Shown here: one piece after another, positions 1 through 64,000 of the stretch
Layout: the number at the start of each line of letters is the position of its first letter
Numbering within the stretch: the first letter of the stretch is position 1
Assembly (NCBI GenBank): GCA_943788985.1
Contig: CALSSJ010000002.1
Coordinates: forward strand, 64,001 to 128,000
Source of the DNA: an uncultured Lentisphaerales bacterium
GTDB lineage: Bacteria; Verrucomicrobiota; Lentisphaeria; JABSQK01; UBA12247
Length of the DNA: 64,000 nucleotides
Reading direction: 5' to 3'
Position numbers and translations under genes: made by a program
The notes under the pieces: generated by a model
Seen by the model: only the letters and a program-made list of their open reading frames with translations
Told to the model about the DNA's origin: nothing
The model's database searches: none

Positions 1-1305
1 CGGAAACAACGGCGCTTGCTGTAAATCTACGCCTGCCAGCCCAGCGGCCTGCAGGTCGATCCCACGGCGCTCGAACCAAACCTCCGCTGGGGCACCTTGC
101 CACAGCGTGGACGGGCTGTCCACATCGCCGCGAAACGGGTCATCGATCCCATACGGGCGGATACAGATCGACGCTTCACCGATCGGCAACATATCGAGGC
201 AACACCCGGGCGGAAGCGACACCTGCCAATCGTTCTTGGGGATGCCGGTCAGCACATGCGCGTGACTCAACTTCCAGCGCTGGCCAATGTGCGCATTCTC
301 AATCCACAGCGCATGGTTCTCATCATTCAGACGATATTTCACGATCGCATTCTGAATAAACATATCTGGGTGAGATTTCCCCGGATTCATCGGCGTCAGG
401 CGTTGATCCACGATCAGGTTCTGCAAGCGCTCCGAACTCTCGATCATCTCTCGGCTGGTGCCAAAATGGTAGAACTGCCCGGCAGGCAGCGCGTAGACCG
501 CGCAGGTGAGGCCGGCGAGCGCCGGGTCAGGCTGCGTGGGTGAGGTGCCAAGTCCCAAGGCGAACTCATGGTACAGCTCGTAGTTGTTCGGCCGACCGCC
601 GCTGAATTCCTGCGACTGTTCGTCCCAGCCACACTTCTCAGCCAGCGCCTTGGCGGCGCGTTCACTGAACAGCCACATGCCGGAATCGATCATAAACAGA
701 TTCCCGTCGCGAATCTCCTCACGAATCTCGTCCACCGACGGCTTCTGTAAGCAATACGCCAGTTCGGTCGGACGGCTTCGTGGGCAAAACTGCACGCCAA
801 AATGTGTCGCCTCGTGCGGCTGCACCCACAGCCCGACGATCACGACATCAGCCTCAGGCAATGGCGGCAACGGCTCTTCGAACTGCACCAGTACATCGCC
901 GCTGCACACGGCAAAGCGACTCATCTCAGGCGCGGCTTCAAAAATGCGCTCGTAGCCCTCCACCTGCAGATCCAGCAAGGTCTGGTCCAGGCGCTAGCCT
1001 ACACTCCAGCGCCAGGCAGGCATCGGCAATTGGATCTTCCCCGGGGCCGCGTAGGCGGGTAGGCGTCTGCTTTGCCCGCCGCCGTGCACCATCAGCCGTT
1101 TGTCATCCTGGAGCCACTCGCCAAATGTCAGTTCGCGGGGTGAGGTCTGTCGCCAGGCTTCAATCAGCAGGTTTGCGGTCCCGCCGCCGGATCCAAGCTT
1201 CCCGCCTGGTGGATCGGCAGTTGCGAACCAGCTTGGGCGCGGCAATTCCATCAGTTCTTCAAACGAGGCGGCGCTGTTCGGCGGTAGGGAAACCAGATAT
1301 TGCAC
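1..1305 (-). pseudogene. fkp: Bifunctional L-fucokinase/GDP-L-fucose pyrophosphorylase (Fkp), 5' part, interrupted by an in-frame TAG at 994-996; runs off the left edge
   Basis: N-terminus has DPPGGKLGSGGGT and HGGGQSRRLPAYA, typical of Fkp. The same frame continues after the TAG (WRWSVG*RLDQTLLDLQ...SGDV...FYHFGTSRE...DLQQAPLFP) to the window edge. Confidence 0.85.
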
Positions 1306-1508
1306 AGGAACACTCTCGGGGGCTGTCAGGCGGGGCGGTACAATCTACGCAGTTACGCGCATGCGCCAATCTGCTGCTGAGAGTTGCCCGCCGCAACAAT
1401 TGTCAGCCCAGTCATTAACTCATACCGCCGGGAGCATGGCGTCATCAAGTCACCAAGTCCTGCCCTTCGCACTTTGCGGGAGAGGTGCGTTCCCCTTTCG
1501 TGGTGCCC

Positions 1509-1898
1509 TCAAGCCGCCTGCAGCCGCTCTGAGACCTTCACACAGCCCAGCCCTAGACCGATGCCTGCCGCGGAGCAAACGAGGTCGCTCCAGACAAACC
1601 AGTGTCCCAGTACCAGCGCGCACAATTGATACTCGCGCAGCGCGTCCAGCCAGGGTGGGTGCCACAACTGCGTCAGTTCAATACACACCGCGATGCCGGC
1701 TGCCACGGCCGCGAGCCTGCCGAGCCCCCAGGTGTGCCGAAACCAACGCAAAGCGAGCACCAATGCCACGGCCCACAGCGTGTCCCCGCCATACGTGGCC
1801 ACCGCGTCCGGCCAGATCCCGGGAAAGCTGCGCGTGCTGAGGCCCAGCAGAATGACTGGGCCCAAGAGGATCGCTGCGTGGGCTTGTTTTCGGTTCAT
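1509..1898 (-). CDS. DUF2809-like small membrane protein
   Basis: YGGDTLWA, IELTQLWHPPWLDALR and LVLGHWFVWSDL motifs; hydrophobic segments. Confidence 0.75.
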   Translation of the reverse strand: MNRKQAHAAILLGPVILLGLSTRSFPGIWPDAVATYGGDTLWAVALVLALRWFRHTWGLGRLAAVAAGIAVCIELTQLWHPPWLDALREYQLCALVLGHWFVWSDLVCSAAGIGLGLGCVKVSERLQAA

Positions 1899-1937
1899 CG
1901 TCGTCTGCGTCCAGCCGTAGGCTGTTGGACATTGGCT

Positions 1938-3878
1938 TTAATTTTTGGCTGGCTTTGTCCGGCGAATTCGGTCGATGGCACTGCGGACTCCGCGATGCTC
2001 GGCTGGCTCGAGGTCCTGGCCACCGTAGGCAACATTACAAAATGTCTGGGTGACCTGGGCGATGTCGCTGGCAGCGGGATGCTCCTGTTTCTGGAGGCGG
2101 CCGAGAAATTGGAATGGGGTTTCGGCTGGGGCGCGGCGGAGGCCCTGCTTGCGCAGGATGCGGAGCAGGTCTCCGTAGAAATGCTGGGCCTCGACCACGG
2201 GTTCCTTTCTGCGCCACAGGGGCAACCTCCAGCCCTCAAAACGCCTAAGCTGCCAGAGCATGTAAAGGGCGACGGAGATCAGGAGGATCCAGCGCAGAGG
2301 AACGCGGTCAAAGGCGACCGCTGATACAGCGACCGCGCTGCTGTAGAGAGAGCGAAGCGTCTCGTCCTGGTCTTCCCGGTCAAACTCCACGATTTTCGAG
2401 ACCCAGATGTGTTGCATCCATTCGTAGAGAGACAGCGCCAGTTGTCGCTGCTCGCCAACGTCTGAGGTACCGAAGGGCGTGCCATCGACGATGTACCAGC
2501 GGCCGTCGTACCAAGCTTCGGTCCACGCGTGCGCGTGCTTCGCTCGTACGTTGTAGAAGTCACCGAACTGGTTCTTCTCTTTGGCGACGTAACCGATCGC
2601 GACCCGCGCCGGGATGCCCCGCATTCGCAGCAGAACTGCCATGGCAGAAGCGAATCGTTCGCAGTGCCCTTCTTTGGCGTTCAGGATCAGGTCATCCACG
2701 GGGGCCCCTCGGTTCAGATCCGGCGCTCCGAGGCGATAGGTGAAGTCGTTGCGAAAGGTCTGGGTGAGCATCTCGATCTGTGCAACTGGCTCGCGGTTGT
2801 CGCCCAAGACGTTCTCCAGCCAAGCGCGCAGCTCAGGGGAGGTTGTTGGCAATTCGAGGTGTCGTTTATGGTCGCGTTCCTGGAGGGGCTTGGGCTCGGC
2901 CTCCAGCGTGGTCCAATAGTAATAGGTGGGCTCGTGGCGGAGCGCACTTGAGACGTGTACTGCGCCGTCGCCTGTCAGCACGCCCTGCTGCAGGGTGCTA
3001 CCCCAAACCACGTGCACGTAGCCGTCCGTCGGTAGGTCAATGCCCAATGCTCTGCGATTGTTTACAATGACCTGCCGCTTAATCGCGCCTTCCGGTTGGG
3101 GCAAGTCCCAGTTGCGCAGCTTGACTTGGTTCCAGCGGGAACGGCGCCAGACCGTTCCGTCGAATTCATCAAAAGCCTTGGTTTTCAGATAGCCGATATT
3201 CTCGCCTTCTATCCGAAAAATCATGGCCTCGGAACCAGGCCCGTCTACGCTTTCGCTGCTGTCGATCTCGTCGTGAAGTGGCCCCCCCCCGACCGAGGAG
3301 ATCATGCTGCTATGCACGGCACCAAATCGCGGAAAGAAGATCCAGAAGACCCCGGAAAGCAGGATGATAATCAGAATCCCCAGGCCGCCGAGCCGGTAGG
3401 TGGGGGCGAGATAGGCTTTCGCGGCATTCAGCCGCTCGTTCTCGAGCTCAGCCAGCGCTTTCGGCAACAGGATCAGGGTGAGCAGCAGCACCGGGATCGC
3501 AGAGACGTTCACCACCACTTGGGTGCCCATGCCGATCAGAATGAGCGAGGAGAATACGCACCATTGGCGCGTACGCAGATTCTGGGCTGACAGCGTGTGC
3601 ATTAGCTGGTAGATATAAAGGACATTACTGCCCAGAAAGATGGAGCTGTGCACGGTGCGAAGCTCGGCATTGCTGAATAGGCCAAACAGGGCAAAGGCAA
3701 AAATCAGCGCCACCGTCTGTTGCAGCGTGTTCACGGGCGCGCCTTTCCGCTGCCGTACCAAGCAGGCAATGCTCAGGCCGAGGTAGAGGGGAATGGCCAG
3801 CCGGGTATCCCAGACGTGCGCCTGGCAGTAGGCGGAGATGAGCAGCAGGATGCTCGTGGGATGTGTGAAATGGGCCAT
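1938..3878 (-). CDS. Membrane transglutaminase-like protein (TgpA type; DUF3488 + transglutaminase core + DUF4129)
   Basis: N-terminal TM helices; GHCERFAS, GIPARVAIGY, AHAWTE and DGTP give the Cys-His-Asp triad. Likely ATG at 3878 overlaps the upstream TAA (TAATG). Confidence 0.85.
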   Translation of the reverse strand: MAHFTHPTSILLLISAYCQAHVWDTRLAIPLYLGLSIACLVRQRKGAPVNTLQQTVALIFAFALFGLFSNAELRTVHSSIFLGSNVLYIYQLMHTLSAQNLRTRQWCVFSSLILIGMGTQVVVNVSAIPVLLLTLILLPKALAELENERLNAAKAYLAPTYRLGGLGILIIILLSGVFWIFFPRFGAVHSSMISSVGGGPLHDEIDSSESVDGPGSEAMIFRIEGENIGYLKTKAFDEFDGTVWRRSRWNQVKLRNWDLPQPEGAIKRQVIVNNRRALGIDLPTDGYVHVVWGSTLQQGVLTGDGAVHVSSALRHEPTYYYWTTLEAEPKPLQERDHKRHLELPTTSPELRAWLENVLGDNREPVAQIEMLTQTFRNDFTYRLGAPDLNRGAPVDDLILNAKEGHCERFASAMAVLLRMRGIPARVAIGYVAKEKNQFGDFYNVRAKHAHAWTEAWYDGRWYIVDGTPFGTSDVGEQRQLALSLYEWMQHIWVSKIVEFDREDQDETLRSLYSSAVAVSAVAFDRVPLRWILLISVALYMLWQLRRFEGWRLPLWRRKEPVVEAQHFYGDLLRILRKQGLRRAPAETPFQFLGRLQKQEHPAASDIAQVTQTFCNVAYGGQDLEPAEHRGVRSAIDRIRRTKPAKN

Positions 3879-4990
3879 TATGACAGCAGCTCCCGCTCCC
3901 GGAAGCGGTGGATGGGGGCTCGGGTCCCAGTGATTTCGATGCCTTCGGGCAGATAGAGAGAGACTTTGCGATTTTCGCAGGTCACTAGGCGGTCGAGGGC
4001 GGCAAGCGCCGCTCCGTCGATGGTTGGCAGGACGAAGACGAGTCCGGCACGTTGCGGCAATTTGCGCACGGCGGCCTCGATGTGGTCGGCGGTGGTGGTG
4101 CCTGGCTCGGGCTTGAGCCTGGCGAGTGGTCCGAGGAAGGCATTTCCATCGGTGAACGGTGGGACCGAGATCGGGTCGGGGTTTTGCAGCTCGATATACT
4201 CGAGCTGAAACCCGCTGTCCTGGCAGGCAAGCATGAGCGAAGCCGCAGCGCGCGCAGCCCAATCCAGATGCTCGGGGATTTCTGTCTCGCAGCCCATCAC
4301 CAGACCGACACGGCCTGAGAGTTGTTCGTCGAATTCTCGGACCATCATACCCAAGCCCTTGCTCGTGCTGGGCCAGTGAATCATCTTGACTGGATCCTCG
4401 GGCAGCATGGGCCGCACCCCGTGGAAGTTCTCTCCGGTTCGGGCCTTGTGCTGGCCGGCAAAGTTGCCTCCGAGCATGGGCTCAAAGCCGGCTGCCTGTG
4501 GCGGGGAGCAGGGATAGCTCCCTGGGTGGACAATGACTTCCCCGGCGCAGGCCAACCGCTGGCGCCAGCTGATGAAGCCGAAGGGGTAGGCCGACGCGAG
4601 TTCCAACTCGGAGAACGGGTAGATGCCGCGTCGCTCAAAGATGACGTGCGGGGTGACATGGGCTTCGCCATCGGGCGCTAGGGTGCCGACGGTGAAGAAG
4701 GGACCCCAAGGGCCTTCAACAGAGAGGCAGCCTGCTGGTGCTTTCCCCGGATTGGCGATCGTCCAGGTCCCGATCACTCGCTCTCCCTCGGCTGCAGTGA
4801 TTGTTTCTGGCGGGGTAAGGGTAAGGCCCAGGCTGTGGCGTCCCTCGACGAAGTTGATCACGTAGCAGGCGAAGAGAATGCCGATGACTAGGAACAGCAG
4901 ACCTGACTGGGCCTGCTGTGACGCAGCATAGAGGACGATGCCGCCAGCGACCCAGCACCAGCCCATCTTGGTCATTGTGACGCGTTTCAT
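3878..4990 (-). CDS. DUF58 domain protein
   Basis: ENFHGVRPMLPEDPVKMIHWPSTSK...MVREFD motif; lies between MoxR and the transglutaminase. Confidence 0.85.
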   Translation of the reverse strand: MKRVTMTKMGWCWVAGGIVLYAASQQAQSGLLFLVIGILFACYVINFVEGRHSLGLTLTPPETITAAEGERVIGTWTIANPGKAPAGCLSVEGPWGPFFTVGTLAPDGEAHVTPHVIFERRGIYPFSELELASAYPFGFISWRQRLACAGEVIVHPGSYPCSPPQAAGFEPMLGGNFAGQHKARTGENFHGVRPMLPEDPVKMIHWPSTSKGLGMMVREFDEQLSGRVGLVMGCETEIPEHLDWAARAAASLMLACQDSGFQLEYIELQNPDPISVPPFTDGNAFLGPLARLKPEPGTTTADHIEAAVRKLPQRAGLVFVLPTIDGAALAALDRLVTCENRKVSLYLPEGIEITGTRAPIHRFRERELLS

Positions 4991-5003
4991 GGCTGCTAGC
5001 AGC

Positions 5004-5945
5004 TCAGACCGGTACGGGGACGGATTCCACCAACTCTGCCAAGACCTCGGTCGCCGATAAGGCGGCGTGACGGGTGCCGCGGCGGACGATCACGCGATGG
5101 GCTAGGACGACGGGGCCCGCGGCCTGAATGTCATCCGGTAGCACATGATCGCGGCTAGCCATCAGCGCCAGGGCTTGGGCGAAGCGAAGCAGATCCAGCG
5201 TCCCTCGGGGGCTGGCACCGTATTCCAGGATGTCGGTCGCCCGGGTGGCGCGGACCACATCTACGACGTACTGGGCGATCTGATCGGAGACATGAACGGC
5301 CTGAACAGCCTCTTGCATGATCACGAGTTCGTCGCAGTTGATAACCGGTTTGAGATCATCGATCGGCGTCTTGGTCAGGCGCTGCAACAGCATATGCTTC
5401 TCGTCCTCTGCGCTCATGTAACCGAGGGACAGGCGGACGACGAATCGATCCATCTGGGCAAAGGGCAGGGGATAGGTTCCTTCGAGCTCGATGGGGTTCT
5501 GGGTGGCGATCACGAGGAAGGGTAGAGGCAAGCCGTATTGTGTACCGTCGACCGTCGCCTGACGCTCTTCCATCGCTTCGAGCAGACTGGATTGCGTACG
5601 CGGGGTGGCGCGGTTGATTTCGTCTCCAAGCAGGACGTTGCAGAACAATGGGCCCTTGCGAAAGGCGAATACGCCTTCATCTTGGCGATACATGTTCACT
5701 CCGGTGATATCCGACGGCAGCAGATCGGCAGTGAACTGGATGCGTTGAAAGTCTCCGGAGATGGAGCGTGACAGCGCCTTGGCCAGCATGGTCTTGCCCA
5801 CGCCCGGGACGTCCTCAAGAAGAATGTGCCCACCCGAAAGCAACGCCGCGACCGCTTGGGTGACAACTTGTTCCTTGCCGAGAATGACCTGTGCGACATT
5901 CTCTTCGAGAACCTTTGCCTGTGCTGTTGCCTGTTCCCGTGACAT
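5004..5945 (-). CDS. moxR: MoxR-family AAA+ ATPase
   Basis: LLEDVPGVGKT, RIQFTADLLPSD, DEINRATPRTQSSLLEAMEE, ATQNPIE; GGAGGTGAGG RBS before the ATG at 5945. Confidence 0.93.
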   Translation of the reverse strand: MSREQATAQAKVLEENVAQVILGKEQVVTQAVAALLSGGHILLEDVPGVGKTMLAKALSRSISGDFQRIQFTADLLPSDITGVNMYRQDEGVFAFRKGPLFCNVLLGDEINRATPRTQSSLLEAMEERQATVDGTQYGLPLPFLVIATQNPIELEGTYPLPFAQMDRFVVRLSLGYMSAEDEKHMLLQRLTKTPIDDLKPVINCDELVIMQEAVQAVHVSDQIAQYVVDVVRATRATDILEYGASPRGTLDLLRFAQALALMASRDHVLPDDIQAAGPVVLAHRVIVRRGTRHAALSATEVLAELVESVPVPV

Positions 5946-6049
5946 CCTCACCTCCACCCTGTAAAACGCGCCAAATTGATAGCATAATCAAGCAAATGAT
6001 AAATTGAAGGGCGGAATTGTAGACTTTGCACCAGTTTGGTTCCCTCAGC

Positions 6050-7441
6050 TTAGATATGAATGGCTTTTCCCTGCCAAGCCAGCATAGCTGCTTCCTTAAG
6101 TGGCTCGCTGAAGGTGGGATGAGCGTGGCAGATTCGGGCGATATCCTCGGCAGCGGCCTGGTACTCCATGGCCACGACGGCTTCCGCGATTATCTCTGCA
6201 GTCCGGGGGCCAATCATGTGAATGCCGATCACCTGGTCGGTCGGCTCGTGGGTGATGACCTTTACGAAGCCTTCCAACTCGCCTGCTGCTCGCGCTCGGC
6301 CGCTGGCGGAAAATGGAAACTTGCCGACCGCGTAAGGCACACCGGCTTCCTTCAGTTCCTGTTCGGTCTTGCCCACTGAGGCGGCTTCTGGCCAGGTGTA
6401 GACGACTGAAGGAATGGTGTGATAATTCATGGCGGGGCGCTGACCAGAGATAAACTCGGCGGCGACTGTGCCTTCTTCTTCGGCCTTGTGCGCCAGCATC
6501 GGGCCAGCGACGGTATCACCAATGGCGAAGATGTGGGGGACGTTGGTGCGCATGTGCCTGTCGACCGGAATGAAGCCTTTGTCGTCGATCTGGACGCCCG
6601 CGGCCTCAAGATTGAGGCCAGTGGTATAGGGCCGGCGCCCGATGGAGACGAGCACGTAGTCGGCGTCGAAGGAAAGGGCTTCGCCCTTCTTCTCTGCGCT
6701 GACGACGACGCCGCCAGCGGTTTGCTCGATGGCGGTGACCGCCGTGCGCAGGTGAAAGGTCATCCCCTGCTTCTTGAGAATACGCTGAAGCCCGCTGGAA
6801 AGATCTTTGTCCATGCCAGACATGATCGTGGGCATGAATTCGACCACGGTCACTTCACTGCCGAGGCGCGCGTAGACGGAGCCCAGCTCCAGACCAATGA
6901 CGCCGCCGCCCACGACAACCATTTTCTTCGGGACTTCCTTAAGCGAGAGGGCTTCGGTTGAGGAGAGGATCCGGCCGCCAAAAGGCGCGAAGGGCAGGGT
7001 ATTGGCTTCTGATCCTGTCGCGAGGACGGTGTGAGCCGCGGTGATGGTCTGCGGTTTTTCTCCAGCGATCGAAATCTTCTCGCCATCGACAAAGGATGCT
7101 GTGCCGGTGAAACGGGTGATCTTGTTCTTTCTTATCAGACCGTCAAGCCCGCGCACGGTGTCCCGTACGACATTCTCCTTGCGCTTCATCATGCGTCCTA
7201 AGTCTAGGGAGACGTCAGTTGCAGTGATGCCGTGCTCGGCAAACTTGGTCTGCGCTTGGTGGTAGAGCTCGCTGGAGTCTAACAGCGCTTTGGACGGGAT
7301 GCAGCCTACGTTCAGGCAGGTGCCACCCAAAGTAGGGCGTTTCTCGATTAGAGCGGTGCGTTTACCAAGCTGTGAAGCACGAATTGCAGCGACATATCCC
7401 CCAGGACCGCCGCCGATTACAACTACGTCAAATGGATCCAT
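6050..7441 (-). CDS. lpdA: Dihydrolipoyl dehydrogenase (E3)
   Basis: GGGPGGYVAA, GGTCLNVGCIPSK, HAHPTFSE. Confidence 0.97.
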   Translation of the reverse strand: MDPFDVVVIGGGPGGYVAAIRASQLGKRTALIEKRPTLGGTCLNVGCIPSKALLDSSELYHQAQTKFAEHGITATDVSLDLGRMMKRKENVVRDTVRGLDGLIRKNKITRFTGTASFVDGEKISIAGEKPQTITAAHTVLATGSEANTLPFAPFGGRILSSTEALSLKEVPKKMVVVGGGVIGLELGSVYARLGSEVTVVEFMPTIMSGMDKDLSSGLQRILKKQGMTFHLRTAVTAIEQTAGGVVVSAEKKGEALSFDADYVLVSIGRRPYTTGLNLEAAGVQIDDKGFIPVDRHMRTNVPHIFAIGDTVAGPMLAHKAEEEGTVAAEFISGQRPAMNYHTIPSVVYTWPEAASVGKTEQELKEAGVPYAVGKFPFSASGRARAAGELEGFVKVITHEPTDQVIGIHMIGPRTAEIIAEAVVAMEYQAAAEDIARICHAHPTFSEPLKEAAMLAWQGKAIHI

Positions 7442-7481
7442 CGTGGATTCCCTCGCTGTTACTTAAACGGGTGCGGTGAGT

Positions 7482-8909
7482 TTAGAGCTCAAGCAAAATG
7501 CGGGTAGGATCTTCGCAGAGTTCTTTGATCTTTACTAGGAAGCGTACCGCTCCCGAGCCATCAATGATGCGGTGGTCGTAGGACAGCGCCACATACATGA
7601 TCGGGCGAATGACGACCTCGCCATCGACCGCGACCGGGCGTTGAACGATGTTGTGCATCCCAAGAATTGCGCTTTGGGGCGGATTAATGATGGGCGTGGA
7701 GAGCATCGAGCCGAACGTGCCGCCGTTGGTGATCGTGAAGGTACCGCCGGACAAGTCGTCGAGGCTGAGTTTGCCATCACGGCCCTTCAGGGCCAGGTCC
7801 ATCACGGTCTGCTCGACCTGGTGGAAAGGCATGGCCTCGGCGGAGCGAATTACGGGAACAACCAGGCCTTTTGGCGTGGAAACTGCGATGCCAACATCGC
7901 AGTAGTCATGGTAGACAATCTCGTTGCCGTCGACGCTGGCGTTTACATCAGGGAACTCGGCGAGTGCCTGGGTCACGGCCTTGATGAAGAAGGACATAAA
8001 ACCGAGGCCGATCTCATGCTTCTTCTTGAAGGATTCCTTGTAGGAGCTGCGAATGCCCATGATGGCGGACATATCGATCTCATTGAAGGTGGTGAGCGAG
8101 GCAGTGGTTTGCTGCGATTCGACGAGCCGTGAGGCGATGGTCTTCCGCAGGCGTGACATCGGCTGGCGCCGGGAGCCACGCGTTTCAGCCTGGGCGGATT
8201 CTGCCGCAGGCGCGGCTGCCACGTTAACTGGCGGGGGCGCAAACTTTGCTGCTGGCAGAACAGGAGGAATAGACGGCACTACCAAGGACGGCGGATCAAG
8301 GGGCAGGGTCTCATCCATGGCCTCGATCGGGGTGTTTCCTTCAAGCGGATGTTCATTCAGGGTATGGTGCTGTTGCAGGGCCTGCTCGTGTACCCGTTCT
8401 AAATGGTGGAGAACGTCGGCCTTGGTGATATGGCCGTGAGGACCGCTGCCGTCGATGTCGAGGGCGGAGAGGCGATTCTCGAACATCATCTTGCGCGCAG
8501 CAGGTGACGGCATCGTTGGATCCATGACGGCGCTGGTCTTGCCGGGATCTGCTTCTTCAGCAACAGCCTGTCCGGGAGGCGGTGGCGCTGGCTCTTGGGG
8601 TGCGGGCGCAGGCGATGCGGGCGCCGCAGCACCAGGCTTGGTTGGCTTGGCTTTTTTCGCAGCTGGAGCTTCCGCAGCAGTGTCGATGCGTCCGATGACG
8701 GTGCCGACATCGACGGTTTCACCAGTGTCGTGCAGGATCTCAAGGAACCCCGATGCTTCGGCGACCACTTCGAGGGATGACTTATCCGTCTCGAACTCGA
8801 CGAGCGGTTCATCTTTTAGGACGTGGTCGCCGCTGGCGTTGTACCAACGCGCGATGTCTGCCTCATTGACGGATTCTCCGCCCGAGGGCACTTTGATTTC
8901 AATTTTCAT
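7482..8909 (-). CDS. sucB: 2-oxoglutarate dehydrogenase E2, dihydrolipoyllysine succinyltransferase
   Basis: Lipoyl ETDKS, E3-binding [13 protein letters not shown], catalytic [10 protein letters not shown]. Confidence 0.96.
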
Positions 8910-11677
8910 TGCTCTCTCTCTTCGATTACGGACGAGGCCTCGTCCGTGAAAAATGCGCTATGTAATAGCTTTTGCTGGTGCTCTTGAAACAGTTTTTTGT
9001 AGCCGATCGCGGGGCTCGCGGCTGCAGGTCGGCTGATCACGCGCAGATTAAAGCTGGCAAGGCGATTGCGGATGAAGGACCAAGCCCCCAAATTCTCGGC
9101 TTCTTCCTGGAACCAGATGCGATCGGTGACGGCCGCGTACTTCTCAAGAAGGGCTGCGTCCTGCTGCTCTGGAATAGGATAGAGCTGTTCGAGGCGAATC
9201 AGCGCAACGTCGGTAATGCCGAGCTCCTCTCGCATGCTGTACAGCTCATAGTAGACTTTTCCGGTGCAGAACACGACGCGACGTGCGGACTCCGCAGAAA
9301 CCTGATCGTCGTCTATGGTTTCTCGAAACCGCCCCTTTTTGAGCTCGCTTAAAGGCGAGCGGACGAGCTTGTGCCGCAGCAATCCCTTCGGGGTCATCAC
9401 GATCAGCGGCTTGCGATAGCGAACGTGCTGCTGCCGGCGCAGCATGTGGAAGAAATTCGCAGGCGTCGTGGGTTGGGTGACAACGATATTATCCTCGGCA
9501 CAGAGCTGCAGGAAACGCTCGAGCCGCGCGCTGGAATGCTCTGGCCCTTGGCCTTCGTTACCGTGTGGCAAGAGCATGACTAGGCCGCTCATGCGCTGCC
9601 ACTTGGTCTCGGAGGAGGCGATAAACTGGTCAATGATGATCTGGGCGCCATTAGCGAAGTCACCGAACTGGGCTTCCCAGATCACGAGGGCGGTGGGCCG
9701 GGCGGTGGCGTAGCCGTACTCGTAACCCAACACGCCATACTCGGAGAGATGGGAGTTGAACGCTTGAAAGCGCTCCTGGCGCTTCTGGATGTGGTTAAGC
9801 GGTGTGTACTCGCTTTCATCCATGGCGTCTGTCAGGATGGCATGGCGGTGGGAGAAGGTGCCACGCTTGGAATCCTGACCACTTACACGGACCGGATGCT
9901 CTTCCAGTAACAATGAGCCCCAGGCGAGCTGTTCAGCCAGCCCCCAGTCCACGGTCTGATTCTCGAAATACAAGGAGCGACGGTTCTTGAACACACGCTC
10001 CAGCCGCGGGTAGATGTGAAACTCCTCCGGGATGGTCACGAGCGCGTCTGCGATGCGGTTCAGCCGCCGTATGGGAACGCCGGTGTCAGGGCTTTTCTCG
10101 AAGTCCTGGCTGTGCGCACGGCGGAAGTCCTTCCACTGGCGGGCAAACTGCCGCGCAGGAAGCGCCTGGCGGTTGCGCCGCGCCTGCTCGAGTTCGTCCT
10201 CAAGCATGTTCTGGAAGCGGTCGTAGATTCGCTTTGCCTCGGTTTCGGTAACGACGCCTTCGGAAAGCAGCTGGTCGGTGTAGATCTTGAGTACAGTGGG
10301 ATGCTTGTTGATGGCCTCGTACAGCAAAGGCTGGGTGAACCCCGGCTCATCTCCCTCGTTGTGGCCATAGCGGCGATAGCCGAGCAGGTCGATGTAGACG
10401 TCGATCTTGAAGCGCTGACGGAGCTCGATGGCCATACGCACGCAATGCACTACTGCCTCGGGGTCGTCAGCATTGACGTGAAACACGGGCGATTCAGTCA
10501 CCTTGGCAATGTCGGTGCAATATAGGCTGGAACGAGTCTCACGATAGTTGGCAGTGAAACCGACCTGATTGTTCAGCACGATGTGTATGGTGCCGCCCGT
10601 GTTGTAGCCTTTCAAGTTGTGGAAGTTCGCAATCTCGTAGACGACCCCCTGTCCGGATATCGCTGCGTCCCCGTGTACCAGCACTGGGACAATGCGTTGG
10701 GTGTCTTCACCATACAATGAGTCAAGCTTGGCTCTGACGCTGCCCAACGCCACTGGGTCCACGGCTTCAAGATGGGATGGGTTGAACATCAGGGCTAGGT
10801 GAATGTTGTTTCCGCACTCGGTGGTCACGTCTGCGGAATACCCGAGATGGTATTTTACGTCGCCTTCTCCTCCGGCTCCAGCCGACTCGGGTAGCGCGCT
10901 GCCTTCGAACTCGGCGAACACGTTCTCATAGCTTTTGCCAAAGAGGTTGGCCAAGACGTTCAGGCGGCCACGGTGAGCCATGCCGATGACAAACTCTTCC
11001 ACGCCCCATTCGGCGCCGTGTTCAAATAACGCAAAAAGCGCCGGCACAAAGGACTCGCAGCCCTCCAACGAAAAGCGCTTTTGCCCTGTATACTTCTTAT
11101 GGAGGAAGTTCTCGAAGCCGACGGATTCGCTGAGCTTGCTCAGGATCTCTCGTTTCTTCTCCGGAGAATAGCCGGGGCGATTGGCCTTGGACTCCATGCG
11201 CTCATGCAGCCACATTCGGATACCTGAGTCGGGAATATAGCGAAACTCCGTGCCGATCGTGGAGCAGTAGGTCTCCTGCAGATGGCCGATGATGTCCCGC
11301 AACGTAGCCGGTCCGATGCGGATCTGCTTGCCGACGTCGAATACGCGGTCCAAGTCCGCCTCTTCCAGGCGGTGATGCGCCAAGCTGAGGTCTGAACGGA
11401 AAAATCTGCGCGGCCGGACTGGATTGGTGTTCGCAACCAGATGACCACGGTCACGATAGGCGTTCACCAATTTCATGACCGCGGCCTCCCTTTCTCGCGC
11501 GTTGAGGCCCGCAGGCGAGACATGATCATCGCCTGCGCTGCCGTTAAGCCCGTGCTGATAGCCCTGAAAGAACATGCGCCACGAGGGATCGACGCTGGCT
11601 GGATCCGCAGCGTACCGCGCATAAAGGTCGTCGATAAAGGCCCCGTTGACATTGACCGAGTTTGTGAGTTGGTGCAT
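8906..11677 (-). CDS. sucA: 2-oxoglutarate dehydrogenase E1
   Basis: [49 protein letters not shown]. Confidence 0.97.
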
Positions 11678-11769
11678 ACTATCAAAGCCAGAAGAGATGG
11701 CAGTTATCTAAATCGAAGCCGTACTATATTACCCCACACGCACACCTGCCACAGCAGGCAAAGGCAATT

Positions 11770-12243
11770 ATGCGTTGTCCCTCATGCGGGCATGATGAAG
11801 ATCGAGTCGTAGACAGCCGTGCCGTAAACGAAAGCCGGGTGGTCCGCAGGCGTCGCGAATGCGCGTCTTGCCAGCACCGGTTCACCACCGTAGAAGAGAT
11901 TTCCAATGACGAACTTGTGGTCTTGAAGCGCGACGGACAGCGCGAGCCATTTTTGCGACAGAAGCTCCTTGATGGCGTTGGTCGGGCCTGCTGGAAGCGC
12001 CCGATAGGCAGTGACCAGCTCGATAAACTCACTGCTAGGATCGCCGGCAAGATCGAAGACGGCGGCAATCGCGAGATAGAGAGCGAGGAGATTGGGCGAT
12101 TGGTGCTCGAGCAGTTGCTGGCGCTGGATCACGTCGCGTATGTCCGGTTTGCCAGTGTCTATCGAAAGTTTGATGACATTGATGAATTCGTCAACGAATT
12201 GATGTTCCTGCGCGGACAGAGCGGAGCGGAAGCAAAGGCATGA
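11770..12243 (+). CDS. nrdR: Transcriptional repressor NrdR
   Basis: MRCPSC, VVDSR, RRRREC..C..RFTT, AYVRFASVY. Confidence 0.96.
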   Translation: MRCPSCGHDEDRVVDSRAVNESRVVRRRRECASCQHRFTTVEEISNDELVVLKRDGQREPFLRQKLLDGVGRACWKRPIGSDQLDKLTARIAGKIEDGGNREIESEEIGRLVLEQLLALDHVAYVRFASVYRKFDDIDEFVNELMFLRGQSGAEAKA

Positions 12244-13181
12244 TAAAACTCAGCGCCGGGGCAGTTTTGCTCACCACACCCGCGGGAACACAGGAGCCGT
12301 TGAACCTAGATGGCCTATCGGACAAACTCTGGCAGTGCTGCAAGCAGGCCAAGCTGGATGATCCAGAACTCGCGGACAACCTGATCAGCACAGTTCGTCA
12401 ATTTTTGGAATTGCGGGTCTCGGAAGGTGCGCACCTGACCCAGCGCGATGTGGACGACCTCATCGTGCGCGCGCTCACCGATTTAGGTGTGCGGGCGGTT
12501 GCCGTCGAGTACGCCAGCGGTATGGACCTGCCAACACCGGGCGTGGGCCAAGAAATTGTCCCGACTGCAGAAGCTGTCGCGGAACTGTTACGCGATGATC
12601 TGTTCTTTCTTCACCGTCCGATCGATGCGATCAGCGAGGCCACATTGACGCGGATCTCATCGATCGGGTTCGAGCGAGTCACCCCGGCATTTGTGCTGGA
12701 GTTGGCAAAATGTGTCTGTCTGCATGAAGAGCGGCAGAAGCGCCAGGAGCCCGCCCGATATTGGTTACTGCACCGCAGTGAAATGCCGCCTTTGATCCCG
12801 TCCGAGCACTTGCCGTTGATCAGTGGTGGAATCTCGTTGCGCTCTGTTAGCCTGATTTTTCCCAATGTCGTGATCGATGTGGATATCCCGCGGTTCGCGC
12901 ACGGAGATGAGGTGCTGGGTACGGAACTCGCGTTTCTTCCCGCCTTTCACGAGCTGTGTATGGCCCTGTCTGAAGTCGCCGTCTCCGTGTACAGAGCCGT
13001 TAAAAAACGAAGCGGTGATTTGCAACTGTGCACGGTAGGTGCCAGTATTCACTTCGTTAATACACGTGCCCACGCAACAGAGGGCCTTGCGCTCTCGCCC
13101 CGTGATCTCGTGCTATTCCTCAACGAATTGGAGGCGATAGCCTCTCGCTGCCTACCTAATGTCCACTGCCTCTTCGAGTAA
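12240..13181 (+). CDS. Hypothetical protein, translationally coupled to nrdR
   Basis: 313-aa ORF; ATGA overlap with nrdR; no motif recognised. Confidence 0.7.
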   Translation: MIKLSAGAVLLTTPAGTQEPLNLDGLSDKLWQCCKQAKLDDPELADNLISTVRQFLELRVSEGAHLTQRDVDDLIVRALTDLGVRAVAVEYASGMDLPTPGVGQEIVPTAEAVAELLRDDLFFLHRPIDAISEATLTRISSIGFERVTPAFVLELAKCVCLHEERQKRQEPARYWLLHRSEMPPLIPSEHLPLISGGISLRSVSLIFPNVVIDVDIPRFAHGDEVLGTELAFLPAFHELCMALSEVAVSVYRAVKKRSGDLQLCTVGASIHFVNTRAHATEGLALSPRDLVLFLNELEAIASRCLPNVHCLFE

Positions 13182-14856
13182 ATCTTCCACCAGTGCGCCA
13201 GTAAGCCCCCCCGGGACACGTAATTACGTGCTCAAGGTGACAGGTGGCCCCGCCGCAGGGAAGGAATTCGTCCTGAACTCGCCCGAGGTTACGCTCGGCC
13301 GAGCCGTTAGTGCAGACGTGCAGCTGCCCGACATGGTGATCTCCCGTCACCATACCTCCATCTACTTCGAAGGGCGCCGCTGGGTCGTAAAGGACCTAGA
13401 AAGCACCAATGGCACGTGGATTGGTAACCGCCGTGTGCGCGGCCCGACACCGCTCGAACTAGGAAAAACCGTGCGCCTCGGTAATTCGCTCTTTCAAGTA
13501 CATCAGATTGACGAACCGCTCGACGAGCCGATAATTTCTGCCCGTGTCGAATCAGTTTCGGTCAAGCGCGTCGGCGAAGAACGCGACGCAGCCTCCGCGC
13601 AGATTGCTCGTGACCAGAAGAAGCTGCAGGCAATGTATAGCGTCCAGAGATTGGTTTCCGCTGCAGGGGACTTGCAGGAAGTCTACGACTGTTGCCTTGA
13701 GATCGTCACTGGCGCCATTCCGTCCCAGCGCGCGCATCTGTTGCTGGCTGCTGAGGATGGAAATAACCTCGTCCCCGTGGCCCAGCGTGATGAGCGGGGG
13801 CCGGTCAAAGAATTGAGCATGGAAAATGTCAGTCGCTCCATTATTCGCTGGGTGCGCAGTCAGGATGAAGGCGTCCTGTCTATCGATGCGACCAAGGACG
13901 TCAGGTTCTCCTCGCAGTCCATCAGTGATTCGCAGTTACAGCGTGTGCTTTGCGTCCCTATTCATGGCTCTGAAGAACAGCTTGGCGTGATTCATCTGGC
14001 CGTAAAATCCATCAATCTCGATTATGCAGAAGATGACCTGAAGCTCCTCTCGGCGATCGCTTGCTCCGCTGGACTCGCGATTGAGAACCGACGGCTCATG
14101 GAATCCAATCTGGCGGCTGAGCGCATGGCCGCGGTCGGTTTGATGGCAGCCAGTCTGGCGCATGACGTAAAGAACATTTTGGGCGGGCTAGAAGGCTGTA
14201 TCTCACTGCTTCGGATGGGGCTGGATTCGAAGGACGGCGACTTGACTGAGAACGCCTGGGATATGATGAATCGAAATCAAAAGCGTCTCAACAGTCTCAT
14301 GCATGACTTGCTGAATCTAGCGAGTGAAGATAAGCATGAGTCCCTGGCCGTAAGTGTCGAGGAGTTGGTGCGCGAGGCGGTCGATGTGATCCGACCGCAG
14401 GCTGATGCTAACGACATCAAAATTATGGTTCGCAAGCCTGCAGAGTTCGACGGCATTGCCTGGATGGACAGCCGTGGCATGCATCGTGTCTTGCTCAATC
14501 TTCTGACAAACGCGATCGCGGCCATAAATGACCAGCACGTCGGCACCGGCAAGGGGCGCGTCCGCATTACGTGGGGCCTAAAAGAAGGGGCTGAGGATTT
14601 TTTCCTGCGCGTCCGAGACAACGGCAAGGGTATTGCGGTTGTCGATCAGAGTAAGGTGTTCAATCTGTTTCACACTTCGAAGGGAAACCGCGGCACAGGT
14701 TTGGGATTGTCGGTCTGTAAGCAGATTGTAGAACGCCACCAGGGGACAATCGAGGTGGAATCTATTCCGGGAAAAGGCAGTGAGTTTATTGTCACTTTGC
14801 CCCAGAATAGCGACAGCACCGATACAGAAACCCGGACTTTTCTCATCGTCGACTGA
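13159..14856 (+). CDS. FHA-GAF-histidine kinase
   Basis: FHA motifs (LGR, ISRHH, DLESTNGT), GAF region, H-box LAHDVKN, N-box LLNLLTNA, DNGKGI, GTGLGL. Confidence 0.9.
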   Translation: MSTASSSKSSTSAPVSPPGTRNYVLKVTGGPAAGKEFVLNSPEVTLGRAVSADVQLPDMVISRHHTSIYFEGRRWVVKDLESTNGTWIGNRRVRGPTPLELGKTVRLGNSLFQVHQIDEPLDEPIISARVESVSVKRVGEERDAASAQIARDQKKLQAMYSVQRLVSAAGDLQEVYDCCLEIVTGAIPSQRAHLLLAAEDGNNLVPVAQRDERGPVKELSMENVSRSIIRWVRSQDEGVLSIDATKDVRFSSQSISDSQLQRVLCVPIHGSEEQLGVIHLAVKSINLDYAEDDLKLLSAIACSAGLAIENRRLMESNLAAERMAAVGLMAASLAHDVKNILGGLEGCISLLRMGLDSKDGDLTENAWDMMNRNQKRLNSLMHDLLNLASEDKHESLAVSVEELVREAVDVIRPQADANDIKIMVRKPAEFDGIAWMDSRGMHRVLLNLLTNAIAAINDQHVGTGKGRVRITWGLKEGAEDFFLRVRDNGKGIAVVDQSKVFNLFHTSKGNRGTGLGLSVCKQIVERHQGTIEVESIPGKGSEFIVTLPQNSDSTDTETRTFLIVD

Positions 14857-14862
14857 TCTCCC

Positions 14863-15343
14863 GTGGACCTGTACCAGATTCCCGTCGAGACCGCCAGTGG
14901 CCAAGCCAGCAATCTCTCTGCCTATCGCCGGAGCGTGCTGCTCATCGTAAACACAGCCAATAAGTGCGGATTTACCCCGCAGTACGCGGATCTCTCCGAT
15001 CTGGCGGCACGCTGGCAGGACCATGATTTTGCGGTTCTCGCATTTCCTTCAAACGACTTTCATAAGCAAGAACTGGGCACCAACGCCGAGATCCAGTCGT
15101 ATTGCAGCGCAGCTTATGGCGTGAGCCTTCCGGTATTCGCGAAGGTGTCAGTAGAGCCGAGCCACCAGCAGGCACCACTTTTCCACTACCTGACCAGTGC
15201 TGCGAACGCCGGATTCCCGCGGCGAATTCTGTGGAACTTTGAGAAATTTCTCCTGGGTCGCGCTAGTGCAGCGTTTTCGCACGCCGCGCCGTCCCACACA
15301 TTATAAGATTGTGACGGCAGTGGAGCAGGCACTCAGCTGTTAG
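14863..15343 (+). pseudogene. Glutathione peroxidase family protein with a frameshift near the 3' end
   Basis: VNTANKCGFTPQY, LAFPSNDF, WNFEKFL. After GR (about 15262) the expected tail LVQRFRTPRRPTHYKIVTAVEQALSC* continues in another frame to TAG 15341-15343. Confidence 0.8.
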
Positions 15344-15367
15344 CCTGAAATCATCTAGGAAAGACTT

Positions 15368-16972
15368 TCACTCAGGGGTTAAAAGTGGCAGTAATACCAC
15401 AAACTTAGCGCCCTGATCCGCGCTCTCGGCGCGGACGCACCCGCCGTGTTGGGAGATGGCCTGATTGGCAATCGTCGTCCCCAGGCCTAAGCCGTCTCCG
15501 CTGGCTTGGAACGGATCAAAAAGCCGGTCCCTAATTTCATCTGCAATGCCCGATCCCGTATCTGTCAGCGTAATTTTCGCGTTTTTTCCGACGCGCTCAC
15601 AGTGCGCCACTATCCGGCGTTCTGAGCCCACAGGCTGCGTGCGTAACGCGTTTATGCTGTTCTCGATCAGTCTAGCAATACTAAATTCAAGCACCTCGTG
15701 ATCTCCCTCGATTTTAAGGTCATGCCCTTCTTGGATATGCATGTCGATCGAGAATTCCTCGAGCCGCTCGCGGCAGGACTCGAATGCTGCCTGGACTAGA
15801 TCATGGACGCGAATGGACCGCCGGTTTAATTCCTGCGTTCCACTCTTGTTAAACCGTGAAATATTCTTACTAAGTTGCTCCAGACGCAGAATGGAGCGAT
15901 CCAGCTTGTCGCAGAGCTCCGGGACTTTCTTCGTGCCTGCTGTGCGCACAGAATTCCCCACTTCCTTGAGCTGCTCCAGTTCCGAGCTCATGACTCCAGC
16001 GATGCGTTGCATCGCAGTGCCCAGAACGGCCAAACGCTTCTCACGAGAATGCTGTTGCAGGAGGAACATATTCTTGAGTACTTCTCGCGCCGTCTCGGAT
16101 AGAATATCCAGAAACGGTTCTAGCTGCTCAAAGTCGAACGAGATGCCTTTCCCTTCGAGGTAGATGAAGCCTTCAAAATCTTCGAACCGAATCGGGAAAT
16201 AGGCGGTCTGCGCCGTGTCATCCGTCCGTCTGCGCTCCGGCATACCTACTGCAGAAATCCGCTCAACCAGCGCGCCTTGCTGTGCGGGATGGGTGATTGC
16301 GCATACTTCAAGTTCACCATGCAGCGTCCTGGCCACAATCCCTAGATCTGCATCCAAAAAGGAGACAAACGCACCCAGAATCGCTCGCGCTGTCTCACCG
16401 AGGTTCCTCTGCACACCGCGTGTCAGTGCCGTGCTTTCATTCATCAGCCGGTTTGTGAGTAGCAACCGTTCGCGTTCACGCTGGGTGAGATTCCATTTCT
16501 CGGTCAGTGCGCGGGCAAGCTGGCGAATCTCCTCAGGCTGAAATGGCTTTTTGAGGTACAGCAGCTTCTCTGCGACCCCAATCTGCTGCACTAGCTCTTC
16601 CTGATTGTAGTCCGCGTAGGCCGTCATGATTACGATCTCGATGTCCTTATCCACGGCGCGAATGTTCTGCGCAGTTCGCAAACCATCCCAGCCCGGCATG
16701 CGCATGTCCAAAAACAAGACGGCAAATGGATTGCCAGCATCGGTGGACTCCTTGACCTGTTCAAAAGCCAGCTGGCCTTCGCCCACCGTTTCCACATCAT
16801 ACTGGATTCCAGGAGCTTCTGCGGCGGGTGCATGATTGCGCGCGAATCGCTTGCGAATCTGATCTAGCAGCGGTCTCGCTTCGCTACTTTTTTCTTTGCG
16901 CAGCAACCGAGCGACCTGCAGGCGCAGGTCTTCCTGATCATCGACAATTAATATTCGCCGGTTGGCCTTCAT
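15368..16972 (-). CDS. Receiver-domain/histidine-kinase-like hybrid protein
   Basis: REC motifs (ILIVDD, LDMRMPGWDG, KPF) and C-terminal HATPase (DTGSGI, GLGLG); no His in the apparent H-box. Confidence 0.85.
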   Translation of the reverse strand: MKANRRILIVDDQEDLRLQVARLLRKEKSSEARPLLDQIRKRFARNHAPAAEAPGIQYDVETVGEGQLAFEQVKESTDAGNPFAVLFLDMRMPGWDGLRTAQNIRAVDKDIEIVIMTAYADYNQEELVQQIGVAEKLLYLKKPFQPEEIRQLARALTEKWNLTQRERERLLLTNRLMNESTALTRGVQRNLGETARAILGAFVSFLDADLGIVARTLHGELEVCAITHPAQQGALVERISAVGMPERRRTDDTAQTAYFPIRFEDFEGFIYLEGKGISFDFEQLEPFLDILSETAREVLKNMFLLQQHSREKRLAVLGTAMQRIAGVMSSELEQLKEVGNSVRTAGTKKVPELCDKLDRSILRLEQLSKNISRFNKSGTQELNRRSIRVHDLVQAAFESCRERLEEFSIDMHIQEGHDLKIEGDHEVLEFSIARLIENSINALRTQPVGSERRIVAHCERVGKNAKITLTDTGSGIADEIRDRLFDPFQASGDGLGLGTTIANQAISQHGGCVRAESADQGAKFVVLLPLLTPE

Positions 16973-17808
16973 GCGTTCTCCACGGCAGGCAGTTCAAACT
17001 GAACGATGATTCCGCCGCCTTCGCGAGGAATGGCAAAAATCTTTCCTCTGTACTGCTCAATCGTTAGCCGGCAGTAGTACAACCCTAGGCCCCCATGGCT
17101 GTGGCTCGGCTTTGTGGAGTACCCTGCGGCAAAGATCTGTTCACACTGATTCTCCCTCAGTCCTGCACCGCTATCCATGATCTGGCAGATAGCCTGGCCC
17201 CGCTCAGAAAACGCCTTGGCTATGAGGCTTTTCTTGCCGGGAGCACCTTCCATCGCTTCCATCCCATTCTTCAGCAAATTCAGCACAACCTGTGTAATCT
17301 GCGCGGCATCCACCATCACGCAGGGCGTGTCCGCGAAGTCTGTGTGGATGTTCACGCCGCGGCGCGTTGCGGACTCCGTAATCATGCGTGTACAATCCGC
17401 GAGAACTGCTGGAATTGACGTGAGGTGCGGATTGCCATCGCCAGAAGCCATGCGGCGCTGGACGTCGATGATATCGCCGATGTGCCGGAGCTTGGTGTCG
17501 AGTGCGCCGAGCAGCTGGTTTTGCCGCATCAGCGCTGTCTGTTGATGTTCGAGAAGCTCTGCCAGAGCCTGCACGTAATCGCTGGCTGGGGTGTCAGACT
17601 CGCCGGTTGCTGCGGCCCGTAGTGCTGGCAGCAGATCCGAGAGCATGTAATCAAGGGCCTCGGTATCCGTTGTCTCTCGCAAGCTATCGATCGTCAGTTT
17701 TGCGATCGTCGCAACATTTCCGATATTATGAAAGGCGTTCGCATTCAGCTGAACAATGTTCGCCGACCGAACCTCCTCGAATTGCTCAGAGTCTGGTCGC
17801 GCGCTCAT
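16969..17808 (-). CDS. Cytoplasmic histidine kinase without an obvious sensor domain
   Basis: FHNIGN H-box, QVVLNLLKNG, DSGAGL, YSTK, GGLGL. ATG 17808 chosen because it lies just after the hpt stop. Confidence 0.8.
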   Translation of the reverse strand: MSARPDSEQFEEVRSANIVQLNANAFHNIGNVATIAKLTIDSLRETTDTEALDYMLSDLLPALRAAATGESDTPASDYVQALAELLEHQQTALMRQNQLLGALDTKLRHIGDIIDVQRRMASGDGNPHLTSIPAVLADCTRMITESATRRGVNIHTDFADTPCVMVDAAQITQVVLNLLKNGMEAMEGAPGKKSLIAKAFSERGQAICQIMDSGAGLRENQCEQIFAAGYSTKPSHSHGGLGLYYCRLTIEQYRGKIFAIPREGGGIIVQFELPAVENA

Positions 17809-17812
17809 ATGT

Positions 17813-18358
17813 TCAGGCTTCAGGCGTCGCGTAACAGGCTGGGGAAAGGACGCCAACAAAGCCTAAGTGGCGGTACCGCTCGTTGTAGTCGAGGCCGTAG
17901 CCCACGACCCATTCGTCACGAATGTGAAAGCCAGCGTAATCCGCTTCGAGCCCTCGCTCTTGATCATGCTGCTTATCAAGCAGGACACAGGTTTTGACGT
18001 CGTGTGCACCTTGATCCCGCACGGCCTGCACCAAGTTCTCCAGCGTGACACCGGTGTCCAGAATGTCGTCCACGATCACCACGTCTCGGCCTCGCACATC
18101 CAGCTTGCACCGCGAGCGTATGTCCAGGTTTTCGCGCGATACCGTGCCGGAATAGGACGATGCAGAGATCGTATCGAGCTGAAGTGGGATCGTAATTTGG
18201 CGCACAAGATCCGCGCCGAATATCACGGCACCGTTTGAAACGATGATGATTGTAAGGTGTCGCTCCCTATAATCATCGCTAATCCGCGCACCGAGTTCAG
18301 CTACGCGTTGCGCAATCTGCTCTACAGAAATCAGTTCTTCGTCGATATCGTCCAGCAC
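17813..18358 (-). CDS. hpt: Hypoxanthine phosphoribosyltransferase
   Basis: VVIVDDILDTGVTL PRPP motif; VVGYGLDYNERYRHL. Confidence 0.93.
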   Translation of the reverse strand: MLDDIDEELISVEQIAQRVAELGARISDDYRERHLTIIIVSNGAVIFGADLVRQITIPLQLDTISASSYSGTVSRENLDIRSRCKLDVRGRDVVIVDDILDTGVTLENLVQAVRDQGAHDVKTCVLLDKQHDQERGLEADYAGFHIRDEWVVGYGLDYNERYRHLGFVGVLSPACYATPEA

Positions 18359-18430
18359 TTATGCCTCCAACTAACAGCCAAGCGTTCACTATACGGTATG
18401 AACTCGCCACAGTCCATTCATGCCCGGCGA

Positions 18431-19468
18431 TCAGTTTGCGAGGTTTGCAAACAGAGTTGAAGTCACATCGTGGGTCGTCACTATCCCGATCTGCCCTCCC
18501 TCGCCATCCACGACGACCAACAATGGACTGCGTTCTGCGTTGGCTGCATGGAGCACATCGCGCAGCCGCGTTTGCCCATCAATGGTATGCAAAGGTCGCA
18601 TCCAGGTGACCACGGCCTCCTCACTCCAGCGCTCTCGTGCCACCCGAAAGAGTGCGTCATATAGGGAGAAAACGCCGATCCACTCGCCAGCCTGATTCTG
18701 CACCGGAAGTCGAGCGCATTTACGCTTAATCGCGACCTTGGCCGCACGGGCCAGTGTCGCCTTCTCATCGACGGTCAGCACGTCATCGCGCGCCACCATG
18801 ATCGAGCGTGCTCCGCGGTTTGGCAGGTCGAGCGCGGTCAGCACCATGTTTCTGACATCAGAATCCACCAGTCCGGCCTCCTCACTTTCTAACAGCATAT
18901 GACGCAGTTCTTCGCGCATTTGGCTGGCCGGGAGTTCTCTTTCGTTCTCATCGTGCAGCAGGCGACGTTGGATAAACAGCGTGATGTGCGACAGCAGCTG
19001 GACCGCTCGGCCAGTGCAGCGAAAGAATAGGTAGATCGGCCACACGGCCAGGCGACAGCGATTGAACGGCTGCTGCCGAAACCAGACTTTGGGTGTCACT
19101 TCCCCGAATACCAACATCACCAGTGTCAGCAGCACGGTGGTGAGCAACGAGATCGCGGCGATTGCCTGGTCCCGCGTCATGACCTTGCTCGCTTCCTCCA
19201 GCAGCCAGGCTCCGGCCGCGGCTTGAATCAGATTATCAAAGAAGACCGCCGCCAGCACGTTTGCCAAGACGTTGCCCAGCAGGATGCAGCCGAGCATCTT
19301 AGCCGGGTTATCCAGAAAGAACTTCATATGCTTGGCTGCCGGCATGCCGTCAGAGACGGCGTGATCTAGGCGCGCCTGCCGGACCTGAATCATGCCATTC
19401 TCAAAGCCGCTGAATAGCGCCGAGGCGATCAGCGCAAGAAGGAAGAAGATGGCGCATGCCTCAATCAC
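18431..19468 (-). CDS. CNNM/DUF21-CBS membrane protein (hemolysin/CorB-like)
   Basis: SALFSGFE, ILLGN, VFGEVTPK, CBS pair. Confidence 0.88.
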   Translation of the reverse strand: MIEACAIFFLLALIASALFSGFENGMIQVRQARLDHAVSDGMPAAKHMKFFLDNPAKMLGCILLGNVLANVLAAVFFDNLIQAAAGAWLLEEASKVMTRDQAIAAISLLTTVLLTLVMLVFGEVTPKVWFRQQPFNRCRLAVWPIYLFFRCTGRAVQLLSHITLFIQRRLLHDENERELPASQMREELRHMLLESEEAGLVDSDVRNMVLTALDLPNRGARSIMVARDDVLTVDEKATLARAAKVAIKRKCARLPVQNQAGEWIGVFSLYDALFRVARERWSEEAVVTWMRPLHTIDGQTRLRDVLHAANAERSPLLVVVDGEGGQIGIVTTHDVTSTLFANLAN

Positions 19469-20711
19469 CCGTTACCTCCCGAATCACGTCCACCTCCAAA
19501 ATGCGTCCCCGGCGTACCCGAAACACCTTGATCTGGTACTCACCGTTAGCCCACGTGTCACCAGTTTCGGGAACTGCTCCCAGGCCCTCGGTTACGAGTC
19601 CAGACATTGTATTGGCATTGGACTCGCCCAGCTCAAACCCGGGAATTGCTGCGGCAACCTCAGTCGCCGCCATCCTGCCATCCAGCCGCCAATGACCCTC
19701 CTGAATTCTGGCGATTTCCGGCGGCGGCCGGTCAAACTCGTCCAGCAACTCGTCCCCCAGAATTTCTTCGATAATGTCCTCGGTGCTCAGCAGCCCACTC
19801 ACGCCGCCGAACTCGTCCACCATCATTGCAATTGGCGCCCGTCGTGCACGCAACTGGCCCAGTACCTGGCTTAGAGATGCCATCTCGGGAAGGAATAGAG
19901 GCGTGTCCAGGCAGCGTTCCTGCCAGTGCTGCTCTTGGCTCGGGGAAAGTCTTAGCAGGTTTGCGCAATTCAGCACGCCGACCACATTGTCGAGGTCGCC
20001 ATCCACCACGGGCAGCCTACGATGGCGGGCCTGGCGCATCCGCACGTAGACGCTTTCGATATCATCGGAGGCGTCGACGGTACACACCTCTACGCGCGGC
20101 GTCATCGCCTGGCTTGCCTTCGTCTCCCGCAACGCCAGAATCCCGTTTAACATGTCCAACTCGCGCGCTGGAAATGCCCCCGCCTTCTCTCCCATGGCTA
20201 GAAACGTGCGGTATTCCTCGACCGTGATCGCAACCGACTGGACGCCCTTCCCGAACAGGCGCAAAAGCCTGCCGCTCACTCCGCGAATCACAAAGATAAA
20301 CGGACGCAGTGGAGCGATCAGGTAGGATAGCAACCGAGCAGCCTTCGGTGCCAAAGCTTCTGCCTTCGTAAATGCAATGGTCTTTGGCGTGATCTCACCC
20401 AGAATCAAGACGACGACTGTGCTGATCACTACCGCGATTACGGAGGCTGCGGGCAATTCATAAGCCTGCGCCACGCGGTTCACCAAGATTGCCGTCATGT
20501 TGTTTACAAAATTGGTGCCAAGCAGAATCGCCACCAGCGTACCGTGGTGGTCCACCAACAGCCGTGCCGCCAGTTTCTGATTCGGGGTTCCATCATCGCC
20601 CCATTGACGCAGAGTGCTTGGACCCAGCGAGAATAACGCCGTCTCAGATGCTGAAAAGAATGCACTTGCCAAGACCAGAAACAGAAAACAGCCAAGCAAC
20701 AAGACAATCAC
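19461..20711 (-). CDS. CNNM/DUF21-CBS-CorC_HlyC membrane protein
   Basis: SAFFSASETALFSL, GEITPK, MTPR, VDEFGGVSGL..EDIIEEI. Confidence 0.9.
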   Translation of the reverse strand: MIVLLLGCFLFLVLASAFFSASETALFSLGPSTLRQWGDDGTPNQKLAARLLVDHHGTLVAILLGTNFVNNMTAILVNRVAQAYELPAASVIAVVISTVVVLILGEITPKTIAFTKAEALAPKAARLLSYLIAPLRPFIFVIRGVSGRLLRLFGKGVQSVAITVEEYRTFLAMGEKAGAFPARELDMLNGILALRETKASQAMTPRVEVCTVDASDDIESVYVRMRQARHRRLPVVDGDLDNVVGVLNCANLLRLSPSQEQHWQERCLDTPLFLPEMASLSQVLGQLRARRAPIAMMVDEFGGVSGLLSTEDIIEEILGDELLDEFDRPPPEIARIQEGHWRLDGRMAATEVAAAIPGFELGESNANTMSGLVTEGLGAVPETGDTWANGEYQIKVFRVRRGRILEVDVIREVTGD

Positions 20712-20815
20712 ATGACGCTCCGTTTACATACCAGCCTCGACTAGTCGACACATTAGCTCAGCTCGGGCGTAAGTCTCTCTCAGTTTCCCCGCAGAATCCA
20801 CCGCTGGTTGAGCAA

Positions 20816-20841
20816 GCAGGGGGAGACCGAGCTCCCCCTGC
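20816..20841 (-). terminator. Stem-loop downstream of the hsp20 pair, probable terminator
   Basis: GCAGGGGGAG-ACCGAG-CTCCCCCTGC, a perfect 10-bp stem just after the stop; weak U-tract. Confidence 0.55.
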
Positions 20842-20849
20842 GAGTGCTG

Positions 20850-21221
20850 TTATCCCACGGTGACGGCGATTCGCTTGGGCTTGGCTGCCTCTGCTTTCGG
20901 CAGAGTCAGCGACAGGATGCCATTGGTGATCCCCGCCTGAATCGCGTCGCTGTTGACGCGCTCAGAAATGCGGAACGCTCGCTCGAAGTTGCCCACGGCG
21001 TACTCCGCGTGGACCTGCTCCCCAAACTCATTTGGCGCCACGCGTCCCAGGACGGTAAGCACTTGGTCCTCCAGCCGGATGTCGACCTGGTCCTGTGCGA
21101 CACCGGGCATCTCCAGCTGGAGACACAGGGCCTCGCTGTTCTCCCAGATATCGACGCGCGGGGTGAAGCAGTGGTGGTTGGTTGCCTCGGTGGTCTCGGT
21201 AGTGAGGGTTTCGTTGCTCAT
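20850..21221 (-). CDS. Hsp20/alpha-crystallin small heat-shock protein
   Basis: PRVDIWE, EMPGV, FERAF, NGILSLTLPK; AGAAGGAG RBS before ATG 21221. Confidence 0.92.
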   Translation of the reverse strand: MSNETLTTETTEATNHHCFTPRVDIWENSEALCLQLEMPGVAQDQVDIRLEDQVLTVLGRVAPNEFGEQVHAEYAVGNFERAFRISERVNSDAIQAGITNGILSLTLPKAEAAKPKRIAVTVG

Positions 21222-21249
21222 GGTCTTGCTCCTTCTCTGGTTACGTAGC

Positions 21250-21663
21250 TCAGCATGCCTTGACGGCAATCTGACGAGGTTGATCCTCAATGCGCGAATG
21301 GACCGTGACCTTAAGTACACCGAGCTTCAGCTCAGCGGTGGTCTTGTCACCATCAGCCCGGAAAGGAAGGCGGAACTGCCGGCTGAATTTGCCGTAGCAG
21401 CGCTCATTTCGGTGATAGGTGACGCCTTCTTCCTTGGCCTGCGCCGGGACCAATCCGGACAAAGTCAGGACATTGTCGTGGACATTGACGCCAATGGAAT
21501 CAGCGTCGAGGCCGGGAAGTTCTGCGGTGAGGACGACGTGGTCGTCTGCATTCCAAACGTTTACCTTCGGCGAACCGCCGGTATTGCGCTGGGGGTCGTG
21601 CTGTCTCGAGAACGGCCAGCCGCGCTCGAGTTCCTGCCATGGGGTAAAGAATGCCGTGCTCAT
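21250..21663 (-). CDS. Hsp20/alpha-crystallin small heat-shock protein
   Basis: AELPGL, HRNERCYGKFSRQFRLP, GVLKVT; AGAGGAGG RBS before ATG 21663. Confidence 0.92.
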   Translation of the reverse strand: MSTAFFTPWQELERGWPFSRQHDPQRNTGGSPKVNVWNADDHVVLTAELPGLDADSIGVNVHDNVLTLSGLVPAQAKEEGVTYHRNERCYGKFSRQFRLPFRADGDKTTAELKLGVLKVTVHSRIEDQPRQIAVKAC

Positions 21664-21900
21664 TTGCTGGCCTCCTCTTCTTTGCGTTGTCTCTGCTCGT
21701 GTCACCGTGACGCAAGCTAAGACCCAATTTGCAGAGGATATGCCAAAAATGAATAAAAATCGCTTAATCCGTTCTGTAACAGGTAGATGCGAGGATTTTT
21801 ATTTCTTACGGATTAAGCTGGATGCGCCAGTATGGCTCACTTTTGGCGCAGCGCACACCCTCGACGCAGGCCATCCCAAGGCATGGCGGCCGATTCATTC

Positions 21901-22905
21901 TTAGAAACTAGCGAGTACGTTCTTGCCGATCACCCGGCCGTTCTCCTGTTCACGATGCGCCGCGATCAGGGTCTCGGCGCTGATCTGCCCTAGGTTCTTG
22001 GTCACTGTCGACACCAGCGTGCCAGCGTCCAGCAGCGCAGATACTCGATTGAGCAGCGCATGCTGCTTGTCGACATCGTGCGTCTGAAATATCGAACGGG
22101 CAAACATGAACTCCCAGCCGAAGCTTAGCGCCTTGGGCTTGATTGAATTGATTTTCAGTGACTGTGGGGCATCAATCAGGGCAATATGGCCGCGCGGTTT
22201 AATCAGCTCTACGATCGCCGAAAAGTGCTGATCAGTGGCTGTGAGAGACGCCACATAACGCGGCTCAAGGCCAAGAGCTTTGACCTGCTCCGCCAGTGAT
22301 TGCCGGTGATCGATCACATGGTCGGCCCCCATCTTCTGGACCCAGGCAATGGTTCCCGGGCTTGATGCCGTCGTAATCACCGTCAGGCGAGTAAACTTCT
22401 TCGCCAGCTGAATTAGGAGCGAGCCCACGCCTCCGGCCCCGCCGATCACCATCAAGCATTCGCCAGCACCGCCACCTTCTTCCAGTGCCAGCAAGTCAAA
22501 CAACAGCTCCCAGGCAGTGATCGACGTCAATGCCAGGCCTGCTGCCTCGGCAAATCCAAGTGCCGCCGGCTTTTCCCCGACAATTCGCTCGTCCACCGCG
22601 TGTAACTCCGAATTCGTTCCTGGCCGGGTCAAGTTACCCGCGTAGAAAACGTCATCTCCCACCGTGAAATTGCGGACTGCGCAGCCCACCTCCCGGACCA
22701 CGCCTGCGGCATCGTAGCCAATAATCTTGGTGCCGGTCTCCGGCCCCATTCGTGAGCGGACCTTTACATCCACCGGATTCACCCCGACTCCGCGAACCTC
22801 GACCAAAAGGTCGCGCGGATTCAGTGGTGGCGTCTCTGTTACGAAATCAATCAGCGCGTTTGCTGCCGAAATCGGACCGGCCTGATTAACGCCCACAGCT
22901 TTCAT
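21901..22905 (-). CDS. Zinc-type alcohol dehydrogenase-like/quinone oxidoreductase (MDR family)
   Basis: [40 protein letters not shown]. Confidence 0.9.
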
Positions 22906-23340
22906 GTCCCGACTCCCTCAGTGTGAACTTTCGGGATTTATAGCGTCGAGCGCGGAAGCTAGCAGTCTGTCGGACTTAGAGCACCGAAGCAATAAATCTT
23001 ATCGATTTCGTGCATATTTCAGTAATTGGAGGGGGCATATGCAGATAGATAGCCGAAGTCGCTGGAACAATGCGCAAATGGAGACGGTTTTGCAGCCGGT
23101 GTGGCTAAGTCCGACAGGGCGCTAGGAAGTACAGAATGGCGAGATATCGTCCTAGGTCAAGCATCCGTAAAATGCAGAAGTGTGACCGGAGAAACCGGCA
23201 GCGCTCTTCATGCACGTGAGTTGCATGCGGATCCACCGCAGCGATTTGAAAGGGTTTGCATCGGCACAATCGCGACCTAAGGTGCGACTTTTGCCCCGTC
23301 GTAGTCGGCCGTCCGCCATGCAGATTCTCTGGAGAACGCA

Positions 23341-24024
23341 GTGAAGTTCTTGCTAACAGTCTTGTCCCTTCTGGTGATGCTCATGCTGCCTGCGCACTGC
23401 TTTGCCGCAGATGCTGATGAAGTTCTCGCCGATGCGCGGGAACTGTATACCGCCGGAAGATACGAGGAAGCCCCCAGCGCGTACCAGAAGCTAGACGAAG
23501 ACGCGCTCGCCCCCCAGCAGGCCAGCGCTCTGCAGTGCCAAGCCAAGCCATTCTACATTCTGAAGCGCTATGATGAAGCACAAGCCGCGGTGGACCGCCA
23601 CGCGCAGTTTACCTCTGACCAGATCAGGCCCTATCTCAGGATCCCTGACATGGTCTGGCAGCGGAAAATTTGGCAAGAAACCGAGAAACTCGACGAAGCA
23701 GTCGCCATCTACAGCGAAATACTGGCAATGGACGGCGAGCTAGATCGGCAAAAACTGCTGGCGTGGGAAGCCATTGGCCCGCTCCTGGTCTCGCATAAGC
23801 GCCACAAAAAAGCCGTCAAGGCTTTCAAATTTTTAGCCCCGAGTCAGCTCGCCAACAACTGCGAGCGCGCGGGTGCGATGCTGCACCTAGGCCGTGCCCT
23901 GGTAGAACTTTGGGAGATTAAATCAGCTAGGAAGGTGTTTGCCGAAGTCGCCAGAACCAAGGAATTTCTCGCCACGCATCGGGAGCAGGCAGAGCTTTGG
24001 CTCAAGGATCTGCCGCAGCAATAA
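23341..24024 (+). CDS. Secreted TPR-like helical protein
   Basis: Signal peptide-like N-terminus and TPR-like helices. Confidence 0.65.
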   Translation: MKFLLTVLSLLVMLMLPAHCFAADADEVLADARELYTAGRYEEAPSAYQKLDEDALAPQQASALQCQAKPFYILKRYDEAQAAVDRHAQFTSDQIRPYLRIPDMVWQRKIWQETEKLDEAVAIYSEILAMDGELDRQKLLAWEAIGPLLVSHKRHKKAVKAFKFLAPSQLANNCERAGAMLHLGRALVELWEIKSARKVFAEVARTKEFLATHREQAELWLKDLPQQ

Positions 24025-24070
24025 CCCCGACTCGCCTCCCTCCAGTCGCCATTAGAAACGGAACCGTCCC

Positions 24071-25816
24071 ATGCCTGCCGCTCCCAACGTTGTCTTTGTA
24101 ATCACCGACGATCAGGGCTTCCCTCCCATGGGCTGCCATGGGCACCCCTTCGTGCGTACCCCAAATCTCGACGGCTTTCACGCGCAATCCGCACGCTTTA
24201 CGCAGTTTCACACCGGCACCACCTGCGCACCCACGCGGGCCGGGCTCATGACCGGGCACTACTGCAACTCCACCGGCGTCTGGCACACCATTGGCGGGCG
24301 CTCACTACTGCGCCGCGACGAGTGGTCGCTGGCAAACGCAATGGGAGACGCCGGCTACACCACCGGCTTGTTCGGCAAATGGCACCTCGGCGATGACTAC
24401 CCCTACCGCCCGCAGGATCGCGGCTTCCAGCGCGTGGTCTGTCACGGTGGCGGTGGTATCAGCCAGCAGCCTGACCATTGGGGTAACGACTACTTCGATG
24501 ACACCTACATGGTCGACGGCGAGCCCAAGGCCTTCCAAGGCTATTGCACCGACGTTTTCTTCCGTGAGGCGCTCGACTTCATCGAGTCCAACCGTGATCA
24601 GCCTTTTCTCGCCTATATCTCCACCAACGCGCCACATGGCCCGTTCAATGTCGAGCCACACTATCGCGATCTCTACAAAGACCACACCACCAGTGAGAAC
24701 TACGCGCGATTCCTCGGGATGATCACCAATATCGACGAGAACTTTGGCCGCCTGCGCGACAAGCTTCGGGAACTCGAGTTGGAAGATAACACCATTCTAG
24801 TCTTCATGAGTGACAATGGCCAAACCGGCATCGGCGGCGCTCCGCCAGATATGTACAACGCCAACATGCGCGGCTTCAAAAGCAGTCCCTATGACGGTGG
24901 CCATCGCGTTCCCTTCTTCATTCGTTGGCCAGACGGCGGCATCTCCGATGGCAGAGACCTCGACCAACTGACGAGCTACGTCGACTTCATGCCCACCATC
25001 CTCGACCTCTGCGGCGTACCCGTGCCAGAAGAGCGTTCCTTTCATGGCGAGAGCCTGCTGCCTCTCCTGGAGGACACCATTGACTCACACTGGGCAGAAC
25101 GCGTAATCACCACCGACACGCAGCGCGTCGCGCATCCGCTCAAATGGCGGCACAGCTGCGTCATGAAGGATTCCTGGCGCCTCGTCAATCGCAACGAGCT
25201 GTACCACATCACCGATGATCCGAGTCAGACCCAAGACATCAGTGCAGCGCATCCAGACCTCGTCGTCGAACTACAAGATCAGTACGAGCGGTGGTGGGAG
25301 CTATGCTCTCGCCAAGACAACGACGAGATTCCCATCTCTATCGGCTCTGACGCGCAGGAAATCACCGTCTTGCGGACCCATGACATCCGCAACGAGCAGG
25401 ACCACATGGGCGTCTGGGACCAATCCCAAGTCCGCCAAGGTGGCCAAGCCCATGGCTGGTGGGACGTCATGGTCGAGGCCGCTGGCGAGTACGAGTTTGA
25501 CCTGCGTCGGTGGCCCGACGAAGCTGGCCACCGAGTCCGCGGGGGGATTGAGGGCGACGACATTGTCTATCGCGAGGATGGCATCCAGCCTGGCGCCGAA
25601 GGCACCTACTCCGGCGGCGTTGCTTTAGACATCAACACAGCCGCTCTCTACATCTCCGGCATGCCCGAGAGCTGGGTCCCCGTAAACGATCAGGATCGCG
25701 GCACGGTCATTCGCGTCTCTCTGTCTGAAGGGCTGCGCAAGGTACGGGCCCAATTCTCAGCCTCATCCGGATTTTACAGCTCCGCCTACTACGTCTACGT
25801 GCGTCGCGTTTCCTAG
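24071..25816 (+). CDS. Formylglycine-dependent arylsulfatase
   Basis: PNVVFVITDDQG, CAPTRAGLMTG (CxPxR), FGKWHLG, APHGP, SDNG; no signal peptide. Confidence 0.93.
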   Translation: MPAAPNVVFVITDDQGFPPMGCHGHPFVRTPNLDGFHAQSARFTQFHTGTTCAPTRAGLMTGHYCNSTGVWHTIGGRSLLRRDEWSLANAMGDAGYTTGLFGKWHLGDDYPYRPQDRGFQRVVCHGGGGISQQPDHWGNDYFDDTYMVDGEPKAFQGYCTDVFFREALDFIESNRDQPFLAYISTNAPHGPFNVEPHYRDLYKDHTTSENYARFLGMITNIDENFGRLRDKLRELELEDNTILVFMSDNGQTGIGGAPPDMYNANMRGFKSSPYDGGHRVPFFIRWPDGGISDGRDLDQLTSYVDFMPTILDLCGVPVPEERSFHGESLLPLLEDTIDSHWAERVITTDTQRVAHPLKWRHSCVMKDSWRLVNRNELYHITDDPSQTQDISAAHPDLVVELQDQYERWWELCSRQDNDEIPISIGSDAQEITVLRTHDIRNEQDHMGVWDQSQVRQGGQAHGWWDVMVEAAGEYEFDLRRWPDEAGHRVRGGIEGDDIVYREDGIQPGAEGTYSGGVALDINTAALYISGMPESWVPVNDQDRGTVIRVSLSEGLRKVRAQFSASSGFYSSAYYVYVRRVS

Positions 25817-25867
25817 GATAGGTCAGCTGGCTGCTTGGCGCCAGCACCCCGCCGCAGTTCCAGTGAT

Positions 25868-26362
25868 CTACTTGCGCCGGGGGCGAATCACCAGAACTTC
25901 GGTGGCCCAGAACTCTTCGAGATCGTAGAGCATCTGCCTCAGGCGGCTACGAGACGAGCCGCTTGACGACTGAAGGGCGTCGACTTCGTCGCGAATCTGG
26001 GCGAAGTGCCCATTCATGTTGACGACGCGTCCGGCCAAAATCTGGGCTACGTTGAGGGCCGCGGCAGAGTCAGCGCCCAAGAAGTTGTTGAAGTCTTCGA
26101 TGACATACACTGTGGCATTGGTCTTGGCAGTGACGGTCGCCGACACCTCACAGCCTAGCAAGGCCGAAATTTCACCGATGACCGCGCCTTCCGTATCCAC
26201 TTTGCAGACTACGTTTCCAGACACAGAAACTGAAAGGGTCCCGCTCTGCAAAATGTAGGCCTGTGACTTGCGCGCGCCTTGTTCGAGGATGATTTCTCCT
26301 GCAGAAAAACTGCGGGAGGGCAAGTTAGAGATATCCAGACTTGCTTCCATGATTGCCTCCAC
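25868..26362 (-). CDS. Cyclic-nucleotide-binding domain protein
   Basis: GEIILEQG, YILQSG, GEISALL, SATV; no HTH seen. Confidence 0.8.
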   Translation of the reverse strand: MEAIMEASLDISNLPSRSFSAGEIILEQGARKSQAYILQSGTLSVSVSGNVVCKVDTEGAVIGEISALLGCEVSATVTAKTNATVYVIEDFNNFLGADSAAALNVAQILAGRVVNMNGHFAQIRDEVDALQSSSGSSRSRLRQMLYDLEEFWATEVLVIRPRRK

Positions 26363-26452
26363 TTCTCTGAGATGGGCGAGCGCCCCCTGCCTGCCTGCAA
26401 GTTACGCACGCCGTATTCATTTGACAAGTGGTATACGAAAAAGGATCAGTTG

Positions 26453-27745
26453 CTAGCGCCTGCGGCCTGCTTGCCAAGGGATGCGCGTCGCAGCCGCGAG
26501 CGCGCATGCGGGGATGATCGCTAGCACAGCCGTGGAGATGCGTAGTTCTCCGGCGACAGCCCGAACACCGGCAAATATCAGCGGCCCGACCGCGCTGGTC
26601 ATGACCAGCAGAGAATGAAGCTTGCCGTTGATCGCCCCTAACTCTGAACGTCCGAAGCACGCAGGGACGGCAGTGCTCATGATCGGTCCCATGGTTCCCG
26701 TGGTCAAGCCAAGCGTCACCGCCGCCAGCGTGTGCATGCCGGGGCGATCCATGACGGCAAGCGATAGATAGGCGATGGTGGCATTGATGCCCATAAAGGT
26801 CAGCATAGCGCGCGCACCCAGCCGGTCACTCAGCCAGGCCATGGTGAAGCCGGTCGGGATGCTGATGATGGCTACCGGCACAAAGAAGGCCATCGCGGCC
26901 TTGGTCGAGATGCCGCTCTCTGGCCCGATTGACTGGAGATGAAAGGTGTAGCCGGTCAGCACGGTTCCGTGGGCGCAGAGCATCAGCGCGATCACGAGGA
27001 ACTCGAGGCTGCGAACTGCTTCAGTCGCTGGCCGGTCCACGACCGCTGTCTGGGCCGTGGTGGTGGAGCCTTGCTCGCCGTCCACCGATAGGCCGCAGGC
27101 TTCGGGGGTGTCGCGGCAGAAGAGCCAGGCGATCGCCGTGACGCCCAGCCCTAGGACCAACGCCAGGCGGAGCCAGCCGCCATCCCAATCATACAGGTCG
27201 ACCAGGTCAGACATGGCCTTGGGGGCATAGCTGAAGGCCAGGCCGTTTACTACGCCCAAAAGGGCGGCAGCGCGGGCGCGTCGCCGATCGAACCACTTGC
27301 CGACCAGCGTATTGGCGATGATGGGCAGCAAGCCCTGACCGAAGAAGCGCACGCCCAGAAATCCGCAAGCCATAGTCACCATGAAAACAGGGGTTGCGAA
27401 CTCCGCAGCTGGCTTCAGCTGCTGAAGCACCTTGACCAACGTGAATAGGGTCAGGGCCAGACAGGCGGTTGTCATGCAGTAGGCTCGGCGCGCGCCGAGG
27501 CGATCCACTAGCCTGCCTGCGCTCGGCAGGACCAAACCGCTCGTCGCCGTACCGAGCAAGTAGGCAATACTCAGCTGCAGATCTGAGAGGCCGGTTACGG
27601 CGCAGAGGGGCTGGGTAAAGGCCGCGATGCCGGCAGTCTGGCCCGGAAGGCTGGAGAACATTGCCAGGACGGCCAGCAGCAGGATGGCCCACCCGTAATA
27701 AAATGGGACACGTGTTACATCGAACGGTAGCTTGGCCGCAAACAT
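26453..27745 (-). CDS. MFS transporter
   Basis: FYYGW start, GRLVDRLGAR, WFDRRRARA, LSDRLG, about 12 TM segments. Confidence 0.88.
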   Translation of the reverse strand: MFAAKLPFDVTRVPFYYGWAILLLAVLAMFSSLPGQTAGIAAFTQPLCAVTGLSDLQLSIAYLLGTATSGLVLPSAGRLVDRLGARRAYCMTTACLALTLFTLVKVLQQLKPAAEFATPVFMVTMACGFLGVRFFGQGLLPIIANTLVGKWFDRRRARAAALLGVVNGLAFSYAPKAMSDLVDLYDWDGGWLRLALVLGLGVTAIAWLFCRDTPEACGLSVDGEQGSTTTAQTAVVDRPATEAVRSLEFLVIALMLCAHGTVLTGYTFHLQSIGPESGISTKAAMAFFVPVAIISIPTGFTMAWLSDRLGARAMLTFMGINATIAYLSLAVMDRPGMHTLAAVTLGLTTGTMGPIMSTAVPACFGRSELGAINGKLHSLLVMTSAVGPLIFAGVRAVAGELRISTAVLAIIPACALAAATRIPWQAGRRR

Positions 27746-27909
27746 TGCGTCCCCTCGAGGGCTGAAAATACAGCCGGTGGATAAAACCGCATGATACACA
27801 CCTGCGCCACACACTCCATGCTGATTCGTCGCCGGCGGTTGCAATCCAATGCAGGCCGAGCTATGGTGCTATCATAGTTTGCAGGAAGAGCCACCTCAGA
27901 GGAAGGATC

Positions 27910-28206
27910 ATGGATGATCAAGATGAACCAGCCGTAGTATTTACCGGCGGCCCGATTGAGGCTGGCCTTCTGCAGGGCAAACTGGCAGATTCGGAGATTC
28001 GGAGCTTTTTGCACAATGAGTATATGGGGGGTCTCGGAACCACTGCCATTGGTGTGCGGGTCGCTGTCCGAGCACTGGACTTGGCGGCAGCTCTGCCTGT
28101 CGTGAATGCATTCAATGACGCGCGCCTAAATGAGCCTAGCGACACTGAGGACAGCGAGATTGAGGACGGCGATGCCCCTGAGCTTGACGTCGGCGAGCCT
28201 TCCTGA
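27910..28206 (+). CDS. DUF2007-like small protein
   Basis: IEAGLLQGKL..EI pattern followed by VRVAV; acidic tail; GGAAGGA RBS. Confidence 0.65.
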   Translation: MDDQDEPAVVFTGGPIEAGLLQGKLADSEIRSFLHNEYMGGLGTTAIGVRVAVRALDLAAALPVVNAFNDARLNEPSDTEDSEIEDGDAPELDVGEPS

Positions 28207-28208
28207 TT

Positions 28209-28544
28209 TTGCTGGCGCGCAGAGTCTGGCTGGGGCTACTCTTCTTGGGCGTCCTCGCGGTCGGATGCCGGACGAGTGGTCCGCAGAAGGAACGCGTTTC
28301 AAGCGATGCGATACCGGTAATTGTCAGCAAGACCGTCATTCTGGTCAACGGCGAGCAGTTTGAGCTGCGCGACCTCGCGCTTGGGGTTGCTTTCGAAGGG
28401 CTCCCCCCATCCCCTCGCTTCTTCGACATGCAGGTGATTCGTGGCGTCTCAGAGCGGCGTCTTTACCGGATCGAGAGCTATCTCAGCGGCCATCTTAAAG
28501 ATGGCGATCAGTACCGGGTGACGATCGTAGACCCGCCTGATTGA
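28209..28544 (+). CDS. Hypothetical lipoprotein
   Basis: Lipobox-like LAVGC after a hydrophobic stretch. Confidence 0.6.
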   Translation: MLARRVWLGLLFLGVLAVGCRTSGPQKERVSSDAIPVIVSKTVILVNGEQFELRDLALGVAFEGLPPSPRFFDMQVIRGVSERRLYRIESYLSGHLKDGDQYRVTIVDPPD

Positions 28545-28638
28545 CTGTGTGGTGTTCACCGCTGTACTAAATCAACGGTTCGTCTCATGTCATGCTGCAG
28601 GCTGTAACTGAAGGTAGCTTGGCCGTGTGGCGGTGCGT

Positions 28639-29364
28639 CTATTTGGCGGGCGGTGTTTCGCCAGAATCCGCCGGCAGGCCTGCGTTGTAAGACGGCAGCG
28701 CCCTCAGGCCACGGGACCAGTGCGTGTTCACCAGCAGTTGGATTTCCGGACCAAGCGAACTCTGTGCCTTCGCCAGTATGGCATCGGACTCTTCCAACTC
28801 GCCTCGATGGAAGTGGATGCAGGCCTGCATGAAATCGAAGGGACCAGAAAAGGTGCCGCCAAGCTTGGCGTATCCTTCATCGATGACCTTCTGCGCCTCA
28901 TCATAGCGATGGAGGCACATCAGAGCTGCGGAGAGATTCGTATACGCCTCAATGCGCTCCGGGGCAATTTTCTTGAAATGCGTAAAGAAATTGACCGCTT
29001 CGTGGTAGCGATGATCGACGAAGGCCAGCTGCCCCACTGCCTGCATCGGACCGGGGCGGACTTCCCAAAGCAGGACATTGCGAAACAATTCCTCCGCCTC
29101 AAGCACGTTTCCAGCCCGCCACTCACCGTAGGCGCGATCTGTCAGACCCTTAACGAGGGTCCCTACATTCATCTCGATGACCGGGGGCGGCATTTCGAGC
29201 TGGGCCTCGAACTCTGCCGGGTTGATGGACATCGTCGGGCGCGGGCCATAGGAAACCGCAGCATAGACATTCGTGCGGGGGGCCCCAATCGCGATTAACA
29301 CCGTGATTGTGACTGTGACTGCCAGCGAAATGCTGAGAATCAAAACGCTGCGGTGGGTGTTCAA
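28639..29364 (-). CDS. Membrane-anchored TPR protein
   Basis: N-terminal hydrophobic helix; TPR-like EAYTNLSAAL..L.RYDEA. Confidence 0.65.
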   Translation of the reverse strand: MNTHRSVLILSISLAVTVTITVLIAIGAPRTNVYAAVSYGPRPTMSINPAEFEAQLEMPPPVIEMNVGTLVKGLTDRAYGEWRAGNVLEAEELFRNVLLWEVRPGPMQAVGQLAFVDHRYHEAVNFFTHFKKIAPERIEAYTNLSAALMCLHRYDEAQKVIDEGYAKLGGTFSGPFDFMQACIHFHRGELEESDAILAKAQSSLGPEIQLLVNTHWSRGLRALPSYNAGLPADSGETPPAK

Positions 29365-29479
29365 AAAGGCTGCCTCTGTCCTTCTGGGGTCTAGTCGACG
29401 ATACTCTGGTAGCGTTGACGCGGACGCGTAAGTTGTGGCCGTCTACTAGAATTACAATCTACGATTTTGGAAGCCCAAG

Positions 29480-31048
29480 ATGCCTAAAGCCTCTCAGGAA
29501 TTATTCATAACTCGCGAATACTCAGGGTTTTCCCTCGATTTAAGAAACTCTGAAAAGCACCTGCAACAGTTACCAAAACTGGCGCAGACATTTGCGGCTG
29601 TGCATGCGCAGATGCAGTGCATTGAGGCGGGGGATATCAAGAATCCGGACGAAGGCAGGCAAGTTACACACTTTGGGGATCGGGCAGTTTACGCAAGCAG
29701 CGAGCTGTTCGCCGACGTCGAGGCATTTTTTGCAGCTGTGCGCAGCGGTGAACTGCTGTTGAACGGCAAGCGTGTATCTGCCGTGGTCATCAACGGGATC
29801 GGCGGGTCCGCCTTGGGGCCCCAGCTTGCGCAGTTCGCACTTCGCGGTCCGTATTGGAACGAGCTGAGCGCCGAGCAGCGCGACGGAAACCCGAAGCTGT
29901 ACATTCTCGATAACACAGATCCGGCTGGCATCCATGACCTTTGTGCGGTAGCCGACTGGTCCACGACTCTGGTCATTACCATCTCCAAGAGCGGCGGCAC
30001 ACGCGAGCCGCGCAACAACATGTTCGCCCTCCAAGCCATCTACGAGCGCGCAGGCCTGAACTTTGCCGCTCATGCCGGTGCGGTGACCATGGCCGGTAGC
30101 GCGCTCGATCAGCACGCCGAGACGAATGGCTGGCGCAAGCGCTGGCACATGGCTGAGTCCATCGGTGGACGCACCAGCGAAACGGCCGTGGTCGGTCACG
30201 TGCCCGCCGCTGCCGCAGGTATTGATTTTGGTCAGTTGCTCGAGGGGGCAGTCTTGATGGACGAGTGGACGCGCGATCCAGACCCCTATACCAATCCTTC
30301 GTATCTGCTGGCAGCCTCCTGGTACCTCCTCGGCGATGGTCGCGGAGATCGCAACATGGTCGTCCTGCCGTACTCTGACCGTCTAGTGTTGCTGGCGCGC
30401 TATCTTCAGCAGCTCGTGATGGAAAGCGTCGGGAAGGGCACAGATTTGCGCGGCGTGCCAGTCGAGCAAGGGCTTAACGTATTTGGGAACAAGGGCGGGT
30501 CCGATGCCCACGCCTTTGTCCAGCAGTTGCAGGAAGGCCGAGACGATTTCTTCGTGACGTTCGTGGAAGTGCTCGAGGACCCAGCGCACTATAATGCGGA
30601 ACAAGGGCTCAGCATGGCGGACTACCTTCATAACTTCCTCGGTGGGCTGGTAGACGCACTGGCCAGCAAGAACCGTCCGGTGATGACCATTACGATCGAG
30701 GCACTCACGCCTGCCGCACTTGGCATGTTGATTGCTCTCTTTGAGCGTGCGGTTGCCGCTTACGCCGAACTCGTGCAGGTAAACGCCTTTCATCAGCCCG
30801 GCGTCCAAGCCTACAAGCTCGCCAGTGGGGATATGGATGCCTTGGCCCAGGCGCTGCAGAAGCATGTCGCCGCCAATGCCGGGAGCGAAGGCCCGGCTGC
30901 GGAGATCGCAGCCGGACTTGGAGCCGCCCAGGCCGTCGAAGGTGTACTGGCCAAGTGGGCCGTAAACGGGCGCAGCTTTGGTGGCGTGACCGTATCCCGT
31001 AGCTTCGACAACGGCACCTGGATTTACGCTTTCCGCGGAGGGAGTTGA
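29480..31048 (+). CDS. pgi: Glucose-6-phosphate isomerase
   Basis: GIGGSALGP, SKSGGT, IGGRTS, QQLVMESVGK, NAFHQPGV. Confidence 0.93.
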   Translation: MPKASQELFITREYSGFSLDLRNSEKHLQQLPKLAQTFAAVHAQMQCIEAGDIKNPDEGRQVTHFGDRAVYASSELFADVEAFFAAVRSGELLLNGKRVSAVVINGIGGSALGPQLAQFALRGPYWNELSAEQRDGNPKLYILDNTDPAGIHDLCAVADWSTTLVITISKSGGTREPRNNMFALQAIYERAGLNFAAHAGAVTMAGSALDQHAETNGWRKRWHMAESIGGRTSETAVVGHVPAAAAGIDFGQLLEGAVLMDEWTRDPDPYTNPSYLLAASWYLLGDGRGDRNMVVLPYSDRLVLLARYLQQLVMESVGKGTDLRGVPVEQGLNVFGNKGGSDAHAFVQQLQEGRDDFFVTFVEVLEDPAHYNAEQGLSMADYLHNFLGGLVDALASKNRPVMTITIEALTPAALGMLIALFERAVAAYAELVQVNAFHQPGVQAYKLASGDMDALAQALQKHVAANAGSEGPAAEIAAGLGAAQAVEGVLAKWAVNGRSFGGVTVSRSFDNGTWIYAFRGGS

Positions 31049-32013
31049 TGCGAATCCTGACGGGAGTTCAGCCATCTGGCGATCTTCACATCGGCAATTA
31101 CTTCGGGGCCATGAAGCCATCCATCGACTTACAGGGTCAAGGCCAGACCTTTCTGTTTGTCGCGGACTATCATGCCCTCACGCAGAATCCGGACCCGGAA
31201 TTGTTGCGTGAGCGCGTGCGTGGCGTGGTGCTGGACTGGCTGGCTGCGGGGCTTGCTCCCGAGCAGACGGTTCTCTATCGGCAGTCTGATATTCCTGCGG
31301 TCCAGGAACTCAGCTGGATCCTGTGCTGCTTCACGCCCGTTGGGCTATTGGAGCGCTGTCATAGCTACAAGGACAAGGTCGCGCAAGGCCTGACGCCAAA
31401 CCACGGGCTGTTCACCTATCCGGTGCTGATGGCGGCCGATATACTGCTCTATGACGCGAACGTGGTCCCGGTCGGCAAAGACCAGAAGCAACATCTCGAA
31501 GTCACGCGCGATCTCGCGATCCGGTTCAACAATGCGCACGGAGACATCCTCGTGGTGCCAGAGCCGCGCATTCGCGAAGAACTCGCCACCGTAGCGGGGG
31601 TAGACGGCCGCAAGATGTCCAAGAGCTATGACAACACCATCCCGCTTTTCGGCGCCGAAAAGCAGATTCGCAAAAAGTGCTTCATGAAGATCGTCACCGA
31701 CTCCACGCCGCAGGACGAGCCCAAGAATCCCGATACCTGCAACGTCTTCTCTATCTACAGCCTGTTCGCGAACGAGGACGAGTTGGAAGAGATGCGTGCG
31801 AACTACGCAACGCCCGGCTTTGGCTATGGCCATGCCAAGCAGGCTGCGTTCGAGGCATACTGGGAGTACTTTCGGACGTTCCGCGAACGCCGTGAAGAGC
31901 TTGCCGCCGATCCGGGCTATGTCGACCAGATCCTGGCCCGCGGGACCGAACAGGCCCGTGATATCGCCAGTGGCACCATGGCGCGCGTCCGCAAGGCCGT
32001 AGGGCTGCGATGA
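31045..32013 (+). CDS. trpS: Tryptophan-tRNA ligase
   Basis: TGVQPSG.LHIGNY, YPVLMAADIL, VPVGKDQKQH, KMSKSY. Confidence 0.97.
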   Translation: MMRILTGVQPSGDLHIGNYFGAMKPSIDLQGQGQTFLFVADYHALTQNPDPELLRERVRGVVLDWLAAGLAPEQTVLYRQSDIPAVQELSWILCCFTPVGLLERCHSYKDKVAQGLTPNHGLFTYPVLMAADILLYDANVVPVGKDQKQHLEVTRDLAIRFNNAHGDILVVPEPRIREELATVAGVDGRKMSKSYDNTIPLFGAEKQIRKKCFMKIVTDSTPQDEPKNPDTCNVFSIYSLFANEDELEEMRANYATPGFGYGHAKQAAFEAYWEYFRTFRERREELAADPGYVDQILARGTEQARDIASGTMARVRKAVGLR

Positions 32014-32684
32014 TCAAACTCCATCAGCTCCCACTGGGGCCGGCCGATAATTTAATCTACCTGCTGCAGGACGAGGCAACCCAGGCTACCGCTGTGATCG
32101 ACCCGGCCTGGGATGTCCCGGCTATAATGGAACAGGCGGCTGTCCGCGGCTGCGTCATCGACCGCATCCTACTCACGCACACCCATCATGATCACGTCAA
32201 TGGCGTGGATCAGTTGTTGGACCATTGCGACGTGCCTGTTTTTGTGCACCCGCGAGAAGTGCCCGTTTGGCCTGGCACGCCCGAGACGTGGCACCCCTTA
32301 GCAGAGGGCGATGTCCTGCATCTGGGCGAGACCGAGCTGCGCGTCCTCGAGACACCCGGTCACTCCCCCGGCGGAGTCTGCTTCCAGTTCGATAGCCGCA
32401 TGATTGTCGGGGACACCATCTTTGTCTACGGGTGCGGCCACTGCCGCGCGCCCGGAGCGGACCCAGCCCAGCTGTTCGCTTCGCTGCAGCGTCTGAAGCA
32501 AGAGGTCCTGCCGGAGACCACCTTGTATCCCGGGCATGATTACGGCGCCACCTCGGTGACTACCATGGCCGAACAACGCGCCGGAAACCCCTGGCTGCAA
32601 CTTAGCGATGAAGCCGCGTTCATTCGCCATCGTCGTCACGGCTGCGGCCGCTCCACCCCCTACGGGCCTTACACCTTTACCTGA
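32010..32684 (+). CDS. MBL-fold hydrolase (glyoxalase II-like)
   Basis: THTHHDH, TPGHSPG, GDT, YPGHDY. Confidence 0.88.
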   Translation: MIKLHQLPLGPADNLIYLLQDEATQATAVIDPAWDVPAIMEQAAVRGCVIDRILLTHTHHDHVNGVDQLLDHCDVPVFVHPREVPVWPGTPETWHPLAEGDVLHLGETELRVLETPGHSPGGVCFQFDSRMIVGDTIFVYGCGHCRAPGADPAQLFASLQRLKQEVLPETTLYPGHDYGATSVTTMAEQRAGNPWLQLSDEAAFIRHRRHGCGRSTPYGPYTFT

Positions 32685-32701
32685 AATCTACGAGTGCAGT
32701 T

Positions 32702-33916
32702 ATGAACCAGACCCCTCTTTATCAACGACACGATTCAGCCGGTGCGAAATGGGGCGAGTTCGGTGGCTTTGCCATGCCTCTCTGGTATGAAGCTGGCCTG
32801 ATTCGCGAGCATCGCGCCGTCCTGCTCGCTGCTGGCCTGTTCGATACCAGCCACATGTCGATGTTTACCATAGCAGGCGCCAGTGCCCGCGAGCTGCTGC
32901 AGGCCACCTTGACCCGGGATCTCGAGACAGCCTTGCCCGGCAAAAAGCCACTATGCCCGGGACGCGCCGCCTACGGCTTTTTTCTCGACGAACGCGGGCA
33001 TGTGATTGATGACGTCATCGTTTTTCAGGAAGTACCAGACCGCTATTTTGTGGTCGTGAATGCGGCCATGGACGGACCCGTCATCGCCCACCTCCAGGCT
33101 CACGCGGCCGCTGACGTCTCCTTCGAGATCTTGACCGGCACGCTTGCCAAGCTGGACCTCCAAGGCCCCAAGGCGGGCGATATTCTCGAGCGCGTCATCG
33201 GCGACCAGGCCCGGCCGTTTCCAGCCTTTTCATTTCGTGGCCACTACGGGGCGTCTAGCACCGTGAAGACCCGTTCTGGCGCACCCGTGCTTGTCTCCCG
33301 CTCGGGCTATACCGGCGAGTTCGGCTTCGAGCTCTACCTGCCCGCCGAGCACGCCACGGCCGTCTGGGATGAGATTCTGGCACAAGGGCAAGACTGCGGG
33401 ATCCTGCCCTGCGGGCTCGGGGCGCGAGACAGCCTACGTGCCGGGGCTATGCTGCCACTTTCTCATCAGGACATTGGCGACTGGCCCTGCATCCGTCATC
33501 CGTGGGAGTTTGCCCTGCCACGGGCCGACGGTGGCTGGTCCAAATCATTCATTGGCGACCGGGCACTCGAACAGGCCAGCGACGCCAGCTACACCTACGC
33601 CTTTGTCGGCGAGAATAACCGCAAAGTCCCCGTTGGCCGGGATACCCGCGTCCTGCTCGCAGACCAAGACATCGGCCACGTCCTCACCTGCGTCACTGAC
33701 ATCAGCATTGAGCGCGTCGCTGGGACCATCCTTCGCATTGGTACCGAAAGCGCCCCTGCGGACTTCGCACCGCGAGGGCTTGCCTGCGGCTTCGTCTATC
33801 TCGATCAGAACGTCGAGCCCGGGACATCACTCTTGCTCGTAAACGGCCGCCGCCGCATCCAGGTGACGATCGCCACCACAGTTCGTCCCGGACGCACCTT
33901 TCGTATGCGTTGGTAG
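32702..33916 (+). CDS. GcvT-family aminomethyltransferase
   Basis: TPLY, FGGFAMP, GLFDTSHM, LQGP, SRSGYTGEFGFE, GLGARDSLR; no gcvH/gcvP nearby. Confidence 0.85.
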   Translation: MNQTPLYQRHDSAGAKWGEFGGFAMPLWYEAGLIREHRAVLLAAGLFDTSHMSMFTIAGASARELLQATLTRDLETALPGKKPLCPGRAAYGFFLDERGHVIDDVIVFQEVPDRYFVVVNAAMDGPVIAHLQAHAAADVSFEILTGTLAKLDLQGPKAGDILERVIGDQARPFPAFSFRGHYGASSTVKTRSGAPVLVSRSGYTGEFGFELYLPAEHATAVWDEILAQGQDCGILPCGLGARDSLRAGAMLPLSHQDIGDWPCIRHPWEFALPRADGGWSKSFIGDRALEQASDASYTYAFVGENNRKVPVGRDTRVLLADQDIGHVLTCVTDISIERVAGTILRIGTESAPADFAPRGLACGFVYLDQNVEPGTSLLLVNGRRRIQVTIATTVRPGRTFRMRW

Positions 33917-34011
33917 TGATGCTTTCGCGGGTGAGGCACTTCACCGGCTCGCGCGTTGCATCGCAGCTGCGGCCGTCTATATACCGTGAATCGCTGAACC
34001 CGGAGTATTCC

Positions 34012-36699
34012 ATGTACCGCATTCCCTCTGTACTGCTGATCCTGCTGTCCGTCTTCGCGCACAGCGGAGAACAGGAAGACCAGTTCCATTTTGCCGAAGG
34101 CCTGTTTATCCAGCAGGACTACGCCTCCGCGATCGAGGAGTATCGTGTCTACCTGCAAGACTTTCCAACCGGAGAGGCAGCGGCCACCTGCGCGTTTAGA
34201 ATCGGCGAATGCCAGCTCAGGACCGGGGTCCACGAGCAGGCGATCACCGCCTATGAGGCTGCTATCTCGAAGCATGCAAAGGCCGACGGAATTTCCCTCG
34301 CCTGGTACAACCTAGCTCGTTCGCGCTTGGCGCTGAAGAAGTACGCGCCAGCGGCCCAGGCATTCGGCACGGCCGCAGGCCTCGGCGATGCCCGCATCCG
34401 CCCAGAAGCCCTCATTGCCCAAGGCGAATGCCTGCTGCAACTCGAGAAGTTTGCGGAGTCCGCAACCCTCTACGAGACCTTTGTCGCGGAGTTCGCAACC
34501 CACAGCGGACTTGCTGGCGTGCAGTTTTCGCTCGGCTGGTGCTACCAACGGTTGCAACACCCCCAAAAAGCGATTGCCGTGTTGGAAGCCATGCTGAAGA
34601 CCGCGCCTGAAGCGCCGGATGCCCGCCGTGCTCGCTTGGCCCTGTCTGAAGCGTACACCGAGCTGGCGCAGTTCGACAAGGCCGCAGGCGCACTCGAAGG
34701 CGTCGAAGATGCGGACGGCGCTGCCACGCTGCGCCGCGCTTGGATGGAATTCCAAGCAGGCAATAAGGCGGCCTCCTGCGACCTGTTTGTCGCCTACCTG
34801 AGCAAGCATCCGGCCGGGGCCGAGCATCTCTCGGCCCGCTACAATGCTGGTGTGGCAGCCTACGAAGCGCGGCAGTTCGAGCGCGGCCTCACAATTCTCG
34901 GCGAGCTAGCCGCCCAAGCACCCGACAGCAAGGAAGCCGCCGATGCGTCCCTATGGCGTGGACTCTGCGCGTACGAATTGCAGCGCTTTCCGCAGGCGCT
35001 GGCGTGGTTGGAGCCGCTCACGCAAAAGGACGGAGTGGAGCAGCGAGAGAGCCTGTGGTACAGCTATGGCGAGTCGCTTGCGGGCACCAAGCGCCACGCC
35101 GAGGCCATCACCGCTTTCGACCAACTACTTGCGAAGTTCGCAACTGGCAAGTATGCCGCCAACGCTGCCTACTCGCGCGCTTTGTCGCTGGAAGAAAATG
35201 GCCAGGGGAACGAAGCGGTGGCTGCCCTCAAAGCTCTGCTGGAGACATCGCTTCCCGGCGAGCTGCGAAACAAAGCACTCTTTGCCACCAGCGAGTTTCT
35301 GTACCGCCAAGACCGCGCAGCGGATGCCATCAACTACTTGTTGGAATTAGCCCGGGCGGATCAGCCAGACCCGCAGACTCTGTATCGGCTGGGCTGGGCC
35401 GCATTTAAGACGGACCGGTTTCCGCTTTCGGGCGAGCACTTCTCGACCTTGGCCGCCGGCGACGGCGAGTTTGCCAGCGAAAGTTCCTTCATGCTTGGCC
35501 GTATCGCCGAGTCTACCGGCCGCACCGAGGAAGCCGTCGCTGCCTATCAACGCCTGATGAAGCGCAGCGGGGAGGACCCGTTTATCGAGCGCGCCTGGCG
35601 GCGTCTGGCTTACGTCTACAGCGGCGACGCGCTCACCCAGCATCAGACCGCGTACCAAGCGCAGTTCCCGAGCGGGAAGTATGGCGCTGAGCTGGCACTG
35701 CGCCTTGCTGAGGATGCCTTTTCTCTGGGCCAGGTCGATGCGGCACGAGCGGCCTTTACGGAGCTGTTGCCAAGCTTAAAAGACCCCGCCTTACGGCACG
35801 CTGCAGAATACGGCTTGGCCTGGTGCCTCCTGCAACAGGAGCAGCTAGAGGCCGCAGCTGCGATGTTCGCAGAACTCGCCGTGCTCAAGGGCAGTGAATG
35901 GCGACTGGATAGCCTGCTGCAGTGTGGCGAAATTTCCTTTAAGCAGGGCGACCATGTTACAGCGCTCGCTGCTTTTCGTGAGGTTGCCGGTGCCTCCACG
36001 CCGGAATCTGAACGTGCGCAGTACATGACAGGCTGGGTCCAGCGCGAACGCGGCGAACATGCAGCCGCGGCTAAGGCTTTTCGCGCCGTGCCAGAGCGTT
36101 TCCCAAACGGAGTCCTGCGCATCGAAGCAATGGTGCGCGCTGCGGAGGCGTACCTGGCCGCAGATCAGGCGCAGGCTGGCGCCGACCTGCTGCTGAGCAT
36201 TGCGGGGGGCGAGCGCGACGAGAGCGTCTGGCATGCCTTGGATGACTGCTTCGTGGCACTCGCGCGCTGGCAGGACGTGATCGAGCACAGCGCCCTGCTG
36301 CTGGAGGCCTATCCAGACTCGAAGCAAGCCTACCTGGCCTACTTCCGCCGGGGGCTGGCGCGGAAGGCGCTGGGTATCCACGCCGAAGCGATCGCGGACT
36401 TCAAGGCTACGATCGCCCACACCGACACTCGCCCGGCGGCTCAAGCACAGTTCAACATCGGCTCTGTGTTGCTGGCGCAAGGACAGCCAGACCGCGCCGC
36501 CAGGCAGTTCCTACGGGTCGAGATGCTCTTCGACTATCCCGATCTGTCGCCGCGGGCCTTGTATCACGCGGTCGATGCCTTTGTCCAGGCTGGCCCGGAT
36601 CACGCCAAGCGTGCCACGCTCTACGCGGCCAAGCTACGCGAGAAGTATCCAGACTCAGAGTGGGTGCCCAAGCTTGACGCATTGCAGGTGGCAAAGTGA
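34012..36699 (+). CDS. Large secreted TPR-repeat protein
   Basis: Signal peptide from ATG 34012 and many TPR units (YP/FP..A..A.Y/F..G); coupled to the exbB-like gene. Confidence 0.85.
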   Translation: MYRIPSVLLILLSVFAHSGEQEDQFHFAEGLFIQQDYASAIEEYRVYLQDFPTGEAAATCAFRIGECQLRTGVHEQAITAYEAAISKHAKADGISLAWYNLARSRLALKKYAPAAQAFGTAAGLGDARIRPEALIAQGECLLQLEKFAESATLYETFVAEFATHSGLAGVQFSLGWCYQRLQHPQKAIAVLEAMLKTAPEAPDARRARLALSEAYTELAQFDKAAGALEGVEDADGAATLRRAWMEFQAGNKAASCDLFVAYLSKHPAGAEHLSARYNAGVAAYEARQFERGLTILGELAAQAPDSKEAADASLWRGLCAYELQRFPQALAWLEPLTQKDGVEQRESLWYSYGESLAGTKRHAEAITAFDQLLAKFATGKYAANAAYSRALSLEENGQGNEAVAALKALLETSLPGELRNKALFATSEFLYRQDRAADAINYLLELARADQPDPQTLYRLGWAAFKTDRFPLSGEHFSTLAAGDGEFASESSFMLGRIAESTGRTEEAVAAYQRLMKRSGEDPFIERAWRRLAYVYSGDALTQHQTAYQAQFPSGKYGAELALRLAEDAFSLGQVDAARAAFTELLPSLKDPALRHAAEYGLAWCLLQQEQLEAAAAMFAELAVLKGSEWRLDSLLQCGEISFKQGDHVTALAAFREVAGASTPESERAQYMTGWVQRERGEHAAAAKAFRAVPERFPNGVLRIEAMVRAAEAYLAADQAQAGADLLLSIAGGERDESVWHALDDCFVALARWQDVIEHSALLLEAYPDSKQAYLAYFRRGLARKALGIHAEAIADFKATIAHTDTRPAAQAQFNIGSVLLAQGQPDRAARQFLRVEMLFDYPDLSPRALYHAVDAFVQAGPDHAKRATLYAAKLREKYPDSEWVPKLDALQVAK

Positions 36700-37391
36700 T
36701 GCGCTGGCTGTTGACTACGCTGGCGATCTCCGCATTCCACCTGAGTGCCGCAGAGGGCGGTCCCCTGGGCAATGAGATGTGGGAGACGCTGGAACGTGGC
36801 GGCGAGGTGATGTACGCCATTCTGGCGGCTTCGGTGATTGGTATCGCCTTTGTCCTAGAGAGCCTGTTTCGCACCCGGCGCGGGCGTATTCTGCCGCGCT
36901 TTGCCGAGAACCAACTGCATACGCAGCGGGCCGCTGCGGTGAGTGAGGTCATGGCCCGAGCTGCGAAGACCTGTGTCGGCGAGATTCTCGCAGCAGCCAT
37001 ACAGTGGGAAGCGGGCACGCCCGAGCAACGCCGCCAGGCCATCGAGGAAGCGGTAGAAAACCACCTGTGGAAACTGCGGCGAGGGGTGCGCCCAATTGGG
37101 GTGATTGCCAACGTGACGCCGCTTCTCGGGCTGCTGGGGACGGTTGTCGGCATTATCGAAGCATTTGATACCGTGTCTCAGCAGGGAGCGCTGGGCGATC
37201 CTGCAGCGTTGGCTGGCGGGATTTCTAAAGCACTGCTCACTACCTGCTTTGGCCTGATCGTGGCCATTCCGCTGCTGCTATCGTATCACTACCTTACCGG
37301 CCGCCTGGACGCCAGGCTACATCGCTGCGAGGAGTTGGTCAAAGAAGCCCTGCTGCTGCCGACCGCACCGGCGCCCGACGCGGACGCCTGA
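36696..37391 (+). CDS. exbB: MotA/TolQ/ExbB proton channel protein
   Basis: TPLLGLLGTVVGII.AF, LAGGISKALLTT.FGL.VAIP. Confidence 0.9.
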   Translation: MMRWLLTTLAISAFHLSAAEGGPLGNEMWETLERGGEVMYAILAASVIGIAFVLESLFRTRRGRILPRFAENQLHTQRAAAVSEVMARAAKTCVGEILAAAIQWEAGTPEQRRQAIEEAVENHLWKLRRGVRPIGVIANVTPLLGLLGTVVGIIEAFDTVSQQGALGDPAALAGGISKALLTTCFGLIVAIPLLLSYHYLTGRLDARLHRCEELVKEALLLPTAPAPDADA

Positions 37392-37392
37392 G

Positions 37393-37812
37393 ATGGCACG
37401 CCGGTGGCAAGAGAGCGAGCAGTTTGAGGTGCCCCAGACCCCGCTGATTGATATTATCTTCATCCTCATCGTCTTCTTCCTCGTCGCCACCACCTTTTAC
37501 ACGGAAGAGCGCGACATGAAGGTCGAGCTGCCCGAGGGCACCCAGGGCTCTGCCATCGCCAAAGATCAGGAGCGGCTGGTGATAAACATTCGCGCCGGTG
37601 GAATCATTGTCATAAATCAGGACGTGCTCAGCCTGCAACTTCTCGAGGACCAGCTGCGTAGTTGGGTCAAAAGCCATGGCAATCGCGATGTCGAGATCCG
37701 CGGCGATGCCAACGCGAAACATGGCCGAATCATGGAGGTGATGAACCTTTGCAAGAAGACTGGCGTCGAGAAGTACAGCGTCACACAACGCATCGTCCAG
37801 GAACGCGAGTAG
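37393..37812 (+). CDS. exbD: ExbD/TolR protein
   Basis: TPLIDIIFILIVFFLV, VELP, IRGD. Confidence 0.9.
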   Translation: MARRWQESEQFEVPQTPLIDIIFILIVFFLVATTFYTEERDMKVELPEGTQGSAIAKDQERLVINIRAGGIIVINQDVLSLQLLEDQLRSWVKSHGNRDVEIRGDANAKHGRIMEVMNLCKKTGVEKYSVTQRIVQERE

Positions 37813-37906
37813 CCGCCTCGCGCCATAGCGGGTAGCCTGACATTGTAAAGCCCTTCGCGAACAGCTAGATTAGAGACCAGATCAACGACGGATGTAGAGA
37901 GCTGAA

Positions 37907-39355
37907 ATGGCAAAGAAGATTGAGCGAAAACAACTGAAGCACATCGAGAAGCGCCTCAAAGAGCTGTACGATCGAGGTGTCAAGGCGTTAGTTCAGAAGA
38001 ATTACGGCTATGCCATCGACATGTTTCGGACCGTCTTGTACGATGAGCCGGGCCTGCTTGAAGTTCGCCAGAAGCTCCGGGAAGCCCAGCTGGGGCGTGT
38101 CGGGAATAAGCCCAGCATGGCTCGCGCAGTCCTTGCGTTCTTCGTCACACTGCCCGCTCGGGCTAAAGCTAAAGTAGCGATTAGGGCTGGGAATTTCAGC
38201 AAGGCGCTGGATCAAGCCGAGGTCGTGATGACTGGTGACCCCACATCACCCAGTGCAGCCCTGTTTATGGCTGGCATTGCCGCCGATGCCAATGTGTGGG
38301 ATGTCGCTATCAACGCGCTCGACTGCGCCTTGGCTCATCACCTGCAAAGCATTCCGCTGTTACACCGCCTGGCGAACGCCTATGTGAAAGGCGACGAGGC
38401 CTTGAAAGGGCTGGAGTGCATGAACCGCATCTGTGGCATCAAGCCTACGGACAAGTTTATGGCGGAAAGAAAAGAAATGACCGCTCTGGCCGCGATGAAG
38501 CAAGGAGGATGGGCCGCTGCCGAGCAGGGCAAGGCCGATTACAAAGACATCATCCGCGACAAGGACCAAGCCGTCAAGCAGGAACAGGAGGGCTCTACCT
38601 TTCGCACAAGCGCGGACATGGAGATGCAGATCAAGAGCCTGCAACAACTGGTGGATGGGCGAGATTCCGGCGCAAATCGTCAGAAGCTGGCAGAGGCGTA
38701 CCGCCAGGCAGGCCGCGACGAAGAGGCCATTGTCGAGTACGAGAAGGCGCTGGAGATGCTCGATGGGTTCGACCCAGGCTTGTACAACCACGTCACCGAA
38801 TGCAAAGGCAAGGTCATCGACAAGGAAATTACGAGCTGGAAAGAAGCCTTGGCCAACGAAGTGGCAACCGAAGCGGAAGCCATCGAGAATATCAAGGCTT
38901 GGGAAGACGAACGGCTGACCATCATGCTGGACCGCTGGGGCGAGCTGGTCAAACGGCTGCCGAGTGAAGTCAAGGGCCGCGATACGCTCGCGCACTATCA
39001 ATTCGAGGCAGGAGAGTACGACCTCGCCCTCGCAAACTTCCAGATGGTGAAGAAAAATCCGGCATTACGCCAGCAGGCCAGTCTCACGATTGGGCGCTGC
39101 CTCTCGTTCCAAGGCAAGCACGATCTGGCCATTGTCGAGCTGGAGGGCGCCTTAGAAGGAATGCACAACATGGACGGCATCAAGAAGAGCACGTTGTACC
39201 AGCTCGCCGAAGAGTACAAGGTCAGGGGCGATCAGGAAAAGGCAGACAGCTACTTCAAAGAAGTCTATTCAGCCGACATCGGGTTTCGTGATGTCTCCGA
39301 GATCGTCGAAAAGATCTACTCTCGCGAGAGCAGCGGCAAAGAAGAAGTTGACTAA
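37907..39355 (+). CDS. Cytoplasmic TPR protein
   Basis: Multiple TPR-like helices; C-terminal VYSADIGFRDV. Confidence 0.75.
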   Translation: MAKKIERKQLKHIEKRLKELYDRGVKALVQKNYGYAIDMFRTVLYDEPGLLEVRQKLREAQLGRVGNKPSMARAVLAFFVTLPARAKAKVAIRAGNFSKALDQAEVVMTGDPTSPSAALFMAGIAADANVWDVAINALDCALAHHLQSIPLLHRLANAYVKGDEALKGLECMNRICGIKPTDKFMAERKEMTALAAMKQGGWAAAEQGKADYKDIIRDKDQAVKQEQEGSTFRTSADMEMQIKSLQQLVDGRDSGANRQKLAEAYRQAGRDEEAIVEYEKALEMLDGFDPGLYNHVTECKGKVIDKEITSWKEALANEVATEAEAIENIKAWEDERLTIMLDRWGELVKRLPSEVKGRDTLAHYQFEAGEYDLALANFQMVKKNPALRQQASLTIGRCLSFQGKHDLAIVELEGALEGMHNMDGIKKSTLYQLAEEYKVRGDQEKADSYFKEVYSADIGFRDVSEIVEKIYSRESSGKEEVD

Positions 39356-39385
39356 TTGGAGACTGACCCGTGCGGGGGCCAGCCC

Positions 39386-40399
39386 ATGGACACCCTAACG
39401 GACACACTTTGCCGGCCATTGCGCGACCTCCGTGTTTCACTGATCGATGCCTGCAATCTGCGCTGTCGCTATTGCATGCCCACCGAACAATTCAGCCCCG
39501 ACCACCGCTTTCTGCGACCGGCTGAACGTCTCTCAGACGAAGAAGTGCTGCGCTTCATCCGTATTTTTGTGGAATGTGGAGTTAGCAAAATCAGACTGAC
39601 CGGTGGCGAACCGCTGCTGCGCCCGGGCGTCGCCCAGCTCATTGGCCGCATTCGCGAGATTCCCGGGATTACGGACATCGCACTGACCACTAACGGCGTG
39701 CACCTTGCTAAGTTCGCAGCGGCGCTGCGCGAGGCTGGCGTGGATCGCCTGACGATCAGCCTGGATGCGGTTAACCGGGCCACGCTAGCCCGGCTAGCCG
39801 GGCGAGCAGTGGACCCAAAGGCCATTCTGGACGGTGCAATTGCGGCCCGCGACGTGGGCTTCCAGCAAACCAAGATCAATATGGTGGCCATGCGCGGCTG
39901 GAATGAAGATCACATCCTACCGCTGGCCGAGCTAGGACGTGAACACGACTTCATCGTGCGTTTCATTGAGTACATGGACGTGGGCACCATGAATCAGTGG
40001 CAGCGGGAGGACGTCATCCCCGCGCGCGAGATTCATGACCTGATTCACGAGCGATATCCACTCGAGCCCGCAGACCCGCTCTACCGGGGCGAAGTGGCCC
40101 GGCGCTACCGCTATCTGGATGGCGGCGGCGAGATTGGGCTGATCTCATCTGTGACCGAGCCCTTCTGCCATGAATGCAGCCGCGCCAGAATCAGCGCTGA
40201 CGGCTTCCTGTTTACCTGCCTGTTCGGCACCTCTGGGCTTGATCTGCGCACGTTGATGCTGGCCGGGGCCGATGATAGCGAACTCCGCAAAACAGTAGAG
40301 TCGCACTGGCAGGCACGGACCGATCGCTATTCAGCAGACCGCCTGCAGTTGAAGGGCCAGACCACCGGCAAGGTGGAGATGTACCATATCGGCGGTTGA
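39386..40399 (+). CDS. moaA: GTP 3',8-cyclase MoaA
   Basis: LRVSL...CNLRCRYCMP, RLTGGEPLLR, FCHECSRAR, C-terminal IGG. Confidence 0.96.
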   Translation: MDTLTDTLCRPLRDLRVSLIDACNLRCRYCMPTEQFSPDHRFLRPAERLSDEEVLRFIRIFVECGVSKIRLTGGEPLLRPGVAQLIGRIREIPGITDIALTTNGVHLAKFAAALREAGVDRLTISLDAVNRATLARLAGRAVDPKAILDGAIAARDVGFQQTKINMVAMRGWNEDHILPLAELGREHDFIVRFIEYMDVGTMNQWQREDVIPAREIHDLIHERYPLEPADPLYRGEVARRYRYLDGGGEIGLISSVTEPFCHECSRARISADGFLFTCLFGTSGLDLRTLMLAGADDSELRKTVESHWQARTDRYSADRLQLKGQTTGKVEMYHIGG

Positions 40400-40414
40400 A
40401 AGTTACGAAACACG

Positions 40415-40443
40415 TTGACAGACCCCTGCCATGTGTTTATCAT
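40415..40443 (+). promoter_or_regulatory. Sigma70-type promoter of tRNA-Leu
   Basis: TTGACA (40415-40420), 17-nt spacer, TATCAT (40438-40443), 26 nt upstream of the tRNA. Confidence 0.8.
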
Positions 40444-40469
40444 ACCCGGCCTGCAGTCGCAGATCGAGT

Positions 40470-40558
40470 ACCAGAGTGGCGGAACTGGCAGACGCGCTAG
40501 GTTCAGGTCCTAGTTCCCGTAACCGGGAGTGGGGGTTCGAATCCCCCCTCTGGTACCA
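40470..40558 (+). tRNA. tRNA-Leu (anticodon CAG)
   Basis: Acceptor ACCAGAG/CTCTGGT + A + CCA; D-arm TGGCGGAACTGGCAGACGC; anticodon arm CTAGG-TTCAGGT-CCTAG; long variable arm; GTTCGAATC T-loop. Confidence 0.96.
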
Positions 40559-40575
40559 CCCCTTTTTTTAGCGGG

Positions 40576-41645
40576 ATGTGGTATCAAGTTTCGCTTTCAT
40601 CGATAGTCGATTGGTGAAGAAGAGATCGCCGAAGTGTGCGATAGCATTCGCAGCGGCTGGCTGACCTCCGGCCCTAAAGTCCGCGCCTTCGAACAAGCAT
40701 TCGCAAACTACGTAGGTGCTAACTTCCCAGTTGCGGTCAACTCTTGTGCTGCAGCCATGCATCTGGCGCTTGAAGCCCACGGGATTGGTCCCAAAGATGC
40801 GGTGGTCACCTCCGACTACACCTTCACCGCCTCGGCCGAAGTGATTCGCTATCTCGGTGCCACCCCGGTGTTCGTCGATATCAACCCGGTGATGCTCACT
40901 CTTTCCCCCGCGGCCCTGGCCCGCGCCCTGGCCGAGAATCCCCGTATTCGCGCGGTGATCCCCGTTCATACCGCCGGCCATCCCTGTGACATGGCTGGCT
41001 TGCGAGAAGCGATTGCGGGCCGGGATGTGGTCCTCATCGAAGACGCCGCACATTCCCTGCCCAGCGAGCTCTCAGGCCAACGCATCGGCGCGGCCAGCGA
41101 TGGCTGCTGTTTCAGCTTCTACGTCACCAAGACGCTCTGTACCGAGGAAGGCAGTATGCTGACCACGGATTCTGTGGAGATCGCAGCCCGCGCCCGCACG
41201 ATGCGCTTGCATGGGATCGATGCGGATGTCTTCGCCTGGGAGGACAGCGAACGACCGCTCCGGTACTACGAGGTGGTCGCTCCGGACTTTAAATACAACA
41301 TGACCGATCTGGCGGCCGCGATCGGTCTGCACCAGCTGCGGCGTCAGGACGAGTTTTGCGAACTGCGCAGCAGGACCGCCGCGCGGTATGACAGCTTGCT
41401 TGCTAACTGCCCCGTTACCCCTCCCCACGGTAAGCACTGGCTGCAAGCACGCGTGGCACCTGTACATCTTGCAGCTCCAGCTGGAGCACCTAACTTGCGA
41501 TCGCGATGAGATCAGTCGTCGTCTCGGCGCCGCCGGGGTGGCCCACAGCGAGCATTTCATTCCCTTGCACCGTCAGCCATACTGGCGTGTCCGCTCTGCG
41601 CTCACGCCCGCGCACTTTCCGGTCTCGGAGCAAGCCTTTCAGTAG
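40576..41645 (+). pseudogene. DegT/DnrJ/EryC1/StrS sugar aminotransferase pseudogene
   Basis: SGWLTSGPKV, IEDAAH, FSFYVTK, KYNMTDL. In-frame TAG at 40604-40606, degenerate EEGSM (usually GEGGM), and a frameshift near 41420 with HAWHLY...HFIPLH.QPY in another frame. Confidence 0.85.
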
Positions 41646-41679
41646 CCGAGGTTTTGCGGATTTCGCAAAAACGCGCCTG

Positions 41680-41882
41680 ATGCAACGCGCCTTTGATCTG
41701 CTGACTTCCGGATGCCCGCTGCTGCTGATTTGGCCGCTGCTGGCTCTGCTGGCGCTTTGGGTTCGGCTGGATTTAACCGGGCCAGTGTCGTTCGTGCAGG
41801 AGCGCGTGGGCCGAAATGGTGAGCTATTCAAAATTTTGAAGTTTCGGACCATGCAGACCGATGCCGAACAGAGTGGCCCTAC
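41680..41882 (+). pseudogene. Truncated bacterial sugar transferase (phosphoglycosyltransferase) fragment
   Basis: RAFDL, a TM segment, GPVSFVQERVGRNGELFKILKFRTM; the DELPQ region is absent and similarity ends just before the thrC 3' end. Confidence 0.75.
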
Positions 41883-41989
41883 AGGCGCAATACGTTGCCG
41901 AGCGCACGATCTGGCAAGATTGTGTCGTGATCCTCCGGACGCTGGTGCTGATTGTGCGGAGTTCGCAAACCCCGTCTTCGTGATCGCTG

Positions 41990-43372
41990 TCAGCCGGCGA
42001 GGGTTTGGATGATGGTCTCGCGGACAGTCGCTTCCTTGGCGTCGATCACTCGGCAGCGGGTCTTGGCTCCCTTCAGCTGATCAAGAATCGGGTGGGTGGC
42101 CGGTGCGTCGGGATTGGCGCGGGCGATTGCATCGGGGAACTTGGCGGGATGCGCTGTTGCCAGGCAGAGGCTCGGGCCGGAACCGGCGAGTTGCTGCGCG
42201 GCGGCGACGCCGACTGCGGTGTGTGGATCGAGCACATAGCCATGATTCTGGTAGCAGGCGGCGATGGTGGCAAGCGTCTGCTCAGTGTTGATGGCGGCCG
42301 CTTGAAAGCCGCTGTCGACACCGTCGGGGCCAAAGGGCACGGACAGGGATGCGGAGTTCGCAAACTCGTCCATGAGCGCGCACACCTTGGTGGCGTCGCT
42401 GCCACAGTGATAGAATAAATAGCGCTCGAAATTACTGGCGACCTGGATATCCATCGAGGGGCTGAGCGTGGGGGCGACCGTGCCGCGTGAGTAGGTGCCG
42501 GTGGTGAAGAAGCGGCTGAGGATGTCATTCTCGTTGGTGGCGACGATCAGGCTAGAGATCGGCGCGCCCATCCGTCGGGCGATGTAGCCAGCGAAGATGT
42601 CACCGAAGTTACCGGTGGGGACGGAGACAGTCACGGACTCCCCGCCTTCGCGTTCAAGGACGCGATAGCAACCGTAGAAATAATAGACGACTTGGGCGAG
42701 GACGCGGGCCCAGTTTACGGAGTTGATGGCTCCCAGTTGATAGTCGCGCTTGAAATCGAGGTCGCGAAATAGCGACTTCATGATGCTCTGGCCATCGTCG
42801 AAGGTGCCGCGGATGGCGAGGTTGTGAACATTCTCATCGAGCACGGAGGTCATCTGCAGCTCTTGCAGCGGACTGACGCGCTGGTGTGGATGCATGATGA
42901 AGATCTCGATGTTCTGGCGGCCACGCAGGCCTTGAATGGCCGCACTGCCGGTATCGCCGCTGGTCGCGCCGAGCACGGTCAACTTCTCGTTGCGTTCGCT
43001 CAGGATGTACTCAAAGACGGGCCCGAGAAACTGCAGGGCGATGTCTTTGAAGGCGAGGGTAGGGCCGTGGAATAGTTCGAGGATGTTGGTGCGGCCGAGC
43101 GGCACGACCGGGGCAACTTCGTCATGGCGAAAAGAGGAGTAGGCACTATTCACCAGCTGCATCAGGTCGCGAGATGGGATGTCATCGATAAAGAGGCTGA
43201 AGACTTCGTGAGCCAGTGCCGGATAGGCGAGGCTGCGCCACTCGGCCAGTCGGTTCCGCACGTCCGGGATTGTCTCCGGAAGAAGTAGGCCGCCGTCGGT
43301 GGCTAGCCCCATCATCACTGCGTCCTTAAAGGAAACGGGCGCGGTCTGGCCCCGTGTACTGATGTATCTCAT
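41990..43372 (-). CDS. thrC: Threonine synthase
   Basis: MRYISTRG, ELFHGPTLAFKD, GATSGDTGSAA, NSVNWAR, VPTGNFG, DPHTA, TAHPAKF. Confidence 0.96.
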   Translation of the reverse strand: MRYISTRGQTAPVSFKDAVMMGLATDGGLLLPETIPDVRNRLAEWRSLAYPALAHEVFSLFIDDIPSRDLMQLVNSAYSSFRHDEVAPVVPLGRTNILELFHGPTLAFKDIALQFLGPVFEYILSERNEKLTVLGATSGDTGSAAIQGLRGRQNIEIFIMHPHQRVSPLQELQMTSVLDENVHNLAIRGTFDDGQSIMKSLFRDLDFKRDYQLGAINSVNWARVLAQVVYYFYGCYRVLEREGGESVTVSVPTGNFGDIFAGYIARRMGAPISSLIVATNENDILSRFFTTGTYSRGTVAPTLSPSMDIQVASNFERYLFYHCGSDATKVCALMDEFANSASLSVPFGPDGVDSGFQAAAINTEQTLATIAACYQNHGYVLDPHTAVGVAAAQQLAGSGPSLCLATAHPAKFPDAIARANPDAPATHPILDQLKGAKTRCRVIDAKEATVRETIIQTLAG

Positions 43373-43521
43373 GGCAAAAACTTGAACTGAGGGCCTGGTG
43401 CGTAAAACAAGAACCGTACGTCGATGCGAACAGTCGGCAACGACTGGTGTCAACGTTGAGTGATCGGCCCTCAAGCGCGCAGGCAAGTATCACTGTCCCT
43501 TGCCCCTGCCCCCAGGCAAGG

Positions 43522-43618
43522 TTGACTCTTGACTTTCGACTCTTGACTCTTGGGCTGACTGGCTGACTCGCTGACTGTCGCTGGGTCAAAGAGTCATCTC
43601 GTCAAGAGTCAAGAGTCA
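43522..43618. repeat. Inverted array of short tandem heptamer repeats (GACTCTT ... AAGAGTC)
   Basis: Left arm has 4 GACTCTT units (one variant), centre has 3 GCTGACT units, right arm has 3 AAGAGTC units; intergenic between divergent genes. Confidence 0.8.
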
Positions 43619-43736
43619 GGCCGCTGCCAGAGAGCCGATCGGAGCTGAGCGATTTGCCTGTTATCGGGACGCGGGTATCGTACTAGGCTCGACTACGCAT
43701 TATATTATCTGCGATCCGAATTTCCAAGGTGCAACG

Positions 43737-44072
43737 ATGTCCAGCACAACCCCAGCAATCACAATAACCGAAAATGCCCGCCAGCGCCTGCTGGATGCTG
43801 GGCTACAGGAAGGCGGTTACCTGCGTATTAAAGTAATTTCTGGAGGCTGTTCCGGCCATACCTTCGACGCCACGATTGAAGCCGAGATGAGTGATGGCGA
43901 TGTAATTGTGCTCGATCATGACAACTTGCGCATCATCACTGATCCAAAAAGTTCGCTATTCATCAATGGCCTCGATATCGACTACTCGAACGATCTGATT
44001 CAGGCCGGGTTTCGGCTGACGAATGGGAACGCGAGTGAGTCCTGTGGCTGCGGTGCAAGCTTTGCAATGTAA
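43737..44072 (+). CDS. HesB/IscA/ErpA-type Fe-S carrier
   Basis: ITITENA, GGCSG, CGCGASF. Confidence 0.9.
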   Translation: MSSTTPAITITENARQRLLDAGLQEGGYLRIKVISGGCSGHTFDATIEAEMSDGDVIVLDHDNLRIITDPKSSLFINGLDIDYSNDLIQAGFRLTNGNASESCGCGASFAM

Positions 44073-44084
44073 CGAAGGTGCCTA

Positions 44085-44294
44085 ATGGCTGTTGAACCTG
44101 TATCTATTCTCGGCGGCAAGTCCGTCTACTGTATTAACGAAGGCCAACTCAAGGATGCCTGCGCGCTGGCCCAGGAAGGCGAGGCTGGCGAGCGCATCCA
44201 AGCGGAGCTGGCCCGGATTGGTGAAAACCTGAGCCGCAACGAGCAGGCCGCGTTGGCGTTTATGATCATTGAAAACCTGCGAAACTCCGCCTGA
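44085..44294 (+). CDS. Small hypothetical protein within the Fe-S carrier operon
   Basis: GAAGG RBS; TGATG overlap with the next gene. Confidence 0.6.
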   Translation: MAVEPVSILGGKSVYCINEGQLKDACALAQEGEAGERIQAELARIGENLSRNEQAALAFMIIENLRNSA

Positions 44295-44857
44295 TGAGTA
44301 CGCCACCACTTGAGATCAATCTCGAGATTACGCCGAATCCCAATGCGCTGAAGTACGCGCTGAATCGTCGGATTCTATTGACTGGGGCTGAGTACTACGC
44401 GACTGAGGCTGAGGCCGAGGAGTATTCGCCGCTGGCAGCCCGGCTGTTCCATCTTGGCGATATTCAGGCTGTGATGCTTGGTGGGGACTTCGTCTCGGTC
44501 ACGATTGCCGGGATGGACCGGGTGCGCGAATTAAATGAAGAGATTATCGCCAACATCCGCGCCCACATTGAGGGCGGTGGTGAGATCTGCTCGCCGCGTG
44601 ATGAGGCCGACCTAGCCGCGAACGAATCCGAGGATTCGGCGCTGGTGCGCAAGATCATCAACGAGGAAGTGCGTCCGGCTGTGGCGATGGACGGTGGCGA
44701 TATCGTGTTCTACCGGCTAGACGAAGATGTGGTTTACGTGCACATGCACGGGGCCTGCGCCGGTTGCCCAAGCTCGACGATGACGTTGAAGGCTGGGATT
44801 CTCAATCGCCTGCAGCAGGATATCCCCACGATTCGGGACGTTGAGCCGATCGCCTGA
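44294..44857 (+). CDS. NifU/Nfu-family Fe-S scaffold/carrier
   Basis: TPNPNALK, SPLA..LF, VRPAVAMDGGDI, GACAGCPSSTMTLK. Confidence 0.92.
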   Translation: MSTPPLEINLEITPNPNALKYALNRRILLTGAEYYATEAEAEEYSPLAARLFHLGDIQAVMLGGDFVSVTIAGMDRVRELNEEIIANIRAHIEGGGEICSPRDEADLAANESEDSALVRKIINEEVRPAVAMDGGDIVFYRLDEDVVYVHMHGACAGCPSSTMTLKAGILNRLQQDIPTIRDVEPIA

Positions 44858-44870
44858 CAGCCTGCCGCGC

Positions 44871-44977
44871 GAAGAGGGAATAGGTAAAATATTAAGGGGG
44901 TAAAAAATTGGGAGGGGGATCACGCCAGCCTTTTGTCTTCATTTTTTACCCTTAAATATTTTACCTATTCCTTCTTC
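44871..44977. repeat. AT-rich inverted repeat with about 37-bp arms between convergent genes
   Basis: GAAGAGGGAATAGGTAAAATATTAAGGGGGTAAAAAAT (44871-44908) pairs with 44941-44977 with few mismatches; 32-nt spacer. Confidence 0.85.
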
Positions 44978-44984
44978 TCCGTGC

Positions 44985-47900
44985 TTAGCGCTGGCCTAGC
45001 CTGAGCGGCTCAATCGTGATTGTAGCCGACCGATCCTGCGGATAGAACAGCAAAAACAGTCGCTCGGCCGTGCGTGTTCCGTCAATCGATGCGGTGAATT
45101 GCCAGGCCGTTACGGCTGATTTGAGCCGTAGCGTGCGCAGGTCAAACACCAGCTCATTTCGTCCAGGCCGCACAAAGAGTGGCTCGCTCTCCAGGTATTC
45201 ATCGCCAAACTGGAAGGCCATGGCCAGGCGACTGCCACTGGCCATCTGCGCTTGCAGCGGGACGATCCAGGTCTGGCCCGGGTGTACCTCGGTGTCGGTC
45301 TGCGCCGCCATCACGATCTTTTCCGATGCGCCCGCCGTCTGCTCCAGAGCGAAGCGAAACCTGACGCCGCCGTCCCGCTGCTCGACAAGCTCACTGGGCA
45401 GAATATCCGTCCACCCTTCCGGCAAGGCCCACTCAGTCACCGCGAGCTCCTCCGTGGCGACTTCCTGCGCCCGTTTCAAGTGATCCTGGCGTTCTTGTGC
45501 CAGGTCTCGCCCGCGCAGCCCCAGCGTCTCGGTCGCGCCGTGCGCCAGAAAACTGGTCACGATATTGATGCCCATCTGCACCGACCCTTCCTGCATTTCC
45601 CGGGGCGATAGGTCCGTCAACGACGGCATCAGCGGATGCGTCCTCGGGTCGATTTCAAGCCCGTCTCCGTAGTCATTGCGGGTGTAGACCACGCGCCAGC
45701 GGCCATCCAGTTGCACGCCCTCTAGATAGTCGAGGCGGTACTTATCTCCCGGCGGGACCCGATATCCCAGGAAGCCCGTGCTCAGATCGTACGGCGCCGC
45801 GAAGAGTGGCGCAGTCAGCGGAATTTTGGCCAGCCGCTTTCCCGGCAACACCTGTGCGAGCGCCTCGCGGACTGCGCCGTCGAATGCTTCGCTGTCCAGT
45901 GCCGACGAATCGTTGATCCACAGGCATCCGCCTTGGGCGAGATACTCGGCCAGCCGGGTGACCTCCGTTGCGGACATCGCAAATGGGTCGTGCCCCGACA
46001 TAAACAAGAACGGGGCCTCGGTGAGTTCCTGATCATCCGTGCGGATCGCCCGGCTTCCGTAGGGCAGCAGACTGCCCAACCGTTGCTCAAACTGATGAGC
46101 CAGATGCAGCATTGCCGTGGCGTCGCAGTCCCAATCGCCGCCATACTCCAGAACCGGCAGCGTGCGTTGCCACTGGCTCGAGATCGCGTGCTGCGCATCT
46201 GCTCCCGCAGTGCCGCCTGGCCGCACCAGCGCCGCAGCCGCGGAGAGGGCAGTGCTCGCTGCCGGAATCGTCACTGCGCCCACTGGGGCGTCATCAATGA
46301 TCATGCGTCGTCTGCCCACCAGCTCTGGCCCGGGCCTTGTAACTTCGGCGGTGCGCTTGGCCGTGGGCGCTGCAGCCTGGCTGGCGAGGGCCGCCAAGTC
46401 GATGGCTTCACGTGTGGCGGCGCTGCGGAGTGAGCCGCTGGCACTGATGGGTGCCCGCGCCGGTGCGAACTCCGCAACTTCTTGTCCAGGACTGGCTGAC
46501 TGGCGCGAGGCGCGCTCGCCCGCCAGTGCTTGCCCCATCGCTTGGGCGGTGCGCTTGGCCGTGGGCGCTGCAGGATCGCTGGCGACGGCCGCCACCGCGA
46601 CCGCTTCGCGTTCGGCGTGGGCACTGCGGAGCGTGCCGCTGCCACTGATGGGCGCGCGTGCCGGTGCGAACTCCGCAACTTCCTGTCCTGGGCTGGCTGA
46701 CTGGCGTGAGGCACGCTCGCCCGCCAGTGCTTGCCCCATCGCTTGGGAGGTGCGCTTGGCCGTGGGCGCTGCTGCCTGGCTGGCGACGGCGGCCACATCG
46801 ACGGCTTCACGTGTGGTGGCTGCGCTGCGGAGCGTGCCGATGACGCCAATCGGCGCGCGCGCTGGTGCGAACTCCGCAACTCCTTGTCCAGAGCTGGCTG
46901 ACTGGCGTGAGGCGCGCTCGCCCGCCAGTGCTTGCCCCATCGCTCGGGCGTTGCGCCTGGCGGTGGGGGCCTCAGCCTGGCTGGCTACCGCGGCGACATC
47001 GACGGCTTCACGTGTGGTAGCTGCGCTGCGGAGCGTGGCGATGGCACTGACGGGGGACCGCGCCGGTGCGAACTCCGCAACTCCTTGTCCAGAGCTGGCT
47101 GACTGACGTGAGGCACGCTCGCCCGCTAGTGCTTGCCCCATCGCCTGGGCGGTGTGCTTGGCTACGGGCGCGGCAGTCCTCGCTGGCGACGGCCGCCACA
47201 GCGACCGCCTCGCGTGCGGCGTGGGCACTACGGAGTGTGCCGCTGGCGCCAATGGGGGACCGTGCCGGTGCGAACTCCGCAACTTCCTGTCCCGGGCTGG
47301 CGGACTGGCGTGAGGCGCGCTCGCCTGCCAGCGCCTGGACGGCCCCTTCAGTCGCCTGGCGACGCCCGGTCTCGGCCGCGGCTTCGCGGACGTCCTGCGG
47401 TTGCTCGTGCGCGCGGCCGACGGTTCCGATTGCGATCTCCGCAACTGCTGCGGAGTTCGCAGTCGCCCGTTCCGGGCCAAGCGCCTGCTCGGCGCTGTGG
47501 GCAGTTGCCTCGCGGGCCAGCTTGCCGCCCTCGGGGGCTGCGCGCTCGCTGCTTTCGGCATGACGCAGCGCAACGCTGGCGGTGCTCTCTGCCGGAGCGA
47601 CCTGCGCTGCCGGACGGCTCAGCTCTGGCACTCGAACTTGCGGCTCGGCCACGGTCGCCAGCGGCGTTGGGGTTGCCTCGAGAGACTGGCTCTCGTCCAT
47701 CATTTCTTCCGCGCGCTCCCGTGCTTCGGCCGCCGTGGGTTGCTGCTCCGCCAGCGCCTTGTGCACCGGCGCCGCGGTCGCGGCCTCGGTCGATTGGTCT
47801 GCTGGTTCCACCGGCTCGTGGGCCAATTCAGGGGCGATCGCCTCTGGCTGCTCGTCCGTTTCCTGCTGCGCTTGTTCTGGCTCGGCTGGCGCGGATTCAT

Positions 47901-50295
47901 CGACCACTTCGCGCTCCACCGGCTGCGGGGCCTCGGGCTCTGCGACCGCCGCACTCTCGGTGGTTGCGATCTCGGCACTCACCTCCTGCTCGACGATCTC
48001 TTCGCCGGCGGTGACCGTCATGATGGTCACGATTTCCTCGGTCGGCTCTTCGCGGGGCGAGGATTTAGGCAGCACGACAAACAGGAGTAATGCATGCACT
48101 GCCACGGAGGCCAGCACGAAGCGCGCGCGTTCATTGCCGCGAACCGCATGGATTAGCAGCGCGAGCAGGGCCAGAACGATCAGCAGCCAGGCCAGCCACC
48201 AGAGTACGTTCCAGCCGCTGTCTGCGGCCTTGGCCTCCGCCAGCGGCGGCGCGGCTACGCGTGTTTGCCGCGAGACCTCGACCGAGAGCGGAACACGCAC
48301 TGGCATCAGTCCATCTGCCTGGGCGACAATCTCGGTCGCCAGCTGTTCGCTCGGCAACGGGCGTTCCAAGCGCCAGACAAACGGCGTGGTCTGCCAATCT
48401 GCTGTTGTGGCTAGGCTGGCGGTCTCGAACTCCAGGCCTGCGGCCGGAGAGCGAAGCGACGCCGCGGCGGCTCCCTCCGGATCTAGTCGCAGCTCGGCGA
48501 TGCCCGCGACCCGCACTTCGTGTTCGCCCTCGGCCACTGTGACCGCACTTAGCCGCAGCAGAAGTTGCGGAGTTCGCACTTCGCCGTGAAACGGAACCTG
48601 CCAGGATTTTCCCGCGAAGTTGATCGATACCGTCCCTTCAAATGGCCCGGCCTCGGTCTGCTCGGTGGCGGCAATGAGGGAGAGCCGGCTCGTGGCAGTG
48701 CCCGCCAGATCGCCCTCCGCGCGCACCGTCACGTGCGGCGGGGGCTGGATGGAGAGCGTGGCCGCGTCGCCTGCGCTACCTCCGTACAACTGAATCTCGA
48801 GGTCTGCCTTTTGTGGCACGCCCGCGTAAAGCGGGGCGAAGGTGACCACCTTGGGCTCGGCCAGCATGCTCGCTTCCAAACCGGCTGCGGTGGCATCGAG
48901 CGCCAGCTTTGCCGGCGCAATGTCGCCAGCGACCGCTCGCTCGGCCAGCCGGGCCGGGCGGAAACTGCGGGCTCTGGGCCCGCCGCTCGCTGCTGCCGGC
49001 CCTGTTACGACCGGGCGCACTGCACCTTGCAGCGAGATTAGATCGGTTCGCACCAGCGGTTGGTCGTCCAAGGCTGCTTTTGCGGAGAGCGCAAACCGCT
49101 GCATACGGGCCTGCTGCGTGGGCGAGAAGCGCATCAGGCCAGGGACGGGCGTAGGGAGTGGGGGCAACGTGGAGTCGTGGGATAGTGCCGTCGCCACGAT
49201 GGTGGCCGTGCCGTCGAAATCACCGCGCAGCCAGGCGCAGAAGCCATCGGCCAGCGTGACCACCCGCAGCGTGATATCGGTGGAGGCAATGAGTTCGTAG
49301 GTTGGGGCCTCGCCCAGCCCTGGTGAGAGCGTGTTGCGGCCGCGTTGAAATGTGGTGAGATTCTCAGCACCATTGAGTCGCGGGGCACCGCCGCTGACCT
49401 GCAGCAGCGGCTGGCGCATACTGTCGTCGAGCCACAGTTCCGTCTCTGCCGCGAGGAAGCCGCGTGCTGCGACTTGGCGGCGATCGATGCGATGAAAAAC
49501 ATCCCGAAACAGCGCGGGCAAGGCGTCGGCATCGGGTGCCTGCACATGCATGCCGCCGGTCTTTTTCGCAATCCGGGCCATCAGCGATTGGTCGACTTCT
49601 GCGCTTAGGCCGATGGTGAATACCGGGGTCTCGCGCAGGCTCTCGTGGGCCTCGCGGTAGGCGCGATGGGGGCGCCCGTCTGAGAACAGCAGAATTGCCC
49701 GGCGGTTGCCGGTTTCCAGGCCGTCGAGCATGCGCGCTGCCGCGGCAAGCGGCAGGTCGAAGTCGGTCGAGCCGCGTGGGCGGAGCGCCCGCACCATGCT
49801 CGCGACATCTGGGCAGTCCTGCGGCGCTACCGGCACTTGGATGACTTCTGGCTCATCGCGAAAGCTCACCACCCCGACGTGCTGGATCCGGCGGCTCTGC
49901 CGCGCCAGGTCCAGGAACTCCTGCAGCGCCCGCAGTCTTGCGTTGTCGGGGTCGTGCTTGCGCATGCTGTGTGAGCTGTCGATGAGAGCGACCAAGTCAT
50001 AGCGTTCTTTGCGAAACTCGTGCTCTGCTGTTATTGGCACGGATTTCCCGGCGGCCAGCAGCGAGACTGGGAAGGTCCCAGATTTGCGGAGTTCGCAACG
50101 CGCTACGATCAAGCGGCGGCCGTTACGCTCGCTCAGGATCGCTGCTGGAAAGCGTTGAGGCAGCTCAGAGCCGACGATCAACTCGCCAGCCTCGAGGGCG
50201 GCCACGGCGGCGGGTGCCTGGGCTTCGAACCAGAAGGTTTCGCTGGCTGAGACCGTGGCCACTAACAGTACGGTAAGGAGAATGCGCATATTCAT
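44985..50295 (-). CDS. Giant membrane-anchored protein (vWA, TM pair with TonB-like SxxxH, acidic linker, 67-aa repeats, DUF4159-like domain), split by a 1-nt frameshift near 47175-47179
   Basis: MIDAS motif DSSHS...LFSDG; SVAVHALLL; C-terminal GGDW...PFLFMSGH..EYL..GG. Repeat period is 201 bp except one 202-bp unit, which locates the extra base. Confidence 0.8.
46347..47338 (-). repeat. Five intragenic tandem repeats of about 201 bp (67 aa)
   Basis: Anchor 13-mer recurs at 46464, 46665, 46866, 47067 and 47269; unit peptide QALAGERASRQSASxGQxVAEFAPARxP. Confidence 0.92.
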
Positions 50296-50705
50296 GCGTA
50301 GTGTACGGTGGCCGGTCTATAACGCGATTGCGATAACTGCTGGGTATACACTGTCGCCAAGCCGCAGGCATCCTTCCCCGCGGATTCGCAATCACGCAGA
50401 GAGGAGCGGAGCACAGCAATGGTGAACACGGTCGGGGAGGCAGCACAGAATATGGCGTGGGGGGAGCTTGGAAAGGTTCTCGCCCCTGGCAGCCTGCGAC
50501 CGCCATTTTCCCCGCACTTTCGGGGCACGATTGGGGCAATTCTGACAACAATGGAATCTGTCTGAAAACTTGCCTCACTTATCCGTCAGGATACGGCGCA
50601 TCCGGGCTTTCTGTTTTCTATCCCAAATTTTTCCCTTGTCCTTGCCCAGATCTATGGTAATCGTGTAGCACGCGCAGGGGAAGAAATCAGGTAGGTTGAA
50701 GACTA

Positions 50706-51482
50706 ATGAACGCAGAAAGCCGGTTTTGCTCGCGAAGATTCACGCTGATCGAGTTGCTTGTTGTCATCGCAATTATCGCTATTTTGGCGAGTCTGCTGTT
50801 GCCAGCGATGGCCAAGAGCCGCGAGAAAGCGCGGTTGGCCTCTTGTACCAATAACATCCGCCAGATTGGCCTGGGCACGATGATGTACTCCTCCGAGCAT
50901 AATGAATGGTTTATGACCAACGATGACAGCTCCGGCACGGGATCTTGGGATTATAAGCTCTCGGACTACGATGGGCGGGGCACGCTGCCTTCAAGGGGAG
51001 AGACTTTGCCCGCTGATGGCGCCTACAGTGGAATCTACAGCTGTCCATCTGATGGTTTTATACCGACGGCGACCACCCAATACAACCGCTCCTATTCAGT
51101 GAACCTCTATCGAGAGAATGCCGCCGCCTACCAAGGAATGATTGGCAGCGCATCGATTAGCAGCCCTACGCAATCCCGCGCGGTCAGCGAGGTCCTCCAA
51201 CCCTCCGACGTGATGTTCTTTGCAGACTACCATCAAGTCAATAATAAAATCAACACCAACGATGACTTCAGCGGTTTGTCCTGGGATCAACTCAACCCCG
51301 CCAGCGGTTCGGCTTCATCCGCAAGCAACAAGTTCTTTCCACACAAACCGGCTCATTGCAATGTTCTGCTTGTGGACGGGCATGCCGACCTAATCGATCG
51401 CGGAACTCTCACGGTTAGCCAATCTAGCGGGCTTTTTGAATCAAGGCCAAATAACACAATGATGGACGCCGATGCGCCATAA
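50706..51482 (+). CDS. Prepilin-type N-methylation domain protein (PVC DUF1559/H-X9-DG type)
   Basis: [36 protein letters not shown]...NVLLVDGH. Confidence 0.9.
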
Positions 51483-51539
51483 CTAGCCGCTGCCCCCAAG
51501 TGATTCTGCACGGTTAGTTGCCGTGTCAGAAAACTCAAA

Positions 51540-51977
51540 TCAGCCGCAGGTGAGGACCAGACGCTCATAGACGGTCTGGCCGCCGTGGTGGAGGCAATCG
51601 TGGCTCAGGGCGCAGCCGTGATCATTGGCGATCTGGATGCGTATCCCAGTGGTTGCGGAGTCCGCAAGCCAGGGTGCTATCTCGCGCTCGAAGAGGGCGC
51701 GGAGGGTGCCGGACAGGCCTTTAAGGAGGCGGTGCGGAGTTCGCAAATCCGGCAGTAGGTCACTGAGCGATTGGGCTTCGCCGCCGGGGATGTGGTGGTA
51801 GGCAATGCCATGCGTGGCATAGAATTCGGTCGGGTCCTGATCGGTCCCGAGGCGCTGACCCAGGCCGGCGGTGGTTGCGGTGGGCCCTGGCAGGCGGGCA
51901 ATGCGCAGCTCGCCGGGAGGTAGATCAGTGATCGCGAGCCAGACGTCTACGGGCACAGCATTGAGGATCAGCAGCAC
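51540..51977 (-). CDS. Hypothetical protein, possibly 5'-truncated
   Basis: 145-aa ORF filling an otherwise empty gap; start uncertain; contains two copies of the 13-bp motif family. Confidence 0.45.
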   Translation of the reverse strand: MLLILNAVPVDVWLAITDLPPGELRIARLPGPTATTAGLGQRLGTDQDPTEFYATHGIAYHHIPGGEAQSLSDLLPDLRTPHRLLKGLSGTLRALFEREIAPWLADSATTGIRIQIANDHGCALSHDCLHHGGQTVYERLVLTCG

Positions 51978-52000
51978 ATCTGCGGAGGTTCTTCGTTATT

Positions 52001-52300
52001 CTTGTTGAGCATGTGCCGGACATGACAAACGCAGCATGCCGAATGGCAACGAAGTCAATGGGGCTGTCGTGCTTTGCATTGCTGCTGGCCTGGCCGAGCC
52101 TGTACGCTGAGGCAGGTGTACAGCAAGACGCGGACTAAAGCCATGGCTTTATGACCCAGTTGTTTGTGATGTTCGCAGTCTGGGATCATCAGTCACGCCC
52201 GGTGTCAGGGGCGGGGCACTGGTGGGCTTTGTCCGCGGCGTTGGTCGGGGCAGGGCTGATCGTGCTGGGCAATTGGTATGCCATCGCGCAGCGATCTCTC
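52001..52300 (+). pseudogene. Decayed exosortase 5' fragment (copy 1)
   Basis: The first about 170 bp is a diverged direct repeat of 55921-56093; frameshifted, with D*SHGFM in place of DYSHGF. Confidence 0.6.
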
Positions 52301-52303
52301 GGC

Positions 52304-55300
52304 CTATTGCTGTTTCAGAATCCAGGTTGAATTCGTTCGCCCATCAAGTGGTACGTTGTAGGTCATGCGGTAGGTGTTGGTGGTGAGATCGTGGTCGGTC
52401 TGCCAAAAGTCGTTGCCACGTACAGACTGGTCGAGCTTGGTCTCGCCGTTAGCGGCCTTGTCATACAGTGCGTAGCCGTCGGGCGACGCTAGCCCTTCGA
52501 ACTGAATGGGAACATAGCCGATACCACCCGTGATGGTAACCTGCACGATGTCTGCGGTCGCCCGCACCATGATCGGGAACTGCTGAAGGAGTTCGCCGCC
52601 GACCACGTCGATGTCCAGATTGTTTCCGCTGACTTCCCGATAGGTGGTCCGCCACGATTGCGGATGCTGCGCGAGATGTTCGCGATAGGCCTCGTTGGAG
52701 CCGCCGTAGCGGTCGGCATTGCGGTGTAGATGGAGCCATTGGGTATCGAGCAGTACGCGGTCCCCGGGCTGGTAGCTCTTAACGACCGGAGGCGGTACGA
52801 GGAGCGTTTCGAGCGTGGCTTCGTTGCCATTCCGCTTCTCGATTTTGACCTGGAAGTGGGGATTGGGATAGTCCGTGCTGCCGAAAGTGGCGTGGTAGTC
52901 CCGTATGACCCAGGAGATGTAGCCGATAGCCCAATCGCGTCCCGCCATGTCGGCGTCCCGCCGGGTTCGTCCCGGGAAGGCTACCCACCATGGGCCGGGG
53001 CCGGTGATTTCCGTAGGTGGAATTAGCAGGTCGCCTCTCTTAGTCTTCCCTTCGATGCGTTTCTCGGCGATCAGGCCATTGGCATTGCCGTAGGCGACGG
53101 TGGTGTCGAAGCAATCGGCGTGCTTTTTCATCAGATACGAGTTTTTCGTGCTGACTTTCTGTTGAAACTGGTACTCGAGTTTCTGGAAGGTGCGGGCGTA
53201 GTCGTTGGTGCGCGGGGTCTGAACGCGGGCGCTGAGCAGGGCTTTTCCGTCGGCCCCATAGGTGCCTTGGTAGAGTACGTCGGTGAGACATGGGCCGTGT
53301 GAGAGGTAGGCGGCTTTCATGCCAGCGTTAGGGATCTTATGGTTCCCGTGATAGAGGCCGAGCCAATCGCCGCCCCAGCCGACATCGGACCAGGTCCATG
53401 GATTGCCGTCTTTACCATTCCGAGCCAATGGCAGGCGGATGTCACAAACCGCGACCTCTGTCGGACTCATGTCGATATCAAAGGTGATGGATTCACCACC
53501 GGATGAGAGGGCCAGCTGGTCCCAGCGGCCGTTGCCGCCCCAGCCGACCAAGGAAAGCTGTGCATGACTTGCAGTGGGTAGGTTGCCGTAGAAGGTGTAC
53601 GGGACGCGCAAGCGATATCGGTTTGCGCCCTTTTTGAGTGGGAGCAGGGTGAAGGCGCGCAGGCCGTTGCCCATGGGAGGATCGTGCCAGTTCTTGCTGA
53701 GCTGTACGGGAATGCCCGATGGCGTGCCATCCGGGTGGCAGAGGATCGGGACCATGGCGGTGTCGTTTGCCGATTCATACATGCGCAGGAGAAACGGGAG
53801 GGGGCGGGTCGCGTCGTCAGCGCAATCGAGCTGGATGTTGAATTCGTCGTAGTTTGTGATCTTGATGTAGCCAACCTCGAAGCGGCGCTCAAGATCTATG
53901 ATGTCCGCGACATAGCAGTTTGAGGTGGCATCGAATCGAATGGGAAAGGTCTGGCCGCCCGGGGTGGTGACGGTCCCAGAAACCTGGCGGTCGCTGGCAC
54001 AGCTGGCGTCGAGATCACAAGTAAGGGTGAGCTGCTTGGGCTGCCCAGCCTCCCAGGCACCGTCAATGGGCTGGGATGCCTTCCATTCACGCTCGGCCGT
54101 CTTGAAACGCAGGTTTACCTGGGCGTTGGTCCATGATGGCACCTTGAACTCAGCGCCGCTGTCGAAGTTTCTTTCGAAGAGAAGCCCCTGCTTGTCGGGA
54201 ATTATGCCGGGGGCGCGGAGATGGGCTTTCAGCTCGTCCTGCGAGAGTACCCGGTTCCAGATACGGAGCTGATCATACAGCCCGTGAATGACCGCCAGCT
54301 CGCCATCGGCACGCTGCCCTATGCGCAGGGCGCCGGTGCCTGGGGTGCGTGGTGCGCCCAGCTTCTTGGAGCCATGACGTTCGCCATCCACATAAAACTC
54401 CATCGTTGTGCCGTCATAGGCAATGGCGTAGTGATACCAGCGGCCGGGCTTAAGCGGGCCGTATTGGGGAATTCGAACTTGGTTCAGCTGGCCGCCAGCG
54501 TTGTTCATGACAGCGGCCACCATTCCGTTGTTATACACGAGCCCGAAGTTTCCCTGGCCCCATTCATTGTCATTTTTGCAGAGCATCCAGCCGTTCATAT
54601 TGCGCTCCAGACCCTTCGGCATTTGCATCCAGATCTCAGCGGTGAACGTGGCTGGATCCAGTTCGGGGCTGTGTGGAATCTGCAACGGGGTGTTGATGAT
54701 GCAGTGGCCGTTCCCGCTGGCGCCCCGATCTGGCCCATCTGCGAACTGTAACGCGGGCTCAAGTTCCGTGGTCAGAGTCAGACTCCCGGGCCAGGCGACG
54801 AGGTCGAGCTTGCCAAAGCAGGCGAATTGCTTGCCTGTCTCATCGGTAAAAACGAGATCGTGAACGATGTAGTGCTGGGCGAAGCGACCAGACCACCAGA
54901 GGTTTGCGTTTTTGAGGCGCTGCACGTCTGTATCCACACCAGCGCGGCAGGTCGTCGCCTGGTAGGTCTTGCCATCGACAACGAGCTCGATCGCTAGCTC
55001 GGCTGGTTGTAGCGTGTCGATGCGCGCCCTACCGGCGTTCAGAGCTCCGACGTAGTCGACGCGATCATTGAATAGGCCAAAGCGCGGGGCTGGTCAGGTC
55101 GTCCATATCCAGCAGGAAGCCGTAGTGTCCGGTCTCGAAGCACAACACGTCTGGGGAGGTGTCTTTCGGGGTCTTTCGCCAGCCATTGGGCCAATAACCA
55201 TAGGAGAACCGACGGGCAGGTTCGGGGAGTACTGTGGTCGCAGCAGCAGTAGCCTCGTTGACCGTCTCGGTTGCTTCGGGGGCTTGGGCAAGGCATTCTG

Positions 55301-55358
55301 CGGACACAATGAGTGCCACCAGGGACAACCAAGTCGCAAAGGTTCGAATTCTATTCAT
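52304..55358 (-). CDS. Large secreted LamG/ConA-like domain protein split by a +1 frameshift at G4 55086-55089
   Basis: The signal-peptide ORF 55065-55358 joins the 52304-54937 frame if one base is removed (DDLTSP/RFGLFND...TCRAGVDTDV). LamG motifs FTAEIW, WYHYAIAYDG..FYVDG, DQLRIWNRVLS. Confidence 0.8.
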
Positions 55359-55920
55359 GTGAGATCTCTTATGCCTTCCTAAAAAGGGCTACTGATTACC
55401 AGTCTTCGTCGGAAACTCGAGAAATTTGGCGGCGCTTCGTTTCGTTTTCCGGCCTCAACCATACTGGGTAACGTGCGCACACCTGCTGCCGTGATGGGAG
55501 TAGTTCACTCGTTTTTCGTCGCCTCCAGCAAGCCTTTCTGCTCCAGGAACTGGCCTATTTCATGCGTGATGGCGTCAAGATGTAGACCGGAGCCAAAGCC
55601 CTCCTTGATCTAGTTTCGCAATGGAATCCCGGATATTTTGAGCGCTGCGACAAAGCTCTGGCCGTTGCGCTCTTCGCGTCTCGATTCCGGCTTGTCGGTG
55701 TAGGCGGCTTCGTCCAGCAGCCCAGACGACGTGGCACGTCACGACTTACCGTTCTTTCCCAACCCGAAAACCAAAACCATCGCAATCAAATGCAACTTAT
55801 TTCGCCGTCGCATCAGTAGGCCGGGAAGGTCCCGTATTGGCGGAGTTCGCACCGCGATGGGGACGATGTCTTGCGTCGCCGCCTTGAGCGCCTCCACGCA
55901 TGCGCACCCTACTACCTCCC

Positions 55921-56262
55921 CTTCTTGAGCATGGTTCGGACATGACAAACGCAGCACGCCGATTGGCAACGAAGACAATAGGGCTGTCGTGCTGTGCATT
56001 GCTGCTGGCGTGGCCAAGCCTGTACGCGCTGGGGCAGTTGTACAGCGAGAGCGCGGACTGCAGCCATGGCTTTATGATCCCGCTGTTCGCGATCCCGCTG
56101 CTAATGCTATTGGTGGGGGTGCTCACCCGGGCGCTGCGTGCCTTGGTTTCGACAATGGCGGAGCCGCTAATTCGGCTATGCGGGATCAGCATTTTTCGCG
56201 AGGTAAATGTGATGCATCTGGCGAATATGTCGCTGGGAGTGGACGATGCCTGCAGCTGAGGC
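55921..56262 (+). pseudogene. Internally deleted exosortase remnant (copy 2)
   Basis: SHGFMIP near the N-terminus is joined after a short stretch to IFREVNVMHL...LGVDDACS* (exosortase REGN...V..ACSG motif). Confidence 0.7.
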
Positions 56263-56389
56263 GCTGGATGAATCGCTCGAGCTGCACGGGCTGCCGATGT
56301 TTGGTTCGTTTCGTCAAGGAGGAATGCTCGCCGACGACTATGGTGGGTAGATCGCGTGATACCTCGCTATTTTAGGGTGAATTGAAAGT

Positions 56390-56944
56390 ATGGAACAATT
56401 TATAACGCTCATGTTTGCTGGCGGTCTGGCTGCTTGGTTACTTCCTGGCTGCGGGCAACCTGCGGAGCCGGCTGCTACGAGCGAGGCGGGAAAAGCACCT
56501 GCCGCGACTGCTTTGCCCTATCACCAGGTGATCGAAGCGGAGTCCGCAACGGTGGCTGATGGCGATTTTGCGGAATTCGCAACCCCTGGGGCATCGGCTG
56601 GCGCTTGTCTGCGGATTGCGCCGAGTGCGGAGAAAAAGGCGTTTGGCGGATCTGCGGAGTTCGCAATTGAGCTGCCGAAGGCGCAGCAGGTGAGTATCTG
56701 GTTTCGGACGAGGTGGGGTGGGACGTGTGCGAATTCGTTCGAGCTGGTGGCACCGGCCGGGCCGCTGCAGTTGATTGGGGAGGATGGAACTTATGGGGCT
56801 TGGCACTGGGTCAAAGGATCGCGGCTGCCGCTGGCGGCTGGAAAGAATGTGTTTGTAATGAAACCGCGGGAGCCGGATGTGCAGATTGATCAGATCGTGG
56901 TGACCGCCGATGAGGGCTTTGTACCGATGGGAGTGGAGCAATGA
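56390..56944 (+). CDS. Lipoprotein with a beta-sandwich (carbohydrate-binding-like) domain
   Basis: Lipobox LPGC; IEAE, WHWV, L.AG.N, RE..VQIDQI patterns. Confidence 0.65.
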   Translation: MEQFITLMFAGGLAAWLLPGCGQPAEPAATSEAGKAPAATALPYHQVIEAESATVADGDFAEFATPGASAGACLRIAPSAEKKAFGGSAEFAIELPKAQQVSIWFRTRWGGTCANSFELVAPAGPLQLIGEDGTYGAWHWVKGSRLPLAAGKNVFVMKPREPDVQIDQIVVTADEGFVPMGVEQ

Positions 56945-57657
56945 CAGTACACCGAGACTTGTGCCTGAGCAGTTGGTACATGACGCTCGGGGCGTACACG
57001 TTTCCGACGGTGTTCGTGCCGTTGCCAAATGACGCGCGGGCGGCTTTAGCCGTCGGCACCAACGAAGGCTTGGAAGTGATCGACATGAAACACCGGCTGC
57101 AACGCGCACTGCGGATGCTGCCGGGCAGTGGCTTTGTGCATGCAGACGGCTGCGCACCGACGGACTCGCCGGTGTTTCAGCGCGATAATGGCGCGGTGAG
57201 CACGGGAGATGGGGCCTGGCAGATGCTGATTTCCAGCACTAAGGCGCGGGCAGCCGCAGAGAGCGGGGAGACCGAGCGCCTAGCTATGCATAGCTACCGA
57301 CGCATGGAGCCAGCACGGGAGTTTCGGCTGTTTATTCATCATCGCCGGCCGGTGGCGATGTCACAGCGAAATTTGGACCGCTACTACGCGAGCTTGGCGA
57401 AACGCCGGAATGATTATTGGCGGCAGGCGAGGGATTTTGCTTTGGATATCAGCCACCTGTGGCCGCGCGAGCACTTGGTGGCGGATGTCTATCTCACATC
57501 GAGCGGTGACTTCATTATTCTGGACCTGAACCCATGGGGGGCAGAGACGGATCCGCTGCTGTTGCTGGACTGGGATCGGGACTGGTCTGAGGACCTGGGC
57601 TTGAAGATTGTGCCAAGACCAGTCAAGTTTACGGGGAACATTCAAGTATCATTCTGA
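56941..57657 (+). CDS. Cdc123/D123-like (R2K clade) ATP-grasp protein
   Basis: SSWY...TFPT.FVPLP, APTDS, EFRLFI....VAMSQR, DVY, ILDLNPWG..TDPLL..W. Confidence 0.75.
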   Translation: MTVHRDLCLSSWYMTLGAYTFPTVFVPLPNDARAALAVGTNEGLEVIDMKHRLQRALRMLPGSGFVHADGCAPTDSPVFQRDNGAVSTGDGAWQMLISSTKARAAAESGETERLAMHSYRRMEPAREFRLFIHHRRPVAMSQRNLDRYYASLAKRRNDYWRQARDFALDISHLWPREHLVADVYLTSSGDFIILDLNPWGAETDPLLLLDWDRDWSEDLGLKIVPRPVKFTGNIQVSF

Positions 57658-57722
57658 TGAAAGACCGCCGAGGTTGTCGCTTCAGATGCGACGGTACACG
57701 CCCCAGCAGTAAGAGGTCCCCG

Positions 57723-58079
57723 ATGAGCGAGACAAACCAGACACAGAACAAGAAACGCGAACAGAGTTGGGCAGATAAGCTTGGGCCCGGCGCGATCTGG
57801 GCGGCGGTGACCGACATCCCCAGATTCATGACTAGCAAGCACGTCGAAACGAGTAAGAAGCTTGCACTGATCCTGTCTGTCATCTACCTGTTGTCTCCGG
57901 TCGATGTGTTGCCGGAGCTTTTTGCGCCGTTTATTGGCTGGATTGATGACGTGGCGTTGGGCGCGTGGATTCTTGGGATGGTCCAGGCGGCGCGGGTACG
58001 CGAAATTGAAGAAGATAACTCGCCTGCTGGATCGGACCCTGAGAAGGTGATCGATGTAGAGGCACAACCGGTTCTATGA
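57723..58079 (+). CDS. YkvA/DUF1232 family membrane protein
   Basis: YLLSPVDVLPE..PFIGWIDD. Confidence 0.85.
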   Translation: MSETNQTQNKKREQSWADKLGPGAIWAAVTDIPRFMTSKHVETSKKLALILSVIYLLSPVDVLPELFAPFIGWIDDVALGAWILGMVQAARVREIEEDNSPAGSDPEKVIDVEAQPVL

Positions 58080-58106
58080 CCGGCCTAATTATGTTGAGGA
58101 TGATCT

Positions 58107-59390
58107 GTGTTTGAACTCTTGGAACGGTCCACCGAGCAGCGCCATGCACTCCTGGTGGCCGTCTGCCCCCAGCAGTCTACGGTAGAGCATGCGAACGAAA
58201 TGCTCGACGAACTTGCCGAGCTTGCCGAAACGTACGGTGCCGAGGCATCGGCACGCCGTGTGATCCGCCTGAGTAAACCTCAGGCGAGGTACCTGATCGG
58301 CTCCGGAAATGCGGATTCGATCGTGGAGCAATGTCGAGAGCAGAAACTCGATATGATCATTTTTGACGACGAGCTCTCGCCGTCCCAGCAGCGAAACTGG
58401 GAGAAGTTGGCCGAGATCCCGGTGGTCGATCGCCACGAGGTTATTCTGGGAATTTTTGGTCGCCGGGCTCGGACGCGCGAGGCCAAGCTGCAGGTTCAGC
58501 TGGCCCAGTCCGAGTACTCTCTGCCACGCTTGAAAAATGCCTGGACACATTTGTCCCGTCAGCAGGGCGGTGTGGGGATTCGCGGCGGCGAAGGTGAGAA
58601 GCAGATCGAGCTGGACGGGAGAATGGTCAGGCATCGCATTACGCATCTCAAGCGGGAGCTGGAGGAGCTGAAGAAGCATCGCGCAGAGCAACGCAAGAAG
58701 CGCACGCAGCAACCGATTCCCTCGGCAGCAATTGTTGGCTACACGAATGCGGGAAAATCTTCGCTGTTGAACAAGCTGACGCAGGCGGATGCTTTTGTCG
58801 AGAATAAGCTGTTCGCGACGCTGGACCCGACGACGCGGCGGCTCGCCCTGCCGAATAATCAGACGTTGCTGTTGACGGACACGGTCGGATTCATCCGCAA
58901 GCTGCCGCATGACTTGGTCGAATCGTTTAAGTCGACGCTGGAGTCTGCAGCTGATGCAGAATTTCTGATTCACGTGGTGGATATCACCAGTGCGCATGCC
59001 GAAGACCACATCCGGACGACGGAAGAGGTGCTCGAGGAGATTGGCGCGGGTGAGCACTACCGGGTGCTGGTCTTCAACAAGGTGGATGCGATCGAGGATG
59101 AGTTTCTGCTGTCGCGCTTTCGTCGGCGTCATCCGGAGGCGTTCTTCATCTCGGTGCATGCGGGGGATGGGCTGGAGGTGCTGGTGGAAGAGCTGGCAGA
59201 GGTGTTGGCCCAGAAGATGGGGACCATGGAATTGCGGATTCCGCAAGCGCGCTACGACGTCGTGGCCTCGGTGCATCGCACAAGCCAGGTGCTGAAGGAA
59301 ACGTATGACGACGATGGCACGGTGCTGCTCGAAGCCGTGGTGCCGGATCGAAGTCGCTACGAATATGCGGAGTTCGTGGCCGGTGACTGA
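58107..59390 (+). CDS. hflX: GTPase HflX
   Basis: LSPSQQRN, VGYTNAGKSSL, LFATLDPT, TDTVGFI, NKVD. Confidence 0.97.
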   Translation: MFELLERSTEQRHALLVAVCPQQSTVEHANEMLDELAELAETYGAEASARRVIRLSKPQARYLIGSGNADSIVEQCREQKLDMIIFDDELSPSQQRNWEKLAEIPVVDRHEVILGIFGRRARTREAKLQVQLAQSEYSLPRLKNAWTHLSRQQGGVGIRGGEGEKQIELDGRMVRHRITHLKRELEELKKHRAEQRKKRTQQPIPSAAIVGYTNAGKSSLLNKLTQADAFVENKLFATLDPTTRRLALPNNQTLLLTDTVGFIRKLPHDLVESFKSTLESAADAEFLIHVVDITSAHAEDHIRTTEEVLEEIGAGEHYRVLVFNKVDAIEDEFLLSRFRRRHPEAFFISVHAGDGLEVLVEELAEVLAQKMGTMELRIPQARYDVVASVHRTSQVLKETYDDDGTVLLEAVVPDRSRYEYAEFVAGD

Positions 59391-60066
59391 CTGGCGCAAG
59401 GGGCTGCAGGCAGTGATCATTAGTGACCTGCACCTGGGCTCGCCGCACACGAGAACGGAGCGGATTCTGGCCTTGCTGGACAAGCTGCCGCCGGGCGTGG
59501 AGCTGGTCTTGAATGGTGACACGCTGGATCGCTCGTCTGGGGAGATGTCGGACGAGCACCGAGTGGTTTCCGAGAGGCTGTTTGCTGAACGAAAGCTGCG
59601 GCCGTTGGTCTGGATCTGCGGAAACCATGATGTGCTGTTTCAGCCACCAGAGCTTGAGGTGCTGGAGACGTATCAGGTGAGCCCTGGCGTGATGGTGGCG
59701 CACGGGCACCATTTTCACGGCAGTTGCAAGTGGCTGCGGCCGTTCTTCCGCATTTGCAAAGCGCTCATCTGGCTGCGCACAAGCTGTCATGGCTCCGGCA
59801 TCCATCCGGCGGCATACGCCAAGCGATGGCCCACATTGTACAGCTGGCTGCGTAAGGAAGTGCGCGACAACGCGCGCAGGTTCGCCAAGGCGCAGGGCTG
59901 CGAGGTCATGATCTGCGGGCACGTGCACTTCTCGGAGGATTCGACGGCAGACGGCGTTCGCTATGTCAACTCTGGTGCCTGGACCGAGGACTCGACGCAC
60001 TGCGTACTGATCTATGAGCACCAGCGAACCGAGTTGGTCGAGGATCCGGACCTGGTGCTGGTCTGA
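59383..60066 (+). CDS. Metallophosphoesterase, UDP-2,3-diacylglucosamine hydrolase-like
   Basis: ISDLHLG, LNGD, GNHD, AHGH, ICGHVH, YVNSGAW. Confidence 0.85.
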   Translation: MTDWRKGLQAVIISDLHLGSPHTRTERILALLDKLPPGVELVLNGDTLDRSSGEMSDEHRVVSERLFAERKLRPLVWICGNHDVLFQPPELEVLETYQVSPGVMVAHGHHFHGSCKWLRPFFRICKALIWLRTSCHGSGIHPAAYAKRWPTLYSWLRKEVRDNARRFAKAQGCEVMICGHVHFSEDSTADGVRYVNSGAWTEDSTHCVLIYEHQRTELVEDPDLVLV

Positions 60067-60111
60067 TGAGGTGGATAGCAGCCTTGTCCCGGCGCTATGT
60101 GCAGCGTCTCT

Positions 60112-61059
60112 CTACGTTTGCTCTCGTAAACAGCGCAAGCTGAACAACTTGCCGCCTTCTGGAAGCTCGCCGGTGCCATATCGTCGTTGCTTCGCCCGGT
60201 CTTCGCCGTACATCTCCGTCGCAACCTGCTGTACGAACAACTTGGAGCCGATTACGGCGCCATCTGTCCAATACCGAACACGACGCGAAGCCACCAACTG
60301 GATGGCTGGCTTTCGCTTCGCCTCGTCGTAGGCGGCCTTCACCGTATCACCCGTTGCGTCCTTTCGTGCAGCTTCCATCGTTCGGGCAATATCGGCCCGT
60401 AGCTCGTCTGCGACCTCCGCAACACTCCAGTGCCTAGCGCGCTCACCCAGGGAGCACTTGACGTATTTAAAGAACGCCCGTCCAAAGGGGTGCTTTCCTG
60501 AGCCGTTCCAGACACCCCAGCTGCAGAATCGATAGTCGGCGGGGTTCTCGACAATTCCGGCACGAACCGAGTTCAATTCGATGTACTTAATGCATGTCCA
60601 CAACGAAGCTTTTCCATCCAATAGCACGCTTTTGAAGCGATCAGCCCAGAGCCGACCGCGACGTGTGATCTTGCGCGTCCGATTGAACCAGATCGTGAAG
60701 CTCTGTTGTAGGTCACGAACCATGCAACTGAAGTCGATCATCCGTGCTCGGATCTCCTCAATATCGGGGACCTCTGCGTCGATCTGGCGTTTGCCCTCGT
60801 AGTAGCTGTTATAGCGGCGAACCGCCTCCTCCTCGCTCGGCAACGCACACGGCACATGAATCACTGCGTGCCAATGATTGCTCATTACCGTGTAGCTGAC
60901 TACCTCCACTGTGTAAAAGCGCTGCACTTTGTGCAGCAGCTTGACGAACATCTCCTGCTCGACAGGTCCGAACGGTCGATCCTGATGCGTGCCCGCCGTC
61001 CGATTCATTACGTGGTAGAATGCTCCACCACCTCGGTATTTGATGCGTGCAATTCTCAT
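60112..61059 (-). mobile_element. REP-associated tyrosine transposase (RAYT, Y1/HUH family)
   Basis: YHVMNR, MSNHWH (HUH), LWADRFKSVL, YIELNSVRAGIVENPADYRFCS. Confidence 0.88.
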
Positions 61060-61147
61060 TCCTTGGGTCTTCCCTATTGACCTTTACTCATTTCCTAAGT
61101 TATCCTCATCCCTGACTAAATCCATTCCTATTTTGTAATTAAAACCA

Positions 61148-61177
61148 TGTCCCTTAAAAGTTTGTCCCTTAAAAGTT
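61148..61177. repeat. Perfect 15-bp tandem duplication TGTCCCTTAAAAGTT x2 upstream of the RAYT
   Basis: Copies at 61148-61162 and 61163-61177, in an AT-rich leader. Confidence 0.85.
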
Positions 61178-61250
61178 GCTCATGCCAGAGCGGACCGGAT
61201 GACCGGATAACTGGTAATATCAGACTAGCGTCTGACGGGTAGGCGACGCA

Positions 61251-61583
61251 TCAGCAGTGAATTTCGAGTGCATACTTGAGAGCGACATCTAAAGCCTGGC
61301 GACGATGCTCAGGAAGTGTCGCCACAAATTCAGTCAGGCGCCGCTTGAAGAGAAAAATGAGGAAGTCACAGCGAACGGCGCTTGCATGGGGCAAACCATC
61401 TTCTGAACTGAGCACCAGTTCGCTGTGCAGGCCGAGGATTTGGCTGTAAATTGGCGCGCAGAAGACCGTTGAGATGTCCGGATTGGCCGCGATAAAAGTG
61501 CGTGAGATGAAGAGATAAAATCCAGGTTTATCGCCACGTTTCGAGATTCGTTCTGATGTGCGATAGATCTCGCCGCGTTTCAC
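61251..61583 (-). CDS. PemK/MazF-family toxin
   Basis: MKRGEIY, ISR, APIYS, GL...SAVRCD, LDVALK.AL; GTGA overlap with the antitoxin stop. Confidence 0.8.
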   Translation of the reverse strand: MKRGEIYRTSERISKRGDKPGFYLFISRTFIAANPDISTVFCAPIYSQILGLHSELVLSSEDGLPHASAVRCDFLIFLFKRRLTEFVATLPEHRRQALDVALKYALEIHC

Positions 61584-61813
61584 AGCTCGGCCTGTTCGAC
61601 GACCAATGCAAGAGCTTATCGCTCAACCAACTCACGGTTTTCTCTCCAGATTCCCCGCTCTGCGGCTTCGAGTTGACGGGTTTCCGCTGCTTGGAGAAAC
61701 TCTCGCAATGCCTCCCGGACTAGAGCCGAACGGCTCTTGGATTGCTAACGCTTAATACAGGCATCCAATGCTAGCAGTATTGGCGTTTCAATAGTAATTG
61801 CAATGGTTTTCAT
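61580..61813 (-). pseudogene. Ribbon-helix-helix (CopG-like) antitoxin with two in-frame stops
   Basis: MKTIAITIE..LL.ALD....*..SRSALVREALREFL; 78-codon frame with TAG 61745-61747 and TAA 61616-61618. Confidence 0.8.
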
Positions 61814-61940
61814 ATTGTAGCTGTATTGACTAATGAGGAGATTTGCAAGGTTTTTACTTGCTTGGGATCCAGGCATCCAGGCATAGGCGGGGCAAAAGCA
61901 GGCGCAACCCAATGCGTCGTCCCTACCCCTATTTAGGTGC

Positions 61941-63914
61941 TCAGCGGGGAGGCGCGCCGGGGAATTGTTGGGGATCGGGTGTGTGCAGTTGCCCGTAGAG
62001 GGCTTTGAGGCGGACACGGATGGTCTCGGCGGGGGCAAGCTGATAGGCGCGTTCGAGGACACGACAGGCTTGCTGGTACAGGCCTTGCTGATAGTACATG
62101 ACGGAGGCGTCGCCGAGGAGGGAGGTGTCGTCGGGGGTAAGGGCAAGGGCTTTCTCGAAGTGAAACCGGGCTTTGGCTGGATCGGGCATGGTCTGGACGT
62201 AAACCATGCCGACGCGCCGGTGGCCGATGGAAGCAAAGAGGGGGTTAGGGTGCTCGGTAGTTGCTTTGTGAGCAGCGAGGTAGAGGTCGGTGTTCTTGGC
62301 CTCCCAAGCCCTGTCGGCCATGACTTGGAGGTTGTTGCGCGCGTTCTCGCTGGTGGACGTGAAGGCAAAGCAGCGTTTGAAGGCGGCGATGGATTCGGGG
62401 TAGCGCTGGTCTTCGTAGTAAGCGTTAGCCAGACCAAACCAGGCTGGGCCATATGCGGGGTAGAGTTCGACGGAGCGTTCGAGGCAGGTATAGGCATCGT
62501 CGAGCCAGACGCGCTTCTGGTCTGCAGACTCCGCAGACTCGGCCGCGGCGATGAGTGCGGCTCCGGCGATCATCTGCATGCGGGCGCTATTGGTGGAGAC
62601 GTGGCGATCGGCCATGGCAAGGGTGAAATCGTCGCGCCAATTGAGGGTGCGGGCAAAGGTGAGGCCGGCGAAGAGGACGGCTACGAGGATGGCAAGGGCG
62701 ACGCCGAGCTTGCGGTTGTTTGCGGAGTTCGCAGCGAGTATGCGGCTGAGCCCGAGGGCTGCGATCATCGCAAAGCCGAGCGATGGGATGTAGACGAACC
62801 GCTCGCTCATAAAGGCGCCGATGGGAAAGACGAGGTTGGAGACGAGAACGAAGGTGAGCGCATAGAAGGCGATGGCACCGGGAATGATTTTTTGGCCCGC
62901 GCGCAGGAGGACGATGGCGGTGCCAATGAGGCTGGCGTGGAGGGCGGTGGAGAACAGGGCGCGGAGGTCGCCCAAGTTTAGGATTGGGATGTGGAAGGGG
63001 TAGTAGTCGTGGGTAAGCGGATAGGGGAGGACGAGTAGCTTGAGGTAGATGAGCCAGGTGTAGGCGACGGTGGCGAAGCGCTGGCCGGTGGAGGCGTGCA
63101 GAAAGGGGTCGTTCATGATGTCTTGGTGCTCGATGCTCTCGGGGATGCCGAGGATAGCGAGGCGCAGGGCGACGTAGGCGATGCTGGCGAGCAGTATCGG
63201 AAGGGCGACGCGAATGGCTTCGCCGCGAGTCTTCACGCGGCCGCAAAGGTAGAGCAGGAGGGGGCCGGCAACGACGAACGAAACGGGGGTTTCTTTGGCC
63301 AGCAGGGCGAGAAAGAGGACGCAGCCGGAGCCGATGGACCACCAGTGCGAAGATTTGCGGAGTCCGCAAACCGCAAGCGCTAGGGCGGATAGGGCGAGGA
63401 GTAGGCAGAGGAGTTCGTCGCGACTTTTGATGTTTGCGACGACTTCGGTGTGAAGTGGGTGAAGGGCAAAGACGGCGGCGGTGAGAAAGGGCCAGGAGCG
63501 CCACCAACTGCCGCTCGTCTGGGTGGCGAAGAGCCAGTAGATCAGCAGAATGGTGAGGGCGTAGAGCAGGACGTTACTGGCGTGCTGAAGGTGAGGCAGG
63601 GCCGCGGAGTTGCCGAAGAGTTGGGATTCGATGGCGAAGGTTGCGAGGGTGAGGGGGCGGTAGCGCCCACCGGAAACGCGATTGCGCTCGCTGCCAAAGT
63701 AGCCGGTGAAGAGTTCGGTGGTGAAGATGTCGGGCAGCCCGGAAAAGCCTTGGGCGGTGAAGGTGTTGCCGGTGATGTAGATCTTGTCGTCCATGGCGTA
63801 GCCGAAGGTGACGCTGATCCCATAGAGGGCGAGAGTGCCGAGCACCAGGACAAGACAGGGGACCCGGTGCAGGCGCAGCCACGGCGGGCTAGCTGAGCGC
63901 TTGCGTTTTTTCAT
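61941..63914 (-). CDS. TMTC-like GT-C glycosyltransferase with C-terminal TPRs
   Basis: MDD, YRPLTLATF, FALHPLHTEVVANIKSRDE, LLAKE, PYPLTHDY, ERFVYIPSLG, then TPRs. Confidence 0.85.
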   Translation of the reverse strand: MKKRKRSASPPWLRLHRVPCLVLVLGTLALYGISVTFGYAMDDKIYITGNTFTAQGFSGLPDIFTTELFTGYFGSERNRVSGGRYRPLTLATFAIESQLFGNSAALPHLQHASNVLLYALTILLIYWLFATQTSGSWWRSWPFLTAAVFALHPLHTEVVANIKSRDELLCLLLALSALALAVCGLRKSSHWWSIGSGCVLFLALLAKETPVSFVVAGPLLLYLCGRVKTRGEAIRVALPILLASIAYVALRLAILGIPESIEHQDIMNDPFLHASTGQRFATVAYTWLIYLKLLVLPYPLTHDYYPFHIPILNLGDLRALFSTALHASLIGTAIVLLRAGQKIIPGAIAFYALTFVLVSNLVFPIGAFMSERFVYIPSLGFAMIAALGLSRILAANSANNRKLGVALAILVAVLFAGLTFARTLNWRDDFTLAMADRHVSTNSARMQMIAGAALIAAAESAESADQKRVWLDDAYTCLERSVELYPAYGPAWFGLANAYYEDQRYPESIAAFKRCFAFTSTSENARNNLQVMADRAWEAKNTDLYLAAHKATTEHPNPLFASIGHRRVGMVYVQTMPDPAKARFHFEKALALTPDDTSLLGDASVMYYQQGLYQQACRVLERAYQLAPAETIRVRLKALYGQLHTPDPQQFPGAPPR

Positions 63915-64000
63915 GGCTGGGGCCGGGCCTTGAGGAAGTGTACGACGGTGTCGCCGTAGCGCTTCTCGCGGAGGACCTGCCAGGGGGAGTTGGCCAGCAG
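63911..64000 (-). CDS. rsmD: 3' end of a probable RsmD-family 16S rRNA methyltransferase
   Basis: WQVLREKRYGDTVVHFL then TGA overlapping the next ATG; only 29 codons visible. Confidence 0.55.
   Translation of the reverse strand: MLANSPWQVLREKRYGDTVVHFLKARPQP

Follow-up and report, generated by a model that had tools for sequence, protein, structure and literature searches.

The 64-kb stretch of DNA analysed here (64,000 nucleotides; hereafter the window) belongs to what we read as a poorly sampled lineage of the PVC group without a close sequenced relative. Its genes carry numerous copies of a 13-base near-palindrome, TGCGGAGTTCGCA, for which the initial annotation had listed 14 exact and 17 one-mismatch occurrences. 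Every exact copy was recovered at its coordinate and all 17 variants are real, but the latter list was incomplete, a copy at 30898 having been overlooked. The claimed entry of the word into the core genes sucA, pgi, trpS, moaA and thrC was borne out, and gcvT carries it as well. All counts on the word refer to this one 64-kb window. The copies, exact ones first, are the following:

27395..27407, minus: exact, MFS transporter gene (26453-27844, minus); reads AAEFAT
41955..41967, plus: exact, sugar transferase gene (41506-42012, plus); reads CAEFAN
42350..42362, plus: exact, antisense in thrC (41990-43486, minus); reads FANSAS
46464, 46665, 46866, 47067 and 47269 (46464..47281), minus: five exact copies in a 201-bp (67-aa) tandem repeat; VAEFAP each
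47431..47461: inverted pair in the vWA gene, one-mismatch (47431-47443, minus) and exact (47449-47461, plus), 5 bases apart; reads ANSAAVAEIA
48566..48578, plus: exact, antisense in the vWA gene, frame 1; reads VRTPQL
50085..50097, plus: exact, antisense in the vWA gene, frame 0; reads CELRKS
51733..51745, plus: exact, unannotated ORF (51540-51977, minus), frame 1
56653..56665, plus: exact, lipoprotein-like ORF (56390-56944, plus); reads SAEFAI
62721..62733, plus: exact, antisense in a TPR gene (61941-63914, minus); reads AANSAN
9284..9296, minus: one mismatch, palindromic variant TGCGGAGTCCGCA, sucA; reads SAESAR
16668..16680, plus: one mismatch, antisense in a sensor kinase/receiver gene (15368-16972, minus), frame 1
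29827..29839, plus: one mismatch, pgi; reads LAQFAL
30898..30910, plus: one mismatch, pgi, the copy overlooked before; reads AAEIAA
31797..31809, minus: one mismatch, antisense in a variable stretch of trpS; reads RANYAT
33757..33769, plus: one mismatch, gcvT; reads PADFAP
34452 and 34485 (34452..34497), plus: two one-mismatch copies, TPR gene (33910-36699); read FAESAT and VAEFAT
35130..35142, plus: one mismatch, palindromic variant TGCGAAGTTCGCA, same TPR gene (33910-36699); reads LAKFAT
40277..40289, minus: one mismatch, antisense in moaA, frame 0; reads SELR
41357..41369, minus: one mismatch, antisense in a DegT-type aminotransferase gene, frame 0; reads CELRSR
41655..41667, plus: one mismatch, sugar transferase gene; reads FADFAK
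51654..51666, plus: one mismatch, palindromic variant, unannotated ORF (51540-51977, minus)
55839..55851, plus: one mismatch, unassigned sequence; surrounding 39 nt 85% like 50064-50102
56569..56581, plus: one mismatch, lipoprotein-like ORF; reads DFAEFAT
60409..60421, minus: one mismatch, RAYT-like ORF (60112-61059, minus); reads VAEVAD
63356..63368, plus: one mismatch, palindromic variant, antisense in the TPR gene (61941-63914, minus), in frame 0; reads CGLRKS

The excess of TGCGGAGTTCGCA in the window is confirmed. Dinucleotide-preserving shuffles (n = 100) yield a mean of 0.01 exact copies, and never more than 1, against the 14 observed. Allowing one mismatch, 32 copies (14 exact plus 18) stand against a mean of 0.19; allowing two, 58 strand-matches at 50 positions stand against 3.09 ± 1.83 (maximum 9). 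The positions divide into 14, 18 and 18 with zero, one and two mismatches, whereas chance would rise steeply (cumulatively 0.01, 0.19 and 3.09), so the sites pile up on one exact sequence. Those of the uptake signals USS and DUS are heaped in the same manner. The word also tops the enrichment ranking of 8-10-mers in the window. When the five tandem-repeat copies (46464-47281, one per unit) are treated as one origin, 10 independent exact sites remain, as had been claimed, and 28 independent sites with at most one mismatch, the density of such matches being about 1 per 2.3 kb.

Nearly all of these sites are coding: 27 of the 28 lie within ORFs (those at 51654 and 51733 in an unannotated one), and only 55839 is clearly noncoding. 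Orientation relative to transcription is unbiased (11 same, 10 opposite). About 74% of the coding sites (20 of 27) are read in the frame T GCG GAG TTC GCA, giving Ala-Glu-Phe-Ala, or Ala-Asn-Ser-Ala on the opposite strand. This dominance of one frame is what codon or peptide usage might produce, and A-x-F-A peptides are indeed common in TPR proteins, with 6 AEFA/ANSA in 36,165 aa of TPR homologs. Yet every shuffle falls far below the observed counts, including those that keep all proteins and codon usage. With synonymous codons shuffled per gene (500 runs), the 12 exact copies observed compare with a mean of 0.18 (maximum 2), and the 35 occurrences of the bare arms, TGCG-N5-CGCA, with 6.0 ± 2.1 (maximum 15); shuffling codon order gives 0.006 and 1.8, respectively. 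After removal of the tandem block (200 runs), frame 2 contains 19 matches with at most one mismatch where 0.52 are expected, and frames 0 and 1 jointly contain 7 where 0.75 are expected (maximum 3). The earlier claim of frame independence thus stands insofar as all three frames are enriched, but it was overstated, usage being strongly biased: the favoured frame is the one where the word costs least. Nor are the word's Ala codons the preferred ones: GCG and GCA make up 27% and 19% of Ala codons, whereas the preferred GCC accounts for 40%. The codon-shuffled null suggested by the initial annotation, run here on the window, left the observed counts far above expectation, and its view that protein-level selection is insufficient withstood both the synonymous shuffle and the per-frame nulls. 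These same nulls refute chance and codon or peptide usage, and the probability that we assign to these explanations, together with an assembly or adapter artefact, is practically nil. As to an artefact, copies stand in frame within intact, conserved genes; the vWA gene's five AEFA repeats recur, at the protein level, in P0159 and P0160, near-identical proteins that were deposited independently; and the word resembles no sequencing adapter known to us. The word is a DNA-level signal, neither a protein motif nor a codon effect.

Comparison with orthologs bears on how the sites came about. Alignments of PGI, ThrC, TrpS, MoaA and the TPR protein contain no indel at motif sites: the sites originated in existing genes through point substitution rather than insertion. 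Some sites occupy variable positions: at the first Ala of the pgi copy at 29827, V occurs in 26, L in 25, M in 5 and A in 3 of 60 homologs. At four others an ortholog-conserved residue is replaced, always in the direction that the word requires. In ThrC (42350), the last Ala takes the place of the consensus residue, a Gly in 91% of 77 orthologs; in the TPR protein, Ser replaces an Ala invariant across 10 homologs (34452), and Ala twice replaces Pro, found in 9 of 10 homologs at 34485 (the last Ala of AEFA) and in 8 of 10 at 35130, where the nearest relative, P0122, reads LAEFAT. Conserved columns differ in 4 of 10 cases at motif sites against 187 of 940 elsewhere, which is not significant (Fisher P = 0.12). 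Taken together, point substitutions, enrichment in several frames, non-preferred Ala codons and the replacement of some conserved residues show that a DNA-level pressure maintains the word.

The window also holds an ORF (60112-61059, minus) that partially matches Y1_Tnp (E = 1.5e-7) and, with 53 bits, the NCBIfam model of REP-associated tyrosine transposases. One could envision the word as a REP-like hairpin element spread by this RAYT-like protein, since single-stranded copies can fold into a 4-5-bp hairpin and one inverted pair exists (47431/47449). We regard this as very improbable. The location of 27 of the 28 sites in ORFs and the five indel-free alignments are not those of inserted elements; the 53 bits fall short of the curated cutoff of 80; the gene is flanked neither by the word nor by any hairpin copy; and the hairpins are of low stability (-3.5 to -4.5 kcal/mol, z = -1.6 to -2.4). 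REPs, moreover, are extragenic and longer.

The shape of the site invites a different reading. With its flanks the word approximates KT-TGCGGAGTTCGCA-AM, a dyad of 17 bp in which one pair departs from symmetry: among the 28 independent sites T precedes in 17 and A follows in 17, the outer positions are G or T at -2 and C or A at +2, and the central base is G in most copies. The quasi-palindrome with T before and A after described earlier extends to a dyad of about 17 bp. In it the exact asymmetric 13-mer prevails, with 10 independent sites as opposed to 4 for TGCGGAGTCCGCA and 1 for TGCGAAGTTCGCA, the perfect palindromes. Such a site might belong to a dense array recognised by an abundant protein that binds DNA as a dimer and serves to organise or mark a portion of the chromosome, be it a nucleoid-associated or domain-specific organiser or, as with HIP1, an orphan methyltransferase, the sites being kept by selection for their presence in certain regions. 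This close rival is possible, if doubtful. It accords with symmetry reaching past the 13-mer, with the lack of orientation bias relative to genes and with the strict spacing of the arms: TGCG-N5-CGCA occurs 40 times in the window, whereas spacers of 0-4 bases give 1, 0, 1, 1 and 0 and those of 6-11 give 2, 1, 3, 2, 6 and 3. A homodimer, however, should accept symmetric forms no less readily, and the predominance of the asymmetric word is more easily explained by drive towards one sequence. Perfect 13-mers make up an unusually large share for a family of HTH-type operators, and the density of about 1 per 2.3 kb is 10-40 times above that of matS, Noc or SlmA sites. In the window we saw neither a gene of the MatP, Noc or SlmA kind nor another candidate for the protein.

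The sites are unevenly spread: the first 27 kb contain only 2 of the 28 independent ones (binomial P = 4.8e-5). Tetranucleotide composition, by contrast, stays uniform along the window (r = 0.91-0.96). Uniform drive does not predict such patchiness, which fits domain-limited or periodic sites and resembles the uneven, periodic distribution along the chromosome described for HIP1 (PMC5861425). It likewise speaks against the rather unlikely idea that the word is a functionless by-product of biased repair or gene conversion, a very-short-patch-like nuclease correcting near-cognate sites towards the consensus; a genome-wide enzymatic bias would not give patchy density. Such a bias would account for the substitution origin, for near-cognates heaping around one exact sequence and for an excess that spans all frames and both strands. 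Known repair biases, on the other hand, act on sites of 4-6 bp, and we know of no precedent for a specificity of 13-17 bp. For HIP1, site conservation was argued to speak against continual replenishment by biased repair (PMC5861425).

Outside the window, exact copies number 0 in 80 control loci (1,325,823 bases, including 11 individually tabulated PVC loci), where TGCG-N5-CGCA occurs 36 times against 30-42 for spacers of 3, 4, 6 and 7. The literature searched gave no match to the word, in keeping with the earlier statement that it corresponds to no known signal sequence. We read the word as probably lineage-specific.

We consider it very likely that the word is a DNA-level signal of the USS/DUS/HIP1 class: one PVC bacterium writes a 13-base near-palindrome into its genes far beyond what chance or protein coding allows. 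As to function, our best guess, offered tentatively, is an uptake/recombination tag. The word would be read as duplex DNA by a highly specific factor with its gene outside the window, and would most probably serve as a self-DNA tag in DNA uptake and/or homologous recombination. Alleles carrying the word would be preferentially taken up or converted, and the word would spread by molecular drive until stopped by protein constraint. No plausible cognate protein was found in the window, as had been noted, the sole nucleic-acid-binding candidates being NrdR and the RAYT-like ORF. The only pilin-like gene encodes a DUF1559 prepilin-type protein, a member of a large PVC family. Several observations run against an uptake role: genes for uptake, competence or a receptor are absent from the window; among the papers listed by a literature search on natural transformation in PVC phyla, none contained this term or comEC; density is uneven; and the test on replaced residues gave P = 0.12. 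Known uptake sequences are asymmetric and often form inverted pairs in terminators, unlike a near-palindrome with 27 of 28 independent sites in ORFs.

Among known systems, REP/REPIN elements and their RAYTs share with the word a short, GC-rich imperfect palindrome in many copies and a RAYT-like gene in the window. The word differs in being intragenic, in frame and without insertion footprint; its copies have no GTAG-type flank in common, and it does not flank the RAYT-like gene. The matS/MatP, NBS/Noc and SBS/SlmA pairs likewise involve a dyad-symmetric site of 12-16 bp, regional and tolerated in genes, but these sites are degenerate and number tens per genome, whereas one exact asymmetric sequence dominates here and recurs about once per 2-6 kb in the window. 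The uptake signals USS (Pasteurellaceae) and DUS (Neisseriaceae) come closer: in each case one exact short word is extremely over-represented, mostly intragenic, on both strands, strongly biased to frames encoding tolerated peptides, made by substitution mainly at variable residues, and lineage-specific. Both are asymmetric and 9-12 bp long, whereas the present word is near-palindromic, spans 13-17 bp, is nearly missing from noncoding DNA, forms no terminator pairs, has a patchy density and differs in sequence and phylum. For USS and DUS, PMC2817400 reports frame bias, the use of poorly conserved residues as sites and a twofold frequency of the peptides that they encode. HIP1 (GCGATCGC, cyanobacteria) is a perfect 8-mer, as opposed to an imperfectly symmetric word of 13-17 bp in a PVC host. 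The word's consensus lacks GATC and CGATCG methylase sites, and the PVC phyla are unmentioned in the text of Elhai's survey (term search, 0 matches). Like the word, HIP1 is palindromic, hyper-abundant, intragenic and unevenly distributed, and its function, long a puzzle, is now linked to transformation (PMC5861425, PMC13756078), the latter proposing it as an uptake recognition sequence.

The 13-bp near-palindrome TGCGGAGTTCGCA (hereafter the word) occurs 14 times in the window, against a mean of 0.01 in 100 dinucleotide-preserving shuffles. Allowing up to one mismatch raises the count to 32, where 0.19 are expected, and up to two mismatches give 58 strand-matches at 50 positions, compared with 3.09 ± 1.83 in the shuffles. 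The initial annotation had claimed 14 exact copies and listed 17 with one mismatch; every exact copy was confirmed in its position, the 17 others are all real, and a further one lies at 30898. Since five of the exact copies share one 201-bp tandem repeat, we count 10 independent exact copies and 28 independent sites with no more than one mismatch, all within a single 64-kb window and at uneven density. This amounts to over-representation of one exact word by at least two orders of magnitude, as seen in the uptake sequences of Pasteurellaceae and Neisseriaceae (USS and DUS). At lengths of 8, 9 and 10, the oligomers with the greatest enrichment in the window over a third-order Markov expectation are sub-words of the motif. 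Its arms are strictly spacing-specific: TGCG-N5-CGCA is found 40 times, and each of the other spacers from 0 to 11 between 0 and 6 times. Chance or artefact is an extremely improbable source of the word.

The palindrome is imperfect, its symmetry being broken by the pair G5/T9 and by the central G. Among the independent sites the asymmetric exact form is present 10 times, and the perfect palindromes TGCGGAGTCCGCA and TGCGAAGTTCGCA four times and once, respectively. There are 14 positions without a mismatch, 18 with one and 18 with two; chance would produce a steep rise along this series, so the sites are concentrated on a single exact sequence. Of the 28 independent sites, 17 have a T directly before the word and 17 an A directly after it, with G or T preferred at the next position outward before it and C or A after it. 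These flank preferences extend the dyad to about 17 bp, roughly KT-TGCGGAGTTCGCA-AM. The hairpin predicted for the single-stranded word is weak, its stem being 4-5 bp long (-3.5 to -4.5 kcal/mol; z = -1.6 to -2.4). A repeat search of the window revealed no longer or mobile element around the copies outside the tandem block, the shared unit being the word and a few bases, and Rfam's sole match in the window was a tRNA-Leu.

The word sits in ordinary chromosomal sequence from a PVC-type bacterium, with the following genes.

Core genes: sucA-sucB-lpd, nrdR, pgi, trpS, gcvT, exbBD, moaA, thrC, nfuA-like, hflX
Other genes: a MoxR/vWA/transglutaminase cluster, a sulfatase, a DUF1559 prepilin-type protein, a vWA-DUF4159 protein, TPR proteins (one at 33910-36699)

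Homologs of PGI come from Lentisphaeria and Victivallaceae MAGs at 55-60% identity (best match overall, 74%), and the next relative of the TPR protein encoded at 33910-36699 stands at 55%, so the lineage is poorly sampled. By our own gene list the coding share of the window is about 87%. ORFs hold 27 of the 28 independent sites, those at 51654 and 51733 lying in an ORF with no family match; the site at 55839 is the sole one outside any assigned ORF. No competence gene, no methyltransferase gene and no gene for MatP, Noc or SlmA was found in the window, and a megablast of 41000-64000 against plasmids gave no match. Several other features were recorded along the same stretch.

3878-4990(-), 12240-13181(+), 23341-24024(+): ORFs of 227-370 aa with coding-like GC3; the first two lack any Pfam or NCBIfam match, and the third has a weak match to TPR_2 alone (E = 0.0058; Pfam only)
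44871-44977: AT-rich inverted repeat (36-nt arms, 86% complementary, 35 nt apart) in a window otherwise 60% GC, between the Nfu-type gene and the end of the DUF4159 gene
44985-50295(-): one gene, split by a 1-base frameshift into a DUF4159 ORF (44985-47573) and a vWA ORF (47008-50295)
52001-52170 and 55921-56093: stretches 83-90% identical, 3.9 kb apart
55900-56259(+): ORF overlapping one of these stretches and matching just the middle of the exosortase (EpsH) model
56941-57657(+): ORF matching the D123 (Cdc123-like) family (E = 9.7e-21), a family known chiefly from eukaryotes
58089-59522(-): 477-aa ORF of odd composition and without family match, antisense to the real hflX (58107-59390, +); rejected as a spurious long ORF of the kind typical of GC-rich DNA

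The inverted repeat could be a bidirectional terminator or some other element. The frameshift lies near 47179-47183, inside the 201-bp tandem repeat, whose last spacing is 202; it reflects a sequencing error or else a recent mutation. Two near-identical database proteins are intact, P0159 with five repeats (1769 aa) and P0160 with three (1635 aa), so that repeat number differs between assemblies. The similarity of the stretches at 52001 and 55921, together with the EpsH match, points to duplicated or truncated exosortase pieces flanking the Laminin_G_3 gene (52304-54937).

The excess of the word is not a protein or codon effect. When codons were shuffled synonymously within each gene (500 runs), which keeps every protein and the gene's own codon usage, the gene set contained on average 0.18 exact copies (maximum 2) against 12 observed, and 6.0 ± 2.1 occurrences of TGCG-N5-CGCA against 35; shuffling codon order gave 0.006 and 1.8. 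The view taken in the initial annotation, that protein-level selection does not account for the word, is borne out by these counts. The alanine codons used in the word are GCG (27% of Ala codons) and GCA (19%), in place of the preferred GCC (40%). The companion proposal of frame independence stands in part. With the tandem block removed, frame 2 has 19 copies with up to one mismatch where 0.52 are expected, and the other two frames together have seven against 0.75 (maximum 3; 200 runs in both cases), so that all frames share in the excess; but 20 of the 27 coding sites use a single frame, T-GCG-GAG-TTC-GCA, which reads Ala-Glu-Phe-Ala, or Ala-Asn-Ser-Ala on the other strand. Uptake sequences show reading-frame bias and prefer poorly conserved residues, according to the accessible part of the study by Findlay and Redfield (PMC2817400).

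How the sites arose can be read from alignments of five proteins: PGI with 60 homologs, ThrC with 77 translated loci, the TPR protein with 10 homologs, and TrpS and MoaA with solved structures. None of the five contains an insertion at a motif site, which argues that the word was written by substitution. Most sites are housed in variable stretches. ThrC has a motif-encoded Ala where Gly is the consensus in 91% of 77 orthologs, an indication of how far the push at the DNA level reaches into protein sequence. In the TPR protein, Pro has given way to Ala at two motif residues (Pro in 90% and 80% of the 10 homologs) and Ala to Ser at another (Ala in 10 of 10); all four of these replacements of conserved residues go in the direction that the word requires. 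One motif Ala of PGI occupies a position held by Val or Leu in 51 of 60 homologs. Conserved columns differ at 4 of 10 motif positions and at 187 of 940 elsewhere, a trend that is not significant (Fisher P = 0.12). The word shares with USS and DUS copies inside genes that arose by substitution, and a preference for the frame that encodes tolerated peptides. What the data show is a pressure acting on the DNA, by which substitutions create one exact near-palindrome within genes as far as protein constraint allows. A repair bias is an improbable form for this pressure to take. At two of five compared sites a motif-type peptide is common to the nearest relative (AQFA in PGI, AEFA in the TPR protein), which hints that the word may be older than the present species, with turnover of sites. 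Peptides alone cannot prove this, since AEFA-type peptides are common in the PGI and TPR families; for the same reason, the counts of AEFA plus ANSA in homologs (9 in 63,121 aa for PGI, 6 in 36,165 aa for the TPR protein) are uninformative as an imprint.

Another conceivable source of a dispersed word is a REP/RAYT system, and the window does contain a RAYT-like ORF.

60112-61059(-): RAYT-like tyrosine transposase ORF, 315 aa (Y1_Tnp, E = 1.5e-7; NCBIfam REP_Tyr_transpos, 53 bits, cutoff 80)
61251-61622(-): adjoining PemK/MazF-like toxin ORF

The two ORFs have third-position GC below that of their neighbours, 15-bp tandem repeats occupy 61139-61177, and 60112-61622(-) may be a small mobile or addiction module. 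REP and REPIN sequences associated with RAYTs are extragenic inserted elements that flank the cognate RAYT gene, whereas 27 of 28 sites of the word are in ORFs, no indel or other insertion footprint accompanies them, and the flanks of 60112-61059 lack the word. We consider a REP/RAYT origin very improbable.

The sites are spread unevenly. By hand count, those with up to two mismatches number 1, 2, 3, 5, 8, 12, 6 and 9 in successive 8-kb intervals. The first 27 kb contain two of the 28 independent sites (binomial P = 4.8e-5) and none of the 10 exact ones (P = 0.004), despite a tetranucleotide composition that is homogeneous across five segments of the window (r = 0.91-0.96). Overall, 20 sites are in plus and 8 in minus orientation (P = 0.036); without the ambiguous near-palindromic variants the figures become 15 and 7 (P = 0.13), and relative to the gene strand they are 11 to 10. 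Strand polarity of the word was considered and dropped, the bias being lost once those variants are removed. GC skew climbs to between +0.08 and +0.155 over 52001-64000, even though the minus strand carries most of the larger ORFs in that part (52304-54937, 60112-61059 and 61941-63914).

The word appears to be restricted in its phylogenetic range. As controls we used genome loci matched by ThrC (80 among the matches listed; 1,325,823 bases; all at 59% identity or less), among them loci from Lentisphaerae, Kiritimatiellae, Verrucomicrobiota, Planctomycetia, Brocadiaceae and Phycisphaerae, 11 of which were tabulated individually. These 80 listed loci contain no exact copy. TGCG-N5-CGCA is found 36 times among them, against 30-42 for neighbouring spacers, and dispersed 11-mers reach at most six copies per listed control locus, against 10 in a 21-kb slice of the window. 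The 13-mer has no occurrence in the searchable literature (subscription journals and supplements fall outside it), in keeping with the initial annotation, which knew of no established analogue with this sequence. Papers matching shorter 11-mers deal with animal and human cell biology and are apparently unrelated. Searches of the same literature pairing PVC names with uptake sequences, iterated palindromes or over-represented motifs returned nothing relevant; planctomycetes with highly iterated palindromes, and Rhodopirellula with uptake sequences, returned no match. Nor did a term search of Elhai's HIP survey find mention of PVC phyla, or the searchable literature any competence evidence for the group.

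We tentatively favor the idea that the word is a tag for self-DNA, used in uptake or recombination, that spread by drive and is served by a putative reader. Like uptake sequences, the word piles up on an exact asymmetric form, exceeds expectation by a wide margin and behaves in a matching way within coding regions. The one analogue that is palindromic, HIP1 (the iterated palindrome of cyanobacteria), has lately been put forward as an uptake signal (available portions of PMC13756078, which links it to transformation, and of bioRxiv 10.1101/2024.09.10.611283). Four observations count against such a tag. The dyad symmetry is extended, noncoding DNA is almost devoid of the word, the searchable literature yields no competence evidence for the group, and density is patchy, which recalls the uneven, periodic spread of HIP1, for which nucleoid roles have been proposed (accessible part of PMC5861425). 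The same four speak for the strongest competing idea, in which the sites form a dense array for a dimeric protein that binds or modifies the chromosome. We judge a dense array of this kind somewhat unlikely. Returning to the self-DNA tag, one could imagine that an uncultured PVC lineage came independently to a sequence-specific word of its own for recognizing self-DNA, read in uptake or recombination. This more specific proposition is unlikely; if true, it would provide the first self-recognition word system outside Proteobacteria and cyanobacteria, and would imply that natural transformation in the PVC superphylum can be specific at the level of the species, the receptor possibly being one of the many prepilin-type (DUF1559) proteins. 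To our knowledge, Neisseriaceae and Pasteurellaceae are the only groups in which uptake words with sequence specificity are established. An independent PVC case would show that such words have evolved repeatedly, and would offer a handle on gene exchange or chromosome organization where genetics is almost absent. The word would supply a compact oligonucleotide with which to fish out its reader by pull-down, and is a practical marker for binning and for detecting foreign DNA in genomes of the lineage.

Comparison with known systems sets the word apart from several of them. Chi and KOPS are asymmetric 5-8-mers strongly co-oriented with replication, unlike this 13-bp near-palindrome with its 15 plus and 7 minus sites (P = 0.13). 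The word resembles matS, NBS and SBS in being a dyad-symmetric site, these being 12-16 bp long; they number tens per chromosome, with MatP, Noc and SlmA as cognate proteins, whereas the word has 28 independent sites in 64 kb. USS and DUS number hundreds to thousands throughout a genome, and competent cells use a dedicated receptor to take up DNA bearing them in preference to other DNA; the 64 kb covered here have 10 independent exact sites, unevenly placed, and no competence gene. Among USS and DUS, inverted pairs are frequent and act as terminators between genes; here one of 28 sites is noncoding and the sole inverted pair (47431/47449) is intragenic. HIP1, the perfect palindromic octamer GCGATCGC, shares with the word its hyper-abundance within ORFs. 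The two differ in sequence, in length (13-17 bp for the word), in host (cyanobacterial versus PVC-like) and in symmetry, the word having one asymmetric pair and a fixed centre. HIP1 includes sites of cognate orphan methyltransferases. The consensus of the word lacks GATC. HIP1 copies are unevenly or periodically distributed on a 10-90-kb scale; the word is patchy within the 64 kb covered. Very probably the word, USS, DUS and HIP1 are instances of one class of phenomenon; the word differs from the others in phylum, sequence, length of 13-17 bp, symmetry with a fixed asymmetric core, and patchy density.
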